Shown: positions 1 through 46,049 of the stretch, piece after piece | Position numbering within the stretch: position 1 is the first letter of the stretch | How the letters are laid out: each line of letters begins with the position of its first letter | NCBI GenBank assembly: GCA_029259115.1 | Contig: JAPDJO010000050.1 | Location: 1 to 46,049, forward strand | Length of the DNA stretch: 46,049 nt | Source: Thermoplasmatota archaeon | Lineage (GTDB): Archaea > Thermoplasmatota > E2 > DHVEG-1 > B18-G2 | Reading direction: 5' to 3' | Position numbers and translations under genes: made by a program | Notes under the pieces: generated by a model | What the model was told of the DNA's origin: nothing | Databases searched by the model: none | What the model saw: only the letters and a program-made list of their open reading frames with translations

Positions 1-1
1 A

Positions 2-562
2 CAAAGACCAGAATACATAATAGTTGGTGAGATAAGAGGAAGAGAGGCATATGTTCTCTTCCAAGCAATGGCTACGGGTCATACAACTTACTCTACGATG
101 CATGCAGACTCTCCACAATCCTTGATACATAGATTGGAGGGTAAGCCGATAAACATACCGAGAGTTATGCTCCAAGCTCTCGAGGTCATAGCTATTCAGA
201 CAATAGCCAGAGTCAAAGGTAAAAGAGTGAGAAGATGCAAACAGGTTGTAGAGATAGTCGACATTGATCCAAAAACAAAAGAAATACTGACAAATGAGGT
301 ATTCAGATGGGATCCTGTTGAGGATACATTTATCTATTCGGGAAGGAGTTACATTCTTGAGAAGATAAGGGCATCGACAGGTATGAGCAAAGAGGAGATG
401 GTTGAAGAAATAAAGAGGAGGGTAAAGATACTGGAATGGATGAGAAAGGAAGGGATAAGATCTTACAAGGAGGTAGCCAAGATAGTTGCTGAATATGCTG
501 AGAAACCTGAAGAGGTTATGAAGAGGGTTGAGGAGGGGCTAAAGAAACATGCCTCTAAGTAG
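2..562 (+). CDS. Type IV pilus/type II secretion assembly ATPase (VirB11/FlaI/PilB-like), 5'-truncated by the window edge
   Basis: Frame is open from base 2 and reads QRPEYIIVGEIRGREAYVLFQAMATGHTTYSTMHAD (Walker B IIVGE plus His box). Followed by two TadC-like genes. Confidence 0.93.
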   Translation, partial: QRPEYIIVGEIRGREAYVLFQAMATGHTTYSTMHADSPQSLIHRLEGKPINIPRVMLQALEVIAIQTIARVKGKRVRRCKQVVEIVDIDPKTKEILTNEVFRWDPVEDTFIYSGRSYILEKIRASTGMSKEEMVEEIKRRVKILEWMRKEGIRSYKEVAKIVAEYAEKPEEVMKRVEEGLKKHASK

Positions 563-1454
563 ATATAAAAAATTCTGTTATAGGCTGTTCAGGGATTTGG
601 CGGAAAACAGTGTTAGTGAGGGTCTGAAAGAAGATCTACTTAAAGCGAATATAGACATACGACCAGCTGCTTATATTGCAACAGCATGGATGAACACAAT
701 AATCTCTATAATAGTGAGTGAGATAGCGATAGTCGCTTTACTATTTCTTATCTTACCTACACTCGGATTCAATATCATCAAGCTTTCATCTCCTTCCGCA
801 ATAGATGTTTTGATTTTTCTTGTGGTGATCATGATACCCTTTGGGATCGGATTTCTGGTATATTTTATTCACCTGTTATATCCAAAAAGCAGAGCAAAAT
901 ATAGAGGAAAACGAATAGATTTCTCCCTACCCTATGCGCTCAACTTCATATCGGCTATGTCAGCTGCTGGTGCTCCACCTCACGAAATATTCATAAGCCT
1001 TTCAAAGCAGAGTATATACGGCGAGGTTAGAGAGGAGGCAGCCCGAATAGCCAAGGACATGAAACTTCTTGGTATAGATGTTGTGACAGCATTGAAAAAA
1101 GCGATGGAAAGAACGCCGTCGGAACGCTTCAAAGAATTCCTCCAAGGAGCTATTGTTACAATAACATCTGGAGGGAGATTAAAGCCATACTTCATGGCAA
1201 AAGCGGATCAATATATGAGAGAAAATAGACAAAGACAAAAAACATTTCTCGAAACTTTGACTGTTATGGCTGAGAGCTATGTTACTGCTGCGGTTGCGGG
1301 TCCACTTCTCATGTTGATTGTTCTTCCCTTACTCATGATAGTTCAGGGTAGTTTTGGTCAGATTAAAGTACTGTATCCTATCGTTGGAATTATATTACCT
1401 CTGATACATTTTGGCTTCGCTATGGCTATTCGTACCATGACACCTGAGGTGTAA
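549..1454 (+). CDS. TadC/T2SS-F family pilus platform membrane protein
   Basis: Several TM helices; IDFSLPYALNFISAMSAAG, YGEVREEAARI, TPSERFKEFLQG and LETLTVMAESY are typical archaeal TadC segments. Confidence 0.9.
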   Translation: MPLSRYKKFCYRLFRDLAENSVSEGLKEDLLKANIDIRPAAYIATAWMNTIISIIVSEIAIVALLFLILPTLGFNIIKLSSPSAIDVLIFLVVIMIPFGIGFLVYFIHLLYPKSRAKYRGKRIDFSLPYALNFISAMSAAGAPPHEIFISLSKQSIYGEVREEAARIAKDMKLLGIDVVTALKKAMERTPSERFKEFLQGAIVTITSGGRLKPYFMAKADQYMRENRQRQKTFLETLTVMAESYVTAAVAGPLLMLIVLPLLMIVQGSFGQIKVLYPIVGIILPLIHFGFAMAIRTMTPEV

Positions 1455-1456
1455 AA

Positions 1457-2392
1457 ATGCCAAGATTCAAAAAATCGGGAAGAGAAAAAAATAAAGATAT
1501 TGCGTCAATCTCGCCAGTTTTGACCTTAGAAACTCTACTCTTCAGTAAAAGGTTTGCAAATGTGGTAACTGGTATATCCGTAACATCATCAACTGTACTC
1601 ATCATACTCGCTTTATTAAGTATACTAGGTGTTGTTCAATTACCATTGTCCGTAAACGACCTGATAGTTTTGGCCATTCTGAGCGGAACATCCATCTATG
1701 GTTTCTATCAGTATTTCCGTTCGAGATATATATGGAAGATAGACGATATATTTCCGGACTTTGTCAGAGATCTTGCTGAATCAAGGAGAGCTGGTATGAC
1801 CTTTACTAAGGCTATACTTATGGCAGCAAAGAGTAACTATGGTTTACTTACTCCTCATATTAAGAAAATGGCTAGGCAGATATCTTGGGGGGCGAGTGTG
1901 CATGAAGCGATGGATGAATTTGCAAAACATATAGGAACCCCTTTGGTCAAAAGAATCATATCTCTAATAAATGAGGCTACTAGGAGTGGTGGATCAGTTA
2001 CAGATGTTCTTATGGCTGCTGCCAATGATGCCAGGGAGTATCAGTTCCTTAGAAAAGAAAGGAGAGCAAGCATATCATCCTATGTTATAGTTGTGTACGT
2101 ATCATCTTTAGTGTTCCTTCTAATAACACTGATAATTATTAAACAATTCTTGCCTATGTTTAGTGGAGAGGCAATGACAGGTTTGAGCAGTGTAGTCACG
2201 GGTACATCCGCAACGCCGCAAATGCAAGAGATCAAGCTACTCTATTTCTATGCAGTGATCATACAAAGCATCGGATCAGGTATCGTTGCAGGAGTATTCG
2301 AGGATGGGCATTTTGAATCTGGTGTAAAACATGCTTTTATACTTTCAATAATTACCTGGCTATCATATAAATTATTTGTTCCTGGAATATAA
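1457..2392 (+). CDS. Second TadB/TadC (T2SS-F family) platform membrane protein
   Basis: FPDFVRDLAESRRAGMT, YGLLTPHIKKMARQISWG, SGGSVTDVL and C-terminal SGVKHAFIL; multiple TM helices. Confidence 0.9.
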   Translation: MPRFKKSGREKNKDIASISPVLTLETLLFSKRFANVVTGISVTSSTVLIILALLSILGVVQLPLSVNDLIVLAILSGTSIYGFYQYFRSRYIWKIDDIFPDFVRDLAESRRAGMTFTKAILMAAKSNYGLLTPHIKKMARQISWGASVHEAMDEFAKHIGTPLVKRIISLINEATRSGGSVTDVLMAAANDAREYQFLRKERRASISSYVIVVYVSSLVFLLITLIIIKQFLPMFSGEAMTGLSSVVTGTSATPQMQEIKLLYFYAVIIQSIGSGIVAGVFEDGHFESGVKHAFILSIITWLSYKLFVPGI

Positions 2393-2445
2393 AATCAGAA
2401 AAATATATTACTGTCATATGGTATGAGTAAGGAGGGGATGTAAAA

Positions 2446-5400
2446 ATGAAAAAAAAGACGATTGGTAGGTTGTATAAAGCGGTATCTCCAGTAATAGGGA
2501 CCATACTTGTGGTTGCTATAATCATATCTTCTATAACCGCTGTGATGATATGGGGCATACCTTACTTAGAAAGAACCAAGGCAGAGGCTCAACAGAGAGA
2601 TGTGTATCATCAGTTAGATCTTGCAAATGAGGCTATAAGAGATCTAATAAGCAGTGGTAAAGGTTCATCGAGAGAAATTAGATTATCCATGGAATCTGGG
2701 ACAATATCATTCGAAAACGAGCAACCAAGCCATGTCCTCATGTATGCAACGAGTAGCGACTACAATTTCTCTGTCGGTGGGTTAGATGATCTTGATAACA
2801 ACTTCATATTGAATATGGAAAAGGGAAGCGCAGATAAGGCAAATATATATAGATTTAATCCAGAAACATCTCTGCCCCCATATTATAGCACATCAAGCGA
2901 GCCAACAGCCTCCTACTATGGTAGTTTCTTGAGAAGAGTTCCTTTCAATCTCACCGATTCAAATAATACTGCTTACAAGATAACGAGCGGTAGTAGTACA
3001 CCACCTTCTCCTACGTCATTCACTTCAGAATACACATCGACAGAATATCAAAATGCTGGATATGATGATGACGAGAGCAATGCTTGGCATGGAGCAACTG
3101 GTACAGATGGCAAGTTTACAAATCTGATGTATAAATTCAAGATAGGAGATTATAATGCTAGTAATTTAGAAAAGATGGAGCTGAGATGGAAAGGCATAGA
3201 TACGCTCTCGGATGGAGGGTATCAGGGATTTTACATATGGAACCGATCCTCCAGTTCTTGGGAGCAGATAGGAGGAAATGGAGTCGCTTTGAGATTCGAT
3301 GGATTAAATGATAGAATCAATGTTCCGTGCAAGGAATATCTCAAGTATAAAGGAGGAAATTTAACCATTTGTGCATGGGTGTATGTTGAGGATGGAGAAA
3401 CTAATGGAAAAATAGTTTCTAAACCATGGAATGGACAAGGTCAGTACAATTATTATCTCTACCTCACTGGTGGAAAATTGGCACTATTTGTTGGTAACGG
3501 TACAGTATCCAAATATATAGTAGATCCTGATCCTGTATCTACAAAAGAATGGCATTACGTGACTGGAGTTTTGCACAGCGATGGGCTTATGGAGCTGTAT
3601 GTGGACGGAGAACTCAAAGCATCTGATAGCTATTCCATAACTAACTGGAATCCATCAAAAGGGGATCACAACATTAATCTGTGCATAGGTTCGCTTTACC
3701 CATACGGTTCTGGATGGGCTGGCAATGAGGGCTTTTCCTTTAGAGGTTTACTGCGTGACGTGTGCATATACAATGATTCTCTTGAGCAGAGCGAAATACT
3801 CCAGAATATGGAAGGGAACATGGTTACAGATGACTTACTAGGTTGGTGGAAACTTGATGATGCCCAAGGAACAGTTGCTCATGACGTAGCTAGACGCAAC
3901 GATGGTACACTTATGGATGGATGCAAATGGATAACAAACAGGGGAACATTTGCTTTGGAATTCGATGGAGTGGATGATTATGTGGGAGTGCCTGATTTAA
4001 ACCTTCATAATTCAAATAGTTTAACTATCGAAGCATGGGTGAAAGGCAACTCCTGGGCAGGTCAACCAGCTATAGTATTTTTTGGTGATGGTATATCGGC
4101 AGGTCAGTGGTCTATCGTTTTGTCGGTTTATAATAATAAATTTAGATTTGGTTTAGAATCCGGTACAACGGATTACAACACATGGGGTAATACAGTGTTA
4201 GATACAGGCGTTTGGTATCACTTGGTAGCAGTCAAAAATGGAACAGTAGTGAGAACATATATAAATGGAGTGCAAGATGACAGCGGAACTGCCCCTTCAA
4301 CAACTAATGATGTTACTAATCATCGAATTGGAGCAATGTATACCACGAACCCAGATTATTACTTCAACGGCACCATCGACGAAGTCCGTATTTACAACAG
4401 AGCATTAACCGCTGATGAAATTTATCAGAATTATCTTGGGAATGTTACAACTGCAGGCTTAGTTTCATGGTGGAAATTTGATGAAGGGTATGGAAATGTC
4501 CTGCACGATTCTGTTGGTGAAAATCATGGTAGGATACATGGTGCACAGTGGATTGACTACAAGAATTTCGCATTAAAATTCGATGGTGAAAGAGACTATG
4601 TATTGATTCCGGATTCAGATAGCCTTGATATTTCAGACAATATTACTGTGGAGACCCGCGTATGGTATGCTGGAGGGAGTAGCAAAACTGTATGGGCAAA
4701 GGATACAGATCATGACATAGGTTGCAACCTTTACGATCCTGCAAGCGACAATTACGCTCCCGGTGACGTAGTTAGATATGCAGTGCCAGAAAATGGAACA
4801 GGGAACTTAATGATCTACGAATTCACTGGAAGTATGGATTCTCACTATGGGAGAACCGGCATATATCTTCGACTAAAGATCGGAGAAAAACCACCGGTTT
4901 CAGAAGATATAGTCAAATTGGAAGTCTGGGATTTAACGGAAAATTGCAAAGTCTTGGAAGATTTATACAAGACTTCGGATTTTGGCACTAAAGATATAAC
5001 AAAATATTGGTATGGTTACCAGATAGGACATCATCCTAGATTTTTCGCATATAGTGGACATTCTTACAGAGTGGTTGTGTACTATTATGCGAATGTCCCC
5101 GTCTATATAGAAAGATTAACATTTGATCGGTATCATAGACCACCAGTAGAGAAGGGATCAGCGTGGAGATTGTATACGACTGGTGGAACGTTCCAGTTTT
5201 TAGTTTGGCATCCAGATGGCACCTATTCATATGCAAATTATTATGGTTTGACATCATACTGGAGAGGGTGGGTGGACTTAACCGCAAGTTACAGTTCTGT
5301 AGACGGGTTCAAATTATATGTCAATGGTAACGAAGTTACACCATCCTATGTTAGATTCTTGGGTAAGAGTATAAGAACCACATCCAGTCCAGTATACATA

Positions 5401-8400
5401 GGATCCGGTTATCATAAATTTCCGGGAATGGTAGATTATGTTAGGATATATAATAGAGTTCTAACAAGTAGTGAAGTAAAACAAAACTATCTTGAGAAAG
5501 TTACGACCGACGGGCTCGTCTCTTGGTGGGATTTCAACGAGGGTTACGGAAATGTAGTGCATGATAAAATCGGTGACAATGATGGAACCATATACGGTGC
5601 AGATTGGGTCTACACAGATGGAGGCTCCTTAGAATTTGATGGTGTAGACGACTACGTATCTGGAAAGGGAACAGCAACTTTTGATGATTTCACTATAATA
5701 GCTACGGTCAAGCAAGAAGGATGGCATGGACACCATGAACCTATCTTTGCGTGGGCTAACTCAACAGATGGTTTGTATCTGATATTGAGCAAAGATAAGT
5801 ATCTGAGAGTCGGCGTAGAAGTTAATGACAATTTCCACCATGAAGGACTGTACTACATAGGGGATAACTACATTGGGAAAGAAAAGATGTATGCGGCTAG
5901 ATGGGATGGTGATACTGGTTCAGTAAAGGTTTACATAGATGGTAATTCAGTTGGCGAATCCACATCATATCCAACTGGGTCGATAGACCTAAGCAAAGGT
6001 GTTAACTTCTGTATAGGGAAGAGCACAACTGGCTACTGGGGCGAAACTAGTGCAAGATTTTGGGGAAAGATATCGGAGATTTTGGTTTACAATAGAGCAC
6101 TCAGTGATAGTGAGATACAAGATATATACTCGGGCAGTATAGTAACGAGCGGTTTAGTAGCATGGTGGAGATTTGACGAGGCTAAAGGCATAACTTTAAA
6201 TGATTTTGCTGGTAACAATATAGGAAAACTCGTTAATGGCCCGGTTTGGAGAGGAGATATACCTCCCACAAACGAGAACCTCTATGTCGAAACAATTTTA
6301 GGCAATCTTTCAAACTACGTAGATGACTCTAACTATGTAAAAATATGTGTGGTTGGTGGTAAAGGAGAAAGTTTCACTTCTCCTTCATCCTGTACATCTT
6401 GGTACTATGACAGAAACAAAGCATATTGTACATGGATAGATGCCTATAATGAGGATGAGTACTATGTGCAATACAGTACAGATGGGGGAGCCACTTGGAC
6501 TAACGATCCCAATTCACCTTACTTCCCTGGAACAACGCAATCTGAACCAATATATTTCGGTCCAGAAAAACAGATAAAATTCAGAGTAAAATCTGTTAAA
6601 GATGGCATATCTTCAGGATGGTCAACCTCTGGTTACATATATACAGCTCCAGGAAAACCAGAGAATGTTCAGGCTGTCTCTGTGTCATCGGATTCGATAA
6701 ATGTAACATGGACAGACAACTCGAGTTATGAGTCTGGATATGTTATTTATAGATCTACAAATGGTGGAAATTATGAATTTTTAACATCTGTGCCAGCTAA
6801 TACAGAATATTACCTAGACACAAGTGTAACTGCTGGTAATACCTACACATATAGAGTCTACGCGTACAAGAGCATAAGTAATCCCAAGATAAATATATAT
6901 AGTGATCCTGGAAATAGTTCTCTCGTATCCCCAACAGAATGGTGGGATACAAACTGGCAGTACTATAAAGTCTGCAATATCGATACAAACGGGTATTCAG
7001 GATACTATCAGATGAGAATAAAAGTCGGTTACAGTTCGGGGGGAGACGTATCATGTGAAGGTCATTGCCAACCAGATTTTGACGACATCCGTTTTGTCGA
7101 TACCGACAACTCGACAGTGTTGCCACATTGGAAAGAGACTTATGTGGATTCTCAATTTGCCATATTTTGGGTTAATGTTTCAGCAGATGCAATGAGTGAT
7201 GGAAAAATACTCATGTATTATGGTAACCCATCTGCTACTGATGCAAGCGATGGAGATTCAACTTTCATATTTTTTGATGATTTTACAACAGATACAACAG
7301 GCAATTATAACATAGTTGCAGGAGATGATAATAAAGCCCACTTGGTAGGCAATAATTTCTTCAGTGTGCAAGATGGAGTTCGAATGATATGGAAGACTAA
7401 AATTACAAATTTTGATGCTAATCAATGGGGCTCTTATATAGGTTTTTATTATGGAGATGTGTTAAATTCTCCACGTTACATGAATAACAGATGGTGGAGT
7501 ATTATTAGTAGCGACACAGATGCTGGAGCAAGCGATAGTCCATTAACATTAGTTTTGCAGGCAGGTTCAGAAAAAGCAGGGACTGTTACAAAAGTAAAAC
7601 AGGTAATGCAATTTAGCTTGAATAGAGCATATTATTTTGAGCATTGTATGTCTCAAACAAAAATAAAAACAAGAGCCAGAGATGCTAATTTTTTGGAGAT
7701 TACATCTGCAGAGCTAACAACAGGAATAGCTGATATTTCCACACTAAACTATGCAATGATTATGCTATGGCATTGTAATGAAGATGGCACAGAGTGGGAT
7801 TGGTCATGGAATTCCGTAGAACAAGCAGTAAGAATGTACGTAAAGAGAGATGGTTGGAGTATAATAGATACACTTAGTGATTGGTTTGGTATTGCTAAAT
7901 GGGTTGATACAGAACCACGATGGAGCGGTTTCAGTAGTGAACAAACTCAACCAACAGTTCTATGCCTTTCAGGTGACACTCGAGTAGAGATGATTAGTGG
8001 TGAGTACAAGGAGATACAAGATATAGGAAAAGGAGACATACTTCTATCCTACGATCCTGAAAGAGGAGAGTATACATCATGCAAGGTCGTATCTGTAGGT
8101 ACATCTACCCAGCAAGTTTATAGTATAAATGATGGACTGTTGTACATCACGGATACCCATCCATTGTATGCAAGAAAAAGTGATGGGTATGAAGGCTGGG
8201 TTACGATAAATCCAGAAAAGATGAAAGAACATTATGGTATTAGTGAGGTTAGAAAGCTAGAGATCGGAGACAAACTTTATTGCAGATACGATGGATGGGA
8301 TGTAGAGGTAACGTCGATAGTACCTCAAGATGTGAGAGAGGTTTACAATTTAGAGTTAACATACCCATACACATTCTTTGCCAACGGAACACTTACTAGA

Positions 8401-9354
8401 GCTATGCCTTCTACTCACATGAGAAGCTCCTCTCACACGATGTATGAAAACTATGTCGAGTTGTCTATATATTTCATACAGAATGATTCTACTCCACCTT
8501 CTACAACCATAACTTCTACGGATCCAGTACTCGTTGATGGGAAAACAACCTCATCTACAATAACTTTCTACTGGTATAGTACTGACAATCTATGTCCGTC
8601 TGACGATCTTGTCTATTGCTGGATGCTTGTTGGCAGAGATTTGGATTGGAGCAATTGGACTTCTCAAACTTATGTAACATACACAGATCTGGTTCCTGGA
8701 GACTATGTATTCAAGGTAAGAGCCAAAGATCTTGCAGGTAATGTTGAAAGACCATCATCACTCAACACATTATCATTTACCGTATTGGAGGCTAGCGAAA
8801 CCATTTCGATATCTGCATCACCAGGAGTACCAACTACAGTGACTACTAGTGAACCCCTCAAAGGTTTTGTCCTCATTGACTTATACAACGGCAGTGTCAA
8901 CCTAGGTAAGATATGGCTCTTGACACCAGGAGAAGTAGAGTATAGAATACCGACGAGTGAGGGAACTTATGGAGTCTCTCTACTCGATGGAGGGATATCT
9001 ATGATATATCCTGATGGTAGCGCTATTGTAGGAGAGCCCATAATCTCCATGGGGAATTCCATGATCCATTTACATTTCATACATATGTTTGGTAGTACAT
9101 TCTCTTTCTCAGGTAGAGGTACGTGCAAATTCAAGTTTACGCTTTCTCAAAGCAAGATACTCCAGTATCGCGTACCTGTTTATAATCTGAGATTCCAGTT
9201 CTTTGGCGAAACTTCAGAGGGATGGACCAACTATTTCAAGATATATCATTCATTCAAAAAGATGGGAGAAAATGAGGTGGCTAAATTCAATCAACCTGTA
9301 AACTTGGTATTGGGATACTCATCGATAAAGGTTGAGGAGAGTGGGTTTGGATGA
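2446..9354 (+). CDS. Giant pilin-like adhesin (2302 aa): class III signal peptide, 4 LamG domains, 2 FN3, DUF2341, Hint domain, Y_Y_Y/Ig domain, pilin-scaffold C-terminus
   Basis: N-terminus KKKTIGRLYKA|VSPVIGTILVVAII; repeated ALxFDGxxDY...IDEVRIYNRALT...GLVSWWKFDEG LamG units; FN3 (PENVQAVSVSSDSINVTWTDNSSYESGYVIYRS); DUF2341 (DFDDIRF...FWVNV...MYYGN...FIFFDDF); CLSGDT Hint start. GGAGGGG SD upstream. Confidence 0.88.
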   Translation: MKKKTIGRLYKAVSPVIGTILVVAIIISSITAVMIWGIPYLERTKAEAQQRDVYHQLDLANEAIRDLISSGKGSSREIRLSMESGTISFENEQPSHVLMYATSSDYNFSVGGLDDLDNNFILNMEKGSADKANIYRFNPETSLPPYYSTSSEPTASYYGSFLRRVPFNLTDSNNTAYKITSGSSTPPSPTSFTSEYTSTEYQNAGYDDDESNAWHGATGTDGKFTNLMYKFKIGDYNASNLEKMELRWKGIDTLSDGGYQGFYIWNRSSSSWEQIGGNGVALRFDGLNDRINVPCKEYLKYKGGNLTICAWVYVEDGETNGKIVSKPWNGQGQYNYYLYLTGGKLALFVGNGTVSKYIVDPDPVSTKEWHYVTGVLHSDGLMELYVDGELKASDSYSITNWNPSKGDHNINLCIGSLYPYGSGWAGNEGFSFRGLLRDVCIYNDSLEQSEILQNMEGNMVTDDLLGWWKLDDAQGTVAHDVARRNDGTLMDGCKWITNRGTFALEFDGVDDYVGVPDLNLHNSNSLTIEAWVKGNSWAGQPAIVFFGDGISAGQWSIVLSVYNNKFRFGLESGTTDYNTWGNTVLDTGVWYHLVAVKNGTVVRTYINGVQDDSGTAPSTTNDVTNHRIGAMYTTNPDYYFNGTIDEVRIYNRALTADEIYQNYLGNVTTAGLVSWWKFDEGYGNVLHDSVGENHGRIHGAQWIDYKNFALKFDGERDYVLIPDSDSLDISDNITVETRVWYAGGSSKTVWAKDTDHDIGCNLYDPASDNYAPGDVVRYAVPENGTGNLMIYEFTGSMDSHYGRTGIYLRLKIGEKPPVSEDIVKLEVWDLTENCKVLEDLYKTSDFGTKDITKYWYGYQIGHHPRFFAYSGHSYRVVVYYYANVPVYIERLTFDRYHRPPVEKGSAWRLYTTGGTFQFLVWHPDGTYSYANYYGLTSYWRGWVDLTASYSSVDGFKLYVNGNEVTPSYVRFLGKSIRTTSSPVYIGSGYHKFPGMVDYVRIYNRVLTSSEVKQNYLEKVTTDGLVSWWDFNEGYGNVVHDKIGDNDGTIYGADWVYTDGGSLEFDGVDDYVSGKGTATFDDFTIIATVKQEGWHGHHEPIFAWANSTDGLYLILSKDKYLRVGVEVNDNFHHEGLYYIGDNYIGKEKMYAARWDGDTGSVKVYIDGNSVGESTSYPTGSIDLSKGVNFCIGKSTTGYWGETSARFWGKISEILVYNRALSDSEIQDIYSGSIVTSGLVAWWRFDEAKGITLNDFAGNNIGKLVNGPVWRGDIPPTNENLYVETILGNLSNYVDDSNYVKICVVGGKGESFTSPSSCTSWYYDRNKAYCTWIDAYNEDEYYVQYSTDGGATWTNDPNSPYFPGTTQSEPIYFGPEKQIKFRVKSVKDGISSGWSTSGYIYTAPGKPENVQAVSVSSDSINVTWTDNSSYESGYVIYRSTNGGNYEFLTSVPANTEYYLDTSVTAGNTYTYRVYAYKSISNPKINIYSDPGNSSLVSPTEWWDTNWQYYKVCNIDTNGYSGYYQMRIKVGYSSGGDVSCEGHCQPDFDDIRFVDTDNSTVLPHWKETYVDSQFAIFWVNVSADAMSDGKILMYYGNPSATDASDGDSTFIFFDDFTTDTTGNYNIVAGDDNKAHLVGNNFFSVQDGVRMIWKTKITNFDANQWGSYIGFYYGDVLNSPRYMNNRWWSIISSDTDAGASDSPLTLVLQAGSEKAGTVTKVKQVMQFSLNRAYYFEHCMSQTKIKTRARDANFLEITSAELTTGIADISTLNYAMIMLWHCNEDGTEWDWSWNSVEQAVRMYVKRDGWSIIDTLSDWFGIAKWVDTEPRWSGFSSEQTQPTVLCLSGDTRVEMISGEYKEIQDIGKGDILLSYDPERGEYTSCKVVSVGTSTQQVYSINDGLLYITDTHPLYARKSDGYEGWVTINPEKMKEHYGISEVRKLEIGDKLYCRYDGWDVEVTSIVPQDVREVYNLELTYPYTFFANGTLTRAMPSTHMRSSSHTMYENYVELSIYFIQNDSTPPSTTITSTDPVLVDGKTTSSTITFYWYSTDNLCPSDDLVYCWMLVGRDLDWSNWTSQTYVTYTDLVPGDYVFKVRAKDLAGNVERPSSLNTLSFTVLEASETISISASPGVPTTVTTSEPLKGFVLIDLYNGSVNLGKIWLLTPGEVEYRIPTSEGTYGVSLLDGGISMIYPDGSAIVGEPIISMGNSMIHLHFIHMFGSTFSFSGRGTCKFKFTLSQSKILQYRVPVYNLRFQFFGETSEGWTNYFKIYHSFKKMGENEVAKFNQPVNLVLGYSSIKVEESGFG
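7963..8403 (+). other. Hint domain within the giant pilin; N-terminal catalytic residues intact, C-terminal His-Asn replaced by Arg-Ala
   Basis: Block A CLSGDTRVEMISGEYKEIQDI, block B ITDTHP, blocks F/G VYNLELTYPYTFFANGTLTRA|M where VHN|C/S/T is canonical; 147 aa, no endonuclease. Confidence 0.87.
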
Positions 9355-11867
9355 GGAGGGATTTTGCAGTATCTCAAGTCATAGGCTTTTTACTATCTTT
9401 TGTGATAGCATCCTCACTTCTTGTTACTGCGATATTCTTCACTACAACTCTTGTTAGTGAAAGACTAGAGAGATCTGCAGAGATCCAAGCTACCGAGATA
9501 TTGAACAGAGTAGTTGATGCTGTAGTCGAAGCTGCTTATGTAAAACAGACTTATCCAAATGCAGATTATTGCAAAACATTGGATATACCCACATCCATAG
9601 GCGGTCACCAGTATTATATAGAATTTACAGATGACAAGATATATCTGAATTTCACGACAATGCACTCGTCCATAAACGTTTCAACATACAAGTTGGGAAT
9701 ATTGAACGTGGGTCTCTCTGGTAAGGTATACTCTTCTTCTGGTAAAGTAAAGATATATTGTAACAGGAGCCGATATCTTTACAAATTTGATTTTGGCACG
9801 GTTACATCTCCAAAATACATGAGAGAGCCATTTACTAGGGTAGGAGATAGCTGTAGCAACACCAATCCACCGTGGCCAACCCAATATGATGCTTTCAAGT
9901 ATAGGGTACCTATATTCCTTATAAACCCGAATACAGATCCTCAATACTCTACAGTTTATGATTTTCAGGTTAGGATTCAACTCGATCCGTCCACTATAGA
10001 TTATGACAAGATAAACAGCAATGGCTCTGATCTGAGATTCTATGATCCAACATCGGGAACCGAGCTGCCATACTGGATTGAGGTTTGGAAATACGGAGGG
10101 AGATCTTTTGTTTGGGTAAAGGTGCCCGAGATCTCTCATGATACTGGTAGGTTGATATACATGTATTATGGAAATAAAAAAGCCCAACCCAAGAGTAATG
10201 GATCTCAAGTTTTCTTACTCTTCGATGATTTTAACAGTAAAGACACGACTAAGTGGGCATTTAAAAATGGAAATGCGAAAGTGGAAGATGGTTTTCTCGT
10301 TTTTAATGGAGAATCTGCTGTGGTAAGTAAGACATTCACAGTGCCAGATGAATGTATAGTCTCAGCACTTGTATACTCGGTTGGAAATACAACAAGAGAG
10401 GGTAGCATATTCGTAAGATGCCAAGATCAGCTTCAATACTACAACAGTGGATATATGCTTTCTTCAGGTAATCTATCAGATCCAAGTAGAAATTTGGCAA
10501 TAATAAGAGACAATGCCACGGTAATAGCAAACTCTTCATCGAATTCTCCAATGTTAAGTGGAGTTGTCTACAAATTGGTTTTTGCTGTATGGAATGACAC
10601 ATACTTTGGGATGAGGCTGGTATATGACGATGCCTCTCAGGATTTCATTCTGGATGGAGATAGTTATGCAGCCTGTATAGATACTACTTATACTGGTGGA
10701 TATCTTGGGTTATGTGCAGCGAATGATGGAGATTTTGTAACAAAGTTTGATTGGATAATAGTTTACAAGGCGATAAATCAATCCATCAGCTACACTCTAG
10801 GTGGAGAGGACTCTAAATTTTTCTGGTGGGATGATGTAAGTGTTCTCTATGCAAGATATAACAGCAATGGAGGAGCATTGTACGGAGACTCTGTTTTTTC
10901 AAATATATCTCTAAATCCAAGCAGAAGTCCAACCACGCTTTACCTGAAGCTTCCAGATACATATCTAAGTACGTTTGATATGTTGTACAAATGGAGCTTT
11001 GAAGAAGATTTTTCAGGATCTGCTGATGGTAGATATGCCTATGAAGACGCTGGATCAGATCCCATAGAGATCCACGGGGCACAATGGGTTGAGGGTAAGT
11101 TCGGGACCGCTCTCTACTTTGATGGCTCAGATGATTATGCAAAAACGGTTTCCACAATCACAATGCCCAGAAACGTCACATTTGTAGCCTGGATAAAGCC
11201 GTATTTTGATTACAATGATGGTCTGAATCACGAGTGGTTGTACTGGAGTGCTGGAGGTACATACATGCATGCATATAAACATAGCAATGGAGAGACCTAC
11301 TTTGTTATAAATGGTCTGAACTCATGGCAGGGGGTTCATGCTGTCATTCCTTTTTCTTCAGGAGATTTCCATCTTTTTGTAGGTGTCTACAATGCTTTAA
11401 ATGATACCCTCCTGATGTACTGGGATGGAGAGCTTATAGGGACTGCATCGGGAAGCGGTCCTCTATCGACGAGTGCGGGATATCTCTATGTTGGATCAGC
11501 TGGCAGCAGTAGATTCTTCCATGGTATCATAGACGAGATAAGGATATATCAGAGAGCACTTAGTGGAGATGAGATCAGAGAGTACTATAATAAGGCAAGT
11601 CATCGAATATATAGTGTTTCTTTTGCTGTCGGTGATGAGGATAGAGATATAGATAATGAGTGGATAAATTCTTCTTACCTACAAAGAGGAAAAAAGATAG
11701 ACACCCTGTCTGGAGAATACAAAAGGGGATGGTTCTATGTAGAAGTTGATGATGGGATTCTTGATATCACATTCTATGATAGTGATTCCGGAGATGACTT
11801 TTACTGGAATATATGTATGCTTACTGTTGAGGAGGGGATAAGAGGGGTTAAGGGTGAGGGAAGATGA
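9351..11867 (+). CDS. Pilin-like protein (838 aa) with DUF2341, LamG and a split galactose-binding-like beta-sandwich
   Basis: RRDFA|VSQVIGFLLSFVIA class III signal; GSDLRFYD...LPYWIE...VWVKVP...YMYYGN...FLLFDDF (DUF2341); ALYFDGSDDY...IDEIRIYQRALS (LamG); ATGA overlap with upstream gene. Confidence 0.85.
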   Translation: MRRDFAVSQVIGFLLSFVIASSLLVTAIFFTTTLVSERLERSAEIQATEILNRVVDAVVEAAYVKQTYPNADYCKTLDIPTSIGGHQYYIEFTDDKIYLNFTTMHSSINVSTYKLGILNVGLSGKVYSSSGKVKIYCNRSRYLYKFDFGTVTSPKYMREPFTRVGDSCSNTNPPWPTQYDAFKYRVPIFLINPNTDPQYSTVYDFQVRIQLDPSTIDYDKINSNGSDLRFYDPTSGTELPYWIEVWKYGGRSFVWVKVPEISHDTGRLIYMYYGNKKAQPKSNGSQVFLLFDDFNSKDTTKWAFKNGNAKVEDGFLVFNGESAVVSKTFTVPDECIVSALVYSVGNTTREGSIFVRCQDQLQYYNSGYMLSSGNLSDPSRNLAIIRDNATVIANSSSNSPMLSGVVYKLVFAVWNDTYFGMRLVYDDASQDFILDGDSYAACIDTTYTGGYLGLCAANDGDFVTKFDWIIVYKAINQSISYTLGGEDSKFFWWDDVSVLYARYNSNGGALYGDSVFSNISLNPSRSPTTLYLKLPDTYLSTFDMLYKWSFEEDFSGSADGRYAYEDAGSDPIEIHGAQWVEGKFGTALYFDGSDDYAKTVSTITMPRNVTFVAWIKPYFDYNDGLNHEWLYWSAGGTYMHAYKHSNGETYFVINGLNSWQGVHAVIPFSSGDFHLFVGVYNALNDTLLMYWDGELIGTASGSGPLSTSAGYLYVGSAGSSRFFHGIIDEIRIYQRALSGDEIREYYNKASHRIYSVSFAVGDEDRDIDNEWINSSYLQRGKKIDTLSGEYKRGWFYVEVDDGILDITFYDSDSGDDFYWNICMLTVEEGIRGVKGEGR

Positions 11868-12307
11868 ACTGTAAGGCACAGTTCAATGTTATAGAAGCAA
11901 TAATCGCTGTTGGTATAGTGTTTGCAGCGATATACATAGTTTCTTCGATGGTCGGAAGCCCTGTAATAACAACAGCAAGCACAACAAACCAGTTGAAGGT
12001 ATTGGCAGATGATATTCTGAGATCACTGGATGCGAGGAACGAATCAATACCTCCGAGATATCATCATAGTCTCCTTGTCAAGTACATAGCTGAGAGGGAT
12101 ATCTCTTCTCTCACTTCCATAATAAACGATACCATTCCACCTACAGCTCTCTATAATCTCTACCTATATAACGCATCTAATCGCACCACAACGCTTCTAT
12201 ATCCAAGTAATGCCCTACCCCCAACTGGAAATGTTGCGAAGGCTAACAGGATGATAGTCTACGATGGCTATATCTATGAGGTTGAGTTGGAGGTGTGGAC
12301 GGTATGA
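11864..12307 (+). CDS. Small pilin-like protein (class III signal peptide, Gln at +1, Glu at +6)
   Basis: MNCKA|QFNVIEAIIAVGIVFAAIYIV; C-terminal YEVELEVW beta-strand typical of euryarchaeal minor pilins; ATGA coupling. Confidence 0.8.
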   Translation: MNCKAQFNVIEAIIAVGIVFAAIYIVSSMVGSPVITTASTTNQLKVLADDILRSLDARNESIPPRYHHSLLVKYIAERDISSLTSIINDTIPPTALYNLYLYNASNRTTTLLYPSNALPPTGNVAKANRMIVYDGYIYEVELEVWTV

Positions 12308-12798
12308 GACTAAAGAAACATTTAAATAATATAAGTTACAGAGTATATAGTGAGGAGAAAAATGCTGTCATACCTCATGCCATCATATATCAAGGTGAGG
12401 AGGGACAGATGATGTTGTTAACATCTGTCCTGATAGCAGTTGGAGTTATTCTTCTCTCTTCGATAGCTCTATCTCTGTCAAATATCGGCACCCTACTCCC
12501 TGTAGAAAAAAGCAGATCTTTACTTCCAGAGTATGAGAATATAAGAGACAAACTTGGAGACTATTTCGATGATCTCATAAGCGAGAACGCATCGGATATG
12601 AAATGGATAACCTATGTGTTCAACAGAGCAAAAGAGGAAATATTCTTCATAGAGTCCAAACACATGAGATACTTTGACGCTACTTTGGATAGAATCACCT
12701 ATCTAGCAAATGGTGATGTGGAGATAGTTGTGGACCTCTATCTGAGAGATGATGTTTCCTCTATAAATGAGGAGGTGGTATACCGAGTAAAAGTTTAG
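12304..12798 (+). CDS. Small pilin-like protein with an unusually long leader
   Basis: EEG|QMMLLTSVLIAVGVILLSSIALSL class III-type site; start placed at ATG 12304, which overlaps the upstream stop (ATGA). Confidence 0.72.
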   Translation: MRLKKHLNNISYRVYSEEKNAVIPHAIIYQGEEGQMMLLTSVLIAVGVILLSSIALSLSNIGTLLPVEKSRSLLPEYENIRDKLGDYFDDLISENASDMKWITYVFNRAKEEIFFIESKHMRYFDATLDRITYLANGDVEIVVDLYLRDDVSSINEEVVYRVKV

Positions 12799-12802
12799 TG
12801 AG

Positions 12803-12836
12803 GTATATAAATTATAATTAAGTTTAAATATTAATA
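12803..12836 (+). promoter_or_regulatory. AT-rich TATA-like tract; possible internal promoter for the double-Hint pilin gene
   Basis: GTATATAAATTATAATTAAGTTTAAATATTAAT in the only uncoupled gap among the pilin genes. Confidence 0.35.
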
Positions 12837-12861
12837 TGTGTATATGGAATATGGTGAGAAT

Positions 12862-15800
12862 ATGAGAAGGTTGTATGGAGATAGGAGGGGGGTTGCTTCA
12901 CCTTTAGAGTTCACAACAGCCTTTGCTGTATTCTTTGTAGCATTCGCTTTAATGGCGGTGTATGTTGGTAATGTCCTTGCACCTTTTGAAACAAACAACG
13001 CAAATTATGAAGCCGTAGCTATAGAGATAGCAGAGAAATTGGTGAACAATCCAGGGAGAACATTAAAGGGAAATGTTGAGTGGGAACTAGAGCCTGACCA
13101 GCTAGCATATCTTGGTTTAGCGATGCCAAAGCCAGTATACGATGTGTATTTCTATGGAAACGGAACCATAGAGGTGGTGGTTGACAAGGTAAATGAATAC
13201 TTTGATCTAGCAGTTGAAGACCTCTCATACTCCCCAAGAACACCAACAGTGATAGAAGGCTCGAAGATATACGTATCTTTCAAGGTAAAGAATCTTATGA
13301 GTGGTAATGCATCTGCGTTTAACTACACGGTCCAGATAGACAATTATGTTCAGTATCAGGGAAGATACAACAAGAGTCTAGCACCTGGAGAGGTTGCAAG
13401 CTTTGACAACATAGAGGCAACCGTTCCTTCCGATGGAAAGAGCTATTATGTCCTGATGGTTTCAATCTTCCCAGATGTTCAGGATGCGGATATATCAAAT
13501 AACGCAGCATCCCTAACACTAATTGTTGAAAGCGGAGGAGATACTGACACAGACATAGATACGGATATAGATGGAGATAGCGACTGGTTGGTGATAGAAA
13601 TAGATGGTCCAACGAGCATCTATGTTCCTATAAATCCGAGAACAGGTTCACAGACCGGTAGTATAGGTGGAAGCACATCATCTGGAGGAATAAAATACGC
13701 GAATGTGACCGCTACTTATACGGTTGAGAGATTAGAGAGGAACAGTGGAGCGTCTGTTGCGTTACCTGTTTACTTCTGGTGGACAGGTGGTCCCTCTGGA
13801 CCAGCGGAGGGGTTAGAACTCCGATCATATAAGGTTACCTTCACCAAGGACGATGAAGGAAATCACATGATATCCTGCAGTGCAAGAGATGCTGAGGGCG
13901 TGACAGGTGATGCTCGCTCACTACTAGTTCATGTCGAGGTTGAGAAGATAACTGTTGTGATAAACGGTCCTACCAATGTAGAGGCTGGCAGAATATATAC
14001 GTATACGATAACAGCATATCATAATGGTGAGGAATTCTGGTTAGCTGGCAGATCTCGAGCTTATGATGTGCATTGGTCAACAAATGGACTAGTTAGCGAG
14101 GGATTCAATGGAGCTTGGTACAAATGGAATGAACCAGGCAACTACACTGTGGCTGTGTGGGGTAAGATAGACTATAAAGGAGAGATACTTGGATATCCTT
14201 TCTACGCATCGATATCTGTAAGAGTAAATGGCTCAGATTCATCTGACACATGTTTCCTAGCAGGAACAAAGATACTGATGGCTGATGGAACAACTAAGAA
14301 CATAGAAGACGTTAAAGTAGGAGATCTTGTGAAGTCTTATGATACTGAAACTGGAGAAATTAAGGTGAGTAAGGTTACAGAGGTGTTCCATCACAGCCCA
14401 GATGAGATGGGAGATTACTATCTAGTGATAAACAACGAACTCAAAGTAACTCCGAATCATCCGTTCTATGTCAATGGAAAATGGATTCCAGCAGAAGAGA
14501 TAAAGGTTGGAGATGTGCTGGGAACAATGAAGGTTAAATCCATAGAGAAGGTTTACAAGAAGGTTCCAACATACAACATAGAGGTTGAGCCGTATCACAG
14601 TTACATTCTTGCATTCTCAAATCTAGTGGTTCACAATGGTGCAGCTTCTGGATCACAGACAGGTAGTGGCTCGGTAACACCTCTTTACAGTCTGTCTGTA
14701 GGTGTAACTCCTTCATCTGCTGGATATGTTGATATAACTCCAGCAAAGAATGGTTACTCAAGTGGAGAGACAGTTACTCTGGAGGCAAAGGCATATTCTG
14801 GATACACCTTTGATCACTGGTCTGGAGATGCGAGCGGAGATAATCCAAAGATAACTATAACGATGAACTCAAACAAACAGGTTACCGCTGTTTTCAGGTC
14901 AACTAGTGGAGCTGGAGCTGTACAGGGAACTCAACAATCAGCAAATGCTGTTCTTGTCCCATTGAACGGAGACATATCTGGAGGATCTGGAGGACCAAGT
15001 TTGGATCTCGGTGGGACTGCAGAATCTCTAGGAAATGTGTTAGTAATTACTGGAAACAAGGGAAGCACAAGCAATCCCTTCTACAGTACACCTGTAGGCA
15101 CCCAGCAGGTAAATGTAAATCCATTCAACGGTGGAGAGAACACATGCTTCCTAGCAGGGACAAAGATACTGATGGCTGATGGATCTCTAAAGAACATAGA
15201 AGATGTCAAAGTTGGAGATCTTGTGAAGTCTTATGATACTGAGACTGGAGAGATAAAGACAGGAAAGGTCACGAAGGTATTCCACTTCGGTGCTGACAAG
15301 ATGGGATACTACTACCTGAAAATAAATGGCAATCTAATGTTAACTCCAAACCACATGCTCTATGTCAATGGAAGATGGACTCCTGCTGGAGAGGTAAAGG
15401 TTGGAGATACACTCGGATTTGGAACAAAGGTTTACAGCATAGAGAAGGTATACTATGATTTCAGACCCGTTTATGATCTTGAGGTCGAGCCTTACCACAA
15501 CTACATGGTTCTCACCTCATCCGGTACAGTACTTGCCCACAATGCTACAGCATCCGCGATACTGATAGAGGGAGCCAGTGCTGATAGTGGAGACTCTCAG
15601 CTTGTAGACTCTTCAAGTACAGCAGGAATCGAGGAAGAGGCAAATACAGACGATGATGTAGGTGATAGTGATGATAGCGATATAGATGAGCCTCAGGAGG
15701 AGACAGATACGGAAGAGGAACTTGATGAAGATGTTCAGATCCTGCCGAAAGGTGACTCCACAACTTACGTCTACAACGGAACATCTGTAGATCCATCTGC

Positions 15801-16236
15801 AAAGATTTCAATAATGATATCAAGAATGTACGAGATGGTCCCGAAACCATCTGGAGGAAGTAATGACTGTAGATACAGGAGAATTGAGTATTCTGGGACA
15901 ACAACATCAGGAATACCTTTCCTTAGGGTACTGATGACATCAACTAAGGAAGTGAGCTACGCTACGATAATGCCTGAGAAGATAGAGGCTCTAAGATACA
16001 TACCTTATGAGAAGGCAAAGGATGCGTTACTCGGAGATGCTGGTATAAACGATGTTGACTTCATGATAAGAATAACGAGACTCGATGGATCAGAGATACT
16101 CAGCTATGGTGCTCAATACAAGGATTCATCAACAGCGATTGCAAGTTACAGTAGACAGATAGTGATATATCCAAACGAGATCCTAGAATACGACGGCTTT
16201 ATACCAGCAATACTAACGGTAACGGTATTCAAGTAA
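12862..16236 (+). CDS. Large pilin-like protein (~1124 aa): class III signal, CARDB, Ig/PKD-like domains, two Hint domains flanking an InlB B-repeat, acidic linker, pilin-scaffold C-terminus
   Basis: MRRLYGDRRG|VASPLEFTTAFAVFFVAF; GGTGA SD before ATG 12862; CARDB (DLAVEDLSYSP...DADISNNAAS); two CFLAGTKILMADG...HN units; YTFDHWSGDASG B-repeat. Confidence 0.87.
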   Translation: MRRLYGDRRGVASPLEFTTAFAVFFVAFALMAVYVGNVLAPFETNNANYEAVAIEIAEKLVNNPGRTLKGNVEWELEPDQLAYLGLAMPKPVYDVYFYGNGTIEVVVDKVNEYFDLAVEDLSYSPRTPTVIEGSKIYVSFKVKNLMSGNASAFNYTVQIDNYVQYQGRYNKSLAPGEVASFDNIEATVPSDGKSYYVLMVSIFPDVQDADISNNAASLTLIVESGGDTDTDIDTDIDGDSDWLVIEIDGPTSIYVPINPRTGSQTGSIGGSTSSGGIKYANVTATYTVERLERNSGASVALPVYFWWTGGPSGPAEGLELRSYKVTFTKDDEGNHMISCSARDAEGVTGDARSLLVHVEVEKITVVINGPTNVEAGRIYTYTITAYHNGEEFWLAGRSRAYDVHWSTNGLVSEGFNGAWYKWNEPGNYTVAVWGKIDYKGEILGYPFYASISVRVNGSDSSDTCFLAGTKILMADGTTKNIEDVKVGDLVKSYDTETGEIKVSKVTEVFHHSPDEMGDYYLVINNELKVTPNHPFYVNGKWIPAEEIKVGDVLGTMKVKSIEKVYKKVPTYNIEVEPYHSYILAFSNLVVHNGAASGSQTGSGSVTPLYSLSVGVTPSSAGYVDITPAKNGYSSGETVTLEAKAYSGYTFDHWSGDASGDNPKITITMNSNKQVTAVFRSTSGAGAVQGTQQSANAVLVPLNGDISGGSGGPSLDLGGTAESLGNVLVITGNKGSTSNPFYSTPVGTQQVNVNPFNGGENTCFLAGTKILMADGSLKNIEDVKVGDLVKSYDTETGEIKTGKVTKVFHFGADKMGYYYLKINGNLMLTPNHMLYVNGRWTPAGEVKVGDTLGFGTKVYSIEKVYYDFRPVYDLEVEPYHNYMVLTSSGTVLAHNATASAILIEGASADSGDSQLVDSSSTAGIEEEANTDDDVGDSDDSDIDEPQEETDTEEELDEDVQILPKGDSTTYVYNGTSVDPSAKISIMISRMYEMVPKPSGGSNDCRYRRIEYSGTTTSGIPFLRVLMTSTKEVSYATIMPEKIEALRYIPYEKAKDALLGDAGINDVDFMIRITRLDGSEILSYGAQYKDSSTAIASYSRQIVIYPNEILEYDGFIPAILTVTVFK
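13540..13584 (+). repeat. Asp-X dipeptide repeat linker (DTDTDIDTDIDGDSD)
   Basis: Degenerate 6-bp periodicity (gat act gac aca gac ata gat acg gat ata ...). Confidence 0.7.
14251..14637 (+). other. Hint (BIL-A/PT-HINT-like) domain 1; ends His-Asn, +1 residue Gly
   Basis: CFLAGTKILMADG...VTPNHP...TYNIEVEPYHSY...VVHN|GAASG; 129 aa. Confidence 0.92.
15145..15543 (+). other. Hint (BIL-A/PT-HINT-like) domain 2; ends His-Asn, +1 residue Ala
   Basis: CFLAGTKILMADG...LTPNHM...VYDLEVEPYHNY...LAHN|ATASA; 133 aa; first 38 aa are 36/38 identical to Hint 1. Confidence 0.92.
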
Positions 16237-16239
16237 TCT

Positions 16240-18066
16240 CTACTCCTTTTCTTTTAAAAGTTGCAGATAAAAGTTCGCAACGTGAGCTATGGTATCTATT
16301 CTAAACCACTGTCTCGTTAGCTTGAATCTTATTCCACCTACTGCCAGAGAGATATTTTTATAGCAGTAGCTTGAGTAATCTGTATTCACAAGATGCATCT
16401 CGTTTACTGCTGCCAGTTCCATTGCCTGCATTATCTTCTCCTGAAGATCTTCTTTTCCTTTCATCTTTGCTAATCTGTATGCATGGATTAAGCCTTCACT
16501 TCTTGATCCATCTGGATAGACATGGTCTCCATAATCGTAGTAGTATCCTCCTAGGTAGTCTGGATAAAGAGAGTTGTTGAACTTATACTGATGCTGAATC
16601 ATCTTTTCAGCTTCATTAAATACGAATTTTATATAATCATCCTCGTTCTTGAATGATTTGATCTTTAACCATTCGAGTATAGCTCCCATTATCCATGATG
16701 TCATCGGTAACTCTCTCAACATATAGTCATACTTGTCATACATCCTGTAGACCAAGAAATCTATAGCCTTCTCAGCCTTCTCAGAAATCTCTTCCTTCAA
16801 ACTCTCGTTCTCACAGATTCTGTAAAAGTCTGCCAGACCTATCAGAGCTTCTCCAGGGTAGTATGTGTTGAAGAAATAACTTTCATTTATCCTATCTTTC
16901 ATGGGATGTATGTAGTAGTATTCAAACTCTCCGCTATCTTTAAGCTGTGCAAGTATATGTCTAGCTAAACCTTCTGATATTGGATAAAAGGTATTGTTTC
17001 CTGTGTATCTCTGATATCTGCTTAGCAAAGACAAAGCTAAGCCGTTTCCACCAAGTTTTGATTGCTGATTATAGAATACATAAAGACCTTTTGGCTTACC
17101 GTTTATCCATCTTACTTGGAGATGCTTTAAGATAAGTTTTATTCCTTTTTTCACAGCTTCTATGTAGCTCTGATTTTTGGTTTCTTGATAGAGATCTAAA
17201 AGAAAGATCAGAGTTCCAGAATGCCTTACTAGATTGTAATCCCCTAAATCAGCATATCCCAGATGACTCTCAACATAGTATATGAATCTCCCATCATCTC
17301 TCTGATGCTTGACAAGCCAATTTGCTGATTTTATGATAACATCCCTTAAGTCATACAAAGTGTATCTGTCTTCTATTGGATAACCTCGGTAGAGAGGAAG
17401 TACTCTATTCTTATAGAGAAGAAGACTCCTCGTTCTGAACTTGTAAAACGTGGAGTTTTTACTCACATTGTAATACATCTCGAGATATTTCAAGACCGAG
17501 TTTATATTTAGCATGCTTTTCGTGTATGCATCGGTTGGAAGGAAAAATATCATACTATCATTTTTCTCAACAGCCAGACCATCCACACCTATCTCCCATC
17601 TGTTTGAGAGGTTAAGGGTTTTTCCGGATACATTGTTTATATCTATCCTTTCCAGATTCGATACTATAACTTCCAGAACTATGCTGGAGTTTTTATCAAA
17701 GCCGGTTAGATTTGTTCTTAGAAGATCTATGCAGTTTCTTAAACTCTCTTGGAAGGTTTTGTTGATAGAGTATGCTCTTCTCTCCTTTCCATCTTTATAT
17801 AAAGTTATGAATACCCAGGAATATGTTCTGTTGAAGGAAAATGAAAAATTTTTGAGATCATCGATTGATAAGGTTTCGTTTTCAAATATCGATCTTTTTA
17901 TCCTCTGCATAAGCTTTATGTCATCATCTGTAACAATCCTGAGGTCTCCGTACAGATAGTTGTAGGGTAGAGAGATATCTATCCCTTTGTTTTTCTGCTC
18001 AAAGCATCCATAGAGAGAAGAGAGAACGAGGAAGAGGGACAGGGATATGGTGAAGTATTTCTTCAT
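16240..18066 (-). CDS. Lipoprotein with an AMMECR1-like N-terminal region and a probable (alpha/alpha)6 barrel; function unknown
   Basis: Lipobox LSSLYG|C; VFITLYKDG and WEIGVDGL (AMMECR1-like); YNLVRHSGT, KLGGNGLAL, YYPGEALI and RIDTIAH helical-barrel motifs. Confidence 0.65.
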   Translation of the reverse strand: MKKYFTISLSLFLVLSSLYGCFEQKNKGIDISLPYNYLYGDLRIVTDDDIKLMQRIKRSIFENETLSIDDLKNFSFSFNRTYSWVFITLYKDGKERRAYSINKTFQESLRNCIDLLRTNLTGFDKNSSIVLEVIVSNLERIDINNVSGKTLNLSNRWEIGVDGLAVEKNDSMIFFLPTDAYTKSMLNINSVLKYLEMYYNVSKNSTFYKFRTRSLLLYKNRVLPLYRGYPIEDRYTLYDLRDVIIKSANWLVKHQRDDGRFIYYVESHLGYADLGDYNLVRHSGTLIFLLDLYQETKNQSYIEAVKKGIKLILKHLQVRWINGKPKGLYVFYNQQSKLGGNGLALSLLSRYQRYTGNNTFYPISEGLARHILAQLKDSGEFEYYYIHPMKDRINESYFFNTYYPGEALIGLADFYRICENESLKEEISEKAEKAIDFLVYRMYDKYDYMLRELPMTSWIMGAILEWLKIKSFKNEDDYIKFVFNEAEKMIQHQYKFNNSLYPDYLGGYYYDYGDHVYPDGSRSEGLIHAYRLAKMKGKEDLQEKIMQAMELAAVNEMHLVNTDYSSYCYKNISLAVGGIRFKLTRQWFRIDTIAHVANFYLQLLKEKE

Positions 18067-18094
18067 ATGCTGGATTGATATGCCTCTACTCTTT

Positions 18095-20683
18095 TTATAC
18101 CTTGGTGAGAATAACCTCTCCTTCTACACCATCATACATCTGTGGATGCTGACTCTTTCCACGGGATGCTGCATATGCTGTCGTGAGAGGAGCAGCATAA
18201 GCAAAAGCCTCTTCAGCAGACACCATCCCGTCTTTCTCATAGCCGTTCACCCCATCTGCTGCCCCCTTCATTCCCTGCGCGAGATAATATCCAAAAACAC
18301 CGCTTCTCAGGGCATCAAATGCCCACGACGATTCATCATCCATAGAAGATGCCAAGATCAATCTACCCTCACCTTGTATATATGACATGAATCCACCAGA
18401 CTCACAGAATTCTAGTATGAGAACTGTCTTGTTTGTGTAAAGTTTATCAAGGAAATATTCCTCAAAGAGGGTGTAAGGTATACCACCGCACTTTTCGTAT
18501 GTAGCAAACCCTGTATCTCCTCCATGTCCTGCAAAGTAGAAAAGAACAACATCATCCGCATCTTCCTTATCCGCTGTTTCGTTTAGGGCTTGATATACCT
18601 CACTTGATGTTGCATCTAATAAAAGTGTTACACTCCATCCACTCTCTACCAGCAGAGATGCTATGTTTTCTGCATCATTTCTTGCCCATTTTGCTGGTTT
18701 ACTAACCTCGTAATTTTCACATCCAACAACTACAGCCCAGCGCTCTGTAACTCCATCTGGCTCATTTCCTTCATACTCGCCATACTCTCTGAAACAGAGA
18801 TCAACATCCAGCTCTTTCCATTCTCCATTTTCATATGCATAGGCTGAACCTCTTTTATACGGATTGTTACTTCCATAGAATATCTTGTAGTAGTTTCTCT
18901 CATTTCCTGGTTTAACTATCATTTTAGCTACAATATAATACTCTTTGTGCAATTTCATATTATAGTTGCTCAGATCAAAATAGAACCATCCCTCTCTTGG
19001 CAGATCTCTTGGATCCATAGTCACATACGCTATATCTTCTCCATCTAATGATTCTCTAAATGAGATTTTTAAATATCCCATTATCCACCAGCCTGTTGGT
19101 TCTGCTGGTTGTATATTACCATTCGATGTTTTCTTGTTTACAGTTATCTTATTCAGCTTCATCCTTATAAATGATAGAATTTTAGCAAGCAATCCCTTGT
19201 CTTTGCCTCTGCCTGCTAATATGGAAGAGAGAGATGATGCAACACCGCCGTTATCAGTACTATCAAAACCGGTCTTTTTCCCTATAAGTAGCTCTATGCC
19301 TACAAATTTTATGTACTTCTTTGGTTTGAAGGACTGAGCATACATCTTGTCTCCATACAGTTTAAAGTATCCATCTCGCTTTTCTTGTCTCTGGTCGATC
19401 CCTCCTCCTGCTGGCACTTTCGGTTTATCTCTAGGCTTTATCTCTATTGATTTGTATGCTATTCCCTTGCTTCCATTGTTATCAGTTATCACGAGTTTTA
19501 TTGTGTATCTTCCTTCCTGCTTGTATGTGTAGAGAGCCTTTTCACCATAGACAACATCTCCATTTCCGAGATACCATGTGTAGTTTACTATAATTCCATC
19601 TGGGTCATAGCTTTGAGATGCATTCAAAACAATAACTTCATTTACATAGCCAATGGAAGGAACTTCTGCTACTGCGATAGGCTCAGAGTTCCTCAGTGCC
19701 CTCGTTATCTTTATTTCGTAATTCCCTTCTCCTTCACCACCGCTCTCAAAATCAATCACTCTGACACGTATCACATACCTTCCTTCCTTTCTATAGATGT
19801 GGTTTATCTCTATAACCTTTCTTTCTGTGAATATGATCTGAGGTATGCTTCCATCTCCCCAGTCTATGTAGTAGCGATATCTGAAAGTGCTGATATTGTT
19901 CTCTACATCTACGGACAAAGTTGTGAATTCTACCTTGCCTGTTGATACCTCAACAACGAAGGGAATACTTACGCCCGTAGAATAGCTATCTGCAGGTTTT
20001 GATGGATATACAGAGACACAAAGCTCTGGAGTTTCGAGCACATCTATCCTTTTGCTTAAACCTCTATAACCGTATTTTTTCACTTCTATGACATACCTTC
20101 CGTGATCTTCTGGGGTTAGTTTTACTACACCATTACTTGATGTGTACCCATAGTCTACAGCTAGAAGGTGACCTACCTTCCTCAGAGTAACTTTTGCACC
20201 CTTAACAGGTCGAGAGGTATCTCTTTCGAGAACCCTCACGTAGAACTCCTTGTATTCATAAACAGAATTACCGTCGTTTATCTCTATCTTCAATTCCTTC
20301 TCAGGAGAATAGACCAACACCTTGACAGTCCTCTCCTTCGTTACACCATCACATGTGACCTTAGCCTTCGCCTCAAAGTATCCTACCTTCTTGTAAGTGT
20401 GATACAGCTTTACATAATCATAATCTGTATAGCCTATTATCTTGGGGCTGCCATCTCCAAAATCTATCTCGTATCTATATTTTCCAGTATGAACAGCTGT
20501 AGTAGAAACGAGTTCTTCAATCTCTAATTCAAAGCTTACCTTTGTACCTTTCTCGATCTTGATGAAAGTCTTTCCGTTAACCGTGAAGCTTTTTATATCA
20601 AAAGAGCCAGATGTTGCCAATGAGTTTACACCTGAGAAAATGAACATGCCAACCACAGCTAAAGCGAAGATAATCTTCCTCAT
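18095..20683 (-). CDS. Secreted caspase-family (peptidase C14-like, clan CD) protein with PKD domains
   Basis: Signal peptide; PKD motifs (IDFGDG, IDWGDG, SYDPDG..YTWYLGNG); C-terminal RWAVVVG..Y, NDA, FYFAGHG (His), LEFCESGGF (Cys), DGMVSAEEAFAY, QHPQMYD. Confidence 0.85.
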   Translation of the reverse strand: MRKIIFALAVVGMFIFSGVNSLATSGSFDIKSFTVNGKTFIKIEKGTKVSFELEIEELVSTTAVHTGKYRYEIDFGDGSPKIIGYTDYDYVKLYHTYKKVGYFEAKAKVTCDGVTKERTVKVLVYSPEKELKIEINDGNSVYEYKEFYVRVLERDTSRPVKGAKVTLRKVGHLLAVDYGYTSSNGVVKLTPEDHGRYVIEVKKYGYRGLSKRIDVLETPELCVSVYPSKPADSYSTGVSIPFVVEVSTGKVEFTTLSVDVENNISTFRYRYYIDWGDGSIPQIIFTERKVIEINHIYRKEGRYVIRVRVIDFESGGEGEGNYEIKITRALRNSEPIAVAEVPSIGYVNEVIVLNASQSYDPDGIIVNYTWYLGNGDVVYGEKALYTYKQEGRYTIKLVITDNNGSKGIAYKSIEIKPRDKPKVPAGGGIDQRQEKRDGYFKLYGDKMYAQSFKPKKYIKFVGIELLIGKKTGFDSTDNGGVASSLSSILAGRGKDKGLLAKILSFIRMKLNKITVNKKTSNGNIQPAEPTGWWIMGYLKISFRESLDGEDIAYVTMDPRDLPREGWFYFDLSNYNMKLHKEYYIVAKMIVKPGNERNYYKIFYGSNNPYKRGSAYAYENGEWKELDVDLCFREYGEYEGNEPDGVTERWAVVVGCENYEVSKPAKWARNDAENIASLLVESGWSVTLLLDATSSEVYQALNETADKEDADDVVLFYFAGHGGDTGFATYEKCGGIPYTLFEEYFLDKLYTNKTVLILEFCESGGFMSYIQGEGRLILASSMDDESSWAFDALRSGVFGYYLAQGMKGAADGVNGYEKDGMVSAEEAFAYAAPLTTAYAASRGKSQHPQMYDGVEGEVILTKV

Positions 20684-20794
20684 TCGAACATCACCTCAGA
20701 GTATACTATTGTATGTTTTCACGACTTATAAATATTTTGATTTCGTTATAAAAATAAGCCAACTTTTAAATACAGCTTATCTATACAAGGGTTG

Positions 20795-21175
20795 ATGTCA
20801 GTCTGGCAAGGAAGATCCAGGAGAGGAATAACAGGCAGAATACTCAGAAGTTACAGAAAGAAAAGAAAGTTCGAGATGGGAAGAGAGTTTCTACCCGTTC
20901 ACATAGGTGAAACCAGAAGAAAGATCATAAGGACTAGAGGAGGGAACTTAAAGGTCAGATTGCTATCTACAAACATAGCCTATGTTTTGGATAGAGATAC
21001 CGGAAAGGTGACAAAGACAGAGATTTTAAGCGTAGTAGAGAACCCAGCAAATCCACACTATGTCAGAAGAAACATAATAACCAAAGGAGCAATTATCGAG
21101 ACAAAGTTGGGTAAGGTAAAGGTTACTTCTCGACCTGGGCAGGATGGTGTTGTTCAGGGAGTCTTGGTGAAATAG
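20795..21175 (+). CDS. rps8e: 30S ribosomal protein S8e
   Basis: [63 protein letters not shown]. Confidence 0.97.
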
Positions 21176-21255
21176 TATTAAATCTATTTCGTGAACTCCT
21201 AAAGTGATTAAAGAAAGATTGAAGAATGGATGAATCGATTCACTCTGAGGTAGAT

Positions 21256-21543
21256 ATGGTATCAAGAGATGACGGGAAATATGTTATATGGCCTGTATAC
21301 TTCGATAAAAATATATCCAGAAGAGATGGAAGAAGAGTTCCAAAAAACATCGCTGTTGATAAACCTTCATTAGACAATATGTACAGGATAGCAAAGGAAA
21401 TGGGTTTGAATCCAGAAATAGAAAAGGAAGCGAAACACCCATCAAAACAGTGGGACTATAAGGGTAGGATACTTGTGGATAAGAAGGATAAGAAAGAAAA
21501 GATCCTCAGAGAGATTGCAAAAAGATTGAAAAGTCTATCTTGA
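21256..21543 (+). CDS. srp19: Signal recognition particle 19 kDa protein
   Basis: VIWPVYFD..SRRDGRRVPK..AV..P and KHP..W...GRILV; GAGGT SD before ATG 21256; adjacent to rps8e, a common archaeal pairing. Confidence 0.93.
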   Translation: MVSRDDGKYVIWPVYFDKNISRRDGRRVPKNIAVDKPSLDNMYRIAKEMGLNPEIEKEAKHPSKQWDYKGRILVDKKDKKEKILREIAKRLKSLS

Positions 21544-21675
21544 GAAAGTTTTTTAATCTGAGTATATAAAAATCCCTCATCTTATCTTAAGAAGGCAATC
21601 AAAAAAGAGAAGGTATATTTTGTACCAATAAATTTATATATTGAGATAGATATAAATTTAGTTCGGGTGAGAGTA

Positions 21676-24600
21676 ATGTCCGAGAAGAGATTGAAATCTA
21701 TCATGGTTTTAGCAATCATAGCTATACTGATAACACCAGCTGGAATCACGATGGCTAGACCTCCTGCACCAGGAGATGGAGATTTACCAACAGAGGATAC
21801 ATCTCCTGTTGATGGTGGAGATAGTGGTCCTACTCTTCCAGATGATCCTTCTATCATACCAGATGATGGATTTCCAGATAATCCCCCGTTTCCAGGCTAT
21901 GGAGCTCCTCTCCCAGATATAGGATGTGGGGCAGATGGGTATTACCAAGCTGATGATTATGGCAGAGTCACTTTTAAATTAAAGATAACAAGACCTCCAA
22001 TAAAGGGAAAATGGTATCTTGATTTTGGAGATGGTAGAAGTGTGAAAGGGGATATATCAAGAGATAATCTTAATGGAAGTAGCTGGTATTTAGAGGTAGA
22101 TCATACGTATTCAAGAAAAGGTGTTTACATTGCTGTTTTCAAAATCATATATCTTGGGGATCATGTAGAGGCTGACTGGGCTCCAGTATTTTATGGGTAT
22201 GAGCCCAATTTCAACCCCTACAAGAGGTTGTCTTGGTATGGTACAATGTATTCATATGTCTGGTGGATCAATTCATGGGACATTCCACCAAACGAAAACT
22301 CAAAAATATGGATAAAGATGCCAGATGAAAGTTTCAGATCCCAGCTAATAAAATTCGTCAAAGAATTTTACACCCCTATAGGATATTGTGACAATACATC
22401 CTTGGAGAGAGTAGAAAGAATGGTGAACATTCTAAAGAACAGTTACACGATTCCACCCAAAAATCTCTCACAGTATCTGTATATACCTTCAGGTTACAAG
22501 AAGTCTGGAAGATGGAGACCTGATTATGTTGTTGGAAGAGAGAGACTCTATTTTGTAGGCGAAACAATCAAGTTCAATATATATTACAGAAATACGGGTA
22601 CCACGGCCGTAGAGGAACAGAGAATAAACTGTTACTTACCATACACTCTTTACTTTATATCCGCATACTACAAAGGAAAAAGGATAAATCCATTCCCCTA
22701 TCCTTCACCCTATTTCAACCCACATAATCCCACACTTCTTATAGGGTATTCGAATTCCTATGGAAGAGATAATCCACAGAATCCTCTATGGATAGGTCAC
22801 AGATATGCAGACTGGCATTTCTTCCCATTTACGAGATTAAGCTTTACACTGCCTGGTAAGATCTATCCAGGAGAGGTAGTTAATCTGACAATCGTCTGTT
22901 ATGTAAGATCCCCGCCTGGTATCAAATCCCTAGCTGATTGGGGTGTGTGGTGGGATCCGAACTGGAGATCAAATGATAGAGCAAAATATGCTCCAACCTT
23001 GGCAATTGTTGCAAGTTGCTCAGGATGGGGCGAATACGGACCTACAGAAACTGCAACAAAAGCAGAATTCACGATTATTCACAGACTAAAACATTACACA
23101 TTGACCGCTAAAGTTGCTTCAGGTAGAGGGAACATATCATTGCCAATATTTGTTGGCGGAAAGAGACAGAAGGTAGTTTATGTGACTTACAGGTTATCTA
23201 AAAATGAATCATACAACTGGACTGAGCCAAACTATCAACCCAAAATAGGAGACACCACCTTCATAGATCGACTTATCGTAGATGATAAAGTCATATATCT
23301 ACCACCCATATATCTGAGAGACCTGAGAAACCTGACAATCCTAGACAAAAATATTACTCGAGTCTTTTATCTTTCCTCTGATCTAGACGAGGAGAATATA
23401 ACGAGAATTATTACGAACATACTAAGTGCTGGAGGAAGATTCAAGGTCGATATACTCTCTTTGTACATCAGTGATGGTATACTAACAAACAGTAGCGCAA
23501 CTGTATGCTACGAGAACTTCTATGCCCACAGAAGAGTCATTAGACCAGAAGCCATACCAGAGGAGTCGTATGAGTTTGACCACTGGGAGGGAGACATTAG
23601 TAAGGCTATAACAGGTTCAAATAAGAAAAACCCAACCGCAGTCATTATGGATGACGACAAGATGATCCTGGCTTACTTCACGGAAAAAGGAGAGATTTAT
23701 TACTCTCTGAATGTAACTGTTGTTGGTAACGGAAAAGTGGAGTTGAATCCGCCTGGAGGAATTTATGAAGAAGGCACTGTGGTGAATCTAACAGCCATAC
23801 CAGACTATGGCTGGAGATTTGATCACTGGTCTGGGGATGTAAGCGGAAGTGATACAGAAGCTCATATAGTGATGAATTCAAACAAAACAGTTACTGCATA
23901 CTTTGTCAAAGAAAATAACACCCATACACTCAGAGTTTATGTGAATCCATGTGGATCTGGTTACTTCTATGTGAATCCGCCTGGTGACTACTTTACCCAC
24001 GTAGAGTTAGAGTATCCAGAAGGAGCAGAGGTAAACATAAAGGCTATACCCATTTCTAGCACCTACGTTTTCGATCACTGGTCCGGAGATGCAAGTGGGA
24101 GTGATGACACCATAACGATAACAATGGATGCAGACAAAACAATATATGCACACTTTAGAGTAAACGATTCCTCAAAATCTGCTTCCATAGAATTTGAAAT
24201 TAATGATAACAACGATACTCTAACGGTCAAAAGCTTCGAGCCAGATAATCTCAAATGGGATAATCTCACCATATATTGTTATAACACCACCTATGATGTA
24301 AGTGTGTTAGAGAAGGAAGGCTTTGTTCATATAGGAGATGTGATTGATGTAAAAGAGGCAGGCTTAACTAGAGAAGTTACTGTTGAGATTTGGTTCGAAG
24401 ACAGTGGAACCTTTGTATTGCTTGCAAGTTACCAACTATATATATCACCATCTTCTGCCACCAGGTATTACACCTTGGACATACAAATTATTCCATCAGA
24501 TGGAGGTCAGGTCAAGGTAAAACCATCAGGATATTGGTTCAAGGAGGGAGAAACAGTAACAATCGAAGTGTATCCATCAGATGGCTACGAATTTGATGGT

Positions 24601-25035
24601 TGGGGTGGAGATGCAAGTGGATATGTTGGTACAAATATAAGTATAGTGATGGACTCGAATAAGAGTATCATAGTCTATTTCTCTGAGAGCTCTGAGGATA
24701 CTGGAGACTCTTTATCTCTAAACATAGTTAGACCAAAGACAGGTGTGCTCTACATAAGAGGAAGATCGATGATCCGTATACCTCTTGTAAAGAGAGCTGT
24801 AATTATAGGACCAGCAACTATCGAAGTCATAGAGTCTGGTGGTATCGATAGGGTTGTCTTCTATCTTAACGGTGAAGCTGTGTACACAGATCTGGATAAG
24901 CCCTTTGAACTCAAGTTAAGCAAGAGACTATTAGGTATGTATACTATAGAAGCAGTAGGATACGACGATGATACAAGCAAACAAGCATCAACATCTATAA
25001 ATATCTTTATATTAAATTTGAGAGGAGGAAAATAA
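21676..25035 (+). CDS. Large secreted surface protein: Pro/Asp-rich N-terminus, PKD, DUF11-like Ig, four InlB B-repeat-like domains, C-terminal Ig-like domain
   Basis: Sec signal; LDFGDG PKD; repeated FDHWxGD.SG...I.MD.xK.(I/V).AxF; C-terminal RPKTGVLYI...IIGPATIEV...VVFYLNG...PF...YTIEAVGYD. GGTGA SD before ATG 21676. Confidence 0.8.
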   Translation: MSEKRLKSIMVLAIIAILITPAGITMARPPAPGDGDLPTEDTSPVDGGDSGPTLPDDPSIIPDDGFPDNPPFPGYGAPLPDIGCGADGYYQADDYGRVTFKLKITRPPIKGKWYLDFGDGRSVKGDISRDNLNGSSWYLEVDHTYSRKGVYIAVFKIIYLGDHVEADWAPVFYGYEPNFNPYKRLSWYGTMYSYVWWINSWDIPPNENSKIWIKMPDESFRSQLIKFVKEFYTPIGYCDNTSLERVERMVNILKNSYTIPPKNLSQYLYIPSGYKKSGRWRPDYVVGRERLYFVGETIKFNIYYRNTGTTAVEEQRINCYLPYTLYFISAYYKGKRINPFPYPSPYFNPHNPTLLIGYSNSYGRDNPQNPLWIGHRYADWHFFPFTRLSFTLPGKIYPGEVVNLTIVCYVRSPPGIKSLADWGVWWDPNWRSNDRAKYAPTLAIVASCSGWGEYGPTETATKAEFTIIHRLKHYTLTAKVASGRGNISLPIFVGGKRQKVVYVTYRLSKNESYNWTEPNYQPKIGDTTFIDRLIVDDKVIYLPPIYLRDLRNLTILDKNITRVFYLSSDLDEENITRIITNILSAGGRFKVDILSLYISDGILTNSSATVCYENFYAHRRVIRPEAIPEESYEFDHWEGDISKAITGSNKKNPTAVIMDDDKMILAYFTEKGEIYYSLNVTVVGNGKVELNPPGGIYEEGTVVNLTAIPDYGWRFDHWSGDVSGSDTEAHIVMNSNKTVTAYFVKENNTHTLRVYVNPCGSGYFYVNPPGDYFTHVELEYPEGAEVNIKAIPISSTYVFDHWSGDASGSDDTITITMDADKTIYAHFRVNDSSKSASIEFEINDNNDTLTVKSFEPDNLKWDNLTIYCYNTTYDVSVLEKEGFVHIGDVIDVKEAGLTREVTVEIWFEDSGTFVLLASYQLYISPSSATRYYTLDIQIIPSDGGQVKVKPSGYWFKEGETVTIEVYPSDGYEFDGWGGDASGYVGTNISIVMDSNKSIIVYFSESSEDTGDSLSLNIVRPKTGVLYIRGRSMIRIPLVKRAVIIGPATIEVIESGGIDRVVFYLNGEAVYTDLDKPFELKLSKRLLGMYTIEAVGYDDDTSKQASTSINIFILNLRGGK

Positions 25036-25125
25036 GTTAACGCTTAACATTAAATTTTCTCTCTTTTTAATTTATTAATTTGATTTATAATTTCCGAAAG
25101 TAAATTAGAATTTGTTTTCTATATA

Positions 25126-25146
25126 TTGATAGATATTATCTAGCAA
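25126..25146. repeat. Palindromic motif copy 1 (consensus TTGCTAGATA-T-TATCTAGCAA)
   Basis: TTGATAGATATTATCTAGCAA, one mismatch from the perfect palindrome; copies at 26180 and 26481. Confidence 0.8.
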
Positions 25147-25155
25147 GCATAATCC

Positions 25156-25180
25156 TTATAATTCGAAGTTCGAATTATAA
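25156..25180. promoter_or_regulatory. Perfect 12-bp inverted repeat just upstream of the recombinase start (operator or recombinase site)
   Basis: TTATAATTCGAA-G-TTCGAATTATAA ends 6 bp before ATG 25187. Confidence 0.6.
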
Positions 25181-25186
25181 TCTGGG

Positions 25187-26008
25187 ATGGGAGACGAAGA
25201 AAAAAAGTTAAGAGTGGCTATCTATACTAGAGTTTCTACTGAGGATCAGGCTAAAGAAGGTTTTTCTCTCAAAGCTCAACTTGATAAGCTGAGATCCTAC
25301 TGTAAGGCGAGGGGCTGGGAAATAGCTGGAGAGTATACTGATGATGGCTACTCTGGAAGAACTACGAGAAGACCCGCGTACCAAAAGATGATGCGAGAGA
25401 TGGATAAATGGGATGCAATTCTTGTAATTAAGATGGACAGGATACATAGAAACTCAAAGAACTTCATGATGATGATGGAGCAGCTGAGAGCACGTGGGAA
25501 AGAATTCGTATCAATGACAGAATCTCTCGATACTTCTACAGCCATGGGTAGATTCGTTATGGATATAATTCAGAGAATAGCTCAGCTTGAGAGCGAGCAG
25601 ATTGGAGAAAGAGTTTATGTTGGTATGGAACAAAAAGCCAAGATGGGGAAGGGGATGCTAGGGTTTAATATCCCTTATGGTTATGATTATGTTAACGGTA
25701 AACTTATAATCAATAAAGAAGAGGCCGAGATTGTCAAAAAGATATTTCAGTGGTATCTAGATGGAAAAAGTATTGGCTGGATCGTAAAAACCCTTCAGAA
25801 ACGGAAAATTTCGACGAAAAAAGGGGGGGTATGGGCTAAAAAAACGGTTTCTAGCATACTAAAAAATCCTATCTACTGTGGATATCTCAAATGGGAAAAA
25901 TATCTCAACAAAGGCGATCATGAGCCGATAATAGATGTTGATACCTTTAACAAGGTTCAAAATTTGATCAAAAAGAGAGGAGGTAAACCTTCAGTTTTGA
26001 TAAAGTGA
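25187..26008 (+). CDS. Serine recombinase (resolvase catalytic domain plus recombinase DNA-binding domain; no zinc ribbon or coiled coil)
   Basis: AIYTRVSTEDQ (catalytic Ser), DDGYSG..RP, KMDRIHRN, AQLESEQIGER, PYGYD, ILKNPIYCG, HEPIID..TF.KVQ; ends at 273 aa. Confidence 0.93.
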   Translation: MGDEEKKLRVAIYTRVSTEDQAKEGFSLKAQLDKLRSYCKARGWEIAGEYTDDGYSGRTTRRPAYQKMMREMDKWDAILVIKMDRIHRNSKNFMMMMEQLRARGKEFVSMTESLDTSTAMGRFVMDIIQRIAQLESEQIGERVYVGMEQKAKMGKGMLGFNIPYGYDYVNGKLIINKEEAEIVKKIFQWYLDGKSIGWIVKTLQKRKISTKKGGVWAKKTVSSILKNPIYCGYLKWEKYLNKGDHEPIIDVDTFNKVQNLIKKRGGKPSVLIK

Positions 26009-26020
26009 TGATTTATTAAT

Positions 26021-26046
26021 TTAGTTAAGCTACAAAGTTAAATAGT
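26021..26046. repeat. Left 26-bp inverted repeat bounding a ~590 bp non-coding segment
   Basis: TTAGTTAAGCTACAAAGTTAAATAGT; its reverse complement matches 26585-26610 at 22/26. Confidence 0.72.
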
Positions 26047-26179
26047 TAATTTTAAAATTAAATTGAAAGGAAATATCTTTTCGTGGCCTAAATTATATAG
26101 TGATACCAATTTGCAGAAAAGACTAAAGTTTTTGATTCATACACGAAGAGAATAAAAAGAATATCTCTATCAGCAAACC

Positions 26180-26200
26180 ATGCTATATATTATCTAGCAA
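26180..26200. repeat. Palindromic motif copy 2
   Basis: ATGCTATATATTATCTAGCAA; 26181-26200 is identical to 26482-26501. Confidence 0.8.
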
Positions 26201-26334
26201 ATGAAAGGGGTAAATTCTGATTTCTGCGATTTTTGATGGTTCTGAACGAATTTCAAAAATGTCTTAAATCGCCTGTTTTCGCTCAAAACCCCTTAGTTTT
26301 TTGCAAAAATTCCAAATTCTAAGATAGATATACA

Positions 26335-26360
26335 GTTACCTTCGGTAGTCCGAAGGTAAC
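26335..26360. repeat. Perfect 11-bp inverted repeat/hairpin with a 4-nt spacer
   Basis: GTTACCTTCGG-TAGT-CCGAAGGTAAC. Confidence 0.8.
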
Positions 26361-26480
26361 CCACAACTAAGGATATTTTAAGATAGAAAAATAGGAATCG
26401 AGGAAAGAATCAAGGAATCTCTGAAAAGTTTCAGGAAAAGAGGAAAATTGATCGTAGGCTGATTCAAGTAAGAATTTTGT

Positions 26481-26501
26481 TTGCTATATATTATCTAGCA
26501 A
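26481..26501. repeat. Palindromic motif copy 3
   Basis: TTGCTATATATTATCTAGCAA, followed by GCA as in copy 1. Confidence 0.8.
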
Positions 26502-26584
26502 GCAAATCTGCTAAAATCTAAATTTTTGTTTTGTTCGTTTGGATTAAAGTTTTTGATATGATTTTAAATTAAAATATCAAGTTT

Positions 26585-26610
26585 ATTAGTTAACTTGTTA
26601 GCTTAACTAA
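26585..26610. repeat. Right 26-bp inverted repeat
   Basis: ATTAGTTAACTTGTTAGCTTAACTAA; internally dyad-symmetric (TTAGTTAA-N9-TTAACTAA). Confidence 0.72.
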
Positions 26611-26705
26611 CTTTATTAAATTAAACTTAAGGGTAAAATGAAACAAAAAGTTTAAAAATAATAACTGGCTTATCATCTCGAGCTAGGTACAGAAGGGGAG
26701 CATTT

Positions 26706-27371
26706 ATGTATGTTGTGATTGTAGGAGCAGGGCGTATAGGACAACGCCTTACTGAGCTTGCCCTAAGAGATGACAGAGAAAAGAACAATGTTATTGTCAT
26801 AGATAAAAATCAGGAGAGATGTGAGGAGATAGCTAGAAAATACGATGTTATAGCTATCAATGCAGATGCGACCCAAGAAGAAACCTTAGAAGAGTCAGAG
26901 GTTAAAAAAGCGGATGTCCTAGTTGCTACAACTAGAGATGATGCGGTTAATCTTATGGTTGTCTCTCTAGCCAAGAATAAAGGAGTGAAAAGACTTGTCT
27001 CTCTTGTAAATCAAGAAGAGAGTATACCAATGTTTATGGAGAAAGGAGTTAAAATAGTTAAAAACCCTGCCTTACTCATTGCCGAACATCTTTACAGAAG
27101 TATAAGGTATCCAGAGATAGAAGAGTACATGAACGTTGGAGAAAACGTCTCTATATTTAGATTGACTTTACCTGAGAACAGCAAACTGGCTGGAAAAAGT
27201 ATAAGAGAGATAGCTTTGCCTAAAAAGAGTCTTATAGTTGCCATAGAGAGAAAGGACAAATTTATTATACCAACAGAAGAGGTTGTCTTAGAACCCAGTG
27301 ATAAACTAACAGTCTTGGCACACAAAGATGTAGTTGACAGAATAACCAACCTTTTAACATCTGTAATTTAG
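26706..27371 (+). CDS. trkA: TrkA-family potassium uptake NAD-binding protein (RCK_N plus RCK_C)
   Basis: VVIVGAGRIG Rossmann motif, ADAT..TLEE, ADVLVATT.DD..NL, C-terminal RCK_C (LIVAIER...IIP). Confidence 0.88.
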   Translation: MYVVIVGAGRIGQRLTELALRDDREKNNVIVIDKNQERCEEIARKYDVIAINADATQEETLEESEVKKADVLVATTRDDAVNLMVVSLAKNKGVKRLVSLVNQEESIPMFMEKGVKIVKNPALLIAEHLYRSIRYPEIEEYMNVGENVSIFRLTLPENSKLAGKSIREIALPKKSLIVAIERKDKFIIPTEEVVLEPSDKLTVLAHKDVVDRITNLLTSVI

Positions 27372-28435
27372 ACTTCTTGTAGCAGCAAGGGACCAAGACA
27401 CCTTATTTTTTCCATGTACTCCTTTGGATACAGAAATCTCTCTGCCGCTGCTATACTGCTAAGTATGGAGTTTCCATCTTGGGGAGTGAAACAGAATCCA
27501 ACCACTTCGTAATCTTTTCTCACGTGCAAGGTTGGTAGTACAACAACCGTTTGATTTAATATTCTCCCATAATGTCCATGATCTCTTCCAAAGGAAAATA
27601 TCAGATTTGCTGTATCTTTATAGGTAACAGCAACTCTCGGATTATCTCTAAATCTCTGCTCAACTTCCTCTAAGGTTATCTTTTTGTCCAGTTTCAGACT
27701 GAACCATATTGAATGCATATATTGGGTATTTACTTTCAAAGCACTAGAAAACACGTTAAGTTCATATCCCAATGTCTTAAAAAGATGGTAAACATCTCTA
27801 GCATGATGTGTTCCCATATCCTTATCCTTGTGTTTTCCGACTTGCGGTGACGGAACAAAGCTAGAGGTTTGACTTACATCGTTTGCTCTTCTAATACATA
27901 CAAAACGACCATCCACCAAATGATTCTTTTTCCCTTCAATGGCAAGAGTCTTTATGACCACAGCTATGTTATGAGTATTACAGCTAACTATATGAATGAA
28001 CTGATCCTTATCTGTTATTGCTTCATCATTTATCCCAAGGGCATACATCTTTCCAAATCCAAACTCAGAACCTTGGGCTAAGAACCCTTTGACAAGATGA
28101 GCGTATTTTTTGTAATATTTTTCCTTGTTAGCTAAACCCGTCCCTTTGGGTGTACAATCTATTACTACAGAAGCTCTCTTTATAGCTTCCTCTGCATCAT
28201 AGGTTGGTTCAACACCAAGCTCTCTGAATTCTTTCATCTTATCTTTAGATGCCGCAAGGACAGCTCCTCTGTTCAGCAGACCCTTTATTTTTGGTCTATC
28301 TGTTAATGCAGGAGTATGCTTGTAGAACGTTATCTCATCTATACCCAAATCCTTTCTAAAATCACAGAGCAATCCTATCAAAGGTTCTCCTATTGTTCCT
28401 GTACCAACGACATGAACAATGTTTCCATCGCTCAT
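27368..28435 (-). CDS. Divergent archaeal type II glyceraldehyde-3-phosphate dehydrogenase-like protein
   Basis: VVGTGTIG, VIDCTPKG, AQGSE, VSCNTH (catalytic Cys), IRRAND, HHARDV, MHS; start at ATG 28435 after a GGTG SD. Confidence 0.72.
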   Translation of the reverse strand: MSDGNIVHVVGTGTIGEPLIGLLCDFRKDLGIDEITFYKHTPALTDRPKIKGLLNRGAVLAASKDKMKEFRELGVEPTYDAEEAIKRASVVIDCTPKGTGLANKEKYYKKYAHLVKGFLAQGSEFGFGKMYALGINDEAITDKDQFIHIVSCNTHNIAVVIKTLAIEGKKNHLVDGRFVCIRRANDVSQTSSFVPSPQVGKHKDKDMGTHHARDVYHLFKTLGYELNVFSSALKVNTQYMHSIWFSLKLDKKITLEEVEQRFRDNPRVAVTYKDTANLIFSFGRDHGHYGRILNQTVVVLPTLHVRKDYEVVGFCFTPQDGNSILSSIAAAERFLYPKEYMEKIRCLGPLLLQEV

Positions 28436-28519
28436 ATAAACACCGATAAGGAGAATAATTATCCCTCTTTTAAGGCTTGCTACGTTACCTTTATCTTCCA
28501 TAAATGATATCTAAAGAAG

Positions 28520-29161
28520 ATGATTCTTCCTTTGATAGGAAGAGGCTTCGATTCTAATATTTACCTAGTAAAAGGGAAAAGGAATACTCTCATAGATTCT
28601 GGTACTGGCATGTATTTTGAAGACATTCTTGAAGTTCTGGAAAGAGAGATCGACATAGAAGATATCGATCAACTGATACTTACACATGAGCATATCGATC
28701 ATACTGGCGGAGCTGAATACTTCAAGAGAAGGGTAAAAGATTTGAAAATAGTAGCTCATGAAAAAACCGCGGAGATACTGGAGAAGGGCATTGAGCCAAC
28801 ATCCTATCTTTTCTCTTTACCTTCTCCAAAGGTGAAGATAGATCTAAAATTAAAAGAGGGTGACAGGATAAGGATAGGTGATGATATCTATAGAGTCCTT
28901 TATACGCCTGGACATTCTGAGGGAAGCATATGCCTGTATCAGGAAGATAAAGGCATTTTGTTTTCTGGAGATACTGTTTTCAGCTATGGGGGCATAGGAA
29001 GATATGATCTTCCCGGAGGAGACCTTTTCAAGTTAGAGAAATCCATAGAGAGGTTGTCGAATCTCAATGTTAAAGATCTTTATCCGGGCCACGGAGACTA
29101 CGTAGTCGGGGTTGGAGATAAGCACATAAAATTATCTCTCAGAAACGTTAAAGAGCTATGA
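28520..29161 (+). CDS. MBL-fold metallo-hydrolase (glyoxalase II-like)
   Basis: THEHIDHTGG, TPGHSEGS, LFSGDT, YPGHG. Confidence 0.9.
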   Translation: MILPLIGRGFDSNIYLVKGKRNTLIDSGTGMYFEDILEVLEREIDIEDIDQLILTHEHIDHTGGAEYFKRRVKDLKIVAHEKTAEILEKGIEPTSYLFSLPSPKVKIDLKLKEGDRIRIGDDIYRVLYTPGHSEGSICLYQEDKGILFSGDTVFSYGGIGRYDLPGGDLFKLEKSIERLSNLNVKDLYPGHGDYVVGVGDKHIKLSLRNVKEL

Positions 29162-29409
29162 GTGTGAGGGATATTCTCAATAGGTTGAAATGGAAAGGAG
29201 ATGTAAATTTTGATGAGGTCGAGATATGGTATATAGATAGAGGTGCACCTAACGATAGCAGCGTGATATGTGGAAGAGAAATAGAAAGAATCGGCAGATC
29301 TTTCATCTACACTAAAGGGAAAACTATACCATTTCATAGAGTAATACGAGTAGTATATCAAAACAATATCATATTTGATAGATTCGAGAAAAAATCAAAA
29401 CCTGATTAA
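29158..29409 (+). CDS. DUF504/UPF0248 (MJ1316-like) protein
   Basis: RDILNRLKW, YIDRGAP, IPFHRV. Confidence 0.85.
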   Translation: MSVRDILNRLKWKGDVNFDEVEIWYIDRGAPNDSSVICGREIERIGRSFIYTKGKTIPFHRVIRVVYQNNIIFDRFEKKSKPD

Positions 29410-29424
29410 TATTCCTATGCTGTA

Positions 29425-30408
29425 TCACCACGATTTTTCATCCAAAATATCAAATATCTTTTTCTTAAGTTTATCTATACCATACCCTGTTTTGCATGAT
29501 ATCTTTAGGTATGGTGATTTTCTTTTCAACATATCTGCTTTGTTTTCAACAACTATTATCGGAATAGAAGAAAATTCCTCCCTTATACTTTTAAGTAGAT
29601 TCATTTGATCCTCTAGCTTGTAACCACATGTTTCTGTTGGATCTATGATAAAGATGATCAGATTTGCCAGATGTTTCAAAGCTGCGATTGCCTGAAGTTC
29701 TATCTCATTTCTCTTCTCGAGAGGTCTATCCAAAAGTCCTGGAGTATCTATTATCTGGTATCTTTCTTTCTCGTAACCCTTTTCCCTATCAATATGCCCA
29801 ACATGTATTTCTTTTGTTGTGAAAGGATAACTTGCTATCTCTGGTTTAGCTCTGGACAGTATTCTCAGGAGGGAGGACTTTCCAACATTTGGATAACCAG
29901 CTATAACTATAGTTGTGACGTTATCTATGAATGGTAAACTTTCCAAGAAGGCGCAAGCCTCCTTGACATTCTTCAAATGAGGATTTATCTGGTTTATTAC
30001 AGAGGATACCCTGCCATAAACTCTCTTTCTTATCGATGTGATCTCTTTTGAGTTATCTGCAAATTTTAGATTTCTCAAAGCTTCTCTTCTTATCTTTTTA
30101 CACAGATTTTCAGCCCAGGATATAGAACCCAAAGATTTTTTCAACTTGGATATGCCTATTTTTATCTCTATCATTTCTCTATGAAAATTAGACAATCTAT
30201 CTATTGAAGGAAAGTTTTTCACATATTTGTCCAGCTCATATATTATTGTATCAGTAAATGCCTGTATTTTATCTTGAGTTGCTCTTTTCGCTCTTTTGAG
30301 TCTATCTCTTTCTATAATTTTCTTCTTTGAGGTTTCTTTTGCCCTTTTGAAGGCTTTATCAAGTATCTCTTGAGAAGATTTTATGCTTGGTAGTCTCTTA
30401 TCTGGCAT
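29425..30408 (-). CDS. NOG1-family (Obg-related) GTPase
   Basis: IAGYPNVGKSS, ASYPFTTK, IDTPGLLDRP...RN.IE.QAI.AL, DPTETCGY, NKAD. Confidence 0.93.
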   Translation of the reverse strand: MPDKRLPSIKSSQEILDKAFKRAKETSKKKIIERDRLKRAKRATQDKIQAFTDTIIYELDKYVKNFPSIDRLSNFHREMIEIKIGISKLKKSLGSISWAENLCKKIRREALRNLKFADNSKEITSIRKRVYGRVSSVINQINPHLKNVKEACAFLESLPFIDNVTTIVIAGYPNVGKSSLLRILSRAKPEIASYPFTTKEIHVGHIDREKGYEKERYQIIDTPGLLDRPLEKRNEIELQAIAALKHLANLIIFIIDPTETCGYKLEDQMNLLKSIREEFSSIPIIVVENKADMLKRKSPYLKISCKTGYGIDKLKKKIFDILDEKSW

Positions 30409-30448
30409 AGCTAAAACTTTATCTTTTAGTTATAGATTAAGATTTGGT

Positions 30449-30679
30449 ATGGAAGAGGGCTTCATTCTCTCAAACAAATTCAGAAAAATGATATTTGATG
30501 ATATCGTCAGTGGAGAAAATGATATAAACTCAATATCAAGAAAAAATCACATTCCTCAGAAGGTGGCAAGAGAGCTGGCAGACGAGCTAGTAGATCTTGG
30601 TGTACTGGAGAAAAGAGAAGGATATTATTATCTAACAAAAGAAGGTGAAAAGTTAGCCGAAAAGTTGAGAAACAGATGA
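30449..30679 (+). CDS. Small winged-helix protein
   Basis: 76 aa from ATG 30449; ELVDLGVLEKREGYYYLTKEG wHTH wing; ATGA-coupled to ribK. Confidence 0.65.
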   Translation: MEEGFILSNKFRKMIFDDIVSGENDINSISRKNHIPQKVARELADELVDLGVLEKREGYYYLTKEGEKLAEKLRNR

Positions 30680-31342
30680 TGGAAGAAAGATATATCAGGA
30701 TATTGAAGGAAATCGCTCTCCTTGGGGCTATCGACAGAGAAATACCGTTATCATCTTATCAGTTATCCAAAATTATTAGTTGCAGTCAGCAATCTGCTTC
30801 CAGATATTTGATAGACATGGAGAAAAAAGGGTATATCGAGAGGAAGATAGGTATAAAGAAACAAAGAATAAGAATAACAGAAAAGGGGAGAGGGCTTTTA
30901 GAGAAGGAGTATCTGGATTACAAGAGGATATTCAGCAAAGAGAGGAGGATTTCGTTAAAAGGTAAGGTTATATCTGGACTCGGAGAAGGGAAATATTACA
31001 CCAATATAGAAGGCTATGTTAAACAATTCCTAAAAAAACTTGGCTTTAAACCTGTTCCTGGAACCTTGAATGTGAGGATATCGAAAGAGTATACTGATAG
31101 ACTAAAAGAGCTATCAGAGCTTGAAGGTATAGAGATAAGAGGTTTCTCCACCAAAGATAGATCCTTCGGTGGAGCAAAATGTTTCCGTGCAAAGATAGAT
31201 AACGAAGATGCGGTAGCTATTTTACCAAGCAGATCACACTATTCAGATATCTTGGAGTTTATAGCTCCTTACAAACTTAGAGAGAGGTTAAATTTAAGAG
31301 ATGGAGACTCTGTGAATATCGTTATAGATCTGGGTGGTGAAG

Positions 31343-31365
<23 letters not shown>
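30676..31365 (+). CDS. ribK: CTP-dependent riboflavin kinase with N-terminal HTH (RbkR-type)
   Basis: N-terminal SQQSASRYL HTH; GKVISGLGEGKYY, FKPVPGTLNV, LEFIAPYKLRERLNLRDGD. Confidence 0.93.
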
Positions 31366-35073
<3,708 letters not shown>

Positions 35074-35075
35074 GA

Positions 35076-36107
35076 ATGCAAGCCGTTATCCTTGCTGGAG
35101 GTTTTGGAACAAGATTGAGGCCATTAACATATACGAGATCAAAGGTTCTTCTTCCTATACTGAACAAACCCATGATAGCATATATAATCGAAAGTTTACC
35201 TGAGAATGTAGAAAGAGTCATAATAGCGGCGAACTACAAGAAGGAGCAACTGGAGGAATTCTTTGATAGAAATGATTTTGGTAAGGAGATCATAATAAAC
35301 GAAGAACCAAAACCTCTTGGTACTGGAGGAGCAGTGAAGTTTGCGGAGAAATACATAGAAGATAGATTTCTGGTGCTGAACAGCGATATTATCTCTTCTC
35401 TTGACATGAAAGATATGATAAGATTTCATGTGAACAGAGAGGCATTCGTTACAATATCTCTTTGGCCCGTGGAAAACGTATCCGAATTTGGTGTGGTCAG
35501 GATAGAGGATGATGGTAGGATAACCCAATTCGTTGAAAAGCCAAAACCAGAAGATGCGCCCTCCAACCTCATTAATGCTGGTGCCTACTGCATGGAAAAA
35601 GAGGCTTTAGATTACATAGAGAGCGCTGACAGATTGATATCTATGGAGCAAGAGGTCTTTCCGAGAATCATAGAAGATGGAAAGAGGTTCTACGGATACA
35701 AGATAGAGGGATTCTGGATAGATGTTGGTAGGATAAATAGCTATATCGAAGTGAATAAAATCCTGCTAAGAAGGCAGGGTAAGAGATTTCTCATAGGGAG
35801 TAACTGTGAAATAAGAGGAGACCTAGAGAATTCAAGCGTAGGGAACAATGTTGAGATAGGGGAAGAATCTAAGGTAAGCTCATCTGTCATTCTAGACAAT
35901 GCGAAGATAGGCAAGGATGTCCAGATAGAAAATTCTGTTATTGGTGAGGGTTGCGTTATAGGAGATAGGGCTAAAATAATAAACAGTGTAATTGGAGATG
36001 AGGAAGAGATAGAGGAAGACAAGATAGTAAAAGATGAAAGAATCTGGACAAAGCCCATACCGAAGGGATACCCTGATAAGCAGATAGGAAATGTAATCAA
36101 AGTATGA
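35076..36107 (+). CDS. NDP-sugar synthase (mannose-1-phosphate guanylyltransferase-like) with left-handed beta-helix
   Basis: AVILAGGFGTRLRPLT, EPKPLGTGGA, FVEKP, INAGAY, WIDVG, hexapeptide repeats. Confidence 0.9.
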   Translation: MQAVILAGGFGTRLRPLTYTRSKVLLPILNKPMIAYIIESLPENVERVIIAANYKKEQLEEFFDRNDFGKEIIINEEPKPLGTGGAVKFAEKYIEDRFLVLNSDIISSLDMKDMIRFHVNREAFVTISLWPVENVSEFGVVRIEDDGRITQFVEKPKPEDAPSNLINAGAYCMEKEALDYIESADRLISMEQEVFPRIIEDGKRFYGYKIEGFWIDVGRINSYIEVNKILLRRQGKRFLIGSNCEIRGDLENSSVGNNVEIGEESKVSSSVILDNAKIGKDVQIENSVIGEGCVIGDRAKIINSVIGDEEEIEEDKIVKDERIWTKPIPKGYPDKQIGNVIKV

Positions 36108-36775
36108 AGATATACGTAGATTACAGGGAAAAGGAACTGATAGATCTGCTGAGAGAGAAACTCGGAAAGATTGAAGAGACTAACCTGAGAGTTGGAGACA
36201 TTATTTTGACTTTTGATAACCATGCTGTGATTTTGGAGAGGAAAAGCGCCTACGATTTCATCGAATCCGTTAGGTCAAACAGACTGTGGGAACAACTTAT
36301 CAAGATAGTGAAAACGGAAGAGATTTTTGATAAAACTGTCAAAAGGAAGATCTTACTCCTTCATGGTAGTATTAAAGAGTTAACATTCCACGAGTTTGAT
36401 GAGAAGTTATGGGCAAGCTTATCAGGAGCTTTTATGGAAATTGTTTATGTTTATGGGATACCTATCTTCTTCGTAGAAGATGTTCAAGCTGTAATCACTT
36501 TTATCAGGATACTCATAGACAGAGAAATCAGAAAGGCAAACGAGTCTCTGCCAAAAGAGAGATGGTTTAGAAGAAGACTAAGCGAGATTCCGGAAAAAGA
36601 TGAAAAGATATATTTCCTATCCTCGATACCAGGAATAGGGAACGAGCTTGCAAGAAATCTGCTCAGACACTTTGGTAGTATAGATAAAATAGCTAATGCT
36701 AGCATAGATCAGCTCATGATGGTAGATGGAATCGGAAGTAAGAAGGCTGAACAGATATACAACATTTTTCATTAG
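36104..36775 (+). CDS. Short XPF/ERCC4 structure-specific nuclease with (HhH)2
   Basis: YVDYRE, VGD, ERKS..DF..S, RLWEQ; IPGIG and VDGIG HhH motifs; no helicase domain. Confidence 0.88.
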   Translation: MKIYVDYREKELIDLLREKLGKIEETNLRVGDIILTFDNHAVILERKSAYDFIESVRSNRLWEQLIKIVKTEEIFDKTVKRKILLLHGSIKELTFHEFDEKLWASLSGAFMEIVYVYGIPIFFVEDVQAVITFIRILIDREIRKANESLPKERWFRRRLSEIPEKDEKIYFLSSIPGIGNELARNLLRHFGSIDKIANASIDQLMMVDGIGSKKAEQIYNIFH

Positions 36776-36818
36776 AAACTCGATAAATAGAAATACTTTT
36801 GATTTATTAGCCAAAAAC

Positions 36819-38198
36819 ATGACAAGGTTATTTGGTACAAACGGAGTGAGGGGCGTCGTCAATGAAGATATGACTTCTGAGCTTGCTTTAAAACTTGGTA
36901 AAGCTATAGGCAGTTACTACTCCAAATCTAAAGATAGACCTAAAATAGCAATAGGTACGGATGCAAGAATATCCAACAGCATGTTAAAATCTGCATGCAT
37001 ATCTGGATTGTTATCTGTGGGTTGTGATGTCGTTGATCTTGGTATATTGCCAACCCCAACCTTACAATATGCAGTAAAAGAGAAGGACTACGATGCTGGG
37101 GTCATAATTACAGCTTCTCATAATCCTCCACAGTTCAATGGGATAAAGGTCATAGATTTAGATGGCACAGAACTTGCAAAGGAGCAGGAGGAAGAGATAG
37201 AGAAAATATACTTTTCTGAAAGCTACAGAAAAGTTGCTTGGGATAAAGTTGGAAGTTTATCGAGATGGGATGGAGCTATAGATCTCTACATAGATGCCAT
37301 TTTATCAAAAGTTGATGTTGATTCTATAAAAAGAGCAAACCTCCATGTTGTTCTAGATTGCGGCAACGGCGCAGGTGCTGTTGTTGCGCCAGAACTTTTA
37401 AGAAGATTAGGTTGTAAATTAACAATGATTAATTGTGAACTTGATGGCTTATTTAGAGGAAGACCTTCTGAGCCAATACCAGAAAATCTAGAAGAATTGA
37501 TGAAGAAAGTGAAAGAGGTTGGTGCAGATCTTGGAGTAGCCCAGGATGGAGATGCAGATAGAGCTATATTCGTGGATGAGAAAGGTAATTATGTGTTTGG
37601 AGATCAAAGTTTTACCCTTCTTGCCAAATATATAGTTAGGGAGAAGAAAGGTATCGTGGTAACCCCAGTATCTACATCGAGCGCTCTAGAAGAAGTTGTC
37701 AAGTCAGAGGGAGGAGATGTTATCTATACAAGAGTTGGTTCCCCAATAGTTGCGAGGGTAATGAAAAAGGTTAATGCTGTTTTTGGTGGAGAGGAGAATG
37801 GTGGATTGATATTTCCAGAACATCAATATTGTAGGGACTCCGCGATGACCATAGCAAAGATGTTGGAATTATTAGCTAAGGAAAAGAGACCTTTATCAGA
37901 GATGATCAGCGAACTTCCAAGATATGAGCTCATCAAAATAAAGTTGCATTGCCCCAATGATAAAAAGGATAAGGTTTTATCTATGATAAAGGAAAGGGTC
38001 AAGAAAGAATCCGAGGTTAAGAAGGTAGACGAAACGGATGGTATAAAGATTTACACCGAAGAGGGATGGGTCCTTGTCAGACCATCAGGAACAGAGCCAA
38101 TATTCAGGATATTTGCAGAGTCAAGAGATAGAGATAAAGCGGAGAGACTTGTAGAGAAATACAAAGAATTACTTGAAGAGATGGTAAGGGTAGCGTAA
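36819..38198 (+). CDS. glmM: Phosphoglucosamine mutase / phosphomannomutase
   Basis: LFGTNGVRG, ITASHNP (phosphoserine), DGDADR, GEENGG, RPSGTEP; start at ATG 36819. Substrate specificity is uncertain. Confidence 0.88.
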   Translation: MTRLFGTNGVRGVVNEDMTSELALKLGKAIGSYYSKSKDRPKIAIGTDARISNSMLKSACISGLLSVGCDVVDLGILPTPTLQYAVKEKDYDAGVIITASHNPPQFNGIKVIDLDGTELAKEQEEEIEKIYFSESYRKVAWDKVGSLSRWDGAIDLYIDAILSKVDVDSIKRANLHVVLDCGNGAGAVVAPELLRRLGCKLTMINCELDGLFRGRPSEPIPENLEELMKKVKEVGADLGVAQDGDADRAIFVDEKGNYVFGDQSFTLLAKYIVREKKGIVVTPVSTSSALEEVVKSEGGDVIYTRVGSPIVARVMKKVNAVFGGEENGGLIFPEHQYCRDSAMTIAKMLELLAKEKRPLSEMISELPRYELIKIKLHCPNDKKDKVLSMIKERVKKESEVKKVDETDGIKIYTEEGWVLVRPSGTEPIFRIFAESRDRDKAERLVEKYKELLEEMVRVA

Positions 38199-38202
38199 TA
38201 TT

Positions 38203-39576
38203 CTAGTACCTTCTCTTTGAGATGCTGAGTACCAGTATAATAGCTGCGACAAGAGAAATCAAGACCATAGCTATCTCGAATCCGGGTGTTTCCTTTATTT
38301 CCTCACCTGTCTCTGGTGCAGCAGGAGATTGAGATGCATATATTTCTATGGTGTGTGTCGAAAAACTTGGTATTGCTACCAACACCTGTATACCATTAGC
38401 ACCAGACAGTACAAGATACTCTGCTGTTTCGTTCTCTTCGATATTCAAGATGTCATCGTAATCTTTTGCCATCGGAATTGTAAGGTTATCAAGTGTAACC
38501 ACTATATCTTTACTTAGATTGAGAACATCCTCATGTACATCTATCACTACGACTTTACCTTCGCCACTTGAATTTAGGATTACTCTTATTTTGTTTTTGA
38601 AAGTATTGCAACTTATGTTGGCATCAGAGAAAATCATGTTATCAGTTTCGTTGTTTGGCTGAACCATCAATCTTGCACATACTTTCCCGTTCTTTATAGC
38701 CTCGGCTAATTTCTCTTCATATTCCTCTTGATGATTCACGTTTATAGATACATCAGGCAGCGGCGAAGCCATAAACAGTAACATTCCCTCATTATCTACA
38801 GATATCGATACTGTGTCGTTTGATATCTCGGTAAAGTTTCCATTTCCTGCTAGAATTATCTTACCCTCTATTTCTCCATATATTTTGATTATATTTGAGC
38901 TGTTTTTGTAAGAGCTAGCAAAGATGTTATCTGCTAGATTTAGATCTATGGTTATGGAAGATACAGCTTTTATCTTCAGAAGAGCTATAGGATTGTCGTG
39001 TATCTCTACGGTTGTATCACTATCTTTTACTTTCCACACAGATCCATGTGTCTCGGGTTCTCCTGGAGCGAAGCCAGAGATATGGACAAAATCAAAAACT
39101 GTTACATTTTCGTCTCTAATTAAGGTGTAGTCCACTATATCTCCTTCATCAAATAGGAACTTTATGAAATTACCAACACAGTATCCGTTTTCGTAGTTCA
39201 ATCTTCCTATAAAGCTATGGTTTTGTTTCATCTTTTGAAAGTTTTTGGTTGCATTCTTCCAAGCCTTCTTGAAGCTCTCACTGGTCTCATTAAATCTCTC
39301 CTGCCATTTACGTTGCCACTCGTTCCATTCTTGTTCTAATTCGCTTTCATTCATTCCAAACCTACTAGCAAATCTCTCCCACCATCTGTTCTTGAACTTT
39401 GTCAGGTTTTCAAAAGGTATCGTCCATGATATGTTTGTTTGTTCTTCAGGGATAATTTCCTCTAGATCCTTTCCAAATTTATCCCCAAACGGCACAGCGG
39501 TTGAAGCAATGCTCATATACGATGATACCACTAGCATCAGAACACAAATCAATATACTGCCTCTCCTCTTCATCAT
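38203..39576 (-). CDS. Surface protein with PGF-CTERM archaeosortase signal
   Basis: Signal peptide; C-terminal ETPGFE, TM helix and KRRY; many N-x-S/T sequons. Confidence 0.82.
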   Translation of the reverse strand: MMKRRGSILICVLMLVVSSYMSIASTAVPFGDKFGKDLEEIIPEEQTNISWTIPFENLTKFKNRWWERFASRFGMNESELEQEWNEWQRKWQERFNETSESFKKAWKNATKNFQKMKQNHSFIGRLNYENGYCVGNFIKFLFDEGDIVDYTLIRDENVTVFDFVHISGFAPGEPETHGSVWKVKDSDTTVEIHDNPIALLKIKAVSSITIDLNLADNIFASSYKNSSNIIKIYGEIEGKIILAGNGNFTEISNDTVSISVDNEGMLLFMASPLPDVSINVNHQEEYEEKLAEAIKNGKVCARLMVQPNNETDNMIFSDANISCNTFKNKIRVILNSSGEGKVVVIDVHEDVLNLSKDIVVTLDNLTIPMAKDYDDILNIEENETAEYLVLSGANGIQVLVAIPSFSTHTIEIYASQSPAAPETGEEIKETPGFEIAMVLISLVAAIILVLSISKRRY

Positions 39577-39627
39577 TCCATAACATAACAAGAGGCTTTT
39601 AAAACCTTTTCCCTATGTTTTTCTTAG

Positions 39628-40647
39628 ATGCTTTGCATCTTAGGAAGAATATTAACATACGAATCCTTCGAAGAGGGTTATATCATACTAGAAAATAATA
39701 CGGTAAAAGAGGTTGGCAAGATACCGCCTATAAAGCCAAGGATAAAAGGATACATCATTCCTAAACCGGTAAATGCTCATACCCACATAGGGGATACGTT
39801 CGTAAGAAAAAAGATAAAGGATCTTCCGAGAGACATCGAAAAGCTTGTTGCTCCGCCTAAAGGGTTAAAACATAGGATGCTAGAGAGAGTTAGTGATAAA
39901 GAAATCTTACAAGGAATGGAAGAATCTATAGGTGAGATGGTAAGTTTAGGCACATATGCATTCTGTGATTTCCGCGAATCTGGTATAAAAGGGGTCAATC
40001 TTTTAAAAAAAGCCATGGAAGACTATTCTATTAGGTCTGTCATTCTGTCAAGACCTAAAGGAATGAGTTTTGATAGAGATGAGATTGAGAAACTTCTCAG
40101 GATTTCTGATGGTATAGGGGTAAGCAGCATAAGTGATTGGAATTATGAGTACCTAGAAAACATATCCAAGATCGTTAAAGGAAAAGGGAAGATATTTTCT
40201 CTGCATGCAAGTGAGAGAGTGAGAGAGGATATAGACAAGATATTGGACTTGAAACCAGATTTTTTGATACACATGAACAAAGCAAGTAAGAATGATCTAG
40301 AGAGAGTAGCTGAAGAAGAAATACCTGTTGTGGTGTGTCCAAGGTCCAATATCTTTTTTGGATTGAAACCGAAAATCGAGCTAATGAAAAGAGTTGGCAT
40401 AAAGTTATCCTTAGGAACAGATAATGCCATGATATCCAGTCCTGATATTTTCGAAGAGGCTAGATGGGTTATGAAAAACTGCGAGGAGATATCTCTAGAA
40501 GATATTCTTAGAATGATAACATACAATCCCAGAGAAATGCTAAATTTACCACTACCTAACTTTGAAGAGGAGAAAAAAGCAGAATTTGTAGTATTGGATA
40601 CAAAATCTTTAAAACCGATATTTATTTCAGGAAGCGAGGTTAGTTAA
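39628..40647 (+). CDS. Amidohydrolase-family (deaminase-like) protein
   Basis: VNAHTHIGD, LHASE, IHM, VCPRSN, LGTDN. Confidence 0.87.
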   Translation: MLCILGRILTYESFEEGYIILENNTVKEVGKIPPIKPRIKGYIIPKPVNAHTHIGDTFVRKKIKDLPRDIEKLVAPPKGLKHRMLERVSDKEILQGMEESIGEMVSLGTYAFCDFRESGIKGVNLLKKAMEDYSIRSVILSRPKGMSFDRDEIEKLLRISDGIGVSSISDWNYEYLENISKIVKGKGKIFSLHASERVREDIDKILDLKPDFLIHMNKASKNDLERVAEEEIPVVVCPRSNIFFGLKPKIELMKRVGIKLSLGTDNAMISSPDIFEEARWVMKNCEEISLEDILRMITYNPREMLNLPLPNFEEEKKAEFVVLDTKSLKPIFISGSEVS

Positions 40648-40648
40648 T

Positions 40649-41494
40649 ATGAAGGTAAAGGATCTGATGTCAAAAGAGCTTATAGTTGCATATGTTCCAA
40701 GTACAGTAAGGGAGGCTCTGAAGATCTTGGCAAAGCACGATGTATCTGGAATGCCTGTACTTAAAAAGGGAACACGCCAGCTGGCCGGCGTTGTCACAAG
40801 GAGCGATATCTTCAGAAATCCCGACGAGGAACAGTTAGCTATGGTGATGAATCCAAATCCTTATACTATAGGAGAGGATGATGATATAGAAGATGCTGCT
40901 AAGCTCTTTTATGAGAATAGGATTCATGGCTTGCCTGTATTGGATAAAAAAAGAAATCTTGTAGGCATTATAAGTCCAACTGATTTGCTAAAGATGATAG
41001 AGGAAAAGGATAACAGGTATGTTGAGAATTATTATACGACATCATGTGTCCCTGTCTATCAAGAAACTCCTCTACCTGCCCTTATGGAGATAATAACTAT
41101 AACAAATGAAAGTGCCCTTCCGGTATTAGATGAAGAGGGTAAGTTGGTTGGGATCGTCACTGATGGGGATCTCTTTAAGCTGAGTCACATTAAGGATAGC
41201 ATATCTAAATCTGAATTTGGCTTGGGCGATGATGAGGATGCATGGACATGGGAAGGAATAAGAGATGTTTTGAGGCTATACTACTCAACATCAAAGATAG
41301 ATCTTCCGCCTGTTCCTGTTAAGGAGGTAATGGTTAGAGAGGTTGAAAAAGCATCCAGGAAAACGCCTATATCTGAGGTTGCTAAGGTTATGCTTAAGAA
41401 GAGAATAAGTCAACTTCCGGTTATAGGATCGGATGACAGATTGATAGGAATGATAACAGATATAGATCTGATGAAAGCCATCTATGAAGATTGA
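40649..41494 (+). CDS. Four-CBS-domain protein (MJ1225-like)
   Basis: Four CBS units (SGMPV, HGLPV, SALPV, SQLPV, each with GxxT/SxxD); DEDAWTWEG insert. Confidence 0.88.
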   Translation: MKVKDLMSKELIVAYVPSTVREALKILAKHDVSGMPVLKKGTRQLAGVVTRSDIFRNPDEEQLAMVMNPNPYTIGEDDDIEDAAKLFYENRIHGLPVLDKKRNLVGIISPTDLLKMIEEKDNRYVENYYTTSCVPVYQETPLPALMEIITITNESALPVLDEEGKLVGIVTDGDLFKLSHIKDSISKSEFGLGDDEDAWTWEGIRDVLRLYYSTSKIDLPPVPVKEVMVREVEKASRKTPISEVAKVMLKKRISQLPVIGSDDRLIGMITDIDLMKAIYED

Positions 41495-41500
41495 GATAAT

Positions 41501-43150
41501 ATGAGTAGAGACAAGTATGACAAGATTATTTCTCTAGCTAAAAGGAGAGGATTTCTCAATCCGTCTTTTGAAATATATGGAGGCGTAGCCGGGTTTTATA
41601 GCTATGGTCCCCTTGGTTCTGTGATGAAGAGAAATATAGAGAATCTATGGAGGAGATTCTACCTATTCAGAGAAGGTTTTATAGAGATAGATACTCCAAC
41701 AGTTACACCCTTTGAAGTTCTCAAGGCATCTGGGCATGTTGACGAGTTTACTGATCTTACAGCTATATGTGATTCCTGTGGAAGATACTTTAAAGCGGAA
41801 GATATAGAGAGAGATGGAAAATACATATGTCCTGTTTGTAACAAAGAGATCAAAAACCTGAGATACACAAACTTGATGTTCGAGACAAAGATAGGGATTG
41901 GAGATGAGAGGAAAGCATTTCTCAGACCAGAGACTGCGCAGGGAATATTTACAGAGTTTCATAATCTCTACAGATTTGTAAGAGAGAAGTTACCGTTTGG
42001 AGTTATACAGGTAGGGAGAGGATATAGAAACGAGATAGCTCCGAGACAGGGAGTGATAAGACTAAGAGAATTTTCCATGGCAGAGGCTGAGATATTTTTC
42101 GATCCAGATAACAAAAAGCATGATAGATTTGATGAGGTGAAGGATGAGAAAATCCCTCTACTTATTGGAGATAAAGTCAAGAGAGTAAGCATTGATAATG
42201 CTGTTAAAAATAAGATAGTAGGTAATGAAGCTCTAGCTTACTACATGCTTCTCACTTATAGATTTCTTATTGCTTGCGGAATTGATAAAGATAAGATTAG
42301 ATTCAGAAAACACGAGAAAGACGAGCTTGCTCACTATGCAAGAGAGTGCTGGGACGCTGAATTATATTCTGAGAGATTTGGTTGGATCGAGTGTGTTGGG
42401 ATAGCTGATAGGACAGCTTATGATTTAGAAAGCCATATAAAACATAGCGGGGCAGATCTTTACGCTATAAGGAGATTGGATTCCCCTAGGGAAGTGGAAA
42501 TAGAAAGGATAGAAGTGGATATGGGGAAACTTGGTCCAATGTTCAAAGAGAAAGCAAAGATTATCAAGGAGAAACTCGAAAGTCTGGATCTGTCTAATCT
42601 GGATCAGGATATAGAGATAGAAGTGGAAGGAGAAAAAATCAAGATACCAAGAGATTGCTACAGGATAAAAAAGGCCAAGGAGAAAATATCTGTAGAGAGA
42701 TTTATTCCTCACGTGATAGAACCATCTTACGGTATTGATAGGATTTTCTTCCACATACTAGAGCATAGCTACCTTGAAACCACGAAGAGTGGAGAGGAAT
42801 ACAGACTGCTGAAGTTGCCTTATCTCATAGCTCCAATAAAAGCTGGAGTTTTTCCTCTAGTATCTGACGAGAGACTGTGTAGGATAGCTAGAGATATACA
42901 TGATATGCTAATGAAAAATGGTATAGAGAGCTATTATGATGAGTCAGGGTCTATAGGAAGAAGATATGCAAGGATGGATGAGATAGGAACACCCTTCTGC
43001 ATAACTGTTGACTTCGATACATTAGAAGATGATTCTGTAACTATAAGATACAGAGATACAACAGAGCAGATAAGAATAGAGATTAAAAAAGTGGTTGATT
43101 TTTTCAAGGAAGAAGAATCAAAGGCTATTGATGGTTCTATCAATTACTGA
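41501..43150 (+). CDS. glyS: Glycine--tRNA ligase (alpha2 type)
   Basis: LAKRRGF, IYGG.AGFYSYGPLG, LRPETAQGIF, RNEIAPRQGVIRLREF, ELAHYA, VIEPSYGIDR, SIGRRYARMDEIGTPFCITVD. Confidence 0.96.
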   Translation: MSRDKYDKIISLAKRRGFLNPSFEIYGGVAGFYSYGPLGSVMKRNIENLWRRFYLFREGFIEIDTPTVTPFEVLKASGHVDEFTDLTAICDSCGRYFKAEDIERDGKYICPVCNKEIKNLRYTNLMFETKIGIGDERKAFLRPETAQGIFTEFHNLYRFVREKLPFGVIQVGRGYRNEIAPRQGVIRLREFSMAEAEIFFDPDNKKHDRFDEVKDEKIPLLIGDKVKRVSIDNAVKNKIVGNEALAYYMLLTYRFLIACGIDKDKIRFRKHEKDELAHYARECWDAELYSERFGWIECVGIADRTAYDLESHIKHSGADLYAIRRLDSPREVEIERIEVDMGKLGPMFKEKAKIIKEKLESLDLSNLDQDIEIEVEGEKIKIPRDCYRIKKAKEKISVERFIPHVIEPSYGIDRIFFHILEHSYLETTKSGEEYRLLKLPYLIAPIKAGVFPLVSDERLCRIARDIHDMLMKNGIESYYDESGSIGRRYARMDEIGTPFCITVDFDTLEDDSVTIRYRDTTEQIRIEIKKVVDFFKEEESKAIDGSINY

Positions 43151-44437
43151 TAGACCTTCGTTTATCTCCTCAGAGCTTATAGTCAGAGGAGGCCTGAATC
43201 TTATCCCTCTAGGACCACAAGGAAGAATTAGCAAACCATTGTCATAAAGCATTTTCTTTACCCTATCTCTTATTTCTGGAGAAGGAAGATCGAAGGCACA
43301 CATCAAACCTCTACCCCTGGAGTTGGATACCTTGTCTGGATACTTCTCCTCTATCTCTCTCAAACCCTTCAATAGAATCTCGCCCTGCTTCCTTGCATTG
43401 TCCACAAGTTTTTCTTCCTCTATAACCTCTAGGTACTTTTGACACCTAACCATATCTATGAGATTTCCTCCAAATGTTGAGTTTATCCTACTTGATACGG
43501 TGAAAACATTATCCTTGACCTCATCAACTCTGTTGCTGACCATGATTCCGCATACTTGGGTTTTCTTTCCAAAGCAGACTATGTCTGGGTTAAAATCGAA
43601 ATGTTGATATGCCCACATTTTTCCAGTTAGGCCCACTCCAGTTTGAACCTCGTCTAGAATATACATTATATCGTTCTCATCACATATCTTTCGAAGCTCT
43701 CTCAAGAATTCTCCTCTGAAGTGATTGTCTCCACCCTCTCCCTGTATGGGCTCAATTATGAGAGCAGCTATATCGTCTGGATTCTTTTCTATAGCATCGT
43801 AAATCTGCTGAATGGCAAGATTTTCTTTCTCTATAGTCTCTTTGAGGTTTTCATCCGTTAGCGGAAATTTCAGTTTTGGATTTATTATTCTTGGCCATTT
43901 AAATTTGGGGAAGTACATGGTCTTTCGAGGATCAAATGTGTTGGTCAGAGAAAGAGTATATCCTGATCTGCCATGAAAAGCCTCTTGAAAGTGTATGACT
44001 TGCTCTCCTTTTTCGCCTTTACCTTCAGCTATGTTTTTTCTTATCTTCCAGTCAAAAGCAGTCTTCAACGCATTTTCTACAGCAAGAGCGCCGCCTTCTA
44101 TGAAGAAAAGATGTTTAAAGTGATCTGGCATCGCTATTCTTGCAAAAGTCTCTACAAACTCTGCCATTTCTATGGTATAGACGTCTGAGTTTGTTGGTTT
44201 GTTTACAGCTACTTCGGCGAGTTTCTTGAGGAAATCAGGCTCGAGAAGTGCAGGGTGATTACAGCCTAGAGGAGATGATGCGAAAAATGAGAAAAAATCG
44301 ATGAACCATCTATCCCTCCTTGAGTCATATATCTTACAACCTTTACTTTTTCTCAGATCTAGAACGAGATCAAAACCATCCACGAGCATATATTTTGATA
44401 GAATCTTATGCACATCTTTGGGATCAATCTTGCTCAT
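43118..44437 (-). CDS. lat: L-lysine 6-transaminase (class III PLP aminotransferase)
   Basis: MLVDGFDLVLDL, FFASSPLG.NHP, NKP.NSDVY, GALAVENALK.AFDWK, AFHGRSGYTLSLTNT, DEVQTG, GKKTQVCG, SRINST.GGNL. Confidence 0.9.
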   Translation of the reverse strand: MSKIDPKDVHKILSKYMLVDGFDLVLDLRKSKGCKIYDSRRDRWFIDFFSFFASSPLGCNHPALLEPDFLKKLAEVAVNKPTNSDVYTIEMAEFVETFARIAMPDHFKHLFFIEGGALAVENALKTAFDWKIRKNIAEGKGEKGEQVIHFQEAFHGRSGYTLSLTNTFDPRKTMYFPKFKWPRIINPKLKFPLTDENLKETIEKENLAIQQIYDAIEKNPDDIAALIIEPIQGEGGDNHFRGEFLRELRKICDENDIMYILDEVQTGVGLTGKMWAYQHFDFNPDIVCFGKKTQVCGIMVSNRVDEVKDNVFTVSSRINSTFGGNLIDMVRCQKYLEVIEEEKLVDNARKQGEILLKGLREIEEKYPDKVSNSRGRGLMCAFDLPSPEIRDRVKKMLYDNGLLILPCGPRGIRFRPPLTISSEEINEGLSVIDRTINSL

Positions 44438-44611
44438 GGCAATCCCACTCGCCAGTATCTAGTGGAGGAATAAAATTGTATCGGTTTCTTGGATAAAATA
44501 TTAGAAAAGGGGTATTATATGATACTGACAAATAGCGTTTTGATTTTCGGATTCACATACCCATAATCAAGGAAGAGTTTTAAAAACTGATTTTCCTTTT
44601 CTACCCACATC

Positions 44612-46049
44612 ATGAGAATAGCTGTAGTTCTTAAAGATAGGTGTCAGCCAAAAAAATGCTCAATGGAATGCATAAAGTATTGCCCTAGAGTAAGAACGGG
44701 CGATGAAACAATAGTGATTGGAGAAGATGGAAAACCGATAATCTCTGAGGAGCTATGTGTAGGATGTGGAATATGCGTAAATAAATGCCCTTTTGATGCA
44801 ATAAAGATAGTTGGCTTACCAGAAGAATTGGAAACAGATTTGGTTCATCAGTATGGCAAGAATGGTTTCAGATTATTCAGATTGCCTGTTCCAAAAGAAG
44901 GTAGTTGTGTAGGCATACTTGGTCCAAACGCTATAGGGAAAACAACAGCTATAAACATACTATCAGGAAATCTTATACCGAATCTGGGTAACATTGAAGA
45001 AGAAACCTCTTGGGATAGAGTTCTTGACAGATTCAGAGGAACAGAGATCTACAATCATCTAAAAGATGTCGTAGATGGAAATGTTAGATCCGTAGTAAAG
45101 CCCCAATACATCGATGGAATCCCAAAGATCCTTAAGGGTAAAGTGAAAGATGTTCTTAGAAACTTGAATAATTCTGATAGATTTGATTTAGTTGTCAAAA
45201 AACTGGACATGGAGAACATGCTAGGTAAGGATGTAAAAAATCTCTCCGGTGGAGAGCTGCAGGTACTAGCTATTTCTGCTGCTATGATAAAAGATGCAGA
45301 TATATACTTCTTTGATGAGCCATCATCCTACCTTGATATTCATCAAAGATTAAAGGTTGCTAGAGTCATAATGGAGCTTTCCAAGGAGAAAAAAGTCATA
45401 GTGGTTGAACATGATCTTGCTATCTTAGATTTCATGTGTGACTCTGTTCATATACTATATGGAGAGGAAGGAGCTTATGGTATAGTTACCCATGCAAAGC
45501 CCGTTAGGTACGCGATAAATTCGTACATCTCAGGATATCTTAAAGAAGAGAATATTAGATTTTCCGAGCCAATAGAATTTCACGAACACCCTCCAAAAGA
45601 GAGACTAGATCTTCCCTTGCTTATAACGTTTGAAAAGCTTGTAAAGAGATTTAGTGACTTCGAGCTGAGAGTAGAAACCGGGGCCATAAGATCTGGCGAA
45701 GTTATAGGTGTAGTAGGTCCAAACGCTATAGGAAAAACAACTTTTGTTAAGATGCTTGCTGGAGTGATAAAGCCAGACGAGGGTAAGGTAGACAGAGAGG
45801 TGAAGGTTAGTTACAAGCCCCAATATCTATCAGCTGAGTCTGACGATCTTGTCAGAGATATTCTTTTTAAGTCTGCAGAGAAGTTGTTTACATCTACATT
45901 CCACAAGGTAGAGATATTCGATGCTCTAGATATAAGAAATCTCATGGAAAAGCCCCTATCCTCTCTATCTGGAGGAGAGCTTCAAAGATTGGCAATAGCC
46001 ATATGCTTATCTAAAGATGCAGACCTCTATCTCCTAGATGAACCCTCAG
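44612..46049 (+). CDS. rli: ABCE1/RLI ribosome recycling ATPase, 3'-truncated by the window edge
   Basis: Not in the ORF track because it runs off the end. Reads MRIAVVLKDRCQPKKC..EC...CP and CVGCGICVNKCP (two [4Fe-4S] clusters), GPNAIGKTT twice, LSGGELQ twice, DEPS. Confidence 0.95.
   Translation, partial: MRIAVVLKDRCQPKKCSMECIKYCPRVRTGDETIVIGEDGKPIISEELCVGCGICVNKCPFDAIKIVGLPEELETDLVHQYGKNGFRLFRLPVPKEGSCVGILGPNAIGKTTAINILSGNLIPNLGNIEEETSWDRVLDRFRGTEIYNHLKDVVDGNVRSVVKPQYIDGIPKILKGKVKDVLRNLNNSDRFDLVVKKLDMENMLGKDVKNLSGGELQVLAISAAMIKDADIYFFDEPSSYLDIHQRLKVARVIMELSKEKKVIVVEHDLAILDFMCDSVHILYGEEGAYGIVTHAKPVRYAINSYISGYLKEENIRFSEPIEFHEHPPKERLDLPLLITFEKLVKRFSDFELRVETGAIRSGEVIGVVGPNAIGKTTFVKMLAGVIKPDEGKVDREVKVSYKPQYLSAESDDLVRDILFKSAEKLFTSTFHKVEIFDALDIRNLMEKPLSSLSGGELQRLAIAICLSKDADLYLLDEPS

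Follow-up and report, generated by a model that had tools for sequence, protein, structure and literature searches.

Type IV pilin maturation is thought to consist of a single proteolytic step, the removal of the class III signal peptide, and the role of BIL-type Hint domains in bacteria is still vague. According to PMC7765530, BIL domains are found in the variable regions of non-conserved secreted proteins, and self-cleavage by such domains is already known from variable proteins that bacteria secrete. A precedent for amine transfer is given in PMC8616854, where BIL2 is reported to join its N-flank to the lysines of different substrates through an isopeptide bond. The archaeal pilus locus type that matches the one described here is Clade 1 / System 1 (PMC4858521, section 9; 2026 preprint, section 9), and a platform protein made from two genes is a feature named in the 2026 preprint. 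In the main text of both of these surveys of archaeal pili, the word intein is absent and the Hint domain is not mentioned. The first-pass annotation of the locus knew of no characterized archaeal pilin with a Hint domain, our literature searches found none, and Hint-bearing pilins are apparently not described in print.

The window is the whole stretch of DNA that was analyzed (46,049 nt, beginning at contig base 1), and positions 2-16236 of it contain a type IV pilus operon; the archaeon is an uncultured member of the Thermoplasmata, and all listed genes are on the + strand. The first gene is truncated by the contig end and encodes the C-terminal 186 aa of a T2SSE/FlaI-like ATPase (2..562; PF00437, E 5.3e-16, PilB3_C), a fragment that partially matches the FlaI model and shares 80-82% identity with the ATPases of two congeners. 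The platform protein is split over two TadC genes: the N-terminal half (549..1454, 301 aa; PF00482 T2SSF, E 3.4e-20) aligns to positions 15-249 of FlaJ and 51-252 of UpsF, and the C-terminal half, TadC2 (1457..2392, 311 aa; PF00482, E 5.9e-19), to positions 269-539 of FlaJ. Five class III-type genes, p4 to p8, complete the locus. The overlaps in the run are 14, 4, 4, and 13 nt and the gaps 2, 53, and 39 nt, and given these the earlier description of one largely translationally coupled run is fair, just as the gene inventory proposed with it (an ATPase, a pair of TadC genes and five genes for proteins with class III signal peptides) is borne out by Pfam and profile matches and by inspection of the N-termini. 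The genome has one Peptidase_A24 prepilin peptidase gene, which is on another contig beside a paralogous TadC, and none is found within the window. In two congeners the entire pilin cassette is absent at this site and is accordingly dispensable there.

At the N-terminus of each of the five pilin-like proteins, a charged stretch is followed by G/A and a hydrophobic helix; the class III calls are based on inspection of the N-termini, Pfam and the motif of the orthologues. The largest of the five, p4 (2446..9354, 2302 aa; DUF7289 above cut-off, Pilin_N), is a pilin-like adhesin. Its class III-type N-terminus is followed by four Laminin_G_3 domains, then by fn3 and DUF2341, then by the Hint, and finally by Y_Y_Y and the conserved C-terminal p4C domain, with Laminin_G_3, fn3, DUF2341 and Y_Y_Y assigned by Pfam; in Hint-less paralogues of 332-353 aa p4N adjoins p4C. 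The pilin-like p5 (9351..11867, 838 aa) is without a Hint and has DUF7266 above cut-off together with DUF2341, which Pfam finds in both p4 and p5, and Laminin_G_3; p5-like genes are found at the equivalent position in the relatives' cassettes. The next two are minor pilin-like proteins. In p6 (11864..12307, 147 aa; DUF7288, E 0.003, below cut-off) the N-terminus reads K-A-Q...I-E before the hydrophobic helix and orthologues occur in the relatives' cassettes, while p7 (12295..12798, 167 aa, start codon uncertain) has G-Q-M-M-L-L before the helix and, lacking Pfam support, is assigned by way of orthologues that have the G/S/A-Q-hydrophobic motif in common. The last, p8 (12838..16236, 1132 aa; DUF7287, E 0.002, below cut-off), has a core of aa 1-125 and about 1010-1132 that is split by an insert of ~890 aa containing CARDB, HintA, Flg_new_2, HintB and an acidic linker.

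The three Hint domains that had been reported in two of these pilins are indeed present, one in p4 (aa 1840-1986) and two in p8 (aa 472-600 and 770-902). HintA of p8 (14251..14637; PT-HINT, Intein_splicing and Hint in Pfam) has Cys1, T-P-N-H and a terminal VVHN with Gly601 at +1, and against the PDB it matches 2lwy (E 1.1e-12) over its full length of 129 residues as well as 8w20 (E 1.5e-13). HintB (15145..15543), the second PT-HINT stretch, has the same Cys1 and T-P-N-H, ends in LAHN with Ala903 at +1, and is 69% identical to HintA with a dN/dS of 0.23. PT-HINT is the best Pfam family for both (84.3 bits in p8 against a cut-off of 27.7), and there is no Intein_splicing match in the genome besides p8. 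The p4 Hint (7963..8403) has only a sub-threshold Vint match in Pfam and is confirmed by alignment, an AlphaFold2 model (pLDDT 92.4, pTM 0.87) and Foldseek, for which the best PDB match of the model is BIL2 (6y75; TM 0.79-0.82, E 1.6e-10; E 0.004 by phmmer). It has Cys1 and T-D-T-H, but its C-terminus, FFANGTLTRA, has no His-Asn, and aligned to the FFANG-x-L-V-[H/S]-N of relatives it shows Arg-Ala in place of His-Asn, with Met1987 at +1; having no terminal Asn, the p4 Hint therefore cannot cleave by Asn cyclization. The different chemistry suggested for the two pilins thus agrees with their termini, since both p8 Hints end in His-Asn. At 129-147 aa the three domains are of mini-intein size and, as first described, contain no endonuclease and have no Cys, Ser or Thr at +1.

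The Hints lie inside or beside long inserts that split the conserved pilin core, and in one p8 orthologue (G012, 240 aa) the N and C parts are contiguous. The C-terminal domain of p8, p8C, is conserved in most p8-like proteins. Structure prediction indicates that the two halves of the p8 core pack together: aa 1-125 and 1010-1132 gave a packing score of 0.84 (runs 0.80, 0.84, and 0.84) against 0.00 for the best control, with a partner pLDDT of at least 83 and agreement between runs in at least 84% of the contacts. In the tool's calibration, 58 of 80 solved complexes reached the mark for this score, as did 2 of 110 mismatched pairs; these counts are only a rough guide for the p8 halves as their alignments were self-supplied, and a pass is to be expected if the halves form a single domain because they are then halves of one fold. 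From their sequences, p4 and p8 are probably members of a minor-pilin/adhesin cassette, with a two-part core interrupted by long, variable, adhesin-like inserts.

Orthologues of TadC2 with 45-58% identity occur in 91 further genomes among the 118 genomes of the order that were searched, and 73 loci with an orthologous TadC2 formed the base of the survey. The p4-p8 cassette is present at 21 of these 73 loci, from 12 genera, and in 20 of the 21 at least one Hint is found in the p4-like and/or p8-like ORFs; at the 52 loci with another or no pilin cassette there is no Hint on the operon strand. Cassette fragments of two further genera are also Hint-bearing. All 71 of the 71 distinct Hints, at a mean column identity of 40%, have Cys1 and the block-B Thr and His (Thr-x-x-His). 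In a count based on 102 rows that include duplicates, 81 of 85 aligned rows retain the terminal Asn, and among 80 aligned rows the +1 residue is Ala in 30, Ser or Thr in 14, and Cys in none. Some of the relatives' copies could splice canonically because of these 14, and the designation of the Hints as non-splicing, which the flanking residues support for the three in the window, does not extend to every copy. Of 11 orthologue pairs, 10 yielded a dN/dS value for the Hint; it was 0.09-0.64, similar to or below that of the remaining host gene, and indicates purifying selection. The doubt raised with the original proposal, that the Hints might be sporadic or decaying in orthologues, is dispelled by this range together with the 20 of 21 cassettes and the residues invariant in 71 of 71. 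Of the features whose conservation it suggested checking, the terminal Asn is mostly kept, but position varies, as does copy number, from 1 to 5 per protein.

In one orthologue pair the Hint is 69% identical and the gene otherwise 92%, with a dS of 0.69 for the Hint against 0.15 for the rest, which suggests that the Hint in that pair was replaced by recombination, like a mobile module. When the Hint tree is labeled by host site, the p4 N-site label requires 5 changes against a mean of 18.4 after shuffling, a weak difference since related genomes share labels. A clade without His-Asn, located just after the pilin N-domain (five rows from four genomes, support 97), retains Cys1 and T-x-x-H, and the p4 Hint itself nests among Hints that terminate in [H/S]-N. 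Judged from these residues, what conservation keeps is the N-terminal chemistry. Purifying selection on catalytic residues is equally expected of a self-excising parasitic element.

The Hint subfamily is not pilin-specific. In related genomes, giant secreted proteins carry it as tandem arrays (one of 3526 aa has at least eight Hints), and it is also present in non-pilin secreted proteins of other orders. At 37-56% identity it recurs in DPANN archaea, again in secreted proteins, and in several bacterial phyla. Within the class, only 17 of the 101 genomes sampled yielded His-Asn Hints of the subfamily. In two pilins of Patescibacteria (L134 and L135) and one protein of Aenigmatarchaeota (L126) the Hint is the last domain, and for these only N-junction chemistry is therefore possible. 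Homologues of the middle domain of the L134 pilin have sorting or anchoring domains at that end instead of a Hint.

We propose that the locus is an Epd-like (Clade 1 / System 1) pilus operon in which BIL-type Hints process p4 and p8 after export by way of a thioester at the N-junction, a reading towards which the balance of the evidence tips slightly. The proteins with class III signals would be exported and would fold outside the cell, where each Hint, aided by the block-B Thr-x-x-His, would convert the bond before its Cys1 into a thioester through an N-S acyl shift. Resolution of the thioester by water would break the chain, and resolution by an amine would lead to BIL-type religation or to transfer to a lysine. 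The p8 Hints, with their His-Asn, might also cut the C-terminal junction by Asn cyclization, which the p4 Hint with its Arg-Ala cannot do. As a net result, processing after export would sever or rearrange the covalent connection of the pilin anchor to its bulky passenger modules, while the N- and C-terminal core halves presumably remain packed. Hint activity and its timing after export are inferred, as is the outcome, be it cleavage, religation or ligation; in sequence, cleavage, splicing and ligation look alike.

The amine might also come from another molecule, so that another pilus subunit, an envelope component or a target surface would supply the lysine or other amine that attacks the thioester at the N-junction. 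By analogy, the fragment anchored by the pilin would then be cross-linked, giving a covalent pilus tip or adhesin without a sortase, and we regard such ligation as rather unlikely. It would accord with BIL2, which is reported to form isopeptide bonds with lysine (PMC8616854), being the solved structure nearest to the p4 Hint, with the invariance of Cys1 and T-x-x-H where the C-terminal Asn is dispensable, with the restriction of L134, L135, and L126 to N-junction chemistry, and with the replacement of the Hint end by sorting or anchoring domains in the homologues of the L134 middle domain, but hydrolysis is the default fate of such thioesters. The Hints could instead be mini-BIL elements of a selfish or neutral kind that recombination has spread among fast-evolving genes for surface proteins and that are either self-excising or tolerated, with no benefit to the pilus. 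To this view, which we likewise consider improbable, belong the variable copy number and position, the tandem arrays in giant proteins, the Hint swap in one close gene pair (dS 0.69 in the Hint, 0.15 elsewhere in the gene), the presence of the same subfamily at 37-56% identity in DPANN archaea and several bacterial phyla, and the missing cassette in congeners. It is harder to reconcile with the lack of a homing endonuclease and, in most copies, of a +1 nucleophile, and with the clade lacking His-Asn, for which excision by Asn cyclization is impossible and which is still kept at one site in four genomes. The occurrence of Hints in 20 of 21 cassettes, as opposed to none at the 52 loci where the pilin cassette is of another kind or lacking, also argues against it, as does, weakly given the labels shared by related genomes, the clustering of the tree by host site (5 changes against 18.4).

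Some Hint-fold domains of eukaryotes are catalytically silent, and a purely structural or spacer role is conceivable here as well, particularly for the p4 Hint without His-Asn; the Pfam AXH and Vint models, which we take to represent non-cleaving Hint-fold families, also match these sequences. An exact catalytic set is unlikely to persist in silent domains, however, and with Cys1 and the block-B Thr and His invariant in all 71 Hints at 40% mean identity, and the terminal Asn in 81 of 85 aligned rows, we judge silence very unlikely. Least credible of all, and close to being dismissed, is the idea that these are polymorphic toxins, delivered by the pilus, in which a PT-HINT frees a C-terminal toxin. 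PT-HINT is the top Pfam family for HintA and HintB, and the PDB match 8w20 is a Hint inside a 1368-aa protein that is presumably a component of a Streptomyces toxin particle. Yet the regions that follow the Hints are conserved pilin-core domains, p8C being found in most p8-like proteins and p4C in Hint-less paralogues, no toxin family was matched in the Pfam and profile searches, and p8 is followed by genes on the opposite strand and not by a small immunity-like gene.

If processing by the Hints after export is correct, a second, self-catalyzed step in tip or minor pilins would represent a new layer of pilus biogenesis, one that Hint-bearing pilins carry to at least 12 genera of an archaeal order with an echo in the pilins of Patescibacteria. 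It would extend BIL-type Hints to the archaea and give them a defined cellular setting and, depending on the product, it could account for the release of very large adhesin modules from a thin filament or for their attachment to it. Were ligation the outcome, the pilus tip would be covalently cross-linked or adhesive, and the same logic might apply to the Hint-terminal type IV pilins of Patescibacteria.

Compared with described systems, the locus has the make-up of the Epd-like Clade 1 / System 1 pili: besides an ATPase and two TadC genes, both encode a pair of large DUF2341 proteins and five or more class III proteins. The assignment was made from gene content, and the window contains only a C-terminal fragment of the ATPase. 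The published accounts name methanogens, Thermococcales and DPANN whereas this is a member of the Thermoplasmata, and its window is without a prepilin peptidase and without an apparent small major pilin. Canonical class 1 mini-inteins have the same fold, Cys1 and T-x-x-H as the window Hints and, for p8 only, the same terminal His-Asn, and those of DnaB and RecA are among the structural matches of the p4 Hint model. The window copies are, in contrast, without a Cys, Ser or Thr at +1, the p4 copy is without the terminal Asn, and they reside in tandem and at variable positions in variable pilin-like or secreted proteins, not at conserved housekeeping sites. That they are canonical inteins was considered and is ruled out by Gly601, Ala903, and Met1987 at +1 and by the variable hosts.

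The Hog domain of Hedgehog performs N-junction chemistry only, with an outside nucleophile resolving the thioester and no Asn step, a logic that the p4 Hint and the clade without His-Asn both fit, and 1at0 is among the structural matches. However, the p4 Hint lacks a sterol-recognition region and is followed by further domains, and as it nests among Hints ending in [H/S]-N it is therefore a derived loss and not a member of the Hog family. The PT-HINT domains of bacterial polymorphic toxins give the best Pfam model for HintA and HintB and are Hints for cutting a secreted multidomain protein, but the window has neither a C-terminal toxin nor an immunity gene and its C-terminal regions are pilin-core domains; the words pilin and pilus are absent from the main text of PMC3482391 on these toxins. 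BIL2 of Tetrahymena thermophila BUBL1 (6y75, 6tmm) shares with the p4 Hint the FFANG-x-L C-terminal strand and is its best structural match, but the two are only 23-24% identical, BIL2 has His-Asn (the crystal form being a C1A-N143A mutant) where p4 has Arg-Ala, and BIL2 is found in a eukaryote, flanked by ubiquitin-like domains. The A-type BIL domains, such as that of Clostridium thermocellum (2lwy), have the Hint fold, Cys1 and T-x-x-H of all three window Hints and the C-terminal His-Asn with a non-nucleophilic +1 residue of the p8 Hints, from which p4 with its Arg-Ala departs; the A-type BIL assignment was made by similarity of HintA to 2lwy (E 1.1e-12). BIL domains are described in PMC7765530 as spread among bacterial proteins, whereas the Hints described here are archaeal and are located in the pilin-like proteins with class III signals of a pilus operon, where they are kept in 20 of 21 cassettes.

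The operon at 2–16,236 of the window comprises eight genes on the + strand that either overlap by 4–14 nt or are separated by gaps of 2–53 nt. The first encodes the C-terminal 186 aa of a T2SSE/FlaI-like ATPase, a fragment truncated at the contig end since the window represents the first 46 kb of contig C12 (the source genome is 1.40 Mb in 94 contigs). It is followed by TadC1 and TadC2, T2SSF proteins of 301 and 311 aa that match the N- and C-terminal halves of FlaJ/UpsF, respectively, and hence the platform protein is split. Next are five pilin-like genes, p4 to p8, all with class III-type N-termini: p4 (2302 aa; DUF7289/Pilin_N, four Laminin_G_3, fn3, DUF2341 and Y_Y_Y domains), p5 (838 aa; DUF7266, DUF2341 and Laminin_G_3), p6 (147 aa), p7 (167 aa) and p8 (1132 aa; CARDB, Flg_new_2 and two strong Hint matches). 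The pilus locus proposed in the first-pass annotation, with an ATPase, two TadC genes and five class III-type genes, is confirmed. The database records of close relatives are titled as Thermoplasmata or Thermoplasmatales metagenome-assembled genomes.

The two Hint domains of p8, HintA (aa 472–600) and HintB (aa 770–902), both begin with Cys, contain T-P-N-H in block B and end in His-Asn, and the residues that follow them (+1) are Gly and Ala, respectively. They score 84.3 bits against the PT-HINT model (cut-off 27.7) and also match the intein N- and C-terminal models, and the whole of HintA can be aligned to 2lwy, a solved bacterial intein-like (BIL) domain (E 1.1e-12), and to a Hint in 8w20 (E 1.5e-13). 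The third Hint (p4 aa 1840–1986) has Cys1 and T-D-T-H, and Pfam gives only a sub-threshold Vint match. Its AlphaFold2 model, built with an alignment of 22 relatives, has a pLDDT of 92.4 and a pTM of 0.87, and the top PDB match is BIL2 of the Tetrahymena BUBL1 locus (6y75; TM 0.79–0.82, E 1.6e-10), with DnaB mini-inteins, 2lwy and Hedgehog below it. The last strand of the p4 Hint, FFANGTLTRA, aligns with FFANG-x-L-V-[H/S]-N of its relatives, and so Arg-Ala takes the place of His-Asn, with Met at +1. An alternative end at FFAN|G was ruled out, as ANG belongs to a conserved strand preceding [H/S]-N in the alignment. All three domains are 129–147 aa in length and thus have no room for an endonuclease, which bears out the earlier description of three Hints in two pilins that lack both an endonuclease and a +1 Cys, Ser or Thr; the different termini also fit its suggestion that the chemistry would differ between the two pilins. 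No other Intein_splicing or PT-HINT matches were found elsewhere in the source genome.

Common to the p4-like proteins are an N-terminal pilin domain (about 110–190 aa) and a C-terminal domain (about 300 aa), and these two parts are contiguous in Hint-less paralogues of 332–353 aa. Similarly, the p8 orthologue of a related genome (G012) has only 240 aa and matches the window p8 solely at aa 8–122 and 1018–1131, and this C-terminal core domain is kept in most p8-like proteins. Hence in both p4 and p8 of the window a core of two parts is interrupted by a long variable insert. The Hints of relatives either follow the N-domain immediately or immediately precede the C-domain. In the window proteins, the end of the p4 Hint lies five residues ahead of the conserved C-domain match, and in p8 HintA and HintB flank the Flg_new_2 module inside the insert. 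When the two core pieces of p8 (aa 1–125 and aa 1010–1132) were predicted as a complex, the score was 0.84 (runs of 0.80, 0.84 and 0.84) compared to 0.00 for the best of three controls, with partner pLDDT values of at least 83, contact agreement between runs of at least 84% and extensive strand pairing. In calibration 58 of 80 solved complexes and 2 of 110 mismatched pairs reached that mark, counts that are only rough here because custom alignments were supplied, and as the pieces are halves of one fold a pass is expected. The prediction nevertheless supports a model in which the pieces of the p8 core would remain together after a cut of the chain between them. The 240-aa orthologue itself, modeled by AlphaFold2 without an alignment, reached a pLDDT of just 36.7, too low for the model to be used.

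A search of 118 genomes of the order gave orthologous TadC2 (45–58% identity, compared to 32–38% for a paralogous TadC system) in 91 genomes besides that of the window. After exclusion of 18 with under about 2.6 kb between TadC2 and the downstream end of the contig, and of genome G011, 73 loci were compared: the downstream regions of 70, two further loci and the window. A cassette of the p4–p8 type, with one to three p4-like genes and then p5, p6, p7 and a p8-like gene, is found in 21 of these, from 12 genera. At least one Hint lies in the p4-like and/or p8-like ORFs of 20 of the 21, and the contig of the exception stops after p5; the sporadic occurrence that the first-pass annotation had allowed for is therefore not observed. 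The other 52 loci have a different class III set or none, and no Hints were found on the operon strand at any of them. Hints are also present in p4-like genes of cassette fragments on other contigs in two further genera, and in p4-like genes of a second cassette in G012. In many genomes of the order (L027, L034, L046, L055, L058, L061 and others) the same place is taken by a different, Hint-less cassette, whose class III-type proteins have about 830, 1290, 1280 and 291 aa. With alternative cassettes downstream of orthologous TadC2, one assembly machine thus appears to serve alternative pilin sets. The His-Asn Hint subfamily was found in 17 of 101 sampled genomes of the class, 13 of them among 33 genomes of one family of the order and three outside the order. 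Neither of the two outside-order genomes examined has a pilin cassette around its Hints, and one of the ORFs has a p8C-like end.

Genomes of the larger family of the order have the cassette between TadC2 and housekeeping genes. Two congeners of the source genome have, in this order, the ATPase, TadC1, TadC2, homologues of the genes at 20,792–21,175 and 21,226–21,543, and the serine recombinase (25,187–26,008), and therefore the stretch 2393–20,791, with p4–p8 and two minus-strand genes, is absent at that site. They also lack the 1122-aa Flg_new_2 repeat gene (21,667–25,035). Relative to these congeners 2393–20,791 and 21,544–25,186 are insertions between conserved genes, and the recombinase gene beside them is itself conserved. 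The minus-strand genes, which adjoin the cassette within the absent stretch, encode a 608-aa protein (16,240–18,066) with a lipoprotein-like signal and a weak squalene-hopene-cyclase-like match, and an 862-aa secreted protein (18,095–20,683) with PKD and caspase-family (Peptidase_C14) domains. The TadC proteins (549–2392) are only 53–57% identical to those of the congeners (L023, L024), compared to mostly about 80–94% for flanking housekeeping genes and 80–82% for the ATPase fragment, and hence the platform proteins evolve fast. Further downstream (31,334–35,073) are a PolX-type polymerase with a PHP domain and, after it, a bacterial-type, NAD-dependent LigA-like DNA ligase with a BRCT domain, the latter having 94% identity in one congener. 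This pairing is unusual for an archaeon.

Metatranscriptome contigs from two libraries of one marine-sediment sample match pieces of 704–17,303 with 0–7 differences, on TadC1, p4, p5, p6, p8 and the 608-aa gene (for example 6053–6375, 11,769–12,108, 15,853–16,145 and, in HintB, 15,148–15,459). They are a weak hint of expression, since DNA is possible in such libraries and contigs cannot show transcription, and the uncovered parts of the locus carry no meaning. One public DNA contig joins 4439 to 6151 in the Laminin_G_3 repeats of p4, skipping 1711 bases with 16 other letters between, which may be a repeat copy-number variant or an assembly artefact, and another joins 14,599 to 15,145 between the two p8 Hints; both are single low-depth contigs within repeated modules. 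The public runs that contain 23–77% of the sampled words come with the labels hydrothermal vent, marine sediment or marine metagenome, those with small shares being left out of this habitat reading.

What is conserved in the Hints themselves points to the N-terminal half of their chemistry. Among 71 distinct full-length domains from these loci, with a mean column identity of 40%, Cys1, one Ile, and the block-B Thr and His show no variation. In a count of 102 domain rows that includes duplicates, 81 of 85 aligned rows keep the terminal Asn. The penultimate position has His in 70 and Ser in 12, and +1 is Ala (30), Lys (10), Ser (8), Thr (6), Gly, Asp or Gln (5 each), Pro (4) or another residue (7), and never Cys among the aligned rows. 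Decay, with dN/dS near 1, had been named as a possible outcome, and instead the Hints have values of 0.09–0.64 in 10 of 11 orthologue pairs, compared to 0.085–0.59 for the rest of the same genes (dS was saturated, giving no value, in one Hint and two rest-of-gene comparisons) and 0.23 for HintA versus HintB. In divergent pairs the Hint is better conserved than the remainder of its host, for example 63 versus 34% identity. A quick IQ-TREE maximum likelihood tree, with SH-aLRT supports only, separates two clades (support 96). The CC...ANG-x-LV[S/H]N clade includes the p4 Hint, beside a Hint from a same-family genome that also lacks His-Asn. The TC...VLVHN clade contains 20 of the 21 Hints located directly after the p4 N-domain and also HintA and HintB, together with pre-C-core and giant-protein Hints. 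Within the group at the p4 N-site, five Hints from four genomes form one clade (support 97) that lacks His-Asn and ends in FADGFLV-[R/K]-S or similar, with Cys1 and T-x-x-H retained. The universal part is therefore the N-terminal thioester apparatus, and judging from these residues it is this, rather than C-terminal cleavage, that is kept throughout.

We propose, with somewhat better than even confidence, that these Hints catalyze BIL-type self-processing of pilus tip proteins by thioester chemistry at the N-junction. From the residues present, an N-S acyl shift is predicted at the bond before Cys1, while Asn cyclisation at the C-junction is predicted for the His-Asn Hints only; canonical trans-esterification is not, because there is no +1 nucleophile. 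The thioester could undergo hydrolysis, react with the amino group released on the C-flank or be transferred to a lysine. BIL2, the top structural match of the p4 Hint, reportedly joins its N-flank to lysines of several substrates through an isopeptide bond (PMC8616854). The class III signals and a genomic Peptidase_A24 gene suggest that processing would follow Sec-dependent export, and it would then break or rewire the link between the pilin anchor and its passenger modules.

The Hints might instead be mobile modules that are merely tolerated by their hosts. The same domains, of both subfamilies, are repeated in tandem, with 3 to 8 or more copies, within giant secreted proteins of relatives (3526 aa with at least eight Hints, L019, 5886–16,466 of contig C18 of G013; 2759 aa with at least five, L018, 230–8509 of C15 of G006; and an open frame of at least 3276 aa, L020, 10,169–19,999 of C1 of G014), and some later copies look degenerate, with the aligned Cys1 or His-Asn missing. 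[quoted passage not shown] Moreover, in the first p4-like genes of two genomes of one genus (L063, 8733–11,729; L071, 7973–10,984) the Hint has 69% identity (dS 0.69) and the remainder 92% (dS 0.15), which suggests that the Hint was replaced through recombination. A mobile, tolerated module is thus a live alternative, though a less probable one given the presence of Hints in 20 of 21 cassettes. A polymorphic-toxin function was rejected, as the C-terminal regions are conserved pilin-core domains.

Two Patescibacteria proteins (681 and 719 aa) have a bacterial type IV pilin N-terminus and a Hint at the end; in the 681-aa protein, the one checked, Pfam N_methyl is confirmed and the Hint spans aa 555–676. 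N_methyl and Hint families occur together in four clusters among its top 120 relatives, homologues of about 500 aa are without a Hint, and other homologues of its middle domain end in T9SS, IPTL-CTERM or SLH sorting/anchoring domains. A C-terminal Hint is also present in a Planctomycetales pilin-like protein and in an Aenigmatarchaeota protein with an archaeal-type N-terminus (these pilin-like proteins are at L134, 4369–6414; L135, 4252–6411; L150, 5329–6414; and L126, 4189–6381). Pilin-Hint fusions therefore extend beyond this archaeal order.

Full-text literature searches returned no published account of a Hint-bearing pilin. The main texts of two archaeal pilus surveys (PMC4858521 and a 2026 preprint), whose supplementary arCOG tables and locus figures may list such a domain, do not contain "intein"; one of them never uses "Hint", which the other has only within "hinting". 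Neither "pilin" nor "pilus" appears in the main text of a 2012 polymorphic-toxin survey (PMC3482391). In a collection of 5.8 billion proteins, the relatives of a 584-aa p4-like protein are unnamed or "hypothetical protein", with one weaker, Hint-only match named "intein/homing endonuclease". Overall, the genes, Hints and residues reported in the first-pass annotation stand, and its interpretation of the Hints as modules that cleave, ligate or covalently arm pilus adhesins is partly supported.

In terms of known systems, the backbone and the domain class are both established and it is their conserved combination that appears to be new. Clade 1 archaeal type IV pili, as described by Makarova et al. 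(PMC4858521), combine an ATPase and a pair of TadC genes with at least five minor pilins and two large DUF2341 proteins, for which a role as tip adhesins was proposed. The 2026 preprint terms this backbone "System 1", and it is the gene set of the window. A-type BIL domains, according to PMC7765530, conserve His-Asn, cleave at the N- or C-terminus and are located in hypervariable regions of non-conserved secreted proteins, and theirs is the residue profile of the window Hints, from which the p4 Hint departs in its Arg-Ala end.

Follow-up and report, generated by a model that had tools for sequence, protein, structure and literature searches.

The window, by which we mean the whole 46,049-nucleotide stretch of DNA analyzed here, begins with a run of genes on the forward strand (positions 2–16236): the 3′ part of a pilus ATPase gene, two genes for a split FlaJ/TadC pair, and five genes whose products bear class III signals. 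The ATPase gene is truncated by the contig start, and the 186 C-terminal residues that remain (2..562, +) match T2SSE (PF00437, E 5e-16) and PilB3_C (PF23989) as well as the C-terminal part of FlaI-like proteins in NCBIfam. Next come TadC1 (549..1454, +; T2SSF, PF00482, E 3e-20), an N-half FlaJ/TadC homologue that corresponds to ArlJ/FlaJ positions 15–249 of 555, and TadC2 (1457..2392, +; T2SSF, PF00482, E 6e-19), the C-half, which corresponds to positions 269–539 of 555. Within the operon, four gene junctions overlap, by 14, 4, 4, and 13 nt, and the other three leave gaps of 2, 53, and 39 nt; the genes 3′ of the operon lie on the opposite strand.

Each of the five pilin-like genes encodes a class III signal that can be read directly from its translation: the charged leader is short and is followed by a [GA]↓[VQ] cleavage motif (the arrow marks the cleavage site) and then by a hydrophobic helix. 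The first gene, p4 (2446..9354, +; KA↓VSPVIG), encodes a 2302-aa DUF7289-type pilin-like adhesin, and p5 (9351..11867, +; FA↓VSQVIG) an 838-aa pilin-like protein of the DUF7266 type, which has DUF2341 and Laminin_G_3 and lacks a Hint domain. Two small pilin-like genes follow, p6 (11864..12307, +; 147 aa; KA↓QFNVIE) and p7 (12295..12798, +; 167 aa; EG↓QMMLL), both of which keep their operon position in the loci that we compared. The last, p8 (12838..16236, +; RG↓VASPLE), encodes an 1132-aa pilin-like adhesin recognized by Pfam and locus comparison, and its orthologues share a conserved [KR][GA]↓[VI]S..LE motif. N-terminal Pfam matches in this set are to DUF7289/Pilin_N and DUF7266, with weak matches to DUF7288 (p6) and DUF7287; p7 matches no Pfam family.

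We take an archaeal type IV pilus to be marked by a secretion ATPase with a FlaJ/TadC platform and by class III-signal substrates with a prepilin peptidase in the genome, and all of these are present: a Peptidase_A24 match above the cutoff lies elsewhere in the source genome, G000 (contig C4:26575-26919). The preliminary description of this DNA had listed an ATPase, two TadC genes, and five class III-signal genes in a largely coupled run, and this content is borne out by Pfam and NCBIfam, by the translations, and by the gene junctions. The layout resembles that of euryarchaeal type IV pilus loci, which combine an ATPase and two TadC-like genes with several class III-signal proteins and two large DUF2341 proteins, the latter predicted to be tip adhesins in two-TadC loci (Makarova et al. 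2016, PMC4858521). Judged by their sequences, the five pilin-like genes here look like minor pilins or adhesins.

Hints and Adhesin-Type Domains Lie within Two Pilin-Like Genes

The operon contains three Hint domains, one in p4 and two in p8, as had been proposed at the outset; Pfam and NCBIfam identify Hints 2 and 3, and AlphaFold2 with Foldseek identifies Hint 1. Besides its class III signal, p4 carries four Laminin_G_3 domains, fn3, DUF2341, Hint 1, Y_Y_Y, and a C-terminal pilin part. Local HMMs place the pilin parts at aa 3–110 (p4N) and aa 1998–2299 (p4C), and in big p4-like proteins the DUF7289 profile match is divided between both ends. p8 is a small pilin (N part aa 7–115, C part aa 1019–1129) interrupted by an insert of ~900 aa that contains CARDB, an Ig-like region, Hint 2, Flg_new_2, Hint 3, and an acidic linker.

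The interruption of p8 is seen most directly in a 240-aa orthologue from another genome, G012 (a 249-aa open frame), which matches p8 aa 8–122 and aa 1018–1131 contiguously. Its AlphaFold2 model (pTM 0.42) has N-terminal helices at 15–41 and 47–65 and a C-terminal alpha/beta domain at 158–239 (pLDDT >90), and the inserts map to the low-confidence stretch 93–154. Fold searches with this model turned up nothing usable (Foldseek E 0.11 at best; VIA Z ≤4.1), so we base the p8 pilin fold on the order of secondary-structure elements only. A word-index search with p8 aa 1–465 gave no relative among proteins of 622–1981 aa, and the relatives of p8 were obtained by whole-genome search.

In both proteins, the insert of Hints and adhesin-type domains follows the N-terminal pilin helix and precedes the C-terminal pilin domain. 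Together with the Hint self-processing proposed below, and as one reading with it, we think it probable that p4 and p8 are ordinary small pilins with an expanded variable region made of adhesin-type domains and BIL-type Hint modules, and that the operon supplies minor pilins/tip adhesins to an archaeal type IV pilus, its host being a Thermoplasmatota-like archaeon.

The Hints Are Compact and Keep Their Catalytic Residues

Hint 1 (7963..8403, +; p4 aa 1840–1986, 147 aa) is of a long type with a GW..INP insert and was recognized by residue motifs, AlphaFold2, and Foldseek; its Pfam match is to Vint only and is subthreshold (E 8e-4). Cys1 and a block B of TDTH are present; its last residues, FFANGTLTRA, do not include the terminal His-Asn, and Met follows. 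Hint 2 (14251..14637, +; p8 aa 472–600, 129 aa) is of a short type with Cys1 and TPNH and ends VVHN followed by Gly. Hint 3 (15145..15543, +; p8 aa 770–902, 133 aa), a Hint 2 paralogue by profile and alignment, ends LAHN followed by Ala. Hint 2 is separated from Hint 3 by the Flg_new_2 domain (14695..14901, +; p8 aa 620–688; InlB B-repeat-like; PF18998, E 6e-13). Over aligned stretches with flanks, Hints 2 and 3 have ~80% nucleotide column identity, and they are 69% identical in amino acids; they match PT-HINT (whole-protein E 1.2e-23) and, above the cutoff, the N- and C-terminal intein domains of NCBIfam. Cys1 and the T..H motif that define the Hint/intein superfamily are found in all three.

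The preliminary description had held that these Hints lack both an endonuclease and a +1 Cys, Ser, or Thr, and we agree on both counts: 129–147 aa leave no space for an endonuclease, a Pfam search of the window proteins found no LAGLIDADG or HNH domain, and the residues that follow the three Hints are Met, Gly, and Ala. We therefore rejected classical homing inteins on size, and classical (class 1) inteins on the +1 residues and on the flanks, which are low-complexity surface-protein linkers and not conserved housekeeping sites.

Among 65 Hints from 22 loci, Cys1 is present in 65, the block-B Thr in 63, the block-B His in 65, and the terminal Asn in 60, and the +1 residue is variable (T13, A10, S9, D7, K5, and others). 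A wider set, 125 Hints from 102 pilin-type cluster representatives, gives Cys1 in 122, Thr in 124, His in 123, and Asn in 110, with +1 Ser/Thr in 16 and +1 Cys in none; the terminal Asn is absent in about 10% of pilin Hints, Hint 1 among them. Two Hint sequence subtypes occur in these pilins, one of which has a conserved ~15-aa insert (GWAAINP). The Hint dN/dS is 0.07–0.36 in six close orthologue pairs, and that of Hint 2 versus Hint 3 is 0.23. By these ratios, the Hints are under purifying selection and are not decaying.

It is very improbable that the Hints are catalytically dead structural domains, or that assembly produced a chimeric locus. The loss of His-Asn from Hint 1 and the G000 assembly of 94 contigs with 5.5% estimated contamination would fit, but Cys1, Thr, and His are nearly invariant, the same contig bears archaeal housekeeping genes, and at least 26 genomes and 102 of the best 150 cluster representatives have the same architecture. 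We rejected both ideas on the invariant residues and the recurrence.

Relation to Known Hint Domains

Hints 2 and 3 resemble the A-type bacterial intein-like (BIL) domain of Clostridium thermocellum (PDB 2lwy), a mini Hint with Cys1, block-B TxxH, terminal His-Asn, and no +1 nucleophile, found in variable regions of secreted, nonconserved proteins and often multicopy. Both have the terminal His-Asn and lack a +1 nucleophile, a combination that Hint 1, ending TRA, does not have. In sequence, Hint 2 can be aligned with 2lwy over its whole length (E 1.1e-12, residues 8–136 of 147, PDB sequence search). A-type BILs are described as acting through a thioester and Asn cyclization, with cleavage dominant and splicing possible (PMC4031507, PMC7765530). 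What differs here is the archaeal host, the class III-signal pilin-like proteins at fixed positions of a type IV pilus operon, and the two sequence subtypes, one with the ~15-aa insert; activity of the present Hints is a prediction from their residues.

The best Pfam family of Hints 2 and 3 is PT-HINT, as in polymorphic toxins, where an autoproteolytic Hint likewise sits in large secreted proteins, and related Hints (32–41% identity) lie near the C-termini of ~1060–1620-aa Streptomyces proteins. The Hints could on this basis be pretoxin modules that free a C-terminal polymorphic toxin, a reading that we rejected and regard as highly unlikely, since the Hints are followed not by variable toxin tips but by the conserved pilin parts p4C and p8C, which small orthologues without Hints also have, and since no immunity-like gene lies 3′, where the next genes are on the other strand.

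The AlphaFold2 model of Hint 1 (pLDDT 92.4) has BIL and intein structures as its top structural matches. It matches 64 PDB entries at E ≤1e-3, and all of the 50 listed are intein, BIL, Vint, or Hedgehog structures, 1at0 of Hedgehog among them. The best is BIL2 of Tetrahymena thermophila BUBL1 (6y75; Foldseek E 3.8e-11; TM 0.78–0.84; also 6tmm), with a sequence match of E 0.004, a similar C-terminal FFANG motif, and small domains flanking the Hint. BIL2 is reported to conjugate its N-terminal ubiquitin-like flank to lysines of other proteins as an isopeptide, without ATP (PMC8616854). In contrast to Hint 1, BIL2 is eukaryotic and cytosolic; the two are only 22–24% identical, the ubiquitin-like cargo is absent from the pilins here, and native BIL2 has the terminal Asn (6y75 is a C1A-N143A mutant), whereas Hint 1 naturally ends Arg-Ala.

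Covalent arming of adhesins, one of the outcomes initially envisaged, is a minority reading with a real precedent, by analogy, in BIL2. An amine or hydroxyl from a different molecule (a second pilin, a glycan or S-layer component of the surface, or a substrate), and not water or an amine of the protein itself, would resolve the Hint thioester, and the tip adhesin would be cross-linked or covalently anchored; in p8, the Hint2-Flg_new_2-Hint3 cassette would dispense its middle domain, much as BIL2 does with the ubiquitin-like domain. The structural match of Hint 1 to BIL2, the absence of a terminal Asn from Hint 1 and about a tenth of pilin Hints, as in Hedgehog-type transfer domains, and the p8 domain between two Hints all point this way. 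Hint-fold likeness is generic, however, with inteins scoring almost equally; no acceptor, conserved Lys, or partner gene was found; and in most p8-like proteins the Hints are single or directly in tandem, with no flanked cargo. We consider conjugation, with or without the p8 cassette, distinctly unlikely.

Hedgehog/Hog Hints are like Hint 1 in having Cys1 and block B and no C-terminal Asn, with N-terminal fragment cleavage or transfer only. Unlike them, Hint 1 has no sterol-recognition region, and on the tree it groups with Asn-bearing long-type pilin Hints, so that its Asn loss, which is common to G006, looks recent.

The Hints Recur at Two Operon Positions but Vary in Number and Placement

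Of 118 genomes of the order, at least 26, covering all three families, have this operon with Hints in its first pilin gene, its last, or both, and this operon type makes up 102 of the best 150 cluster representatives in a library of 1.84 billion proteins clustered at 50% identity. The preliminary description had named sporadic or decaying Hints as the outcome that would count against it; this breadth, the low dN/dS, and the retained catalytic residues show neither. Where both ends of the operon are in view, Hints are in both the p4-like and the p8-position gene in 13 of 15 operons, and the other two have them in one gene each. By contrast, none of 18 p5-like genes has a Hint, though 16 of the 18 are at least 640 aa. 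Loci were picked by large DUF7289 frames or Hint matches, and these operon counts are biased to expanded loci. On the tree, Hints cluster by host gene (the p4 label needs 10 changes versus 21.3 when shuffled, with 0 of 500 shuffles as low). Genome-wide, G000 has only the three Hint domains of this operon, despite two other pilus-like loci.

Within the pilins, there are 1–5 Hints and their position in the insert varies. A Hint lies directly after the pilin N part in most loci of one family (f2) and in same-genus G004. In the window, G006, G009, and G012, the Hint instead immediately precedes the C part. Tandem arrays reach five Hints in p8 of G013 and nine in a subtilase-bearing giant of G006; related Hints also fill other giant secreted proteins, and the nine-Hint tandem has mostly Thr at +1. 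Identical paralogous copies are found within p4 of G012 and between adjacent genes of G032, and the Hint dS can be up to several-fold off the rest of the gene (e.g., 0.71 versus 0.15). The identical copies and uneven dS point to Hint duplication or exchange, as far as sequence comparison can tell. By analogy, such duplication or exchange, with variable copies and spread in secreted giants, is the behavior described for bacterial BIL domains, which a review calls "spread among different bacterial proteins" (PMC7765530).

The expectation that Hint position and terminal residues would be conserved thus stands in part: the same two operon genes are used and Asn is kept in most Hints, but position within the insert is not fixed. 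That the Hints are domesticated modules stands in part as well, since they are retained, recurrent, and conserved, while their variation in copy number and position, and their duplication or exchange, speak against simple domestication.

The variation in copy number and position is as compatible with mobile, self-excising passengers as with a host function, and the need for one cut does not explain the tandem arrays. The Hints would then be selfish or neutral mini-intein/BIL-like elements, low in cost because they excise themselves, which spread through secreted-protein linkers by duplication or recombination and have no role in the pilus. The identical copies are in keeping with this, as are several gene pairs whose Hint dS departs from that of the host gene, the many Hints in unrelated giants, the 41 of the best 150 cluster representatives that are Hint-only proteins, the location in low-complexity linkers instead of conserved host motifs, and the fact that the operon type was not found in same-genus G001 (70% complete), G002 (86%), and G003 (96%). 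Against it, there is no homing endonuclease, and most pilin Hints have no +1 nucleophile, so clean splicing is not assured. Moreover, an idle linker element could be deleted imprecisely, yet Hints are kept in the same two genes across three families, cluster by host gene, are absent from equally large p5-like genes, and in G000 are confined to this operon. We regard passengers without a pilus role as unlikely, although less so than conjugation.

Discussion

From the conserved residues, we favor the view that the pilin Hints self-cleave or self-splice after export, which we hold to be probable. After export and signal cleavage, each Hint would fold, and Cys1 would convert the preceding peptide bond to a thioester. 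In Hints 2 and 3, the terminal His-Asn would allow the C-terminal junction to be cut by Asn cyclization, and because their +1 residues are Gly and Ala, they are expected to act like A-type BILs, excising themselves to give mainly cleaved products, with the flanks sometimes rejoined via attack by the freed amine. Hint 1, without the Asn, would be limited to release or transfer of the N-terminal fragment and would stay joined to the C-terminal pilin part. The different chemistry suggested earlier for the two pilins agrees with this, in that the residues available to p4 and p8 differ. The net effect would be to turn a single-chain precursor into a processed tip adhesin, with the polypeptide between pilin core and displayed domains nicked, trimmed, or religated.

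The known roles of Hint domains are those of inteins, of Hedgehog processors, and of BIL/PT-HINT modules that cleave secreted proteins of bacteria. To our knowledge, type IV pilins are matured only by prepilin peptidase and glycosylation. Searches of the literature for Hint, intein, BIL, or PT-HINT domains with archaea, pilins, pili, class III signals, or adhesins found no published Hint-bearing pilin, in line with the earlier claim of novelty, and no paper was found on DUF7289, DUF7287, DUF7266, or DUF7288 or on Hint domains in Thermoplasmat- taxa. In the euryarchaeal pilus census (PMC4858521), the main text has 0 occurrences of "Hint" or "intein," the supplementary tables have "intein" 4 times, the 2 rows listed both being non-pilus genes, and the genomes apparently do not include the present lineage. 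What seems new is the presence in defined subunits of an archaeal pilus operon of Hint modules that their residues suggest to be catalytically intact.

If the Hints are active, tip assembly in these pili would include an extra self-catalyzed step, be it nicking, trimming, religation, or conjugation, and the family would offer a large natural set of compact, endonuclease-free archaeal Hints that tolerate a nonnucleophilic +1 residue, a property that is practically relevant to protein ligation tools; short recombinant constructs would suffice to test the chemistry directly. Sortase-built pili and thioester adhesins occur in Gram-positive bacteria. A chemically reactive pilus tip, in which Hint thioesters give covalent cross-linking or adhesion without enzyme or ATP, is a doubtful prospect, but if true, it would be a functional analogue of those structures, by a mechanism akin to that of Tetrahymena BIL2.

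Pilus Operon and Hint Domains

The window is contig C12 of a genome (G000) that comprises 1.40 Mb in 94 contigs, with 98.7% completeness and 5.5% contamination. Archaeal housekeeping genes, S8e, SRP19, NOG1, and RLI among them, lie on the remainder of the contig. Positions 2–16236 hold a run of eight genes, all on the + strand, that overlap by 14, 4, 4, and 13 nt at four junctions and are separated by gaps of 2, 53, and 39 nt at the others. The first, a T2SSE/PilB3_C ATPase gene truncated where the contig starts, encodes from base 2 only the last 186 aa at the C-terminus. It is followed by genes for two T2SSF proteins (TadC1 and TadC2) equivalent to the N half and C half of ArlJ/FlaJ and for five pilin-like proteins that we call p4–p8 in order. 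As read from the translations, each pilin-like N-terminus has a short charged leader, then a [GA]|[VQ] motif (KA|VSPVIG, FA|VSQVIG, KA|QFNVIE, EG|QMMLL, and RG|VASPLE for p4–p8, respectively), and then a hydrophobic helix. Pfam assigns these N-termini to DUF7289/Pilin_N and DUF7266, with weak matches to DUF7288 and DUF7287, and finds no family at the N-terminus of p7.

A Hint profile search of the genome gave three matches in total, all within this operon. The gene content, the class III-type N-termini, and the three Hints thus bear out the preliminary description, which had reported a pilus locus with Hint domains in two of its pilins. Two more type IV pilus-like loci with small pilin genes are present in the same genome (contig C4, 25–42 kb, and contig C34, 1–4.2 kb); the profile search found zero Hints in either, and the gene for the A24 prepilin peptidase (Peptidase_A24) lies outside the window in the C4 locus.

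Hint 1 occupies residues 1840–1986 of p4 and is followed by Met, while Hints 2 and 3 occupy residues 472–600 and 770–902 of p8 and are followed by Gly and Ala, respectively. The Hints are only 129–147 aa long, and therefore none contains an endonuclease; the earlier claim that they lack both an endonuclease and a +1 Cys, Ser, or Thr is correct. Hints 2 and 3, which are paralogues (about 80% nucleotide column identity over aligned stretches that include flanks, 69% amino acid identity), have Cys1, TPNH, and a His-Asn at the end, and Hint 2 can be aligned over its whole length with the “bacterial intein-like domain” (BIL) 2lwy of Clostridium thermocellum (E = 1e-12). Hint 1 is of a second subtype, which is longer and has a conserved GW..INP insert. 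Cys1 and TDTH are present in Hint 1, but it ends in FFANGTLTRA without His-Asn. The Asn is likewise missing from its nearest relative, the third Hint in p4 of the related genome G006. Hint 1 has only a sub-threshold match in Pfam, and its structural model is confident (pLDDT 92.4) and resembles known structures of BILs and inteins (Foldseek, lowest E = 3.8e-11), with Tetrahymena BIL2 as the top match.

Among 65 Hints from 22 loci, Cys1 is present in 65, the block-B His in 65, the block-B Thr in 63, and the terminal Asn in 60, and the penultimate residue is His in 47 and Ser in 12. The +1 residues in this set are T13, A10, S9, D7, K5, G4, L4, V3, Q3, E3, C1, R1, P1, and M1.

Insertion Architecture of p4 and p8

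Its sequence matches indicate that p8 is a small pilin carrying a large insert. In G012, an orthologue of 240 aa (249-aa open frame) matches residues 8–122 and 1018–1131 of p8 contiguously, and its AlphaFold2 model (mean pLDDT 72, pTM 0.42) has three parts: N-terminal helices at 15–41 and 47–65, a low-confidence stretch at 93–154, and, at the C-terminus, a confident alpha/beta domain at 158–239. Fold searches with this model did not find a convincing pilin match. The insert, of about 900 aa, falls within the low-confidence stretch and contains CARDB, an Ig-like region, Hint 2, Flg_new_2, Hint 3, and an acidic linker.

The p4 protein has the same build, a pilin split by an insert. Its N-terminus corresponds to positions 2–81 of the DUF7289 profile (length 238), and the C-termini of big p4-like proteins in relatives match positions 98–201 or 109–208. 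Most DUF7289 frames across the order are only about 280–330 aa and match the profile continuously. Because pilin halves stand at both ends of p4 and p8, the adhesin domains and Hints share one place, after the pilin helix and before the C-terminal pilin domain, at a site that may be equivalent to the variable alpha-beta loop of bacterial type IV pilins.

Related Loci and Distribution

A search of 41 related genomes with p8 matched the Hint segments in 26. For comparison, we used 25 regions that were chosen either by a DUF7289 N-terminus in a frame >500 aa or by Hint matches, so the sample is biased towards expanded loci, and genes were labeled with HMMs made from the window proteins. The conserved operon consists of TadC1, TadC2, one or two p4-like genes (a small p4 paralogue is present in some operons), a p5-like gene of the DUF7266 plus DUF2341 type, p6, p7, and a p8-like gene. 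A Hint lies in the DUF7289 gene in 12 of the 15 loci chosen by frame size alone, the others being in G011, G107, and a partial gene of G044. In 15 operons both ends can be seen, and in 13 of these the p4-like and the p8-position genes both contain Hints; the other two have Hints in p4 alone (G012) or p8 alone (G023). No Hint was found in any of 18 p5-like genes, though 16 of them are at least 640 aa. Each pilin has 1–5 Hints, which directly follow the pilin N part in most loci of one of the order's three families (f2) and in the same-genus genome G004. In the window and in G006, G009, and G012, they directly precede the pilin C part.

Two genes share the p8 position in loci L022 and L028 (G014 contig C33 and G091 contig C60). 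One (L022:2426-3505) encodes a 360-aa [leader]-Hint-p8C protein, and the other (L022:103-2082) a 660-aa p8N-...-Hint protein, similar in layout to Hedgehog, whose Hint lies some 55 aa before the C-terminus. Giant secreted proteins with long tandem Hint arrays are also found in relatives (L014, at G006:C62:159-8930; G013:C18; G014:C1). One partial protein of 2924 aa, with DUF11, rhodanese, thioredoxin, and subtilase S8 domains, contains nine Hints that are 1–5 residues apart, and since Thr follows most of them, they look like canonical mini-inteins in tandem.

DUF7289 is present in 96 of the 118 genomes searched in the order, and among 150 of 230 matches, a fused pilin-N-plus-Hint frame occurs in at least 22 genomes. 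With G000, G006, G009, and G012, where the arrangement differs, Hint-bearing pilins occur in at least 26 of 118 genomes and in all three families, and are thus not sporadic. Starting from a single block-A pattern, a scan of bacteria and archaea with one genome per species retained 75 loci. In all 21 loci from Thermoplasmatales, Thermoplasmatota, or Thermoplasmata archaea, a pilin gene of the p4 or p8 type contains the Hint (20 also with the pilin N part, one with the C part only), and the remaining 54, from bacteria and one Nanoarchaeota MAG, match in the Hint only (29–43% identity). A representative library of 1.84 billion proteins gave 819 Hint profile matches at E<=1e-30; among the best 150, 102 have a pilin N part and Hints, 72 of these as p4N-Hint-p4C. 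In the 125 near-complete Hints of those 102 representatives, Cys1 is present in 122, Thr in 124, His in 123, and Asn in 110, and the +1 residue is Ser or Thr in 16 and Cys in 0.

This operon type was not found in three genomes of the window's genus (G001, completeness 70%; G002, 86%; G003, 96%), and for this reason the region around the operon may be variable between genomes. Adjoining the operon on the − strand are two genes. One (16240–18066) encodes a protein of 608 aa that has a leader of lipoprotein type (..LSSLYGC) and only weak squalene-hopene-cyclase-like matches, so that we assign it to no family; the other (18095–20683) encodes a secreted PKD plus caspase (Peptidase_C14) protein. In G012, a similar PKD plus caspase gene (L011:1234-3357), followed by two genes for C25 gingipain-like peptidases, is located upstream of the operon. 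Farther along the window are a 1122-aa protein with 4 repeats of Flg_new_2, the domain type between Hints 2 and 3 (21667–25035), followed by a serine recombinase (Resolvase plus Recombinase; 25187–26008), and a PolX-PHP polymerase beside a bacterial-type NAD-dependent DNA ligase (LigA with BRCT) on this archaeal contig (31334–35073).

Selection and Possible Exchange of Hint Segments

Six pairs of close orthologues have Hint dN/dS values (Nei-Gojobori) of 0.144, 0.167, 0.237, 0.087, 0.069, and 0.357, similar to the 0.084–0.327 of the non-Hint parts of the same genes, and the value between Hints 2 and 3 is 0.23. Values near 1 would mean decay; those of the close pairs instead indicate purifying selection. 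In four more distant pairs, Hint dN/dS is 0.43–0.59 or synonymous sites are saturated.

Because Hint dS differs several-fold from that of the rest of the gene in the locus pairs L022/L028 (0.71 vs. 0.15) and L018/L032 (0.32 vs. 0.99), Hint replacement, segment exchange, or gene conversion is suggested there. Identical Hint copies occur within p4 of G012 and between two adjacent genes of G032. On a tree built from 63 of the 65 Hints, the long and short subtypes form two well-supported clades, and host-gene labels are clustered (10 changes for p4 vs. 21.3 when shuffled, with 0 of 500 shuffles as low), in a test that is inflated by kinship.

The main rival explanation takes the Hints for passengers that excise themselves and spread through the linkers of secreted proteins. 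The varying number and position of Hints, the apparent exchange of Hint segments, and the large tandem arrays in other proteins would all fit such passengers, but the Hints are position-specific and they persist, and we consider this explanation rather unlikely.

Discussion

The analysis establishes which genes the operon holds, how the Hints are inserted, that their catalytic residues are conserved and under purifying selection, and that they recur at specific positions. We conclude that the Hints are probably active BIL-type autoprocessing modules that work after export. A-type BILs have His-Asn and lack a +1 nucleophile; they are found in secreted proteins of bacteria, within hypervariable regions, and mostly cleave but can also splice through attack by an amine (PMC4031507, PMC7765530). 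We infer the reactions, when they would take place, and what they would mean for the pilus as follows. Hints 2 and 3 would cut both of their own junctions, with the flanks perhaps rejoined, while Hint 1 would be able only to release or transfer the N-terminal fragment, and the outcome would be a processed tip adhesin, possibly of two chains. The boldest reading is covalent conjugation by the Hints, and Tetrahymena BIL2 is reported to form lysine isopeptide bonds and, with no need of ATP, to pass on to other proteins the ubiquitin-like domain that lies upstream of it (PMC8616854); for the pilins we regard conjugation as quite improbable. Toxin release by the Hints is also unlikely, as is the reading that they are dead domains.

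A published census of type IV pili in archaea reports euryarchaeal loci in which a pair of TadC genes accompanies two large DUF2341 proteins that are predicted tip adhesins (PMC4858521). Neither “Hint” nor “intein” occurs in its main text, and “intein” occurs 4 times in its supplementary tables, where the 2 instances among the rows listed are non-pilus genes. No description of Hint-bearing pilins was found in the open-access literature searched. The Hint-bearing pilins bring together a known kind of module, the BIL or Hint domain, and a known kind of machine, the archaeal type IV pilus, in a combination that we found undescribed in that literature and that is conserved.

Follow-up and report, generated by a model that had tools for sequence, protein, structure and literature searches.

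The window, meaning the whole 46,049-nucleotide stretch of Thermoplasmatota archaeon DNA analysed here, carries at positions 2-16236 the C-terminal end of a pilus ATPase, a split T2SSF platform, and five genes with class III-type N-termini, as assigned from the open reading frames and their Pfam and NCBIfam matches. The ATPase gene (2..562, + strand) is truncated by the contig start and encodes the C-terminal 186 residues of a FlaI/PilB-like pilus assembly ATPase (T2SSE, E 5.3e-16; PilB3_C, E 2.8e-8), matching positions 349-520 of the 527 in the NCBIfam FlaI profile (E 1.9e-47). The next two genes, also on the + strand, encode a single T2SSF domain each: the first (549..1454, E 3.4e-20) covers positions 15-249 of the 555 in the FlaJ/UpsF profile, and the second, TadC2 (1457..2392, E 5.9e-19), covers positions 269-539 of 555 in FlaJ. 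Since they match separate halves of FlaJ/UpsF, we read them as the N- and C-terminal halves of a split platform protein; the preliminary description had counted two TadC genes, which holds for two T2SSF genes but not for two full TadC proteins. The platform is followed on the same strand by five pilin-like genes, P4 to P8, whose products have a leader that is short and charged, and then a hydrophobic helix. ATPase and pilin-like genes lie in one run, as had been described; neighbouring genes overlap by 14, 4, 4, or 13 nt or are separated by 2, 53, or 39 nt. A prepilin peptidase gene (Peptidase_A24) occurs on a different contig of the same genome.

Putative class III signal motifs were read from the translations. 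P4 reaches the threshold of Pilin_N/DUF7289 and P5 that of DUF7266, P6 and P8 have sub-threshold matches to pilin families, and P7 has none in Pfam. The two components by which an archaeal type IV pilus is recognised, a FlaI/PilB-type ATPase and a polytopic T2SSF platform, are both found, the former lying partly in the window. The ATPase, a platform of the FlaJ/PilC type split in two, and the five pilin-like proteins probably make up a machine like an archaeal type IV pilus, a claim which we hold jointly with the whole reading developed below, at somewhat better than even confidence.

Three of the pilin-like genes, all on the + strand, are free of Hint domains. P5 (9351..11867) encodes an 838-residue protein with a DUF7266 N-terminal end, DUF2341, and LamG. 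P6 (11864..12307) is a small protein of 147 residues (KAQ/FNVIE...) with a weak DUF7288 match, and its orthologues in relatives, with 27-33% identity, occupy the equivalent position. P7 (12295..12798), also small with 167 residues (..EEGQ/MMLLTSVLIAVGV), has an uncertain start codon and belongs to no Pfam family; its orthologues share a [KN]GQ motif followed by a hydrophobic helix, again in the equivalent position. No Pfam pilin family was matched in 16 P6- and P7-like orthologues, which leaves the N-terminal motifs, the position, and weak DUF7288 matches as the grounds for regarding P6 and P7 as pilins.

P4 (2446..9354, + strand), the first pilin, is a pilin-like adhesin of 2302 residues (KA/VSPVIGT) with Pilin_N and DUF7289 at residues 11-92. 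About 1980 residues, comprising four LamG domains, DUF2341, fn3, Y_Y_Y, and one Hint, interrupt its core, which is of the DUF7289 type. Both parts of the core are covered by the DUF7289 profile, and these N- and C-terminal pieces are contiguous in P4-like paralogues of 332-338 residues from relatives. The P4 Hint (residues 1840-1986; 7963..8403, + strand), of subtype S2, has Cys1 and DTHP and ends in RA/M. It lies under the Pfam cut-offs (Vint, 19.6 vs 27) and is absent from the PF07591 matches. Its identity is confirmed by the S2 subtype profile, which finds BIL2 (6y75) in the PDB with E 7.6e-18; its AlphaFold2 model (pLDDT 93.1) superposes on BIL2 in Foldseek with a TM score of 0.76-0.81. 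The terminal Asn is lost in this Hint, ending in RA, and 14 of 15 aligned S2 Hints end in Asn. Most P4-like relatives carry one Hint at a fixed YWLND-T/C site, at residues 112-181; P4 of the window has the Hint-less form of this site and a different Hint near residue 1840. In the AlphaFold2 model of a 584-residue P4-like protein from a relative (pLDDT 82.7), the only internal low-confidence stretches, 143-145 and 283-289, are the borders of the Hint.

P8 (12838..16236, + strand), the last pilin, was delimited from Pfam matches and alignment with orthologues; it encodes 1132 residues, translation probably beginning at the ATG of codon 9. Some 880 residues interrupt its pilin core, made of CARDB, Ig-like domains, Hint1, an InlB B-repeat, Hint2, and an acidic linker. 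The N-terminal part of the fold (residues 19-125; 12892..13212) comprises the α1 helix and a WE..LGLA motif conserved in the alignment, and the C-terminal part, a β-sheet, was placed at residues 1005-1132 (15850..16233) from the alignment and from a docking prediction. Hint1 (residues 472-600; 14251..14637; CFLAGT..TPNH..VVHN/G) and Hint2 (residues 770-902; 15145..15543; CFLAGT..TPNH..LAHN/A), both on the + strand, of subtype S1, and matched by PT-HINT, lie on either side of the InlB B-repeat-like domain (Flg_new_2, residues 620-688; 14695..14901; E 6.3e-13). P8 scores 84.3 bits with PT-HINT (PF07591; cut-off 27.7), and the NCBIfam domain models intein_Nterm and intein_Cterm also pass. The two Hints are 69% identical in amino acids and 75.7% in nucleotides, with a dN/dS of 0.22. 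Against the PDB, Hint1 matches 2lwy over its full length (E 1e-12), and its best sequence match is 8w20_A (E 1.5e-13), a 1368-residue "Intein C-terminal splicing domain-containing protein".

An insertion-free P8-like orthologue of 240 residues has the N- and C-terminal parts adjacent, and its C-terminal part is 37% identical to that of P8. The two halves of the P8 pilin fold are also predicted to dock together: the complex prediction for residues 19-125 and 1005-1132 gave an ipSAE of 0.78 (runs 0.78, 0.78, and 0.77), against 0.01 for the best of three controls, with a contact agreement of at least 65% between runs and a partner pLDDT of at least 67. The same mark is attained by 116 of 157 solved complexes and 2 of 215 mismatched pairs; these counts apply only approximately to P8 because a custom alignment was used. 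As halves of one fold tend to pass, the predicted score indicates likeness to a single pilin domain, rather than that cut pieces would stay bound.

With lengths of 129-147 residues, the three Hints of the window leave no room for an endonuclease. All three have Cys1 and the block-B TxxH, and the +1 residues are Gly and Ala in P8 and Met in P4. PF07591 and the subtype profile detect no Hint besides these three anywhere in the genome, which is 1.4 Mb in size. Profiles, lengths, and +1 residues therefore agree with the earlier claim of three Hints in two pilins, lacking an endonuclease and a Cys, Ser, or Thr at +1. Within the cassette family, Cys1 and the block-B Thr and His are present in 31 of 31 Hints and the terminal Asn in 27, the P4 Hint of the window being one of the four exceptions. 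At +1, 18 of the 27 Asn-ended Hints have a residue that is not a nucleophile (Ala, Pro, Asp, Lys, Gln, Val, Glu, Leu, or Gly among relatives) and the other nine have Ser or Thr, so some of these Hints could splice canonically. In all 17 Hint pairs of at least 55% identity pN is lower than pS, and dN/dS is about 0.1-0.5, to be read with caution because in most pairs dS is saturated or close to it. Judging from these residues, the insertions of P4 and P8 appear to contain catalytically intact BIL-type Hints.

The conservation of the locus was assessed with TadC2 as orthology anchor. Orthologues with 48-58% identity occur in 32 of 40 relatives, and all 32 loci were compared: 10 have a P4..P8-type cassette, 17 have another pilin type, and five lack pilin genes downstream of TadC2. 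Nine of the 10 P4..P8-type cassettes bear Hints, each time in the first pilin, the last, or both, and none of the 17 loci of the other type does; the tenth cassette, which has no Hint, is incomplete and ends 819 residues into the first pilin. Hints occur in 11 of 18 P4-like genes and, in all eight complete cassettes, in the gene or genes after P7, and they are absent from the P5-like, P6-like, and P7-like genes of relatives (0/8 each). In a class-wide search, a single alignment runs from the pilin N-terminal part into a Hint at at least 33 places, in at least 23 of 197 genomes and at least 14 genera; the matches listed are all in the window's order, a single order of Thermoplasmata. The number of Hints varies from one to five per pilin, and their position also varies. 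The P8 layout with two flanking Hints is not kept, most orthologues having one Hint and one having five in tandem. The region after the Hint is too variable to align, so that no clean empty site can be delimited there.

Together these observations support the view that the Hints are a kept and apparently selected feature of the pilus cassette. Their presence in nearly all cassettes, the invariant Cys, Thr, and His, and the low dN/dS differ from the sporadic or decaying domains, with dN/dS near 1, that had been raised as the counter-case. As for a conserved position and conserved ends, which were also to be checked, the terminal Asn and the P4-like site bear this out, but position and number otherwise vary. 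To present the Hints as pilus-specific is an overstatement. Relatives have the same subtypes in giant surface proteins of the Sec type (among them ORFs of 2763-6638 residues), some with 6-9 back-to-back Hints, arrays that simple cleavage does not explain. The subtypes are likewise found in DPANN archaea, in Methanosarcinales, and in many bacteria, where some of the hosts are pilin-like proteins.

BIL and PT-HINT domains are self-cutters in bacterial secreted toxins and adhesins. According to review statements, BIL domains were described from bacteria, as their name says, and type A is defined by a C-terminal His-Asn and no Cys, Ser, or Thr in the C-terminal flank. The type A BIL of Clostridium thermocellum (2lwy) resembles the window Hints in its HINT fold of about 130 residues, Cys1, and TxxH, and the P8 Hints also in the C-terminal His-Asn, the lack of a conserved +1 nucleophile, and being embedded in variable exported proteins. 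The S1 Hint of a relative matches 2lwy in Foldseek with a probability of 1.00 and a TM score of 0.87, normalised to the target. HN/G and HN/A of P8 thus conform to type A, whereas RA/M of P4 lacks the His-Asn. Unlike in type A BILs, the host here is an archaeal pilin-like protein with a putative class III signal, whose fold is interrupted by the insertion that holds the Hint; the site of the Hint is conserved among genera. The closest solved relative of subtype S2 is BIL2 of the Tetrahymena BUBL1 locus (6y75, 6tmm), with 23-24% identity, an extra segment after block B, and a ..NFFANG.L.. C-terminal motif in common. BIL2 follows a ubiquitin-like domain and ends in HN, whereas the P4 Hint follows adhesin domains of the DUF2341/LamG type, ends in RA, and is predicted to be extracellular.

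P8 passes the cut-off of the PT-HINT family of polymorphic toxins, but it has no C-terminal toxin; the C-terminal 128 residues are the conserved pilin β-sheet part, shared with the Hint-less 240-residue orthologue, and we rejected a role as toxin releaser. Canonical class 1 inteins were rejected as well, since +1 is Gly, Ala, and Met in the window and varies among relatives, and inteins of this class occupy conserved sites of conserved host proteins, usually of replication or repair, whereas here the Hints lie in exported, pilin-like adhesins whose inserts vary. The S1 site YWLND-T/C of P4-like proteins is itself conserved, which runs against this contrast of host sites. Gram-positive pilus adhesins with an internal thioester, and surface proteins that cut themselves into two non-covalently joined chains, are alike in concept alone, with unrelated folds and chemistry. 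The archaeal type IV pili surveyed in PMC4858521 share the FlaI-like ATPase, the FlaJ/PilC-like platform, pilin-like N-termini, and the prepilin peptidase with the present system, and differ from it in the split platform and the multi-kb Hint-bearing adhesin insertions of the pilins. The words "Hint" and "intein" are absent from the main text of that survey, and we found no description of Hint-bearing archaeal pilins in the literature, in line with the earlier statement that no characterised one was known. We are thus dealing with a known domain, the BIL-type Hint, in a new host context, archaeal pilin adhesins.

The reading that we favour, with a probability moderately above one half, is that P4 and P8 undergo extracellular BIL-type autoprocessing. 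P4 and P8 would be adhesin-bearing pilins whose folds are split by very large insertions, in P8 between the α1 helix and the β-sheet part. After export and folding outside the cell, an N-S acyl shift at Cys1 would form a thioester at the upstream junction. In the P8 Hints, with their HN end and +1 Gly or Ala, Asn cyclisation would also cut the downstream junction; the outcome would be cleavage at one or both junctions, and a minor fraction may rejoin its flanks by aminolysis. The BIL2-like P4 Hint, having lost the terminal Asn, would perform the upstream reaction only, which makes the proposed difference in chemistry between the two pilins plausible, as does the difference in subtype. The cut protein would persist as a two-chain, or Hint-free, mature pilin-adhesin, the two chains staying together because the halves of the pilin fold would pack on each other. 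That cleavage happens, and where and when, we infer from sequence features. The label "non-splicing" does not follow from the missing +1 nucleophile, since type A BILs of identical make-up can, according to the review passages, splice by aminolysis, cleavage being dominant.

The Hints might instead be a generic variability or mobile module, not adapted to the pilus, that travels with adhesin cassettes in exported giants or promotes their recombination; conservation would then reflect self-maintenance, as a Hint must excise or cleave to spare its host protein, together with gene conversion. We regard this as unlikely. It would fit the identical subtypes in non-pilin giants with Sec signals and in distant organisms, the varying position and copy number, and genomes of the same genus that lack the entire cassette at the locus, and in one relative two adjacent P4-like paralogues, 41% identical overall, share a 433-nt tract of 100% identity that coincides with the Hint. 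It fits poorly with the confinement of Hints to first and last pilins, with their absence from the other pilin genes and from all loci of the other type, with the one conserved site of P4-like proteins in at least 14 genera, and with the finding that in this genome two profiles place Hints in pilins only. A mobile module is also compatible with autoprocessing. It seems to us very improbable that the Hints do nothing for the mature protein, being either ordinary mini-inteins that splice themselves out or inactive structural remnants: the intein models that pass for P8, the Ser or Thr at +1 in a third of the Asn-ended Hints, and the degenerate C-terminal end of the P4 Hint would suit such a view, but the +1 residues of the window and their variation among relatives, the exported and fast-evolving hosts, which are not conserved cytoplasmic enzymes, and the BIL domains as best solved relatives speak against inteins, and the invariant Cys1, Thr, and His with pN below pS against remnants.

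Hedgehog Hint chemistry forms a covalent link to cholesterol. By analogy with it and with BIL2 of BUBL, the Cys1 thioester could be resolved by an amine or hydroxyl of another subunit, a surface polymer, or a target, giving an isopeptide or ester link. The pilin Hints would then carry out ligase-free conjugation, the thioester handing the pilus-anchored N-terminal fragment, or the β-grasp-like domain of P8, to a subunit, the envelope, or a target; such ligation or "arming" by P4 or P8, as proposed earlier, is in our estimate quite unlikely. In its favour, subtype S2, including the P4 Hint, is closest to BIL2 in sequence and fold, BIL2 makes a Lys-ε isopeptide bond without ATP according to statements in PMC8616854, and the P4 Hint keeps Cys1 and TxxH yet lacks the Asn that cuts downstream. 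The InlB B-repeat flanked by the P8 Hints has a fold described as β-grasp-like in a passage of PMC8900821, which echoes a BIL-UBL-BIL layout; this layout is, however, not kept in P8 orthologues. The data point to no particular acceptor, nearly all S2 Hints retain the terminal Asn, the N-extein of most P4-like proteins would be a bare pilin N-terminal part, and the identity to BIL2 is low.

The cassette provides a well-defined, conserved host context for Hints, which belong to two particular subunits of a single type of archaeal type IV pilus cassette. Since the natural roles of BIL and PT-HINT domains are poorly understood, this makes the role of an extracellular Hint for its host protein directly testable, with clear predicted fragment ends, the Asn-less P4 Hint as a natural control, and Hint-less paralogues for comparison. 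Being small, dependent on cysteine, and free of an endonuclease, the Hints are also candidates for use in protein engineering. If autoprocessing is true, post-translational self-processing would join archaeal pilus biogenesis; if ligation were true, covalent bonds would cross-link archaeal pili or attach them to surfaces, a new way to form covalent pili or covalent adhesion and an extracellular, prokaryotic counterpart of BUBL and Hedgehog chemistry.

The pilus locus lies on contig C12 of a 1.40-Mb genome (94 contigs, 98.7% complete), for which the nearest named loci belong to Thermoplasmata MAG records, and comprises eight plus-strand genes within positions 2-16236, spaced by overlaps or short gaps. 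The first, cut at its 5' end by the contig start, encodes the last 186 aa of a FlaI/PilB-type ATPase (2-562; T2SSE and PilB3_C families, FlaI model positions 349-520 of 527). Two T2SSF genes follow, initially taken for two TadC genes. As the one at 549-1454 matches the N half (positions 15-249 of 555) and the one at 1457-2392, here TadC2, the C half (269-539) of the FlaJ/UpsF models, with one T2SSF domain per gene, they represent a single split platform protein. The five remaining genes all encode a hydrophobic helix after a short charged leader, as read from the translated ORFs: P4 (2446-9354, 2302 aa, N-terminus ..YKA/VSPVIGTILVVAI, Pilin_N and DUF7289), P5 (9351-11867, 838 aa, DUF7266), P6 (11864-12307, 147 aa, KAQ/FNVIE), P7 (12295-12798, 167 aa, EEGQ/MMLLTSV), and P8 (12838-16236, 1132 aa, DRRG/VASPLEF). 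A Peptidase_A24 prepilin peptidase gene is found outside the window, on contig C4 of the same genome (G000:C4:26575-35158), beside four small Pilin_N genes (ORFs of 137-167 aa) and a second T2SSF locus; this cluster may encode a small major pilin, if there is one, for the machine in the window.

Downstream of P8, we observe genes for surface-type proteins of 608 aa (16240-18066, minus strand, lipoprotein-like N-end ..LYGC), 862 aa (18095-20683, minus strand, PKD and caspase-like Peptidase_C14), and 1122 aa (21667-25035, plus strand). The last has InlB-B-repeat (Flg_new_2) domains in three copies; a domain of this kind also occurs between the two Hint domains of P8. Farther along are a PolX-PHP polymerase gene and, after it, an overlapping gene for a bacterial-type NAD-dependent DNA ligase with its full domain set, including BRCT (31334-35073, plus strand), and an ERCC4 nuclease gene (36104-36775).

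Both Hint domains of P8, Hint1 (14251-14637, aa 472-600) and Hint2 (15145-15543, aa 770-902), score above the PT-HINT, Intein_splicing and Hint cut-offs of Pfam and also pass the NCBIfam intein N- and C-terminal domain models. For the P4 Hint (7963-8403, aa 1840-1986), Pfam yields only a sub-threshold Vint match. Its identity is nevertheless confirmed by three agreeing results: it falls into one alignment (A3) with 14 relatives from a second Hint subtype, the A3 profile matches the BIL2 (bacterial intein-like) domain of Tetrahymena BUBL1 over its full length (E 7.6e-18), and its AF2 model (pLDDT 93.1) resembles BIL2 with TM 0.76-0.81. The preliminary description, which placed three Hint domains inside two pilins of the locus, is thus confirmed, and searches of the genome with PF07591 and the A3 profile returned no further Hint. 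It was also right that no endonuclease is present, since the domains measure only 129-147 aa, and that a +1 Cys, Ser or Thr is absent: the ends read CFLAGT..TPNH..VVHN/G (Hint1), CFLAGT..TPNH..LAHN/A (Hint2), and CLSGDT..TDTH..TLTRA/M (P4).

The N and C pieces of P4 adjoin in P4-like proteins of 332-338 aa from relatives, and residues 5-100 and 134-240 of a 240-aa P8-like protein match the two ends of P8. Likewise, positions 2-81 of the DUF7289 profile are matched by the N part of P4, and a Hint-less paralogue matches 101-201 with its C part. On these sequence comparisons, P4 and P8 are pilin cores split by insertions of ~1980 and ~880 aa, within which the Hints lie. In most P4-like proteins an S1 Hint (subtype defined below) immediately follows a conserved 'YWLND-T' strand; Hint-less paralogues have 'YWLDPG' there, and P4 itself has the Hint-less form of this site. 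The AF2 model of a 584-aa P4-like protein (pLDDT 82.7) shows a 60-residue N-terminal helix and internal low-confidence stretches only at the Hint borders, with BIL2 and the C. thermocellum BIL domain 2lwy as top structural matches. Complex prediction of P8 aa 19-125 with aa 1005-1132 gave an ipSAE of 0.78 (runs 0.78, 0.78, 0.77; best of three controls 0.01), with at least 65% of contacts shared between runs and partner pLDDT of at least 67. Of 157 solved complexes 116 reach this mark, and of 215 mismatched pairs 2 do; these counts apply only approximately to P8 because a custom alignment was used. The predicted interface, between aa 54-73 (C-terminal half of the helix) plus 82-97 and strands 1042-1077, 1101-1111 and 1126-1130, is the usual helix-on-sheet pilin packing. 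The partners are halves of one fold, and such pairs tend to pass; the prediction indicates likeness to a single pilin domain and is not proof that cut pieces would stay bound.

TadC2 orthologues occur in 32 of 40 relatives (48-58% identity, E ≤ 1.2e-75), and all 32 loci were scanned with an HMM made from the window's Hints and their matches, and by BLASTP against pieces from the N- and C-terminal ends of its pilins. Ten carry a type-A cassette (P4 to P8 type) after TadC2, nine of them with Hints, the sole Hint-free locus stopping 819 aa into its first pilin. Seventeen carry a type-B cassette ('AVSEIxGT' pilins), none with Hints. The other five have no pilin genes after TadC2; in one (L124), an ORF with a Hint lies on the opposite strand, and three belong to same-genus genomes, including G004, where a P4-like gene with a Hint is found on a different contig. 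Within type-A cassettes, 11 of the 18 P4-like genes contain Hints, as do the gene(s) that come after P7 in all eight complete cassettes; they are found in 0/8 P5-like, 0/8 P6-like and 0/8 P7-like genes. The cassette is accessory within the genus, because two same-genus loci (L093, L106) run from TadC2 directly into the S8e, SRP19, serine recombinase and TrkA genes. In the window, ~18.4 kb separate TadC2 from S8e (2393-20791) and contain the five pilin genes and the two reverse-strand surface-protein genes; in addition, the gene at 21667-25035 lies between SRP19 and the recombinase.

A class-wide search of 197 genomes, using a pilin N part joined to the first 55 residues of a Hint, found single alignments across the junction in at least 33 places, at least 23 genomes and at least 14 genera, all lower bounds, as 55 matches exist beyond those listed. 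Among the matches listed, these places all fall in the window's order (118 genomes sampled), and none in the other 79 genomes. A large protein database contains a few tens of P4-like proteins with a Hint, all without a name.

Two Hint subtypes can be told apart. Both P8 Hints belong to S1 (CFLAGT..TPNH..LVHN), which aligns end to end with 2lwy (E 1e-12); the P4 Hint belongs to S2 (C[FL]PxGT..DHPL..GWAAxxP..FFANG.LV[SH]N), which is nearest to BIL2 by profile and fold comparison. According to a review (PMC4031507), type A BILs end in His-Asn without a +1 nucleophile, form an N-terminal thioester and cut at the C-end via Asn cyclisation; ligation of the flanks by aminolysis is possible, but cleavage products dominate. 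Since domains of such make-up can join their flanks, the term 'non-splicing' used in the preliminary description is not established for P8. Among the 15 S2 Hints, the terminal Asn is missing from the P4 Hint alone, which, judging from its residues, could at most perform the upstream reaction.

Across 31 Hints (three from the window, 27 from the nine type-A loci, one from L124), Cys1 and the block-B Thr and His are invariant. The terminal Asn is present in 27, preceded by His in 21 and Ser in six, and followed by Ala (6), Ser (5), Thr (4), Pro, Asp, Lys and Gln (2 each), or Val, Glu, Leu and Gly. In each of the 17 Hint pairs that are 55% identical or more, pN (0-0.30) stays below pS (0.01-0.91); dN/dS, where dS was computable, is 0.11-0.52 (Hint1 against Hint2: 0.22, dS 1.06), rough values because most pairs are close to dS saturation or have reached it. 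Together with their occurrence in the type-A loci, this indicates that the Hints are neither sporadic nor decaying, either of which would have spoken against the reading in the preliminary description.

We lean towards autoprocessing to a two-chain pilin-adhesin as the most likely mechanism. The architecture, its conservation and the catalytic residues are observed, the docking of the pilin halves is a prediction made with controls, and the cleavage itself is inferred. Each Hint would fold after export, and the residue just before it would become linked to Cys1 as a thioester. The downstream chain of P8 would also be freed, by Asn cyclisation, giving cut chains or a minor Hint-less spliced form, whereas P4 could be attacked at the upstream bond only. 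The split pilin fold would hold the cut chains together.

The Hints could instead be generic modules, either mobile or serving variability, of exported giant proteins, which we consider unlikely, although these subtypes are also found in Sec-type proteins of relatives and in DPANN archaea and bacteria. Bacterial pilin-like hosts also exist: a Patescibacteria protein (L065:9239-10516, plus strand; N-terminus ..GFTIIELLLV.., Hint aa 256-403, secretion ATPase nearby), a Clostridia protein (L061:8819-10477, plus strand; Hint aa 399-546), and database protein P0089, which belongs to both the N_methyl and PT-HINT families. Moreover, in one relative, adjacent P4-like paralogues with 41% protein identity share a 433-nt, 100%-identical tract (L105:3380-3812 and 5259-5691) confined to the Hint, from 20 nt before the Cys1 codon to inside the terminal Asn codon, an indication that the Hint by itself was copied or gene-converted very recently, or possibly an assembly artefact. 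Transfer of the thioester to an acceptor has a precedent in BUBL BIL2, reported (PMC8616854) to make an isopeptide bond without ATP, and seems still less probable here. That these are ordinary inteins or dead remnants is very improbable: the +1 residues, the type of host and the invariant catalytic residues all argue against it. Simple cleavage does not explain the back-to-back arrays in two Sec-signal giants of a same-family relative, with nine Hints (L129:159-8930, plus strand, 2924+ aa) and six (L128:230-8509, minus strand, 2759 aa). Neighbouring Hints of L129 are separated by 'exteins' of just 1-4 residues, since the junctions read HN/T(x0-3)C, with Thr at +1.

The claim that no archaeal pilin with a Hint had been described held in our literature search of openly accessible main texts: among the papers listed, none describes pilins with Hint or BIL domains, those on PT-HINT in archaea do not deal with pili, no paper matched the four pilin-associated DUF names, and the main text of an archaeal type IV pilus survey (PMC4858521) contains neither 'Hint' nor 'intein'. 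The Hint/BIL domain type and its chemistry are known already; what is new is that pilins are the hosts, that the domains keep their place within a split pilin fold, and that they are restricted to two subunits of a single cassette.

Follow-up and report, generated by a model that had tools for sequence, protein, structure and literature searches.

In the window, the whole 46,049-nucleotide stretch of DNA that was analysed, the gene for a giant archaeal pilin-like protein (P0001) contains a Hint domain that keeps the residues of N-side Hint chemistry and has lost the C-terminal Asn. On balance, residues 1840–1986 of P0001 are likely to constitute a functional one-ended, bacterial-intein-like (BIL) Hint, which would undergo an N–S acyl shift at Leu1839–Cys1840 followed by cutting or transfer of the adhesive arm that ends at this junction. 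The domain and its key residues are located as follows, with the basis for each assignment in brackets.

7963..8403, + strand: Hint domain, 147 residues, 1840–1986 (profile search, AF2, Foldseek)
7960..7965, + strand: predicted scissile/thioester junction Leu1839–Cys1840 (sequence; family conservation of Cys1)
8149..8160, + strand: block B T1902-D-T-H1905, codons ACG GAT ACC CAT (sequence, alignment)
8398..8403, + strand: Arg1985 (AGA)–Ala1986 (GCT) in place of the intein His-Asn pair, then ATG (Met1987) at +1 (sequence)

The codon for Cys1840 is TGC (7963–7965) and the domain's C-terminal end reads ...FFANGTLT-R1985-A1986; no frameshift concealing a His-Asn pair was found in the DNA near this end. 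The original prediction that Cys1 and the block B TDTH are present and the terminal Asn is gone was confirmed, with exact coordinates.

The assignment to the Hint superfamily is based on the fold, on a Cys as the first residue and on the block B T-x-x-H. In the AF2 model, pLDDT was 80–92 across residues 1840–1986, and a Foldseek search with this model gave 86 PDB matches at E≤1e-3; the matches listed were inteins, BILs, Hedgehog or Vint domains, apart from 4a2m_D and 2yn3_A, whose alignments fall on the Ig-like part. The best match, with probability 1.0 and E 9.1e-10, was 6y75_A, a structure of BIL2 from Tetrahymena thermophila BUBL1 (PDB 6y75, 6tmm), at 24% identity and a TM relative to the target of 0.82. 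Other top matches were mini-inteins, 2lwy, a BIL of C. thermocellum, at E 2.7e-6, and the Hedgehog structure 1at0 at E 7.6e-6. BIL2 was also the best sequence match among solved chains, at a weak E value of 0.026. Against a family profile built from first-round matches, the P0001 Hint scored 172 bits (E 5e-53), and since the single full-length Hints among the matches listed mostly scored ~110–200 bits, a range that includes this copy, the domain is not eroded.

The Hint lies near the C-terminal end of a protein encoded in an operon with genes for pilus assembly components and two further pilin-like proteins, with the following features.

2..562, + strand: 3′ end of a T2SSE/PilB3-like ATPase gene, upstream of P0001 (Pfam)
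549..1454 and 1457..2392, + strand: two T2SSF/PilC-like genes, upstream of P0001 (Pfam)
2446..9354, + strand: giant pilin-like protein gene (P0001), 2302 aa (ORF and Pfam)
2446..2856, + strand: pilin-like head, N half, residues 1–137, containing a hydrophobic helix at the N-terminus and beta strands, the last strand being ANIYRF (132–137) (DUF7289, 34–40 bits, profile positions 2–81)
2857..8787, + strand: ~1980-aa insertion comprising adhesive arm, Hint and Y_Y_Y (missing from minimal homologues of 338–345 aa)
7063..7947, + strand: DUF2341 and the subsequent beta-sandwich module, residues 1540–1834, the final N-extein domain (Pfam DUF2341 at 1544–1617; homology to G006:C78)
8434..8463, + strand: conserved post-Hint motif HTMYENYVEL, residues 1997–2006 (orthologue alignment)
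8602..8784, + strand: Y_Y_Y (Ig-like) domain, residues 2053–2113 (Pfam)
8788..9351, + strand: pilin-like head, C half, residues 2115–2302 (alignment to P0077, E 2e-39)
9351..11867, + strand: second pilin-like gene, P0003, with DUF7266, DUF2341 and Laminin_G_3 and without a Hint (Pfam)
12838..16236, + strand: third pilin-like gene, P0002, with DUF7287, CARDB and two mini-Hints (Pfam)
14251..14637 and 15145..15543, + strand: the P0002 mini-Hints, ending HN then G and HN then A, respectively (sequence)

By Pfam analysis P0001 comprises, in order, a class-III-type signal/helix, the N part of DUF7289, four Laminin_G_3 domains, fn3, DUF2341, the Hint, Y_Y_Y and the C-terminal half of the head. The DUF7289 scores of 34.4–40.2 bits (threshold 27), with T2SSE and two T2SSF genes directly upstream, identify it at the sequence level as an archaeal type IV pilin-like protein of the DUF7289 type in a type IV pilus-type operon, with filament assembly putative; it scored below threshold for Pilin_N (20.9–23.7 vs 25.2) and TIGR02537 (16.2 vs 20). 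The description of the Hint as directly following the DUF2341 domain holds for the DUF2341/beta-sandwich module, which ends 5 residues before Cys1840 and to which G006:C78 aligns (P0001 residues 1540–1834, 35% identity), and fails for the Pfam match, which ends at residue 1617. On the other side of the Hint, T1998, E2001 and Y2003 of the HTMYENYVEL motif were invariant in 11/11 orthologues, and pLDDT in this region of the AF2 model was <50. The P0077 equivalent of the C half of the head matches Pfam DUF7289 profile positions 105–214.

The two halves of the head are contiguous in minimal homologue ORFs of 338, 343 and 345 aa, for one of which an AF2 model was obtained with pLDDT 81.3 and pTM 0.79, and homologues of the N half were present in 14/41 related genomes. 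As judged from these alignments, P0001 is a pilin-like head of ~340 residues carrying an insertion of ~1980 residues and split after the strand ANIYRF. A complex prediction of P0001 residues 12–140 with 2110–2302 gave an ipSAE of 0.91 vs 0.08 for the best of 3 controls, a mark of 0.91 being reached by 58/80 solved complexes and 2/110 mismatched pairs (approximate counts, for which own alignments were used). The docking runs showed at least 96% contact agreement, with partner pLDDT of at least 88. A Foldseek search with the model of the minimal head gave no similar solved structure at E≤1e-3, which makes it unlikely that the docking score comes from a known structure reproduced by the predictor. 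The halves are predicted to dock tightly, and this prediction, together with their contiguity in the minimal homologues, suggests that fragments produced by cleavage should remain together. On the same grounds, retention of both halves on the pilus, as originally proposed, is plausible. Likewise, the claim that the Hint lies inside a domain that closes around it proved right in a wider sense, the whole ~1980-aa insertion including the Hint being situated within the head (N half 1–~137, C half ~2115–2302).

In this pilin family the insertion has Hints at one edge or the other, either immediately behind the N half (YWLNDT followed by C...) or immediately in front of the C module, and the arms vary widely among homologues. 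This arrangement, along with the 77% DNA identity over 278 nt between the two Hints of the neighbouring P0002 gene, might point to a role at the DNA level, in which the conserved Hint-coding sequence at the insertion edge is a recombination landmark for arm-cassette swaps and protein chemistry is secondary. However, the Hints of different proteins are only 30–50% identical at the protein level, too low for homologous recombination, and such a role would leave unexplained the residue-specific conservation of Cys1, Thr and His against the drift of the last two residues, so we regard it as extremely improbable.

A phmmer search against 1.84 billion representatives retrieved 1263 proteins at E≤1e-3, 256 of them at E≤1e-10; cluster members were named only ‘hypothetical protein’ and the metagenome bins were labelled Thermoplasmatales or Thermococci. 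This Hint family of 1263 cluster representatives, many with tandem arrays, is apparently undescribed. In an even phylum sample the Hint was found in 9/201 genomes at E≤1e-5, with 6 of the 9 falling in one family of the window’s own order, and a length-matched homologue search with a coarse word index gave one relative of near length (P0004) and no shorter one at E≤1e-10. Conservation was assessed in 244 near-full Hints taken from 150 representatives and the relatives’ loci, a set with some redundancy. Cys1 was present in 241/244. Among Hints ending HN (n=152), Cys1 was found in 150, the block B Thr in 139 (Ser in 8) and His in 151; those ending xN (n=33) kept all three residues in every case; those ending x[E/D/Q] (n=48) had Cys in 47, Thr in 39 (Ser in 8) and His in 48; and the Hints with other ends (n=11, the P0001 copy included) had all three throughout. 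In this alignment the N-side catalytic residues are retained regardless of the type of C-terminal end, and loss of Asn with retention of Cys and TxxH was seen in 59/244 family Hints. In proteins with several Hints (n=13), the Asn-less Hint was the last of the array 11 times and not the last 2 times. In addition, 45/150 listed representatives end with an Asn-less Hint and then an amphipathic tail of ~33 aa, a Hedgehog-like layout in an architecture unlike that of P0001.

Closer comparison was made with orthologues in which the last Hint lies ≤25 aa from the HTxYExY/Y_Y_Y/head-C module. The terminal Asn was absent in 7/7 of these same-position Hints, which end RA, RG, AG, YG (three times) and KS; block B T and H and the following P were invariant among them, and Cys1 was present in all sequences covering that position. 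These sequences shared 29–43% identity with P0001 over the Hint and C-terminal module, and two of the seven are not independent, as they are 75% identical to each other. Asn loss with retention of Cys and TxxH, for which orthologues had been proposed as the check, therefore recurs at the same architectural position (7/7), which rules against the P0001 copy being simply degenerate. Block B T, H and the next P were invariant in 11/11 aligned orthologues, and the residue at −1 varied (L, A, P, A, K, P). Loss of Asn is not universal in the P0001-type family, since four orthologues with the same C-terminal module retain it (SN in three, HN in one), in each case behind an additional spacer of 80–95 aa. 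In four orthologues another Hint lies directly before the Hint, with a linker of 8–11 aa, an apparent layout that argues against a local domain closing around the Hint.

An IQ-TREE tree under a site-heterogeneous model, from which the last two Hint columns were excluded, placed the P0001 Hint closest to the same-position Asn-less Hints (best identity 50%, with the YG Hint of L005), with no starred branch joining the Asn-less group. When 6 Asn-less Hints were constrained to one clade, the log-likelihood was 38.8 above that of the free quick tree (p-AU 0.962). In a FastTree tree the P0001 copy grouped with three Hints that end HN, at a support of 0.81 (0.44 for the inner fork); the IQ-TREE result and AU test were preferred over this placement, with branches weakly supported in both trees. 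A single clade of same-position Asn-less Hints fits these data, which do not reject it, and would be consistent with Asn having been lost once, long ago, and the N-side residues having been kept for a long time since.

This pattern bears on whether the domain could be a dead structural relic, an unreactive Hint that leaves the chain intact and has no role beyond that of a fold or spacer. Both C-terminal catalytic residues are absent, block A reads CLSGDT vs the usual family CFPAGT (Leu at position 2 being a minority state) and the Pfam Hint models were sub-threshold on this copy, at 19.6–24.8 vs 27 bits for Vint, 13.5–17 vs 29.7 for Hint (PF01079) and 13.5 vs 27.7 for PT-HINT. Nevertheless, a relic is unlikely in view of the 172-bit family score, the contrast, within the Asn-less clade, between the invariant Cys1 and block B T, H and P and a drifting final pair of residues, and the same selective retention across the wider family. 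The retained Cys, Thr and His could also serve folding or metal binding rather than catalysis.

For a catalytic one-ended Hint the following course is proposed. After export and folding, Cys1840, aided by Thr1902 and His1905, would carry out the N–S acyl shift at Leu1839–Cys1840. With Ala as the last residue and Met at +1, Asn cyclisation would be impossible, as would trans-esterification to a +1 nucleophile; with these intein steps precluded, the thioester would have to be resolved by an external nucleophile such as water or a thiol. Cleavage is the default fate of a Hint thioester. It would yield one fragment consisting of the pilin helix, the N half of the head and the arm ending at Leu1839, and a second consisting of the Hint, Y_Y_Y and the C half of the head; the two would be held together via the interleaved head, and the arm would be converted from a closed loop to a free-ended tether. 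The fold, the residues and their conservation, the architecture of the insertion and the predicted docking of the head halves are results of the analysis, whereas we infer the acyl shift, the cleavage and the agent resolving the thioester; the P0001 Hint probably severs or transfers the long adhesive arm in this manner. Precedents come from excerpts of PMC4031507 and PMC5874633, which describe BIL domains without a +1 nucleophile that cleave at their ends, those of type B cleaving without splicing.

Resolution of the Leu1839 thioester by aminolysis or esterification, so that the 1700-residue arm becomes joined by its free end to a neighbouring pilus-subunit lysine, the envelope or a target surface, is rather doubtful; if it occurred, it would represent ATP-independent, Hint-driven covalent pilus/adhesin chemistry in archaea, with an outcome analogous to sortase-built or thioester-armed Gram-positive pili and a mechanism analogous to Tetrahymena BIL2 and Hedgehog. 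One form of such transfer would be directed at the cell’s own structures, an amine or hydroxyl of a neighbouring pilin lysine, an operon pilin-like protein, the S-layer or a membrane lipid attacking the thioester and so cross-linking or anchoring the arm, as BIL2 forms isopeptide bonds. BIL2, the closest solved relative by both structure and sequence, forms a Lys-epsilon-amide with its N-extein, the operon contains three pilin-like genes, two with Hints, and the 45/150 tail-bearing representatives hint at transfer chemistry in the family. However, that class differs in architecture from P0001, no acceptor residue or partner was identified and self-directed ligation is indistinguishable from plain hydrolysis on present data; we consider it distinctly unlikely.

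The backbone thioester from an N–S shift is short-lived, and its hydrolysis is expected, especially at high temperature. This weighs on the original prediction that the arm is bonded through the thioester to some lipid, glycan or surface or to a partner cell, by which a foreign nucleophile would resolve the Leu1839 thioester so that the far end of the arm is bonded to the target and the near end remains on the pilus. Such bonding would be in keeping with the lectin-like LamG, fn3 and DUF2341 domains of the arm and with the conservation of the one-ended state, and it has precedents in Hedgehog, where the thioester is passed to cholesterol (excerpt of PMC5874633), and in BIL2, which passes it to lysines of other proteins (excerpt of PMC8616854). 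The prediction was not upheld in this respect, since the Hint is followed by an Ig-like domain and half of the head, with no Hedgehog-like region for adduct or acceptor recognition, and no acceptor was identified. The bond to the target would moreover form far from the point at which the lectin domains anchor, with no evident timing to contact, and we judge bonding to a foreign target very unlikely.

The likely cleavage-competent Hint resembles several described systems without being identical to any of them. With BIL types A and B, which self-cleave at their ends rather than undergoing obligatory splicing, it has in common the Hint fold in variable secreted or surface proteins and the lack of a +1 nucleophile (Amitai et al. 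2003 and Dassa et al. 2004, as covered in excerpts of PMC4031507 and PMC5874633), and as in type B the C-terminal His-Asn is unusable. It differs in its archaeal pilin-like host and in its fixed architectural position within a split head. Furthermore, similarity to block G extends through FFANGTL as far as the last two residues of the domain, so that a block-G-like FFANG-x-L strand is kept and only those two are lost, whereas type B is described as dissimilar to block G; Pfam Hint_2 gave no match at E≤10. With BIL2 the P0001 Hint has in common an ...NFFANG-x-L... end and an inserted W-x-x-(I/V)-x-P segment. Unlike P0001, BIL2 has a C-terminal Asn (the crystallised mutant being N143A) and is eukaryotic and intracellular, with ubiquitin-like domains on either side. 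The Hedgehog Hog domain (1at0) likewise has Cys1 and TxxH and lacks a terminal Asn, and an outside nucleophile resolves its thioester to give the N-fragment as the functional product (excerpt of PMC5874633). In Hedgehog, however, the junction is Gly-Cys and a region for sterol recognition follows the Hint (same excerpt), where P0001 has a Leu-Cys junction, an Ig-like domain and half of the head; a Hog identity was rejected on the absence of an adduct region, HTMYENYVEL, Y_Y_Y and the head half being found instead, and on the PF01079 score of 13.5–17 bits vs 29.7. Pretoxin HINT (PF07591) is comparable in being a Hint that works as a release peptidase of large filament-like secreted proteins, but is placed just before a C-terminal toxin domain (excerpt of PMC3482391), where P0001 has half of a pilin-like head; with 13.5 bits vs 27.7 and no downstream toxin domain in P0001 by Pfam, this identity was also discarded. 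A canonical class 1 intein was rejected given the Arg1985-Ala1986 end, Met1987 at +1, the variable surface host and the location at the edge of a variable insertion, and a selfish-intein remnant given the lack of Asn, +1 nucleophile and endonuclease and the conservation at a fixed architectural position.

The thioester of Gram-positive adhesins is a Cys-Gln side-chain bond, pre-formed and buried in an unrelated fold. The comparison with these pilus adhesins stands as a functional analogy, a reactive thioester on a pilus-borne adhesin bonding targets, and does not extend to the bond, which would be a transient backbone thioester in P0001, or to the fold, there being no Pfam match to a Gram-positive thioester domain at E≤0.01 over the whole protein.

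Hints beyond inteins and Hedgehog are poorly studied. A search of the searchable literature found no published link between Hints and archaeal pili, and the words ‘Hint’ and ‘intein’ have 0 occurrences in Makarova et al. 2016 (PMC4858521). Here an archaeal pilin-like protein family bears Hints at the edges of a giant head-domain insertion, one apparent clade of which keeps the N-side chemistry alone over long divergence in a split head that should keep the products together. Whether an adhesive arm carried on a pilus is cut or covalently transferred after export is directly testable, and transfer rather than hydrolysis would mean, for archaea, a new covalent route of surface attachment and would supply a one-ended ligation module that is natural and thermostable. 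A BIL type A assignment was rejected for the P0001 Hint, which lacks the +1 nucleophile as expected of this type but has no His-Asn. The two P0002 Hints (HN then G, HN then A), by comparison, have the characteristics of BIL type A and pass the PT-HINT model (PF07591) with 84.3 bits.

The Hint studied here lies within the largest ORF of the window, which encodes a giant pilin-like protein (P0001). As in archaeal type IV pilins, the N-terminus of this protein combines a hydrophobic helix with a short charged leader. In Pfam, P0001 scored 34-40 bits with DUF7289 (over threshold) and 21-24 bits with Pilin_N (slightly under threshold), and past the N-terminus the order, with Pfam used for named domains, is four Laminin_G_3, fn3, DUF2341, Hint, Y_Y_Y Ig-like and ~190 more residues. 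Ahead of the giant gene are a T2SSE/PilB3-type ATPase gene, represented by its 3' end, and two genes of T2SSF/PilC type, and behind it are two more pilin-like genes, which makes the locus an archaeal type IV pilus-type operon.

2446-9354 (+), giant pilin-like gene, product of 2302 residues
9351-11867 (+), second pilin-like gene, downstream of the giant gene, DUF7266 (Pfam)
12838-16236 (+), third pilin-like gene, downstream of the giant gene, DUF7287 and CARDB (Pfam)

The second gene starts at 9351 and the giant gene stops at 9352-9354, a 4-nt overlap that suggests coupled translation. The window also encodes a surface-type protein with PKD and caspase (Peptidase_C14) domains on the strand opposite to the pilus locus (18095-20683, -) and, downstream of that locus, a serine recombinase (Resolvase and Recombinase; 25187-26008, +). 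The source genome comprises 1.40 Mb in 94 contigs (completeness 98.7%), and the only named relatives of P0001 are in metagenome bins carrying a Thermoplasmatales or Thermococci label, every one annotated 'hypothetical protein'.

Residues 1840-1986 of P0001 (window 7963-8403) are unmistakably a Hint domain. The residues in the original prediction were all recovered: TGC at 7963-7965 encodes Cys1 (Cys1840), ACG GAT ACC CAT at 8149-8160 encodes the TDTH of block B (T1902-D-T-H1905), and the domain closes with FFANGTLT-Arg-Ala, its last two codons being AGA GCT (8398-8403), before a Met. Several substitutions would be needed to turn Arg-Ala into His-Asn, and no frameshift is involved. Matches of this region to curated Pfam Hint models were all under threshold. 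An exhaustive phmmer search with the Hint retrieved 1263 cluster representatives at E<=1e-3, of which 256 reached E<=1e-10, and a profile built from the matches scored it at 172 bits (E 5e-53). In an AlphaFold2 model of residues 1800-2302 the pLDDT was 80-92 throughout the Hint, and Foldseek returned Hint structures with probability 1.0, led by BIL2 from the BUBL1 locus of Tetrahymena (E 9.1e-10, TM 0.82) and including mini-inteins, a Clostridium thermocellum BIL and Hedgehog 1at0. BIL2 was also the best sequence match among solved chains, albeit a weak one (E 0.026).

Fold, Cys1 and TxxH place the domain in the Hint superfamily. Four known families were rejected: canonical inteins (Asn and +1 nucleophile both absent, host a variable surface protein), type A BILs (His-Asn absent), the Hedgehog Hog domain (adduct-recognition region absent, Pfam score under threshold) and pretoxin HINT (toxin domain absent, score under threshold). 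The closest functional parallels of the window Hint would be type B BILs and Hedgehog Hints, and it is a possible type B member that retains a block-G-like strand. One-ended Hints per se are already known; a literature search returned nothing connecting Hint or intein-like domains to archaeal pilins, although subscription journals and supplements may hold more.

The N-side catalytic set is retained in all ending classes of the family, as judged from the counts below.

N-side residues in 244 near-full Hints sorted by their last two residues (from the best 150 of 1263 representatives and related-genome loci; partly redundant)
HN ends: n = 152; Cys1 150; block B Thr 139 (Ser 8); block B His 151
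xN ends (mostly SN): n = 33; Cys1 33; block B Thr 33; block B His 33
x[E/D/Q] ends (mostly YE/FE): n = 48; Cys1 47; block B Thr 39 (Ser 8); block B His 48
Other ends (RA x2, YG x3, RG, AG, KS, HH, LT, AS): n = 11; Cys1 11; block B Thr 11; block B His 11

Position within the host was compared in 11 sequences having the P0001-type C-terminal module (HTxYExY, Y_Y_Y and terminal domain). The last Hint lay at most 25 residues from this module in seven, and all seven lack the Asn: the window Hint (RA), P0006 (RG), P0008 (AG), P0011, P0051 and L005 (YG) and the N-truncated P0077 (KS). The remaining four (L006, L007, P0013 and P0139) retain Asn (SN x3, HN x1) and share a conserved extra spacer of 80-95 residues between Hint and module (PLDD...SFS-GFFG..PSY...DSPLY, columns ~240-330 of orthologue alignment A2). 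Block B Thr, His and Pro do not vary in any of the 11, and the abutting-type sequences are 29-43% identical to P0001 over Hint and C-terminal module. The recurrence of Asn loss with Cys and TxxH kept, which the original prediction had proposed to look for, thus counts against its alternative that the window copy is simply degenerate, and an inert relic is considered unlikely. In these alignments the two C-terminal positions drift against invariant Cys1, Thr and His, the pattern expected of a functional one-ended Hint.

In a site-heterogeneous IQ-TREE analysis built without the two terminal columns, the window Hint was nearest the YG, RG and AG Hints (best identity 50%, to L005); FastTree instead grouped it, with weak support, with three HN Hints. 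No strongly supported branch united the abutting Asn-less Hints in these trees. A single clade of the six full-length abutting Hints was not rejected by the AU test (p-AU 0.962), and the tree constrained to it exceeded the quick free tree by 38.8 log-likelihood units. The sequence comparisons are therefore consistent with, and do not prove, a single ancient Asn loss. In the motif HTMYENYVEL, which follows the Hint (residues 1997-2006, window 8434-8463), T, E and Y do not vary in 11/11 orthologues, yet its pLDDT is <50; the modelled construct may lack its partner.

Homologues in related genomes that are 338, 343 and 345 residues long have the counterparts of the initial ~137 and final ~190 residues of P0001 side by side. 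The N half of P0001 matches DUF7289 profile positions 2-81, while the C half of P0077, which aligns to that of P0001 with E 2e-39, matches positions 105-214. P0001 thus amounts to a pilin-like head of ~340 residues interrupted by an insertion of ~1980 residues. Homologues of intermediate size (512 to 1261 residues) have their insertions at the identical point, after a strand (I/V)YW(L/F)ND that corresponds to ANIYRF in P0001. A minimal homologue was modelled as one confident body (pLDDT 81.3, pTM 0.79). The predicted complex of P0001 residues 12-140 and 2110-2302 scored 0.91, versus 0.08 for the best of three controls; 58 of 80 solved complexes attained such a mark, as did 2 of 110 mismatched pairs, counts that apply only approximately because the P0001 prediction used alignments made for this analysis. 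At least 96% of contacts agreed between runs, partner pLDDT was at least 88, and the predicted interface comprised about 400 contacts, with strand 132-135 paired with 2142-2146. The prediction supports docking of the two halves, and is unlikely to reflect a memorised structure since Foldseek found no solved look-alike of the minimal head model at E<=1e-3.

Hints recur in the DUF7289-type pilin family either directly past the N half or, as in P0001, directly ahead of the C-terminal module. Those at the N edge have the junction YWLNDT|CF at their start and HN|E, HN|T, HN|Q, KS|D or VS|D at their end. Mini-Hints exactly at this edge occur in related-genome loci L037 (3256-4791), L041 (6453-7976, -), L038 (2298-4283 and 395-2278), L036 and L043, and the Hint makes up nearly all of the insertion in the forms of 512 and 526 aa. 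That the window Hint acts mainly at the DNA level, marking a cassette boundary, is very improbable.

With the fold, residues, conservation and insertion architecture as observed and the docking as predicted, a mechanism may be proposed from established Hint chemistry, as described in PMC4031507 and PMC5874633. The Leu1839-Cys1840 peptide bond would be converted to a thioester via Cys1840, aided by Thr1902 and His1905. Because the last residue is Ala and +1 is Met, Asn cyclisation and trans-esterification would both be barred, and the thioester would need resolution from outside. Its simplest fate would be hydrolysis or thiolysis, cutting the chain into one fragment made up of the helix, the N-terminal head half and the LamG/fn3/DUF2341 arm up to Leu1839, and another made up of the Hint, Y_Y_Y and the C-terminal head half. 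The interleaved head would hold the two fragments together, and the arm, until then a closed loop, would become a tether with a free end. The Hint is probably active and one-ended, with cleavage as its default.

In the original prediction the thioester could attach the arm to a lipid, glycan, surface or partner cell. Transfer to an outside nucleophile has precedents in the Hedgehog N-fragment, handed to cholesterol (PMC5874633), and in BIL2, the closest solved relative, where according to PMC8616854 an isopeptide bond joins the N-extein to lysines of other proteins. Neither acceptor nor recognition region, however, was found for the window Hint, which is followed by the conserved motif of pLDDT below 50, the Ig-like domain and the head half. 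Bonding to a foreign target is accordingly highly improbable, and ligation of the arm to the pilus or envelope of the organism itself, to which the same points apply, is rather improbable. Covalent transfer is nevertheless testable and potentially far more interesting.

The DUF7287/CARDB gene contains two further mini-Hints on either side of a Flg_new_2 repeat.

14251-14637 (+), mini-Hint 1, 129 aa, ends HN, then Gly
15145-15543 (+), mini-Hint 2, 133 aa, ends HN, then Ala

Both start (D/N)T|CFLAGT, are 77% identical in DNA over 278 nt and fit the type A BIL layout. Among the best 150 of 1263 representatives, 45 terminate in a Hint, usually single and finishing [Y/F]E (e.g. P0035, P0058, P0068, P0087 and P0089), followed only by an amphipathic tail of median 33 aa (EHPP...FPxL...L); loci L012 and L013 belong to the same class. 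The few N-termini inspected (P0035, P0058, P0068 and P0089) resemble Sec signals. This archaeal layout of Hint and short tail is Hedgehog-like and, by analogy, could be a sign of transfer chemistry at the C-terminus. In the Thermoplasmatales-labelled P0004 (1628 aa), P0007, P0010, P0018 and others, as many as eight Hints stand in tandem, with linkers of just 2-6 residues and an HN ending in nearly all. The +1 residue is Lys in 85 of the 152 HN Hints.

Follow-up and report, generated by a model that had tools for sequence, protein, structure and literature searches.

The window, by which we mean the whole 46,049-nt stretch of contig JAPDJO010000050.1 (assembly GCA_029259115.1, a Thermoplasmatota archaeon), carries an archaeal type IV pilus-like operon. 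Its last gene encodes a putative minor pilin that is interrupted by a large region with two Hint domains (Table 1). The operon genes upstream encode T2SSE/PilB3_C, two T2SSF proteins and DUF7289, DUF7266 and DUF7288-like pilins, and a homolog of the A24 prepilin peptidase is found on another contig of the genome (one Peptidase_A24 match of 35.7 bits, above the cut-off). The host protein matches DUF7287 weakly (Pfam, aa 24-71, E 0.0023, 19 bits vs a cut-off of 27). At its N terminus the motif RRG/VASPLEF precedes a hydrophobic stretch, which, together with the pilus operon context, supports the pilin N-part recognized in the initial annotation of this DNA. The acidic linker described there is equally real, with 30 D+E vs 7 K+R per 115 residues at aa 903-1017. 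For the Ig domain that it placed before Hint1, beta strands are modelled (aa 442-461, pLDDT ~68 in the AF2 model), but the whole-protein Pfam search gave no match in this region. At aa 123-224, Pfam detected a CARDB domain slightly below the cut-off (E 0.00043, 20.9 vs 22.7 bits), which is also present in one ortholog (P0102). A scan for bacterial-type promoters and terminators, whose models are bacterial while the host is an archaeon, found nothing exceeding shuffled sequences. In one metatranscriptome library (X8), contigs covered positions 14722-14958, 15461-15742 and 15853-16000, a coverage that by itself is no proof of transcription.

Table 1. Features of the pilin-like gene with two Hint domains and of a neighbouring Hint (positions in the window)
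Feature	Position	Strand	Remarks or basis
ORF, 1132 aa	12838..16236	+	Minor type IV pilin-like protein (DUF7287-like); large insertion carries both Hints
Putative class III-type signal (up to RRG/V) and hydrophobic N-terminal helix, aa 1-45	12838..12972	+	Sequence
N-half of pilin globular domain, aa 10-105	12865..13152	+	Alignment to 239-aa insertion-free ortholog
CARDB-like domain, aa 123-224, start of passenger	13204..13509	+	Pfam CARDB, sub-cut-off
Beta-rich, Ig-like region ending in linker GSDSSDT before Hint1	13585..14250	+	AF2 strands
Hint1, 129 aa (aa 472-600), A-type BIL-like	14251..14637	+	Cys1, TPNH, terminal HN, +1 Gly
Cassette, 169 aa, aa 601-769	14638..15144	+	Gly/Ser linker, one InlB-type B-repeat, low-complexity tail
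Hint2, 133 aa (aa 770-902), A-type BIL-like	15145..15543	+	Cys1, TPNH, terminal HN, +1 Ala
Acidic, predicted-disordered linker, aa 903-1017	15544..15888	+	30 D+E in 115 residues; pLDDT <40 (modelled part)
C-half of pilin globular domain, aa 1018-1132	15889..16233	+	Alignment to insertion-free ortholog
Third, different Hint in neighbouring 2302-aa DUF7289 pilin	7963..8397	+	Cys1, TDTH; ends FFANGTLTRA, without His-Asn

The architecture of the host protein became apparent by comparison with a genome of the same order, where the same operon ends with a pilin of only 239 aa. This minimal ortholog aligns exclusively to aa 10-105 (36% identity over 96 aa, E 8e-21) and aa 1018-1130 (36% identity over 114 aa, E 4e-13). 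As judged from this alignment, residues ~106-1017, both Hints included, are an insertion within the globular domain of the pilin. Six further proteins of 240-257 aa are similar to the minimal pilin. Wherever an ortholog has Hints, they come after the passenger and before the C-half, and in P0008, P0099 and P0010 the last Hint directly adjoins the C-half (C-tails of 109-115 aa). The 239-aa protein had no Pfam match, its AF2 model was of moderate quality (mean pLDDT 66) and a Foldseek search of that model against the PDB gave no match at E <= 0.001; a PAS/Cache-like sensor fold was considered and discarded, the best wide VIA-align Z score (5.1) being within the noise range of the tool. Complex prediction for the two halves (aa 19-122 and aa 1000-1132) scored 0.82, vs 0.01 for the best control, on a scale of model confidence where 58 of 80 solved complexes came up to this mark, as did 2 of 110 mismatched pairs; at least 87% of the contacts agreed between runs and partner pLDDT was at least 80. 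Since the halves are one chain in the minimal ortholog, such a pass is expected, and the predicted score speaks for likeness of fold and not for binding. When we searched for shorter proteins with aa 1000-1132, to find genes for a stand-alone C-half, the one match, 299 aa long and 99% identical, was a fragment of the same gene and speaks neither for nor against such genes.

The two Hints are closely similar. Translation of 14251-15543 reads CFLAGTKILMADG...VTPNHPFY...LVVHN for Hint1, GAASGSQTGSGS...NPFNGGENT for the 169-aa cassette and CFLAGTKILMADG...LTPNHMLY...VLAHN for Hint2, after which the ORF continues with ATASAILIEG; the borders given for the three elements in the initial annotation were exact, and Cys1, TPNH and HN are indeed kept by both Hints. 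CFLAGT and TPNH occur in the two alike and their C-terminal ends are VVHN and LAHN, respectively. The +1 residue is Gly after Hint1 and Ala after Hint2, neither of them nucleophilic. In the whole protein, Pfam detected PT-HINT (E 1.2e-23, 84.3 bits vs a cut-off of 27.7), Intein_splicing (9.2e-19) and Hint (4.2e-18), each in 2 or 3 stretches, and NCBIfam detected intein_Nterm (1.4e-10) and intein_Cterm (1.5e-09), each in two stretches. These matches, like the motifs and borders of the Hints, are far beyond chance. The two domains share 67-68% protein identity (E 4e-61), and both were modelled with high confidence in AF2 (pLDDT 90-98 per 10-residue block, model of aa 441-950). PDB sequence matches extended over the full Hint length, the best being 8w20 (E 2.5e-13) followed by the Clostridium thermocellum BIL 2lwy (E 1.9e-12; chain residues 5-138, terminating in VHN). 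By structure, the best Foldseek match was BIL2 of Tetrahymena BUBL1 (6y75; E 3.4e-09, TMt 0.77), with 2lwy next (E 1.2e-08, TMt 0.80) and then mini-inteins.

By sequence and predicted fold, Hint1 and Hint2 are thus A-type BIL/PT-HINT domains. They have the Hint fold, Cys1 and TxxH, the terminal His-Asn and a non-nucleophilic +1 residue; they lie where a secreted protein is variable (the insertion missing from the 239-aa ortholog) and have no homing endonuclease. Their flanks are flexible low-complexity linkers and not conserved structural elements, as is usual for BILs; a canonical intein would instead sit in a conserved host site, and the +1 Gly and Ala do not fit one either. No toxin domain was found after the Hints by Pfam or NCBIfam, and the C terminus aligns to the pilin C-half.

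To place both domains in their family, we analysed 142 full-length, HMM-aligned Hints from 110 proteins, drawn, as were all counts on relatives, from two score-ranked searches of related sequences, so that entries are not independent. Cys1 is present in 142/142, the terminal HN in 139/142 and the TxxH block in 131/142 of these Hints; because of this conservation, selection appears to act on both cutting sites. Conversely, Ser, Thr or Cys occupies +1 in only 7 of the 142 Hints, under background (Ser 2.8% vs 8.0%; Thr 2.1% vs 7.4%; Cys 0), whereas Ala (23% vs 4.8%) and Lys (17% vs 5.2%) are enriched there. This scarcity of +1 nucleophiles, together with what reviews report of BILs (see below), argues that efficient splicing is selected against in the family, as far as sequences tell.

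Tandem Hints recur in related archaea: ORFs of the loci that we fetched carry 2 to 9, and the overall range is 1 to 9 per ORF. Of 201 genomes taken from across the phylum, 10 had PF07591, and 8 of these were among the 16 genomes of one family; the Hints are expanded in the one archaeal order to which this family belongs. Twin Hints of similar kind are also found in bacterial N-methyl pilins. The spacers between consecutive Hints (n=132) have a median of 13 aa, with 70/132 shorter than 15 aa and 15/132 of at least 100 aa, and their content is not conserved. Even the orthologs that share the 'ASPLEF' pilin start differ: two Hints (H) are separated by 9, 10 and 87 aa in P0008 (H-9-H), P0010 (H-10-H) and P0102 (H-87-H), P0003 has three (H-162-H-62-H) and P0012 a single one. 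In the relative L031, three Hints lie ~185-205 aa apart with identical flanks. In a tree of 33 Hints from pilin relatives, where 18 of 30 inner branches were unresolved and only starred or near-starred pairs are used here, Hint1 and Hint2 were mutually closest, sister Hints within one protein were found in P0003 (100/96) and P0097 (96/84), and the second Hints of close pairs in P0008, P0099, P0010 and P0009 clustered together (84/94). At the DNA level, Hint1 and Hint2 are 84% identical over codons 1-45, a value that has fallen to 62% by the 3' end.

The cassette between them starts with a Gly/Ser linker, continues with the B-repeat (14695-14901) and finishes with ~80 aa of low complexity that are predicted to be disordered and whose last residues are ENT. 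The B-repeat matched Flg_new_2 (InlB B-repeat) in the whole-protein Pfam search (6.3e-13, aa 620-688) and when the cassette was searched alone (E 2.5e-13, 50.2 bits), a search in which no ubiquitin family matched. Model confidence was low, with a pLDDT of only 49-62 in the B-repeat and below 40 in the acidic linker and the remainder of the cassette. The 162-aa spacer of the orthologous pilin P0003 has no B-repeat, and of nine other spacers of at least 100 aa, three gave sub-cut-off fn3-like matches in Pfam, one gave low-complexity matches and five gave none. On this sequence comparison, the cassette is not a conserved element of the Hint arrays. We also aligned contigs from four runs to positions 13800-16000; these contig sets are of low depth, which makes gaps uninformative. 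The cassette was kept in contigs of two further studies (X2 record 7 and X4 record 12, spanning 14541/14491-15169), and no solid deletion variant that would speak for cassette loss at the DNA level was seen among the aligned contigs of the four runs. Two skips, each in a single X2 contig, were not counted as deletions: one of 115 nt (14423 to 14539, side 26) and one of 545 nt (14599 to 15145, side 41, 8 mismatches/59). The latter, seen at a minimum likeness of 90, is out of register between the Hints, and its joint probably stems from the Hint pair of another organism.

From the sequence, fold, conservation and architecture described above we infer every chemical step, where and in what order processing occurs and what becomes of the thioesters, as follows. 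In the reading to which we give a somewhat better than even chance, both Hints are active and act chiefly by cutting, the pilin halves being held together non-covalently after cleavage of the passenger inserted in their loop. This passenger of ~910 aa would comprise, within a loop of the globular domain, the CARDB-like and Ig-like stalk, Hint1, the cassette, Hint2 and the acidic linker. After export, each Hint would move the preceding peptide bond onto its own Cys1, forming a thioester, and sever its own C terminus via cyclization of the terminal Asn. As main outcome, four bonds would be cut to yield five products: an N-piece made up of the pilin helix, the N-half and the stalk (with the C-terminal ...SDT), free Hint1, the cassette, free Hint2 and a C-piece (acidic linker and pilin C-half). 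Because of A-type BIL chemistry, and because both Hints look competent, the freed cassette would have a Gly N terminus and a transient thioester at ...ENT. The N-half and C-half, being one domain, would stay associated non-covalently, leaving the stalk attached at one end only. Ligation via freed amino groups (DT-GAASG, ENT-ATASA) may be a minor side reaction; cassette skipping and cyclization would be even less likely. Several observations nonetheless sit uneasily with cleavage alone. Gly and Ala offer the least hindered amines at +1, the enrichment of Ala could equally reflect selection for aminolysis, and that of Lys fits transfer chemistry better than plain hydrolysis; moreover, cleavage alone does not account for the retention of at least two Hints with all catalytic residues, as one would do.

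The initial annotation had gone further, with ligation through freed alpha-amines as a substantial and used outcome giving pilin isoforms with or without the cassette, the released cassette cyclizing or chaining. The chemistry that it invoked, cleavage at both ends and ligation without a +1 nucleophile, agrees with the available part of one source, where the proposed route for A-type BILs runs through an N-terminal thioester, Asn cyclization and attack by the freed amino group, low-level splicing is reported and the His-Asn C terminus is the defining feature (PMC4031507). This precedent, the small +1 residues (with Ala enriched in the family), the long disordered cassette tails that could reach an active site and the retention of the cassette in the contigs of two further studies are consistent with ligation. 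However, the +1 nucleophile that would make joining efficient is avoided, most spacers are too short to be cassettes and cassette content varies among orthologs. For skipping or cyclization, an amine freed at one Hint must in addition attack the thioester of the other without the proximity provided by an active site. In the portions available, the reviews disagree on ligation: one describes predominantly cleaved products and reports that a single +1 mutation produced efficient splicers (PMC7664689; on these points see also PMC4031507), and another says that A-type BILs are unable to ligate (PMC7765530). The chemistry does imply a freed cassette that begins with Gly and ends in a thioester, but ligation or alternative splicing as its selected outcome appears unlikely to us.

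A different fate of the thioesters is known from Tetrahymena. According to the available text of PMC8616854, BIL domains in BUBL loci take turns with ubiquitin-like ones. BIL2, located between two ubiquitin-like domains, dispenses the upstream one via its activated C terminus, forming a Lys isopeptide and conjugating this domain to other proteins without ATP; the idea of a freed domain between BILs is consequently not new in kind. By analogy, the thioester of the stalk or cassette might be captured by an amine of another protein to create covalent cross-links or adhesion, a possibility that we regard as rather improbable. It is similarly doubtful that domain-Hint modules act more generally in extracellular ATP-free dispensing, with a Lys or N terminus, on an adjacent pilus subunit or on a surface protein of a partner cell, as acceptor. 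First the stalk and then the cassette would be activated, and related giant surface proteins, with as many as 9 Hints in a row, would act as multi-shot devices. The nearest solved fold is precisely BIL2 of BUBL1, domain-Hint modules are repeated in relatives such as L031, the excess of Lys at +1 gives a hint, if only that, and the Hint of the neighbouring giant pilin keeps Cys1 and TxxH without HN, as would suit thioester formation only. (A cleavage site FFAN/G in this third Hint was dropped, as in relatives FANG comes before xLVHN.) Nevertheless, there is no known acceptor and no recognition module adjoining the Hints, most tandem Hints have nearly nothing between them to dispense and thioesters hydrolyse outside the cell.

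The Hints might also be tolerated but unused self-removing passengers, spread by tandem duplication and gene conversion and serving as DNA recombination handles that shuffle surface domains. In keeping with this, the closest relative of Hint1 is Hint2 and vice versa (68%), P0003 and P0097 likewise have sister pairs, the gradient of DNA identity between Hint1 and Hint2 resembles partial gene conversion, copy number varies widely among ORFs and BILs are described, in the part of PMC7765530 available, as residing in hypervariable regions and adding variability alongside genetic rearrangements. We nonetheless give this idea little credence: a homing endonuclease is lacking, the orthologs all have the Hints at the same point between passenger and pilin C-half, the clustering of second Hints suggests an old, kept pair and no solid deletion variant appeared in the aligned contigs. 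Least probable of all, to the point of being nearly negligible, is that the Hints are inactive structural spacers, given that the three catalytic motifs are almost invariant in the family and all present in both copies here.

Hints of the BIL type are familiar from secreted proteins of bacteria, from toxins and from the BUBL loci of ciliates. A full-text literature search that covered few subscription journals gave no paper on their occurrence in a pilin, in a surface protein of archaea or as a tandem array. In this pilin family their place is fixed: they follow the passenger stalk and precede the second half of the pilin fold. Should they cut as predicted, a pilin could in this way be made of two chains and have a long stalk suspended from a loop; transfer of the thioesters would open a new route to covalent links of pili or between cells. 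Being small, thermophile-derived and free of any +1 requirement, these Hints are also of interest for protein engineering.

Among known systems, A-type BILs (2lwy; PT-HINT, PF07591) are matched over the full length in sequence and fold by these mini-Hints of ~130 aa, which share with them Cys1, TxxH, His-Asn, the lack of +1 nucleophile and endonuclease and the variable region of a secreted protein. However, the host here is archaeal, the carrier is type IV pilin-like, the insertion with the Hints splits a globular domain and the Hints are in tandem, an arrangement that reaches 9 per ORF in related genomes. The BUBL proteins of Tetrahymena thermophila (6y75/6tmm) likewise alternate folded domains with BILs, comparable to the series of stalk, Hint1, B-repeat cassette and Hint2, and have a small folded domain between two BILs whose processing would free an activated C terminus. 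Yet the domain in our protein is an InlB-type B-repeat with a disordered tail and not a ubiquitin fold, and it is extracellular and archaeal, whereas BUBL is cytoplasmic and eukaryotic and isopeptide transfer is described for BUBL; in the structural match of the Hints to BIL2, sequence identity is only 25-26%. Pretoxin Hints (CdiA, MafB, Rhs, Umb; 8w20) belong to the same Pfam family, provide the best PDB sequence match and are borne by large surface proteins as well, but here the pilin C-half follows in place of a toxin domain and the Hint is duplicated around a cassette. Class 1 mini-inteins have the same fold and blocks A, B and G; they differ from our Hints, which have Gly or Ala at +1 in a family that avoids Ser, Thr and Cys and do not occupy a conserved site of a housekeeping protein. 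Finally, in the Hedgehog/Hog Hint, Cys1 thioester chemistry can similarly pass the N-terminal piece to an outside nucleophile, and the third Hint of the neighbouring pilin resembles Hog in being without HN, whereas Hint1 and Hint2 both keep His-Asn and are followed by no region like that for sterol recognition.

The initial annotation had placed two Hint domains around a cassette at 14251-15543, and this layout was borne out, the translation being exactly as written and the coordinates the same (see table). Pfam searches of the protein detected PT-HINT (E 1.2e-23), Intein_splicing (9.2e-19) and Hint (4.2e-18), each over two or three stretches, as well as a single divergent InlB B-repeat at aa 620-688 (Flg_new_2, E 6.3e-13), and NCBIfam gave two matches each to the intein N- and C-terminal splicing regions. 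The two Hints share 67% protein identity, and their DNA identity declines from 84% in codons 1-45 to 70% in codons 46-90 and 62% in the remainder. In an AlphaFold2 model of aa 441-950, based on an alignment of 27 rows, both Hints had pLDDT values of 90-98 and the B-repeat 49-62; the other parts of the cassette and the acidic linker, at <40, are predicted to be disordered. Among contigs from four public runs (hydrothermal-vent and marine-sediment metagenomes) mapped on 13800-16000, the entire cassette was spanned in two further studies, by X2 record 7 (14541-15169) and X4 record 12 (14491-15169). In the latter, from marine sediment, 9 nt are deleted in frame at 14976, within the cassette's low-complexity tail, and the remaining differences amount to 2 positions in 670 nt. 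No convincing cassette-less variant was seen in these contigs.

Features of the pilus operon, the twin-Hint gene and its neighbours
Feature	Coordinates	Strand	Description
T2SSE/PilB3-type ATPase gene			Upstream of twin-Hint ORF; C-terminal part only, truncated by window start
Two T2SSF platform genes			Upstream of twin-Hint ORF
DUF7289 pilin-like giant	2446-9354	+	2302 aa; upstream of twin-Hint ORF
Third Hint, other subtype	7963-8397	+	In the DUF7289 giant; Cys1, TDTHP, KSDGYEGW insert; ends FFANGTLTRA, without His-Asn
DUF7266 protein			838 aa; upstream of twin-Hint ORF
Two small pilin-like ORFs			Upstream of twin-Hint ORF
Twin-Hint ORF	12838-16236	+	1132 aa
Hint1	14251-14637	+	129 aa: CFLAGTKILMADG ... 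VTPNHPFY ... LVVHN, then GAASGSQTGSGS
Cassette	14638-15144	+	169 aa; starts GAASGSQTGSGS, ends NPFNGGENT
Hint2	15145-15543	+	133 aa: CFLAGTKILMADG ... LTPNHMLY ... VLAHN, then ATASAILIEG
Protein with only weak Pfam matches	16240-18066	-	608 aa; convergent with pilin gene
PKD and caspase-like (Peptidase_C14) protein	18095-20683	-	862 aa; convergent with pilin gene
B-repeat protein	21667-25035	+	1122 aa; four Flg_new_2 B-repeats (E 6.1e-42) and a Big_7 domain
Large serine recombinase gene	25187-26008	+	Resolvase E 9.7e-41, Recombinase 1.7e-25; 9 kb downstream of pilus operon

The twin-Hint ORF is the final gene of the pilus set. Its product begins with RRG/VASPLEF followed by a hydrophobic stretch, and the genome encodes one A24 prepilin-peptidase homolog. 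The same-order genome G012 has an identical gene order, with a last gene encoding a 239-aa protein, which six further proteins of 240-257 aa resemble. Because this protein aligns to aa 10-105 (36%, E 8e-21) and aa 1018-1130 (36%, E 4e-13) of the window pilin, with no alignment between aa 105 and aa 1018, aa ~106-1017 are an insertion inside the pilin globular domain, comprising, in order, a CARDB-like domain, a beta-rich stalk, Hint1, the cassette, Hint2 and the acidic linker. Complex prediction with aa 19-122 and aa 1000-1132 gave a score of 0.82 against 0.01 for the best control, a mark that 58 of 80 solved complexes reached but just 2 of 110 mismatched pairs; the runs shared at least 87% of contacts, partner pLDDT was at least 80, and ~aa 102-105 were predicted to pair as strands with ~aa 1028-1032. 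The two halves thus model as one domain, as might be expected since both form one chain in the minimal ortholog, and the score is no demonstration of binding after cleavage. In four genomes of the same genus (G001-G004, completeness 70-96%), neither half was matched in a whole-protein search, and Hint-like matches occurred in G004 only (36-42% identity); the window pilin looks like accessory gene content.

Judging from its residues, the third Hint of the operon could form a thioester and would be unable to cut its own C terminus. Its subtype is found again in DUF7289 pilins of G012 (locus L024) and in multi-Hint giants. The B-repeats of the 1122-aa protein are 41-47% identical to that of the cassette, and more of them, 46-49% identical, occur in a 1319-aa frame on contig C3.

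Whole-protein search matched 38 of 61 related genomes, B-repeat-only matches included, and many matches were Hints clustered inside giant frames. Ten loci were fetched and scanned with an HMM derived from Hint1 and Hint2, revealing 2 to 9 Hints per ORF (L027 9, L030 8, L026 7, L028 5, L029 4, L031 3), the counts for L026 and L030 including fragments of single, more divergent Hints split up. The giant array-bearing ORFs of same-order genomes lie at 150-8930 (+) in L027, 3889-14469 (-) in L030 and 233-8521 (-) in L026; in L027, with junctions of the types HN-T-C/C, HN-S-K/C and HN-T-G-V/C, the units are 1-6 residues apart, and Thr or Ser is frequent at +1 (the residue directly after the terminal Asn of a Hint). 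One representative of these array proteins, P0156 (1656 aa), has 14 Hint stretches. A word-index search returned 90 proteins, three of the closest named 'Thermoplasmata' or 'Thermoplasmatales archaeon' by their sources. An exhaustive HMMER search with Hint1 retrieved 18,971 proteins at E <= 0.001, of which 257 reached E <= 1e-30; 72 of the 150 matches listed had two or more stretches (71 of 150 in a local re-run), a proportion biased toward multi-Hint proteins by ordering on summed score. Of 201 genomes sampled across the phylum, 10 had PF07591, namely the source genome of the window, 8 of the 16 from one same-order family and 1 of the 5 from another family in the class.

In bacterial-type pilins of ~800 aa (P0036, P0037, P0043, P0050, P0051, P0053, P0054), an N-terminal N-methylation motif, KGFTLIEVL (for P0036, Pfam N_methyl at E 9.9e-08), is combined with two PT-HINT domains 47 aa apart, with HN/Q and HN/M, so that twin-Hint pilins also exist outside archaea. 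Many alpha-2-macroglobulin-family proteins (~1700-1900 aa; P0038, P0042, P0044, P0047, P0052, P0056 and others, one source-named 'Patescibacteria group bacterium') have one inserted Hint of this clade, typically GG/CF...VHN followed by K, D or E, inside proteins of a family with its own thioester. Two or three directly adjacent Hints (VHN-R/CF, VHN-RF/CF) occur in a family of ~750-970 aa starting MKGTLFSADF..LRLLE.NTDT (P0029, P0034, P0040, P0045, P0059, P0065, P0066, P0085).

The scan set comprised 228 proteins (word-index and HMMER matches plus the window protein), in which 142 Hints from 110 proteins aligned end to end to the seed HMM. Among these, Cys1, the first residue of the Hint, was present in 142 of 142, the terminal His-Asn in 139 and the TxxH block in 131 (TPNH in 89). 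The +1 residue was Ala in 33, Lys 24, Asp 15, Gln 13, Gly 12, Met 9, Glu 7, Arg 5, Pro 5, Ser 4, Val 4 and Thr 3, with others once or twice each and Cys in none of the 142. Relative to the overall amino-acid content of these proteins, Ser (2.8% vs 8.0%) and Thr (2.1% vs 7.4%) were depleted at +1 and Ala (23% vs 4.8%) and Lys (17% vs 5.2%) enriched. A looser set of 322 Hints, HN-biased by construction (end set at the first 'HN' past residue 80), had Ser, Thr or Cys at +1 in 38, mostly from arrays whose Hints are more divergent and whose junctions are of the HN-T-C-C type. All these counts are descriptive and not tests because the sequences are related and drawn from ranked searches.

Spacers between consecutive Hints (n = 132) had a median of 13 aa: 42 were under 5 aa, 28 were 5-14, 20 were 15-29, 19 were 30-59, 8 were 60-99 and 15 were 100 aa or more. 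'ASPLEF'-type pilins vary likewise, with spacers of 9 (P0008), 10 (P0010) and 87 aa (P0102), two of 162 and 62 aa among the three Hints of P0003, and a single Hint in P0012. The ortholog P0003 has CARDB-like repeats, a first 222 aa 30% identical to the window protein and Hints 43% identical along the entire Hint-cassette-Hint stretch, although the alignment of its 162-aa cassette with that of the window is poor and Pfam matches to this cassette are only weak and fn3-like. All 'ASPLEF'-type orthologs carry their Hints between passenger and pilin C-half, the last one adjoining the C-half in P0008, P0099 and P0010 (C-tails 109-115 aa). With spacers variable and position constant, the conserved element is at least one Hint at this junction, not a particular cassette. 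In a poorly resolved tree of 33 Hints, the two window Hints came out closest to one another, P0003 (100/96) and P0097 (96/84) each had their own pair grouped together, and the second Hints of close pairs in P0008, P0099, P0010 and P0009 formed one group (84/94), indicating that old pairs and recent duplications both exist.

Near-invariant Cys1 and His-Asn say that N-terminal acyl shift and C-terminal Asn cyclisation are under selection in every copy, which contradicts the very improbable view that the Hints are inactive. Efficient rejoining, by contrast, is not selected, as the avoidance of Ser, Thr and Cys at +1 tells us; this avoidance weighs more because passages of PMC7664689 report that a single substitution makes bacterial intein-like (BIL) domains efficient splicers. 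According to passages of PMC7664689 and PMC4031507, BILs yield mainly cleaved products; reviews differ, and a passage in one denies A-type BILs any ability to ligate (PMC7765530). We lean, with slightly better than even confidence, towards an exported precursor that would be cleaved at four bonds, leaving the stalk attached to the pilin N-half and the C-half bound non-covalently, with the cassette and both Hints released and ligated forms a minor fraction at most. As one rationale, we infer that a rod of tandem domains is ill-suited as a loop insertion and that a cut at its far end would make the insertion a terminal extension. This four-bond cleavage leaves the retention of at least two Hints and the Lys/Ala preference at +1 unaccounted for.

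The ligation, cyclisation or skipping of the cassette proposed by the initial annotation is chemically allowed and would be favoured by small +1 residues, but it is at odds with the +1 statistics and the short spacers, and we regard it as unlikely. The specific idea is in part supported and, in kind, anticipated by the Tetrahymena BUBL loci, where BILs alternate with ubiquitin-like domains. By analogy with these, thioester-activated pieces might be handed to amines of other proteins. Such transfer, to which we give a similarly low probability, fits BIL2 of BUBL1 as the top structural match, the domain-Hint modules repeated in relatives, the Lys enrichment at +1 and the neighbouring pilin's Hint, which has Cys1 and TxxH and no His-Asn. 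Neutral or selfish duplication, with Hints as recombination handles, fits the DNA identity gradient and the within-protein sister pairs, misfits the fixed Hint position and seems to us less probable still.

The full-text literature searched, mostly outside subscription journals, yielded no description of Hints of this type in pilins or tandem arrays. By sequence, the best solved relatives were the pretoxin Hint in 8w20 (E 2.5e-13) and the Clostridium thermocellum BIL 2lwy (E 1.9e-12), aligned along its full length and ending VHN; Foldseek ranked BUBL1 BIL2 (6y75, E 3.4e-09) ahead of 2lwy (E 1.2e-08), with mini-inteins lower. Hint1 and Hint2 alike have the features listed for type A BILs in a passage of PMC4031507 (intein blocks, terminal His-Asn, +1 without nucleophile), and we file them as A-type-BIL-like. 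They agree with A-type BIL/PT-HINT domains in all sequence and fold characters tested, whereas they depart from canonical inteins in the +1 residue and the kind of insertion site, and from polymorphic toxins in having no toxin domain downstream. The layout works similarly to that of ciliate BUBL loci; the window cassette, however, is not ubiquitin-like.
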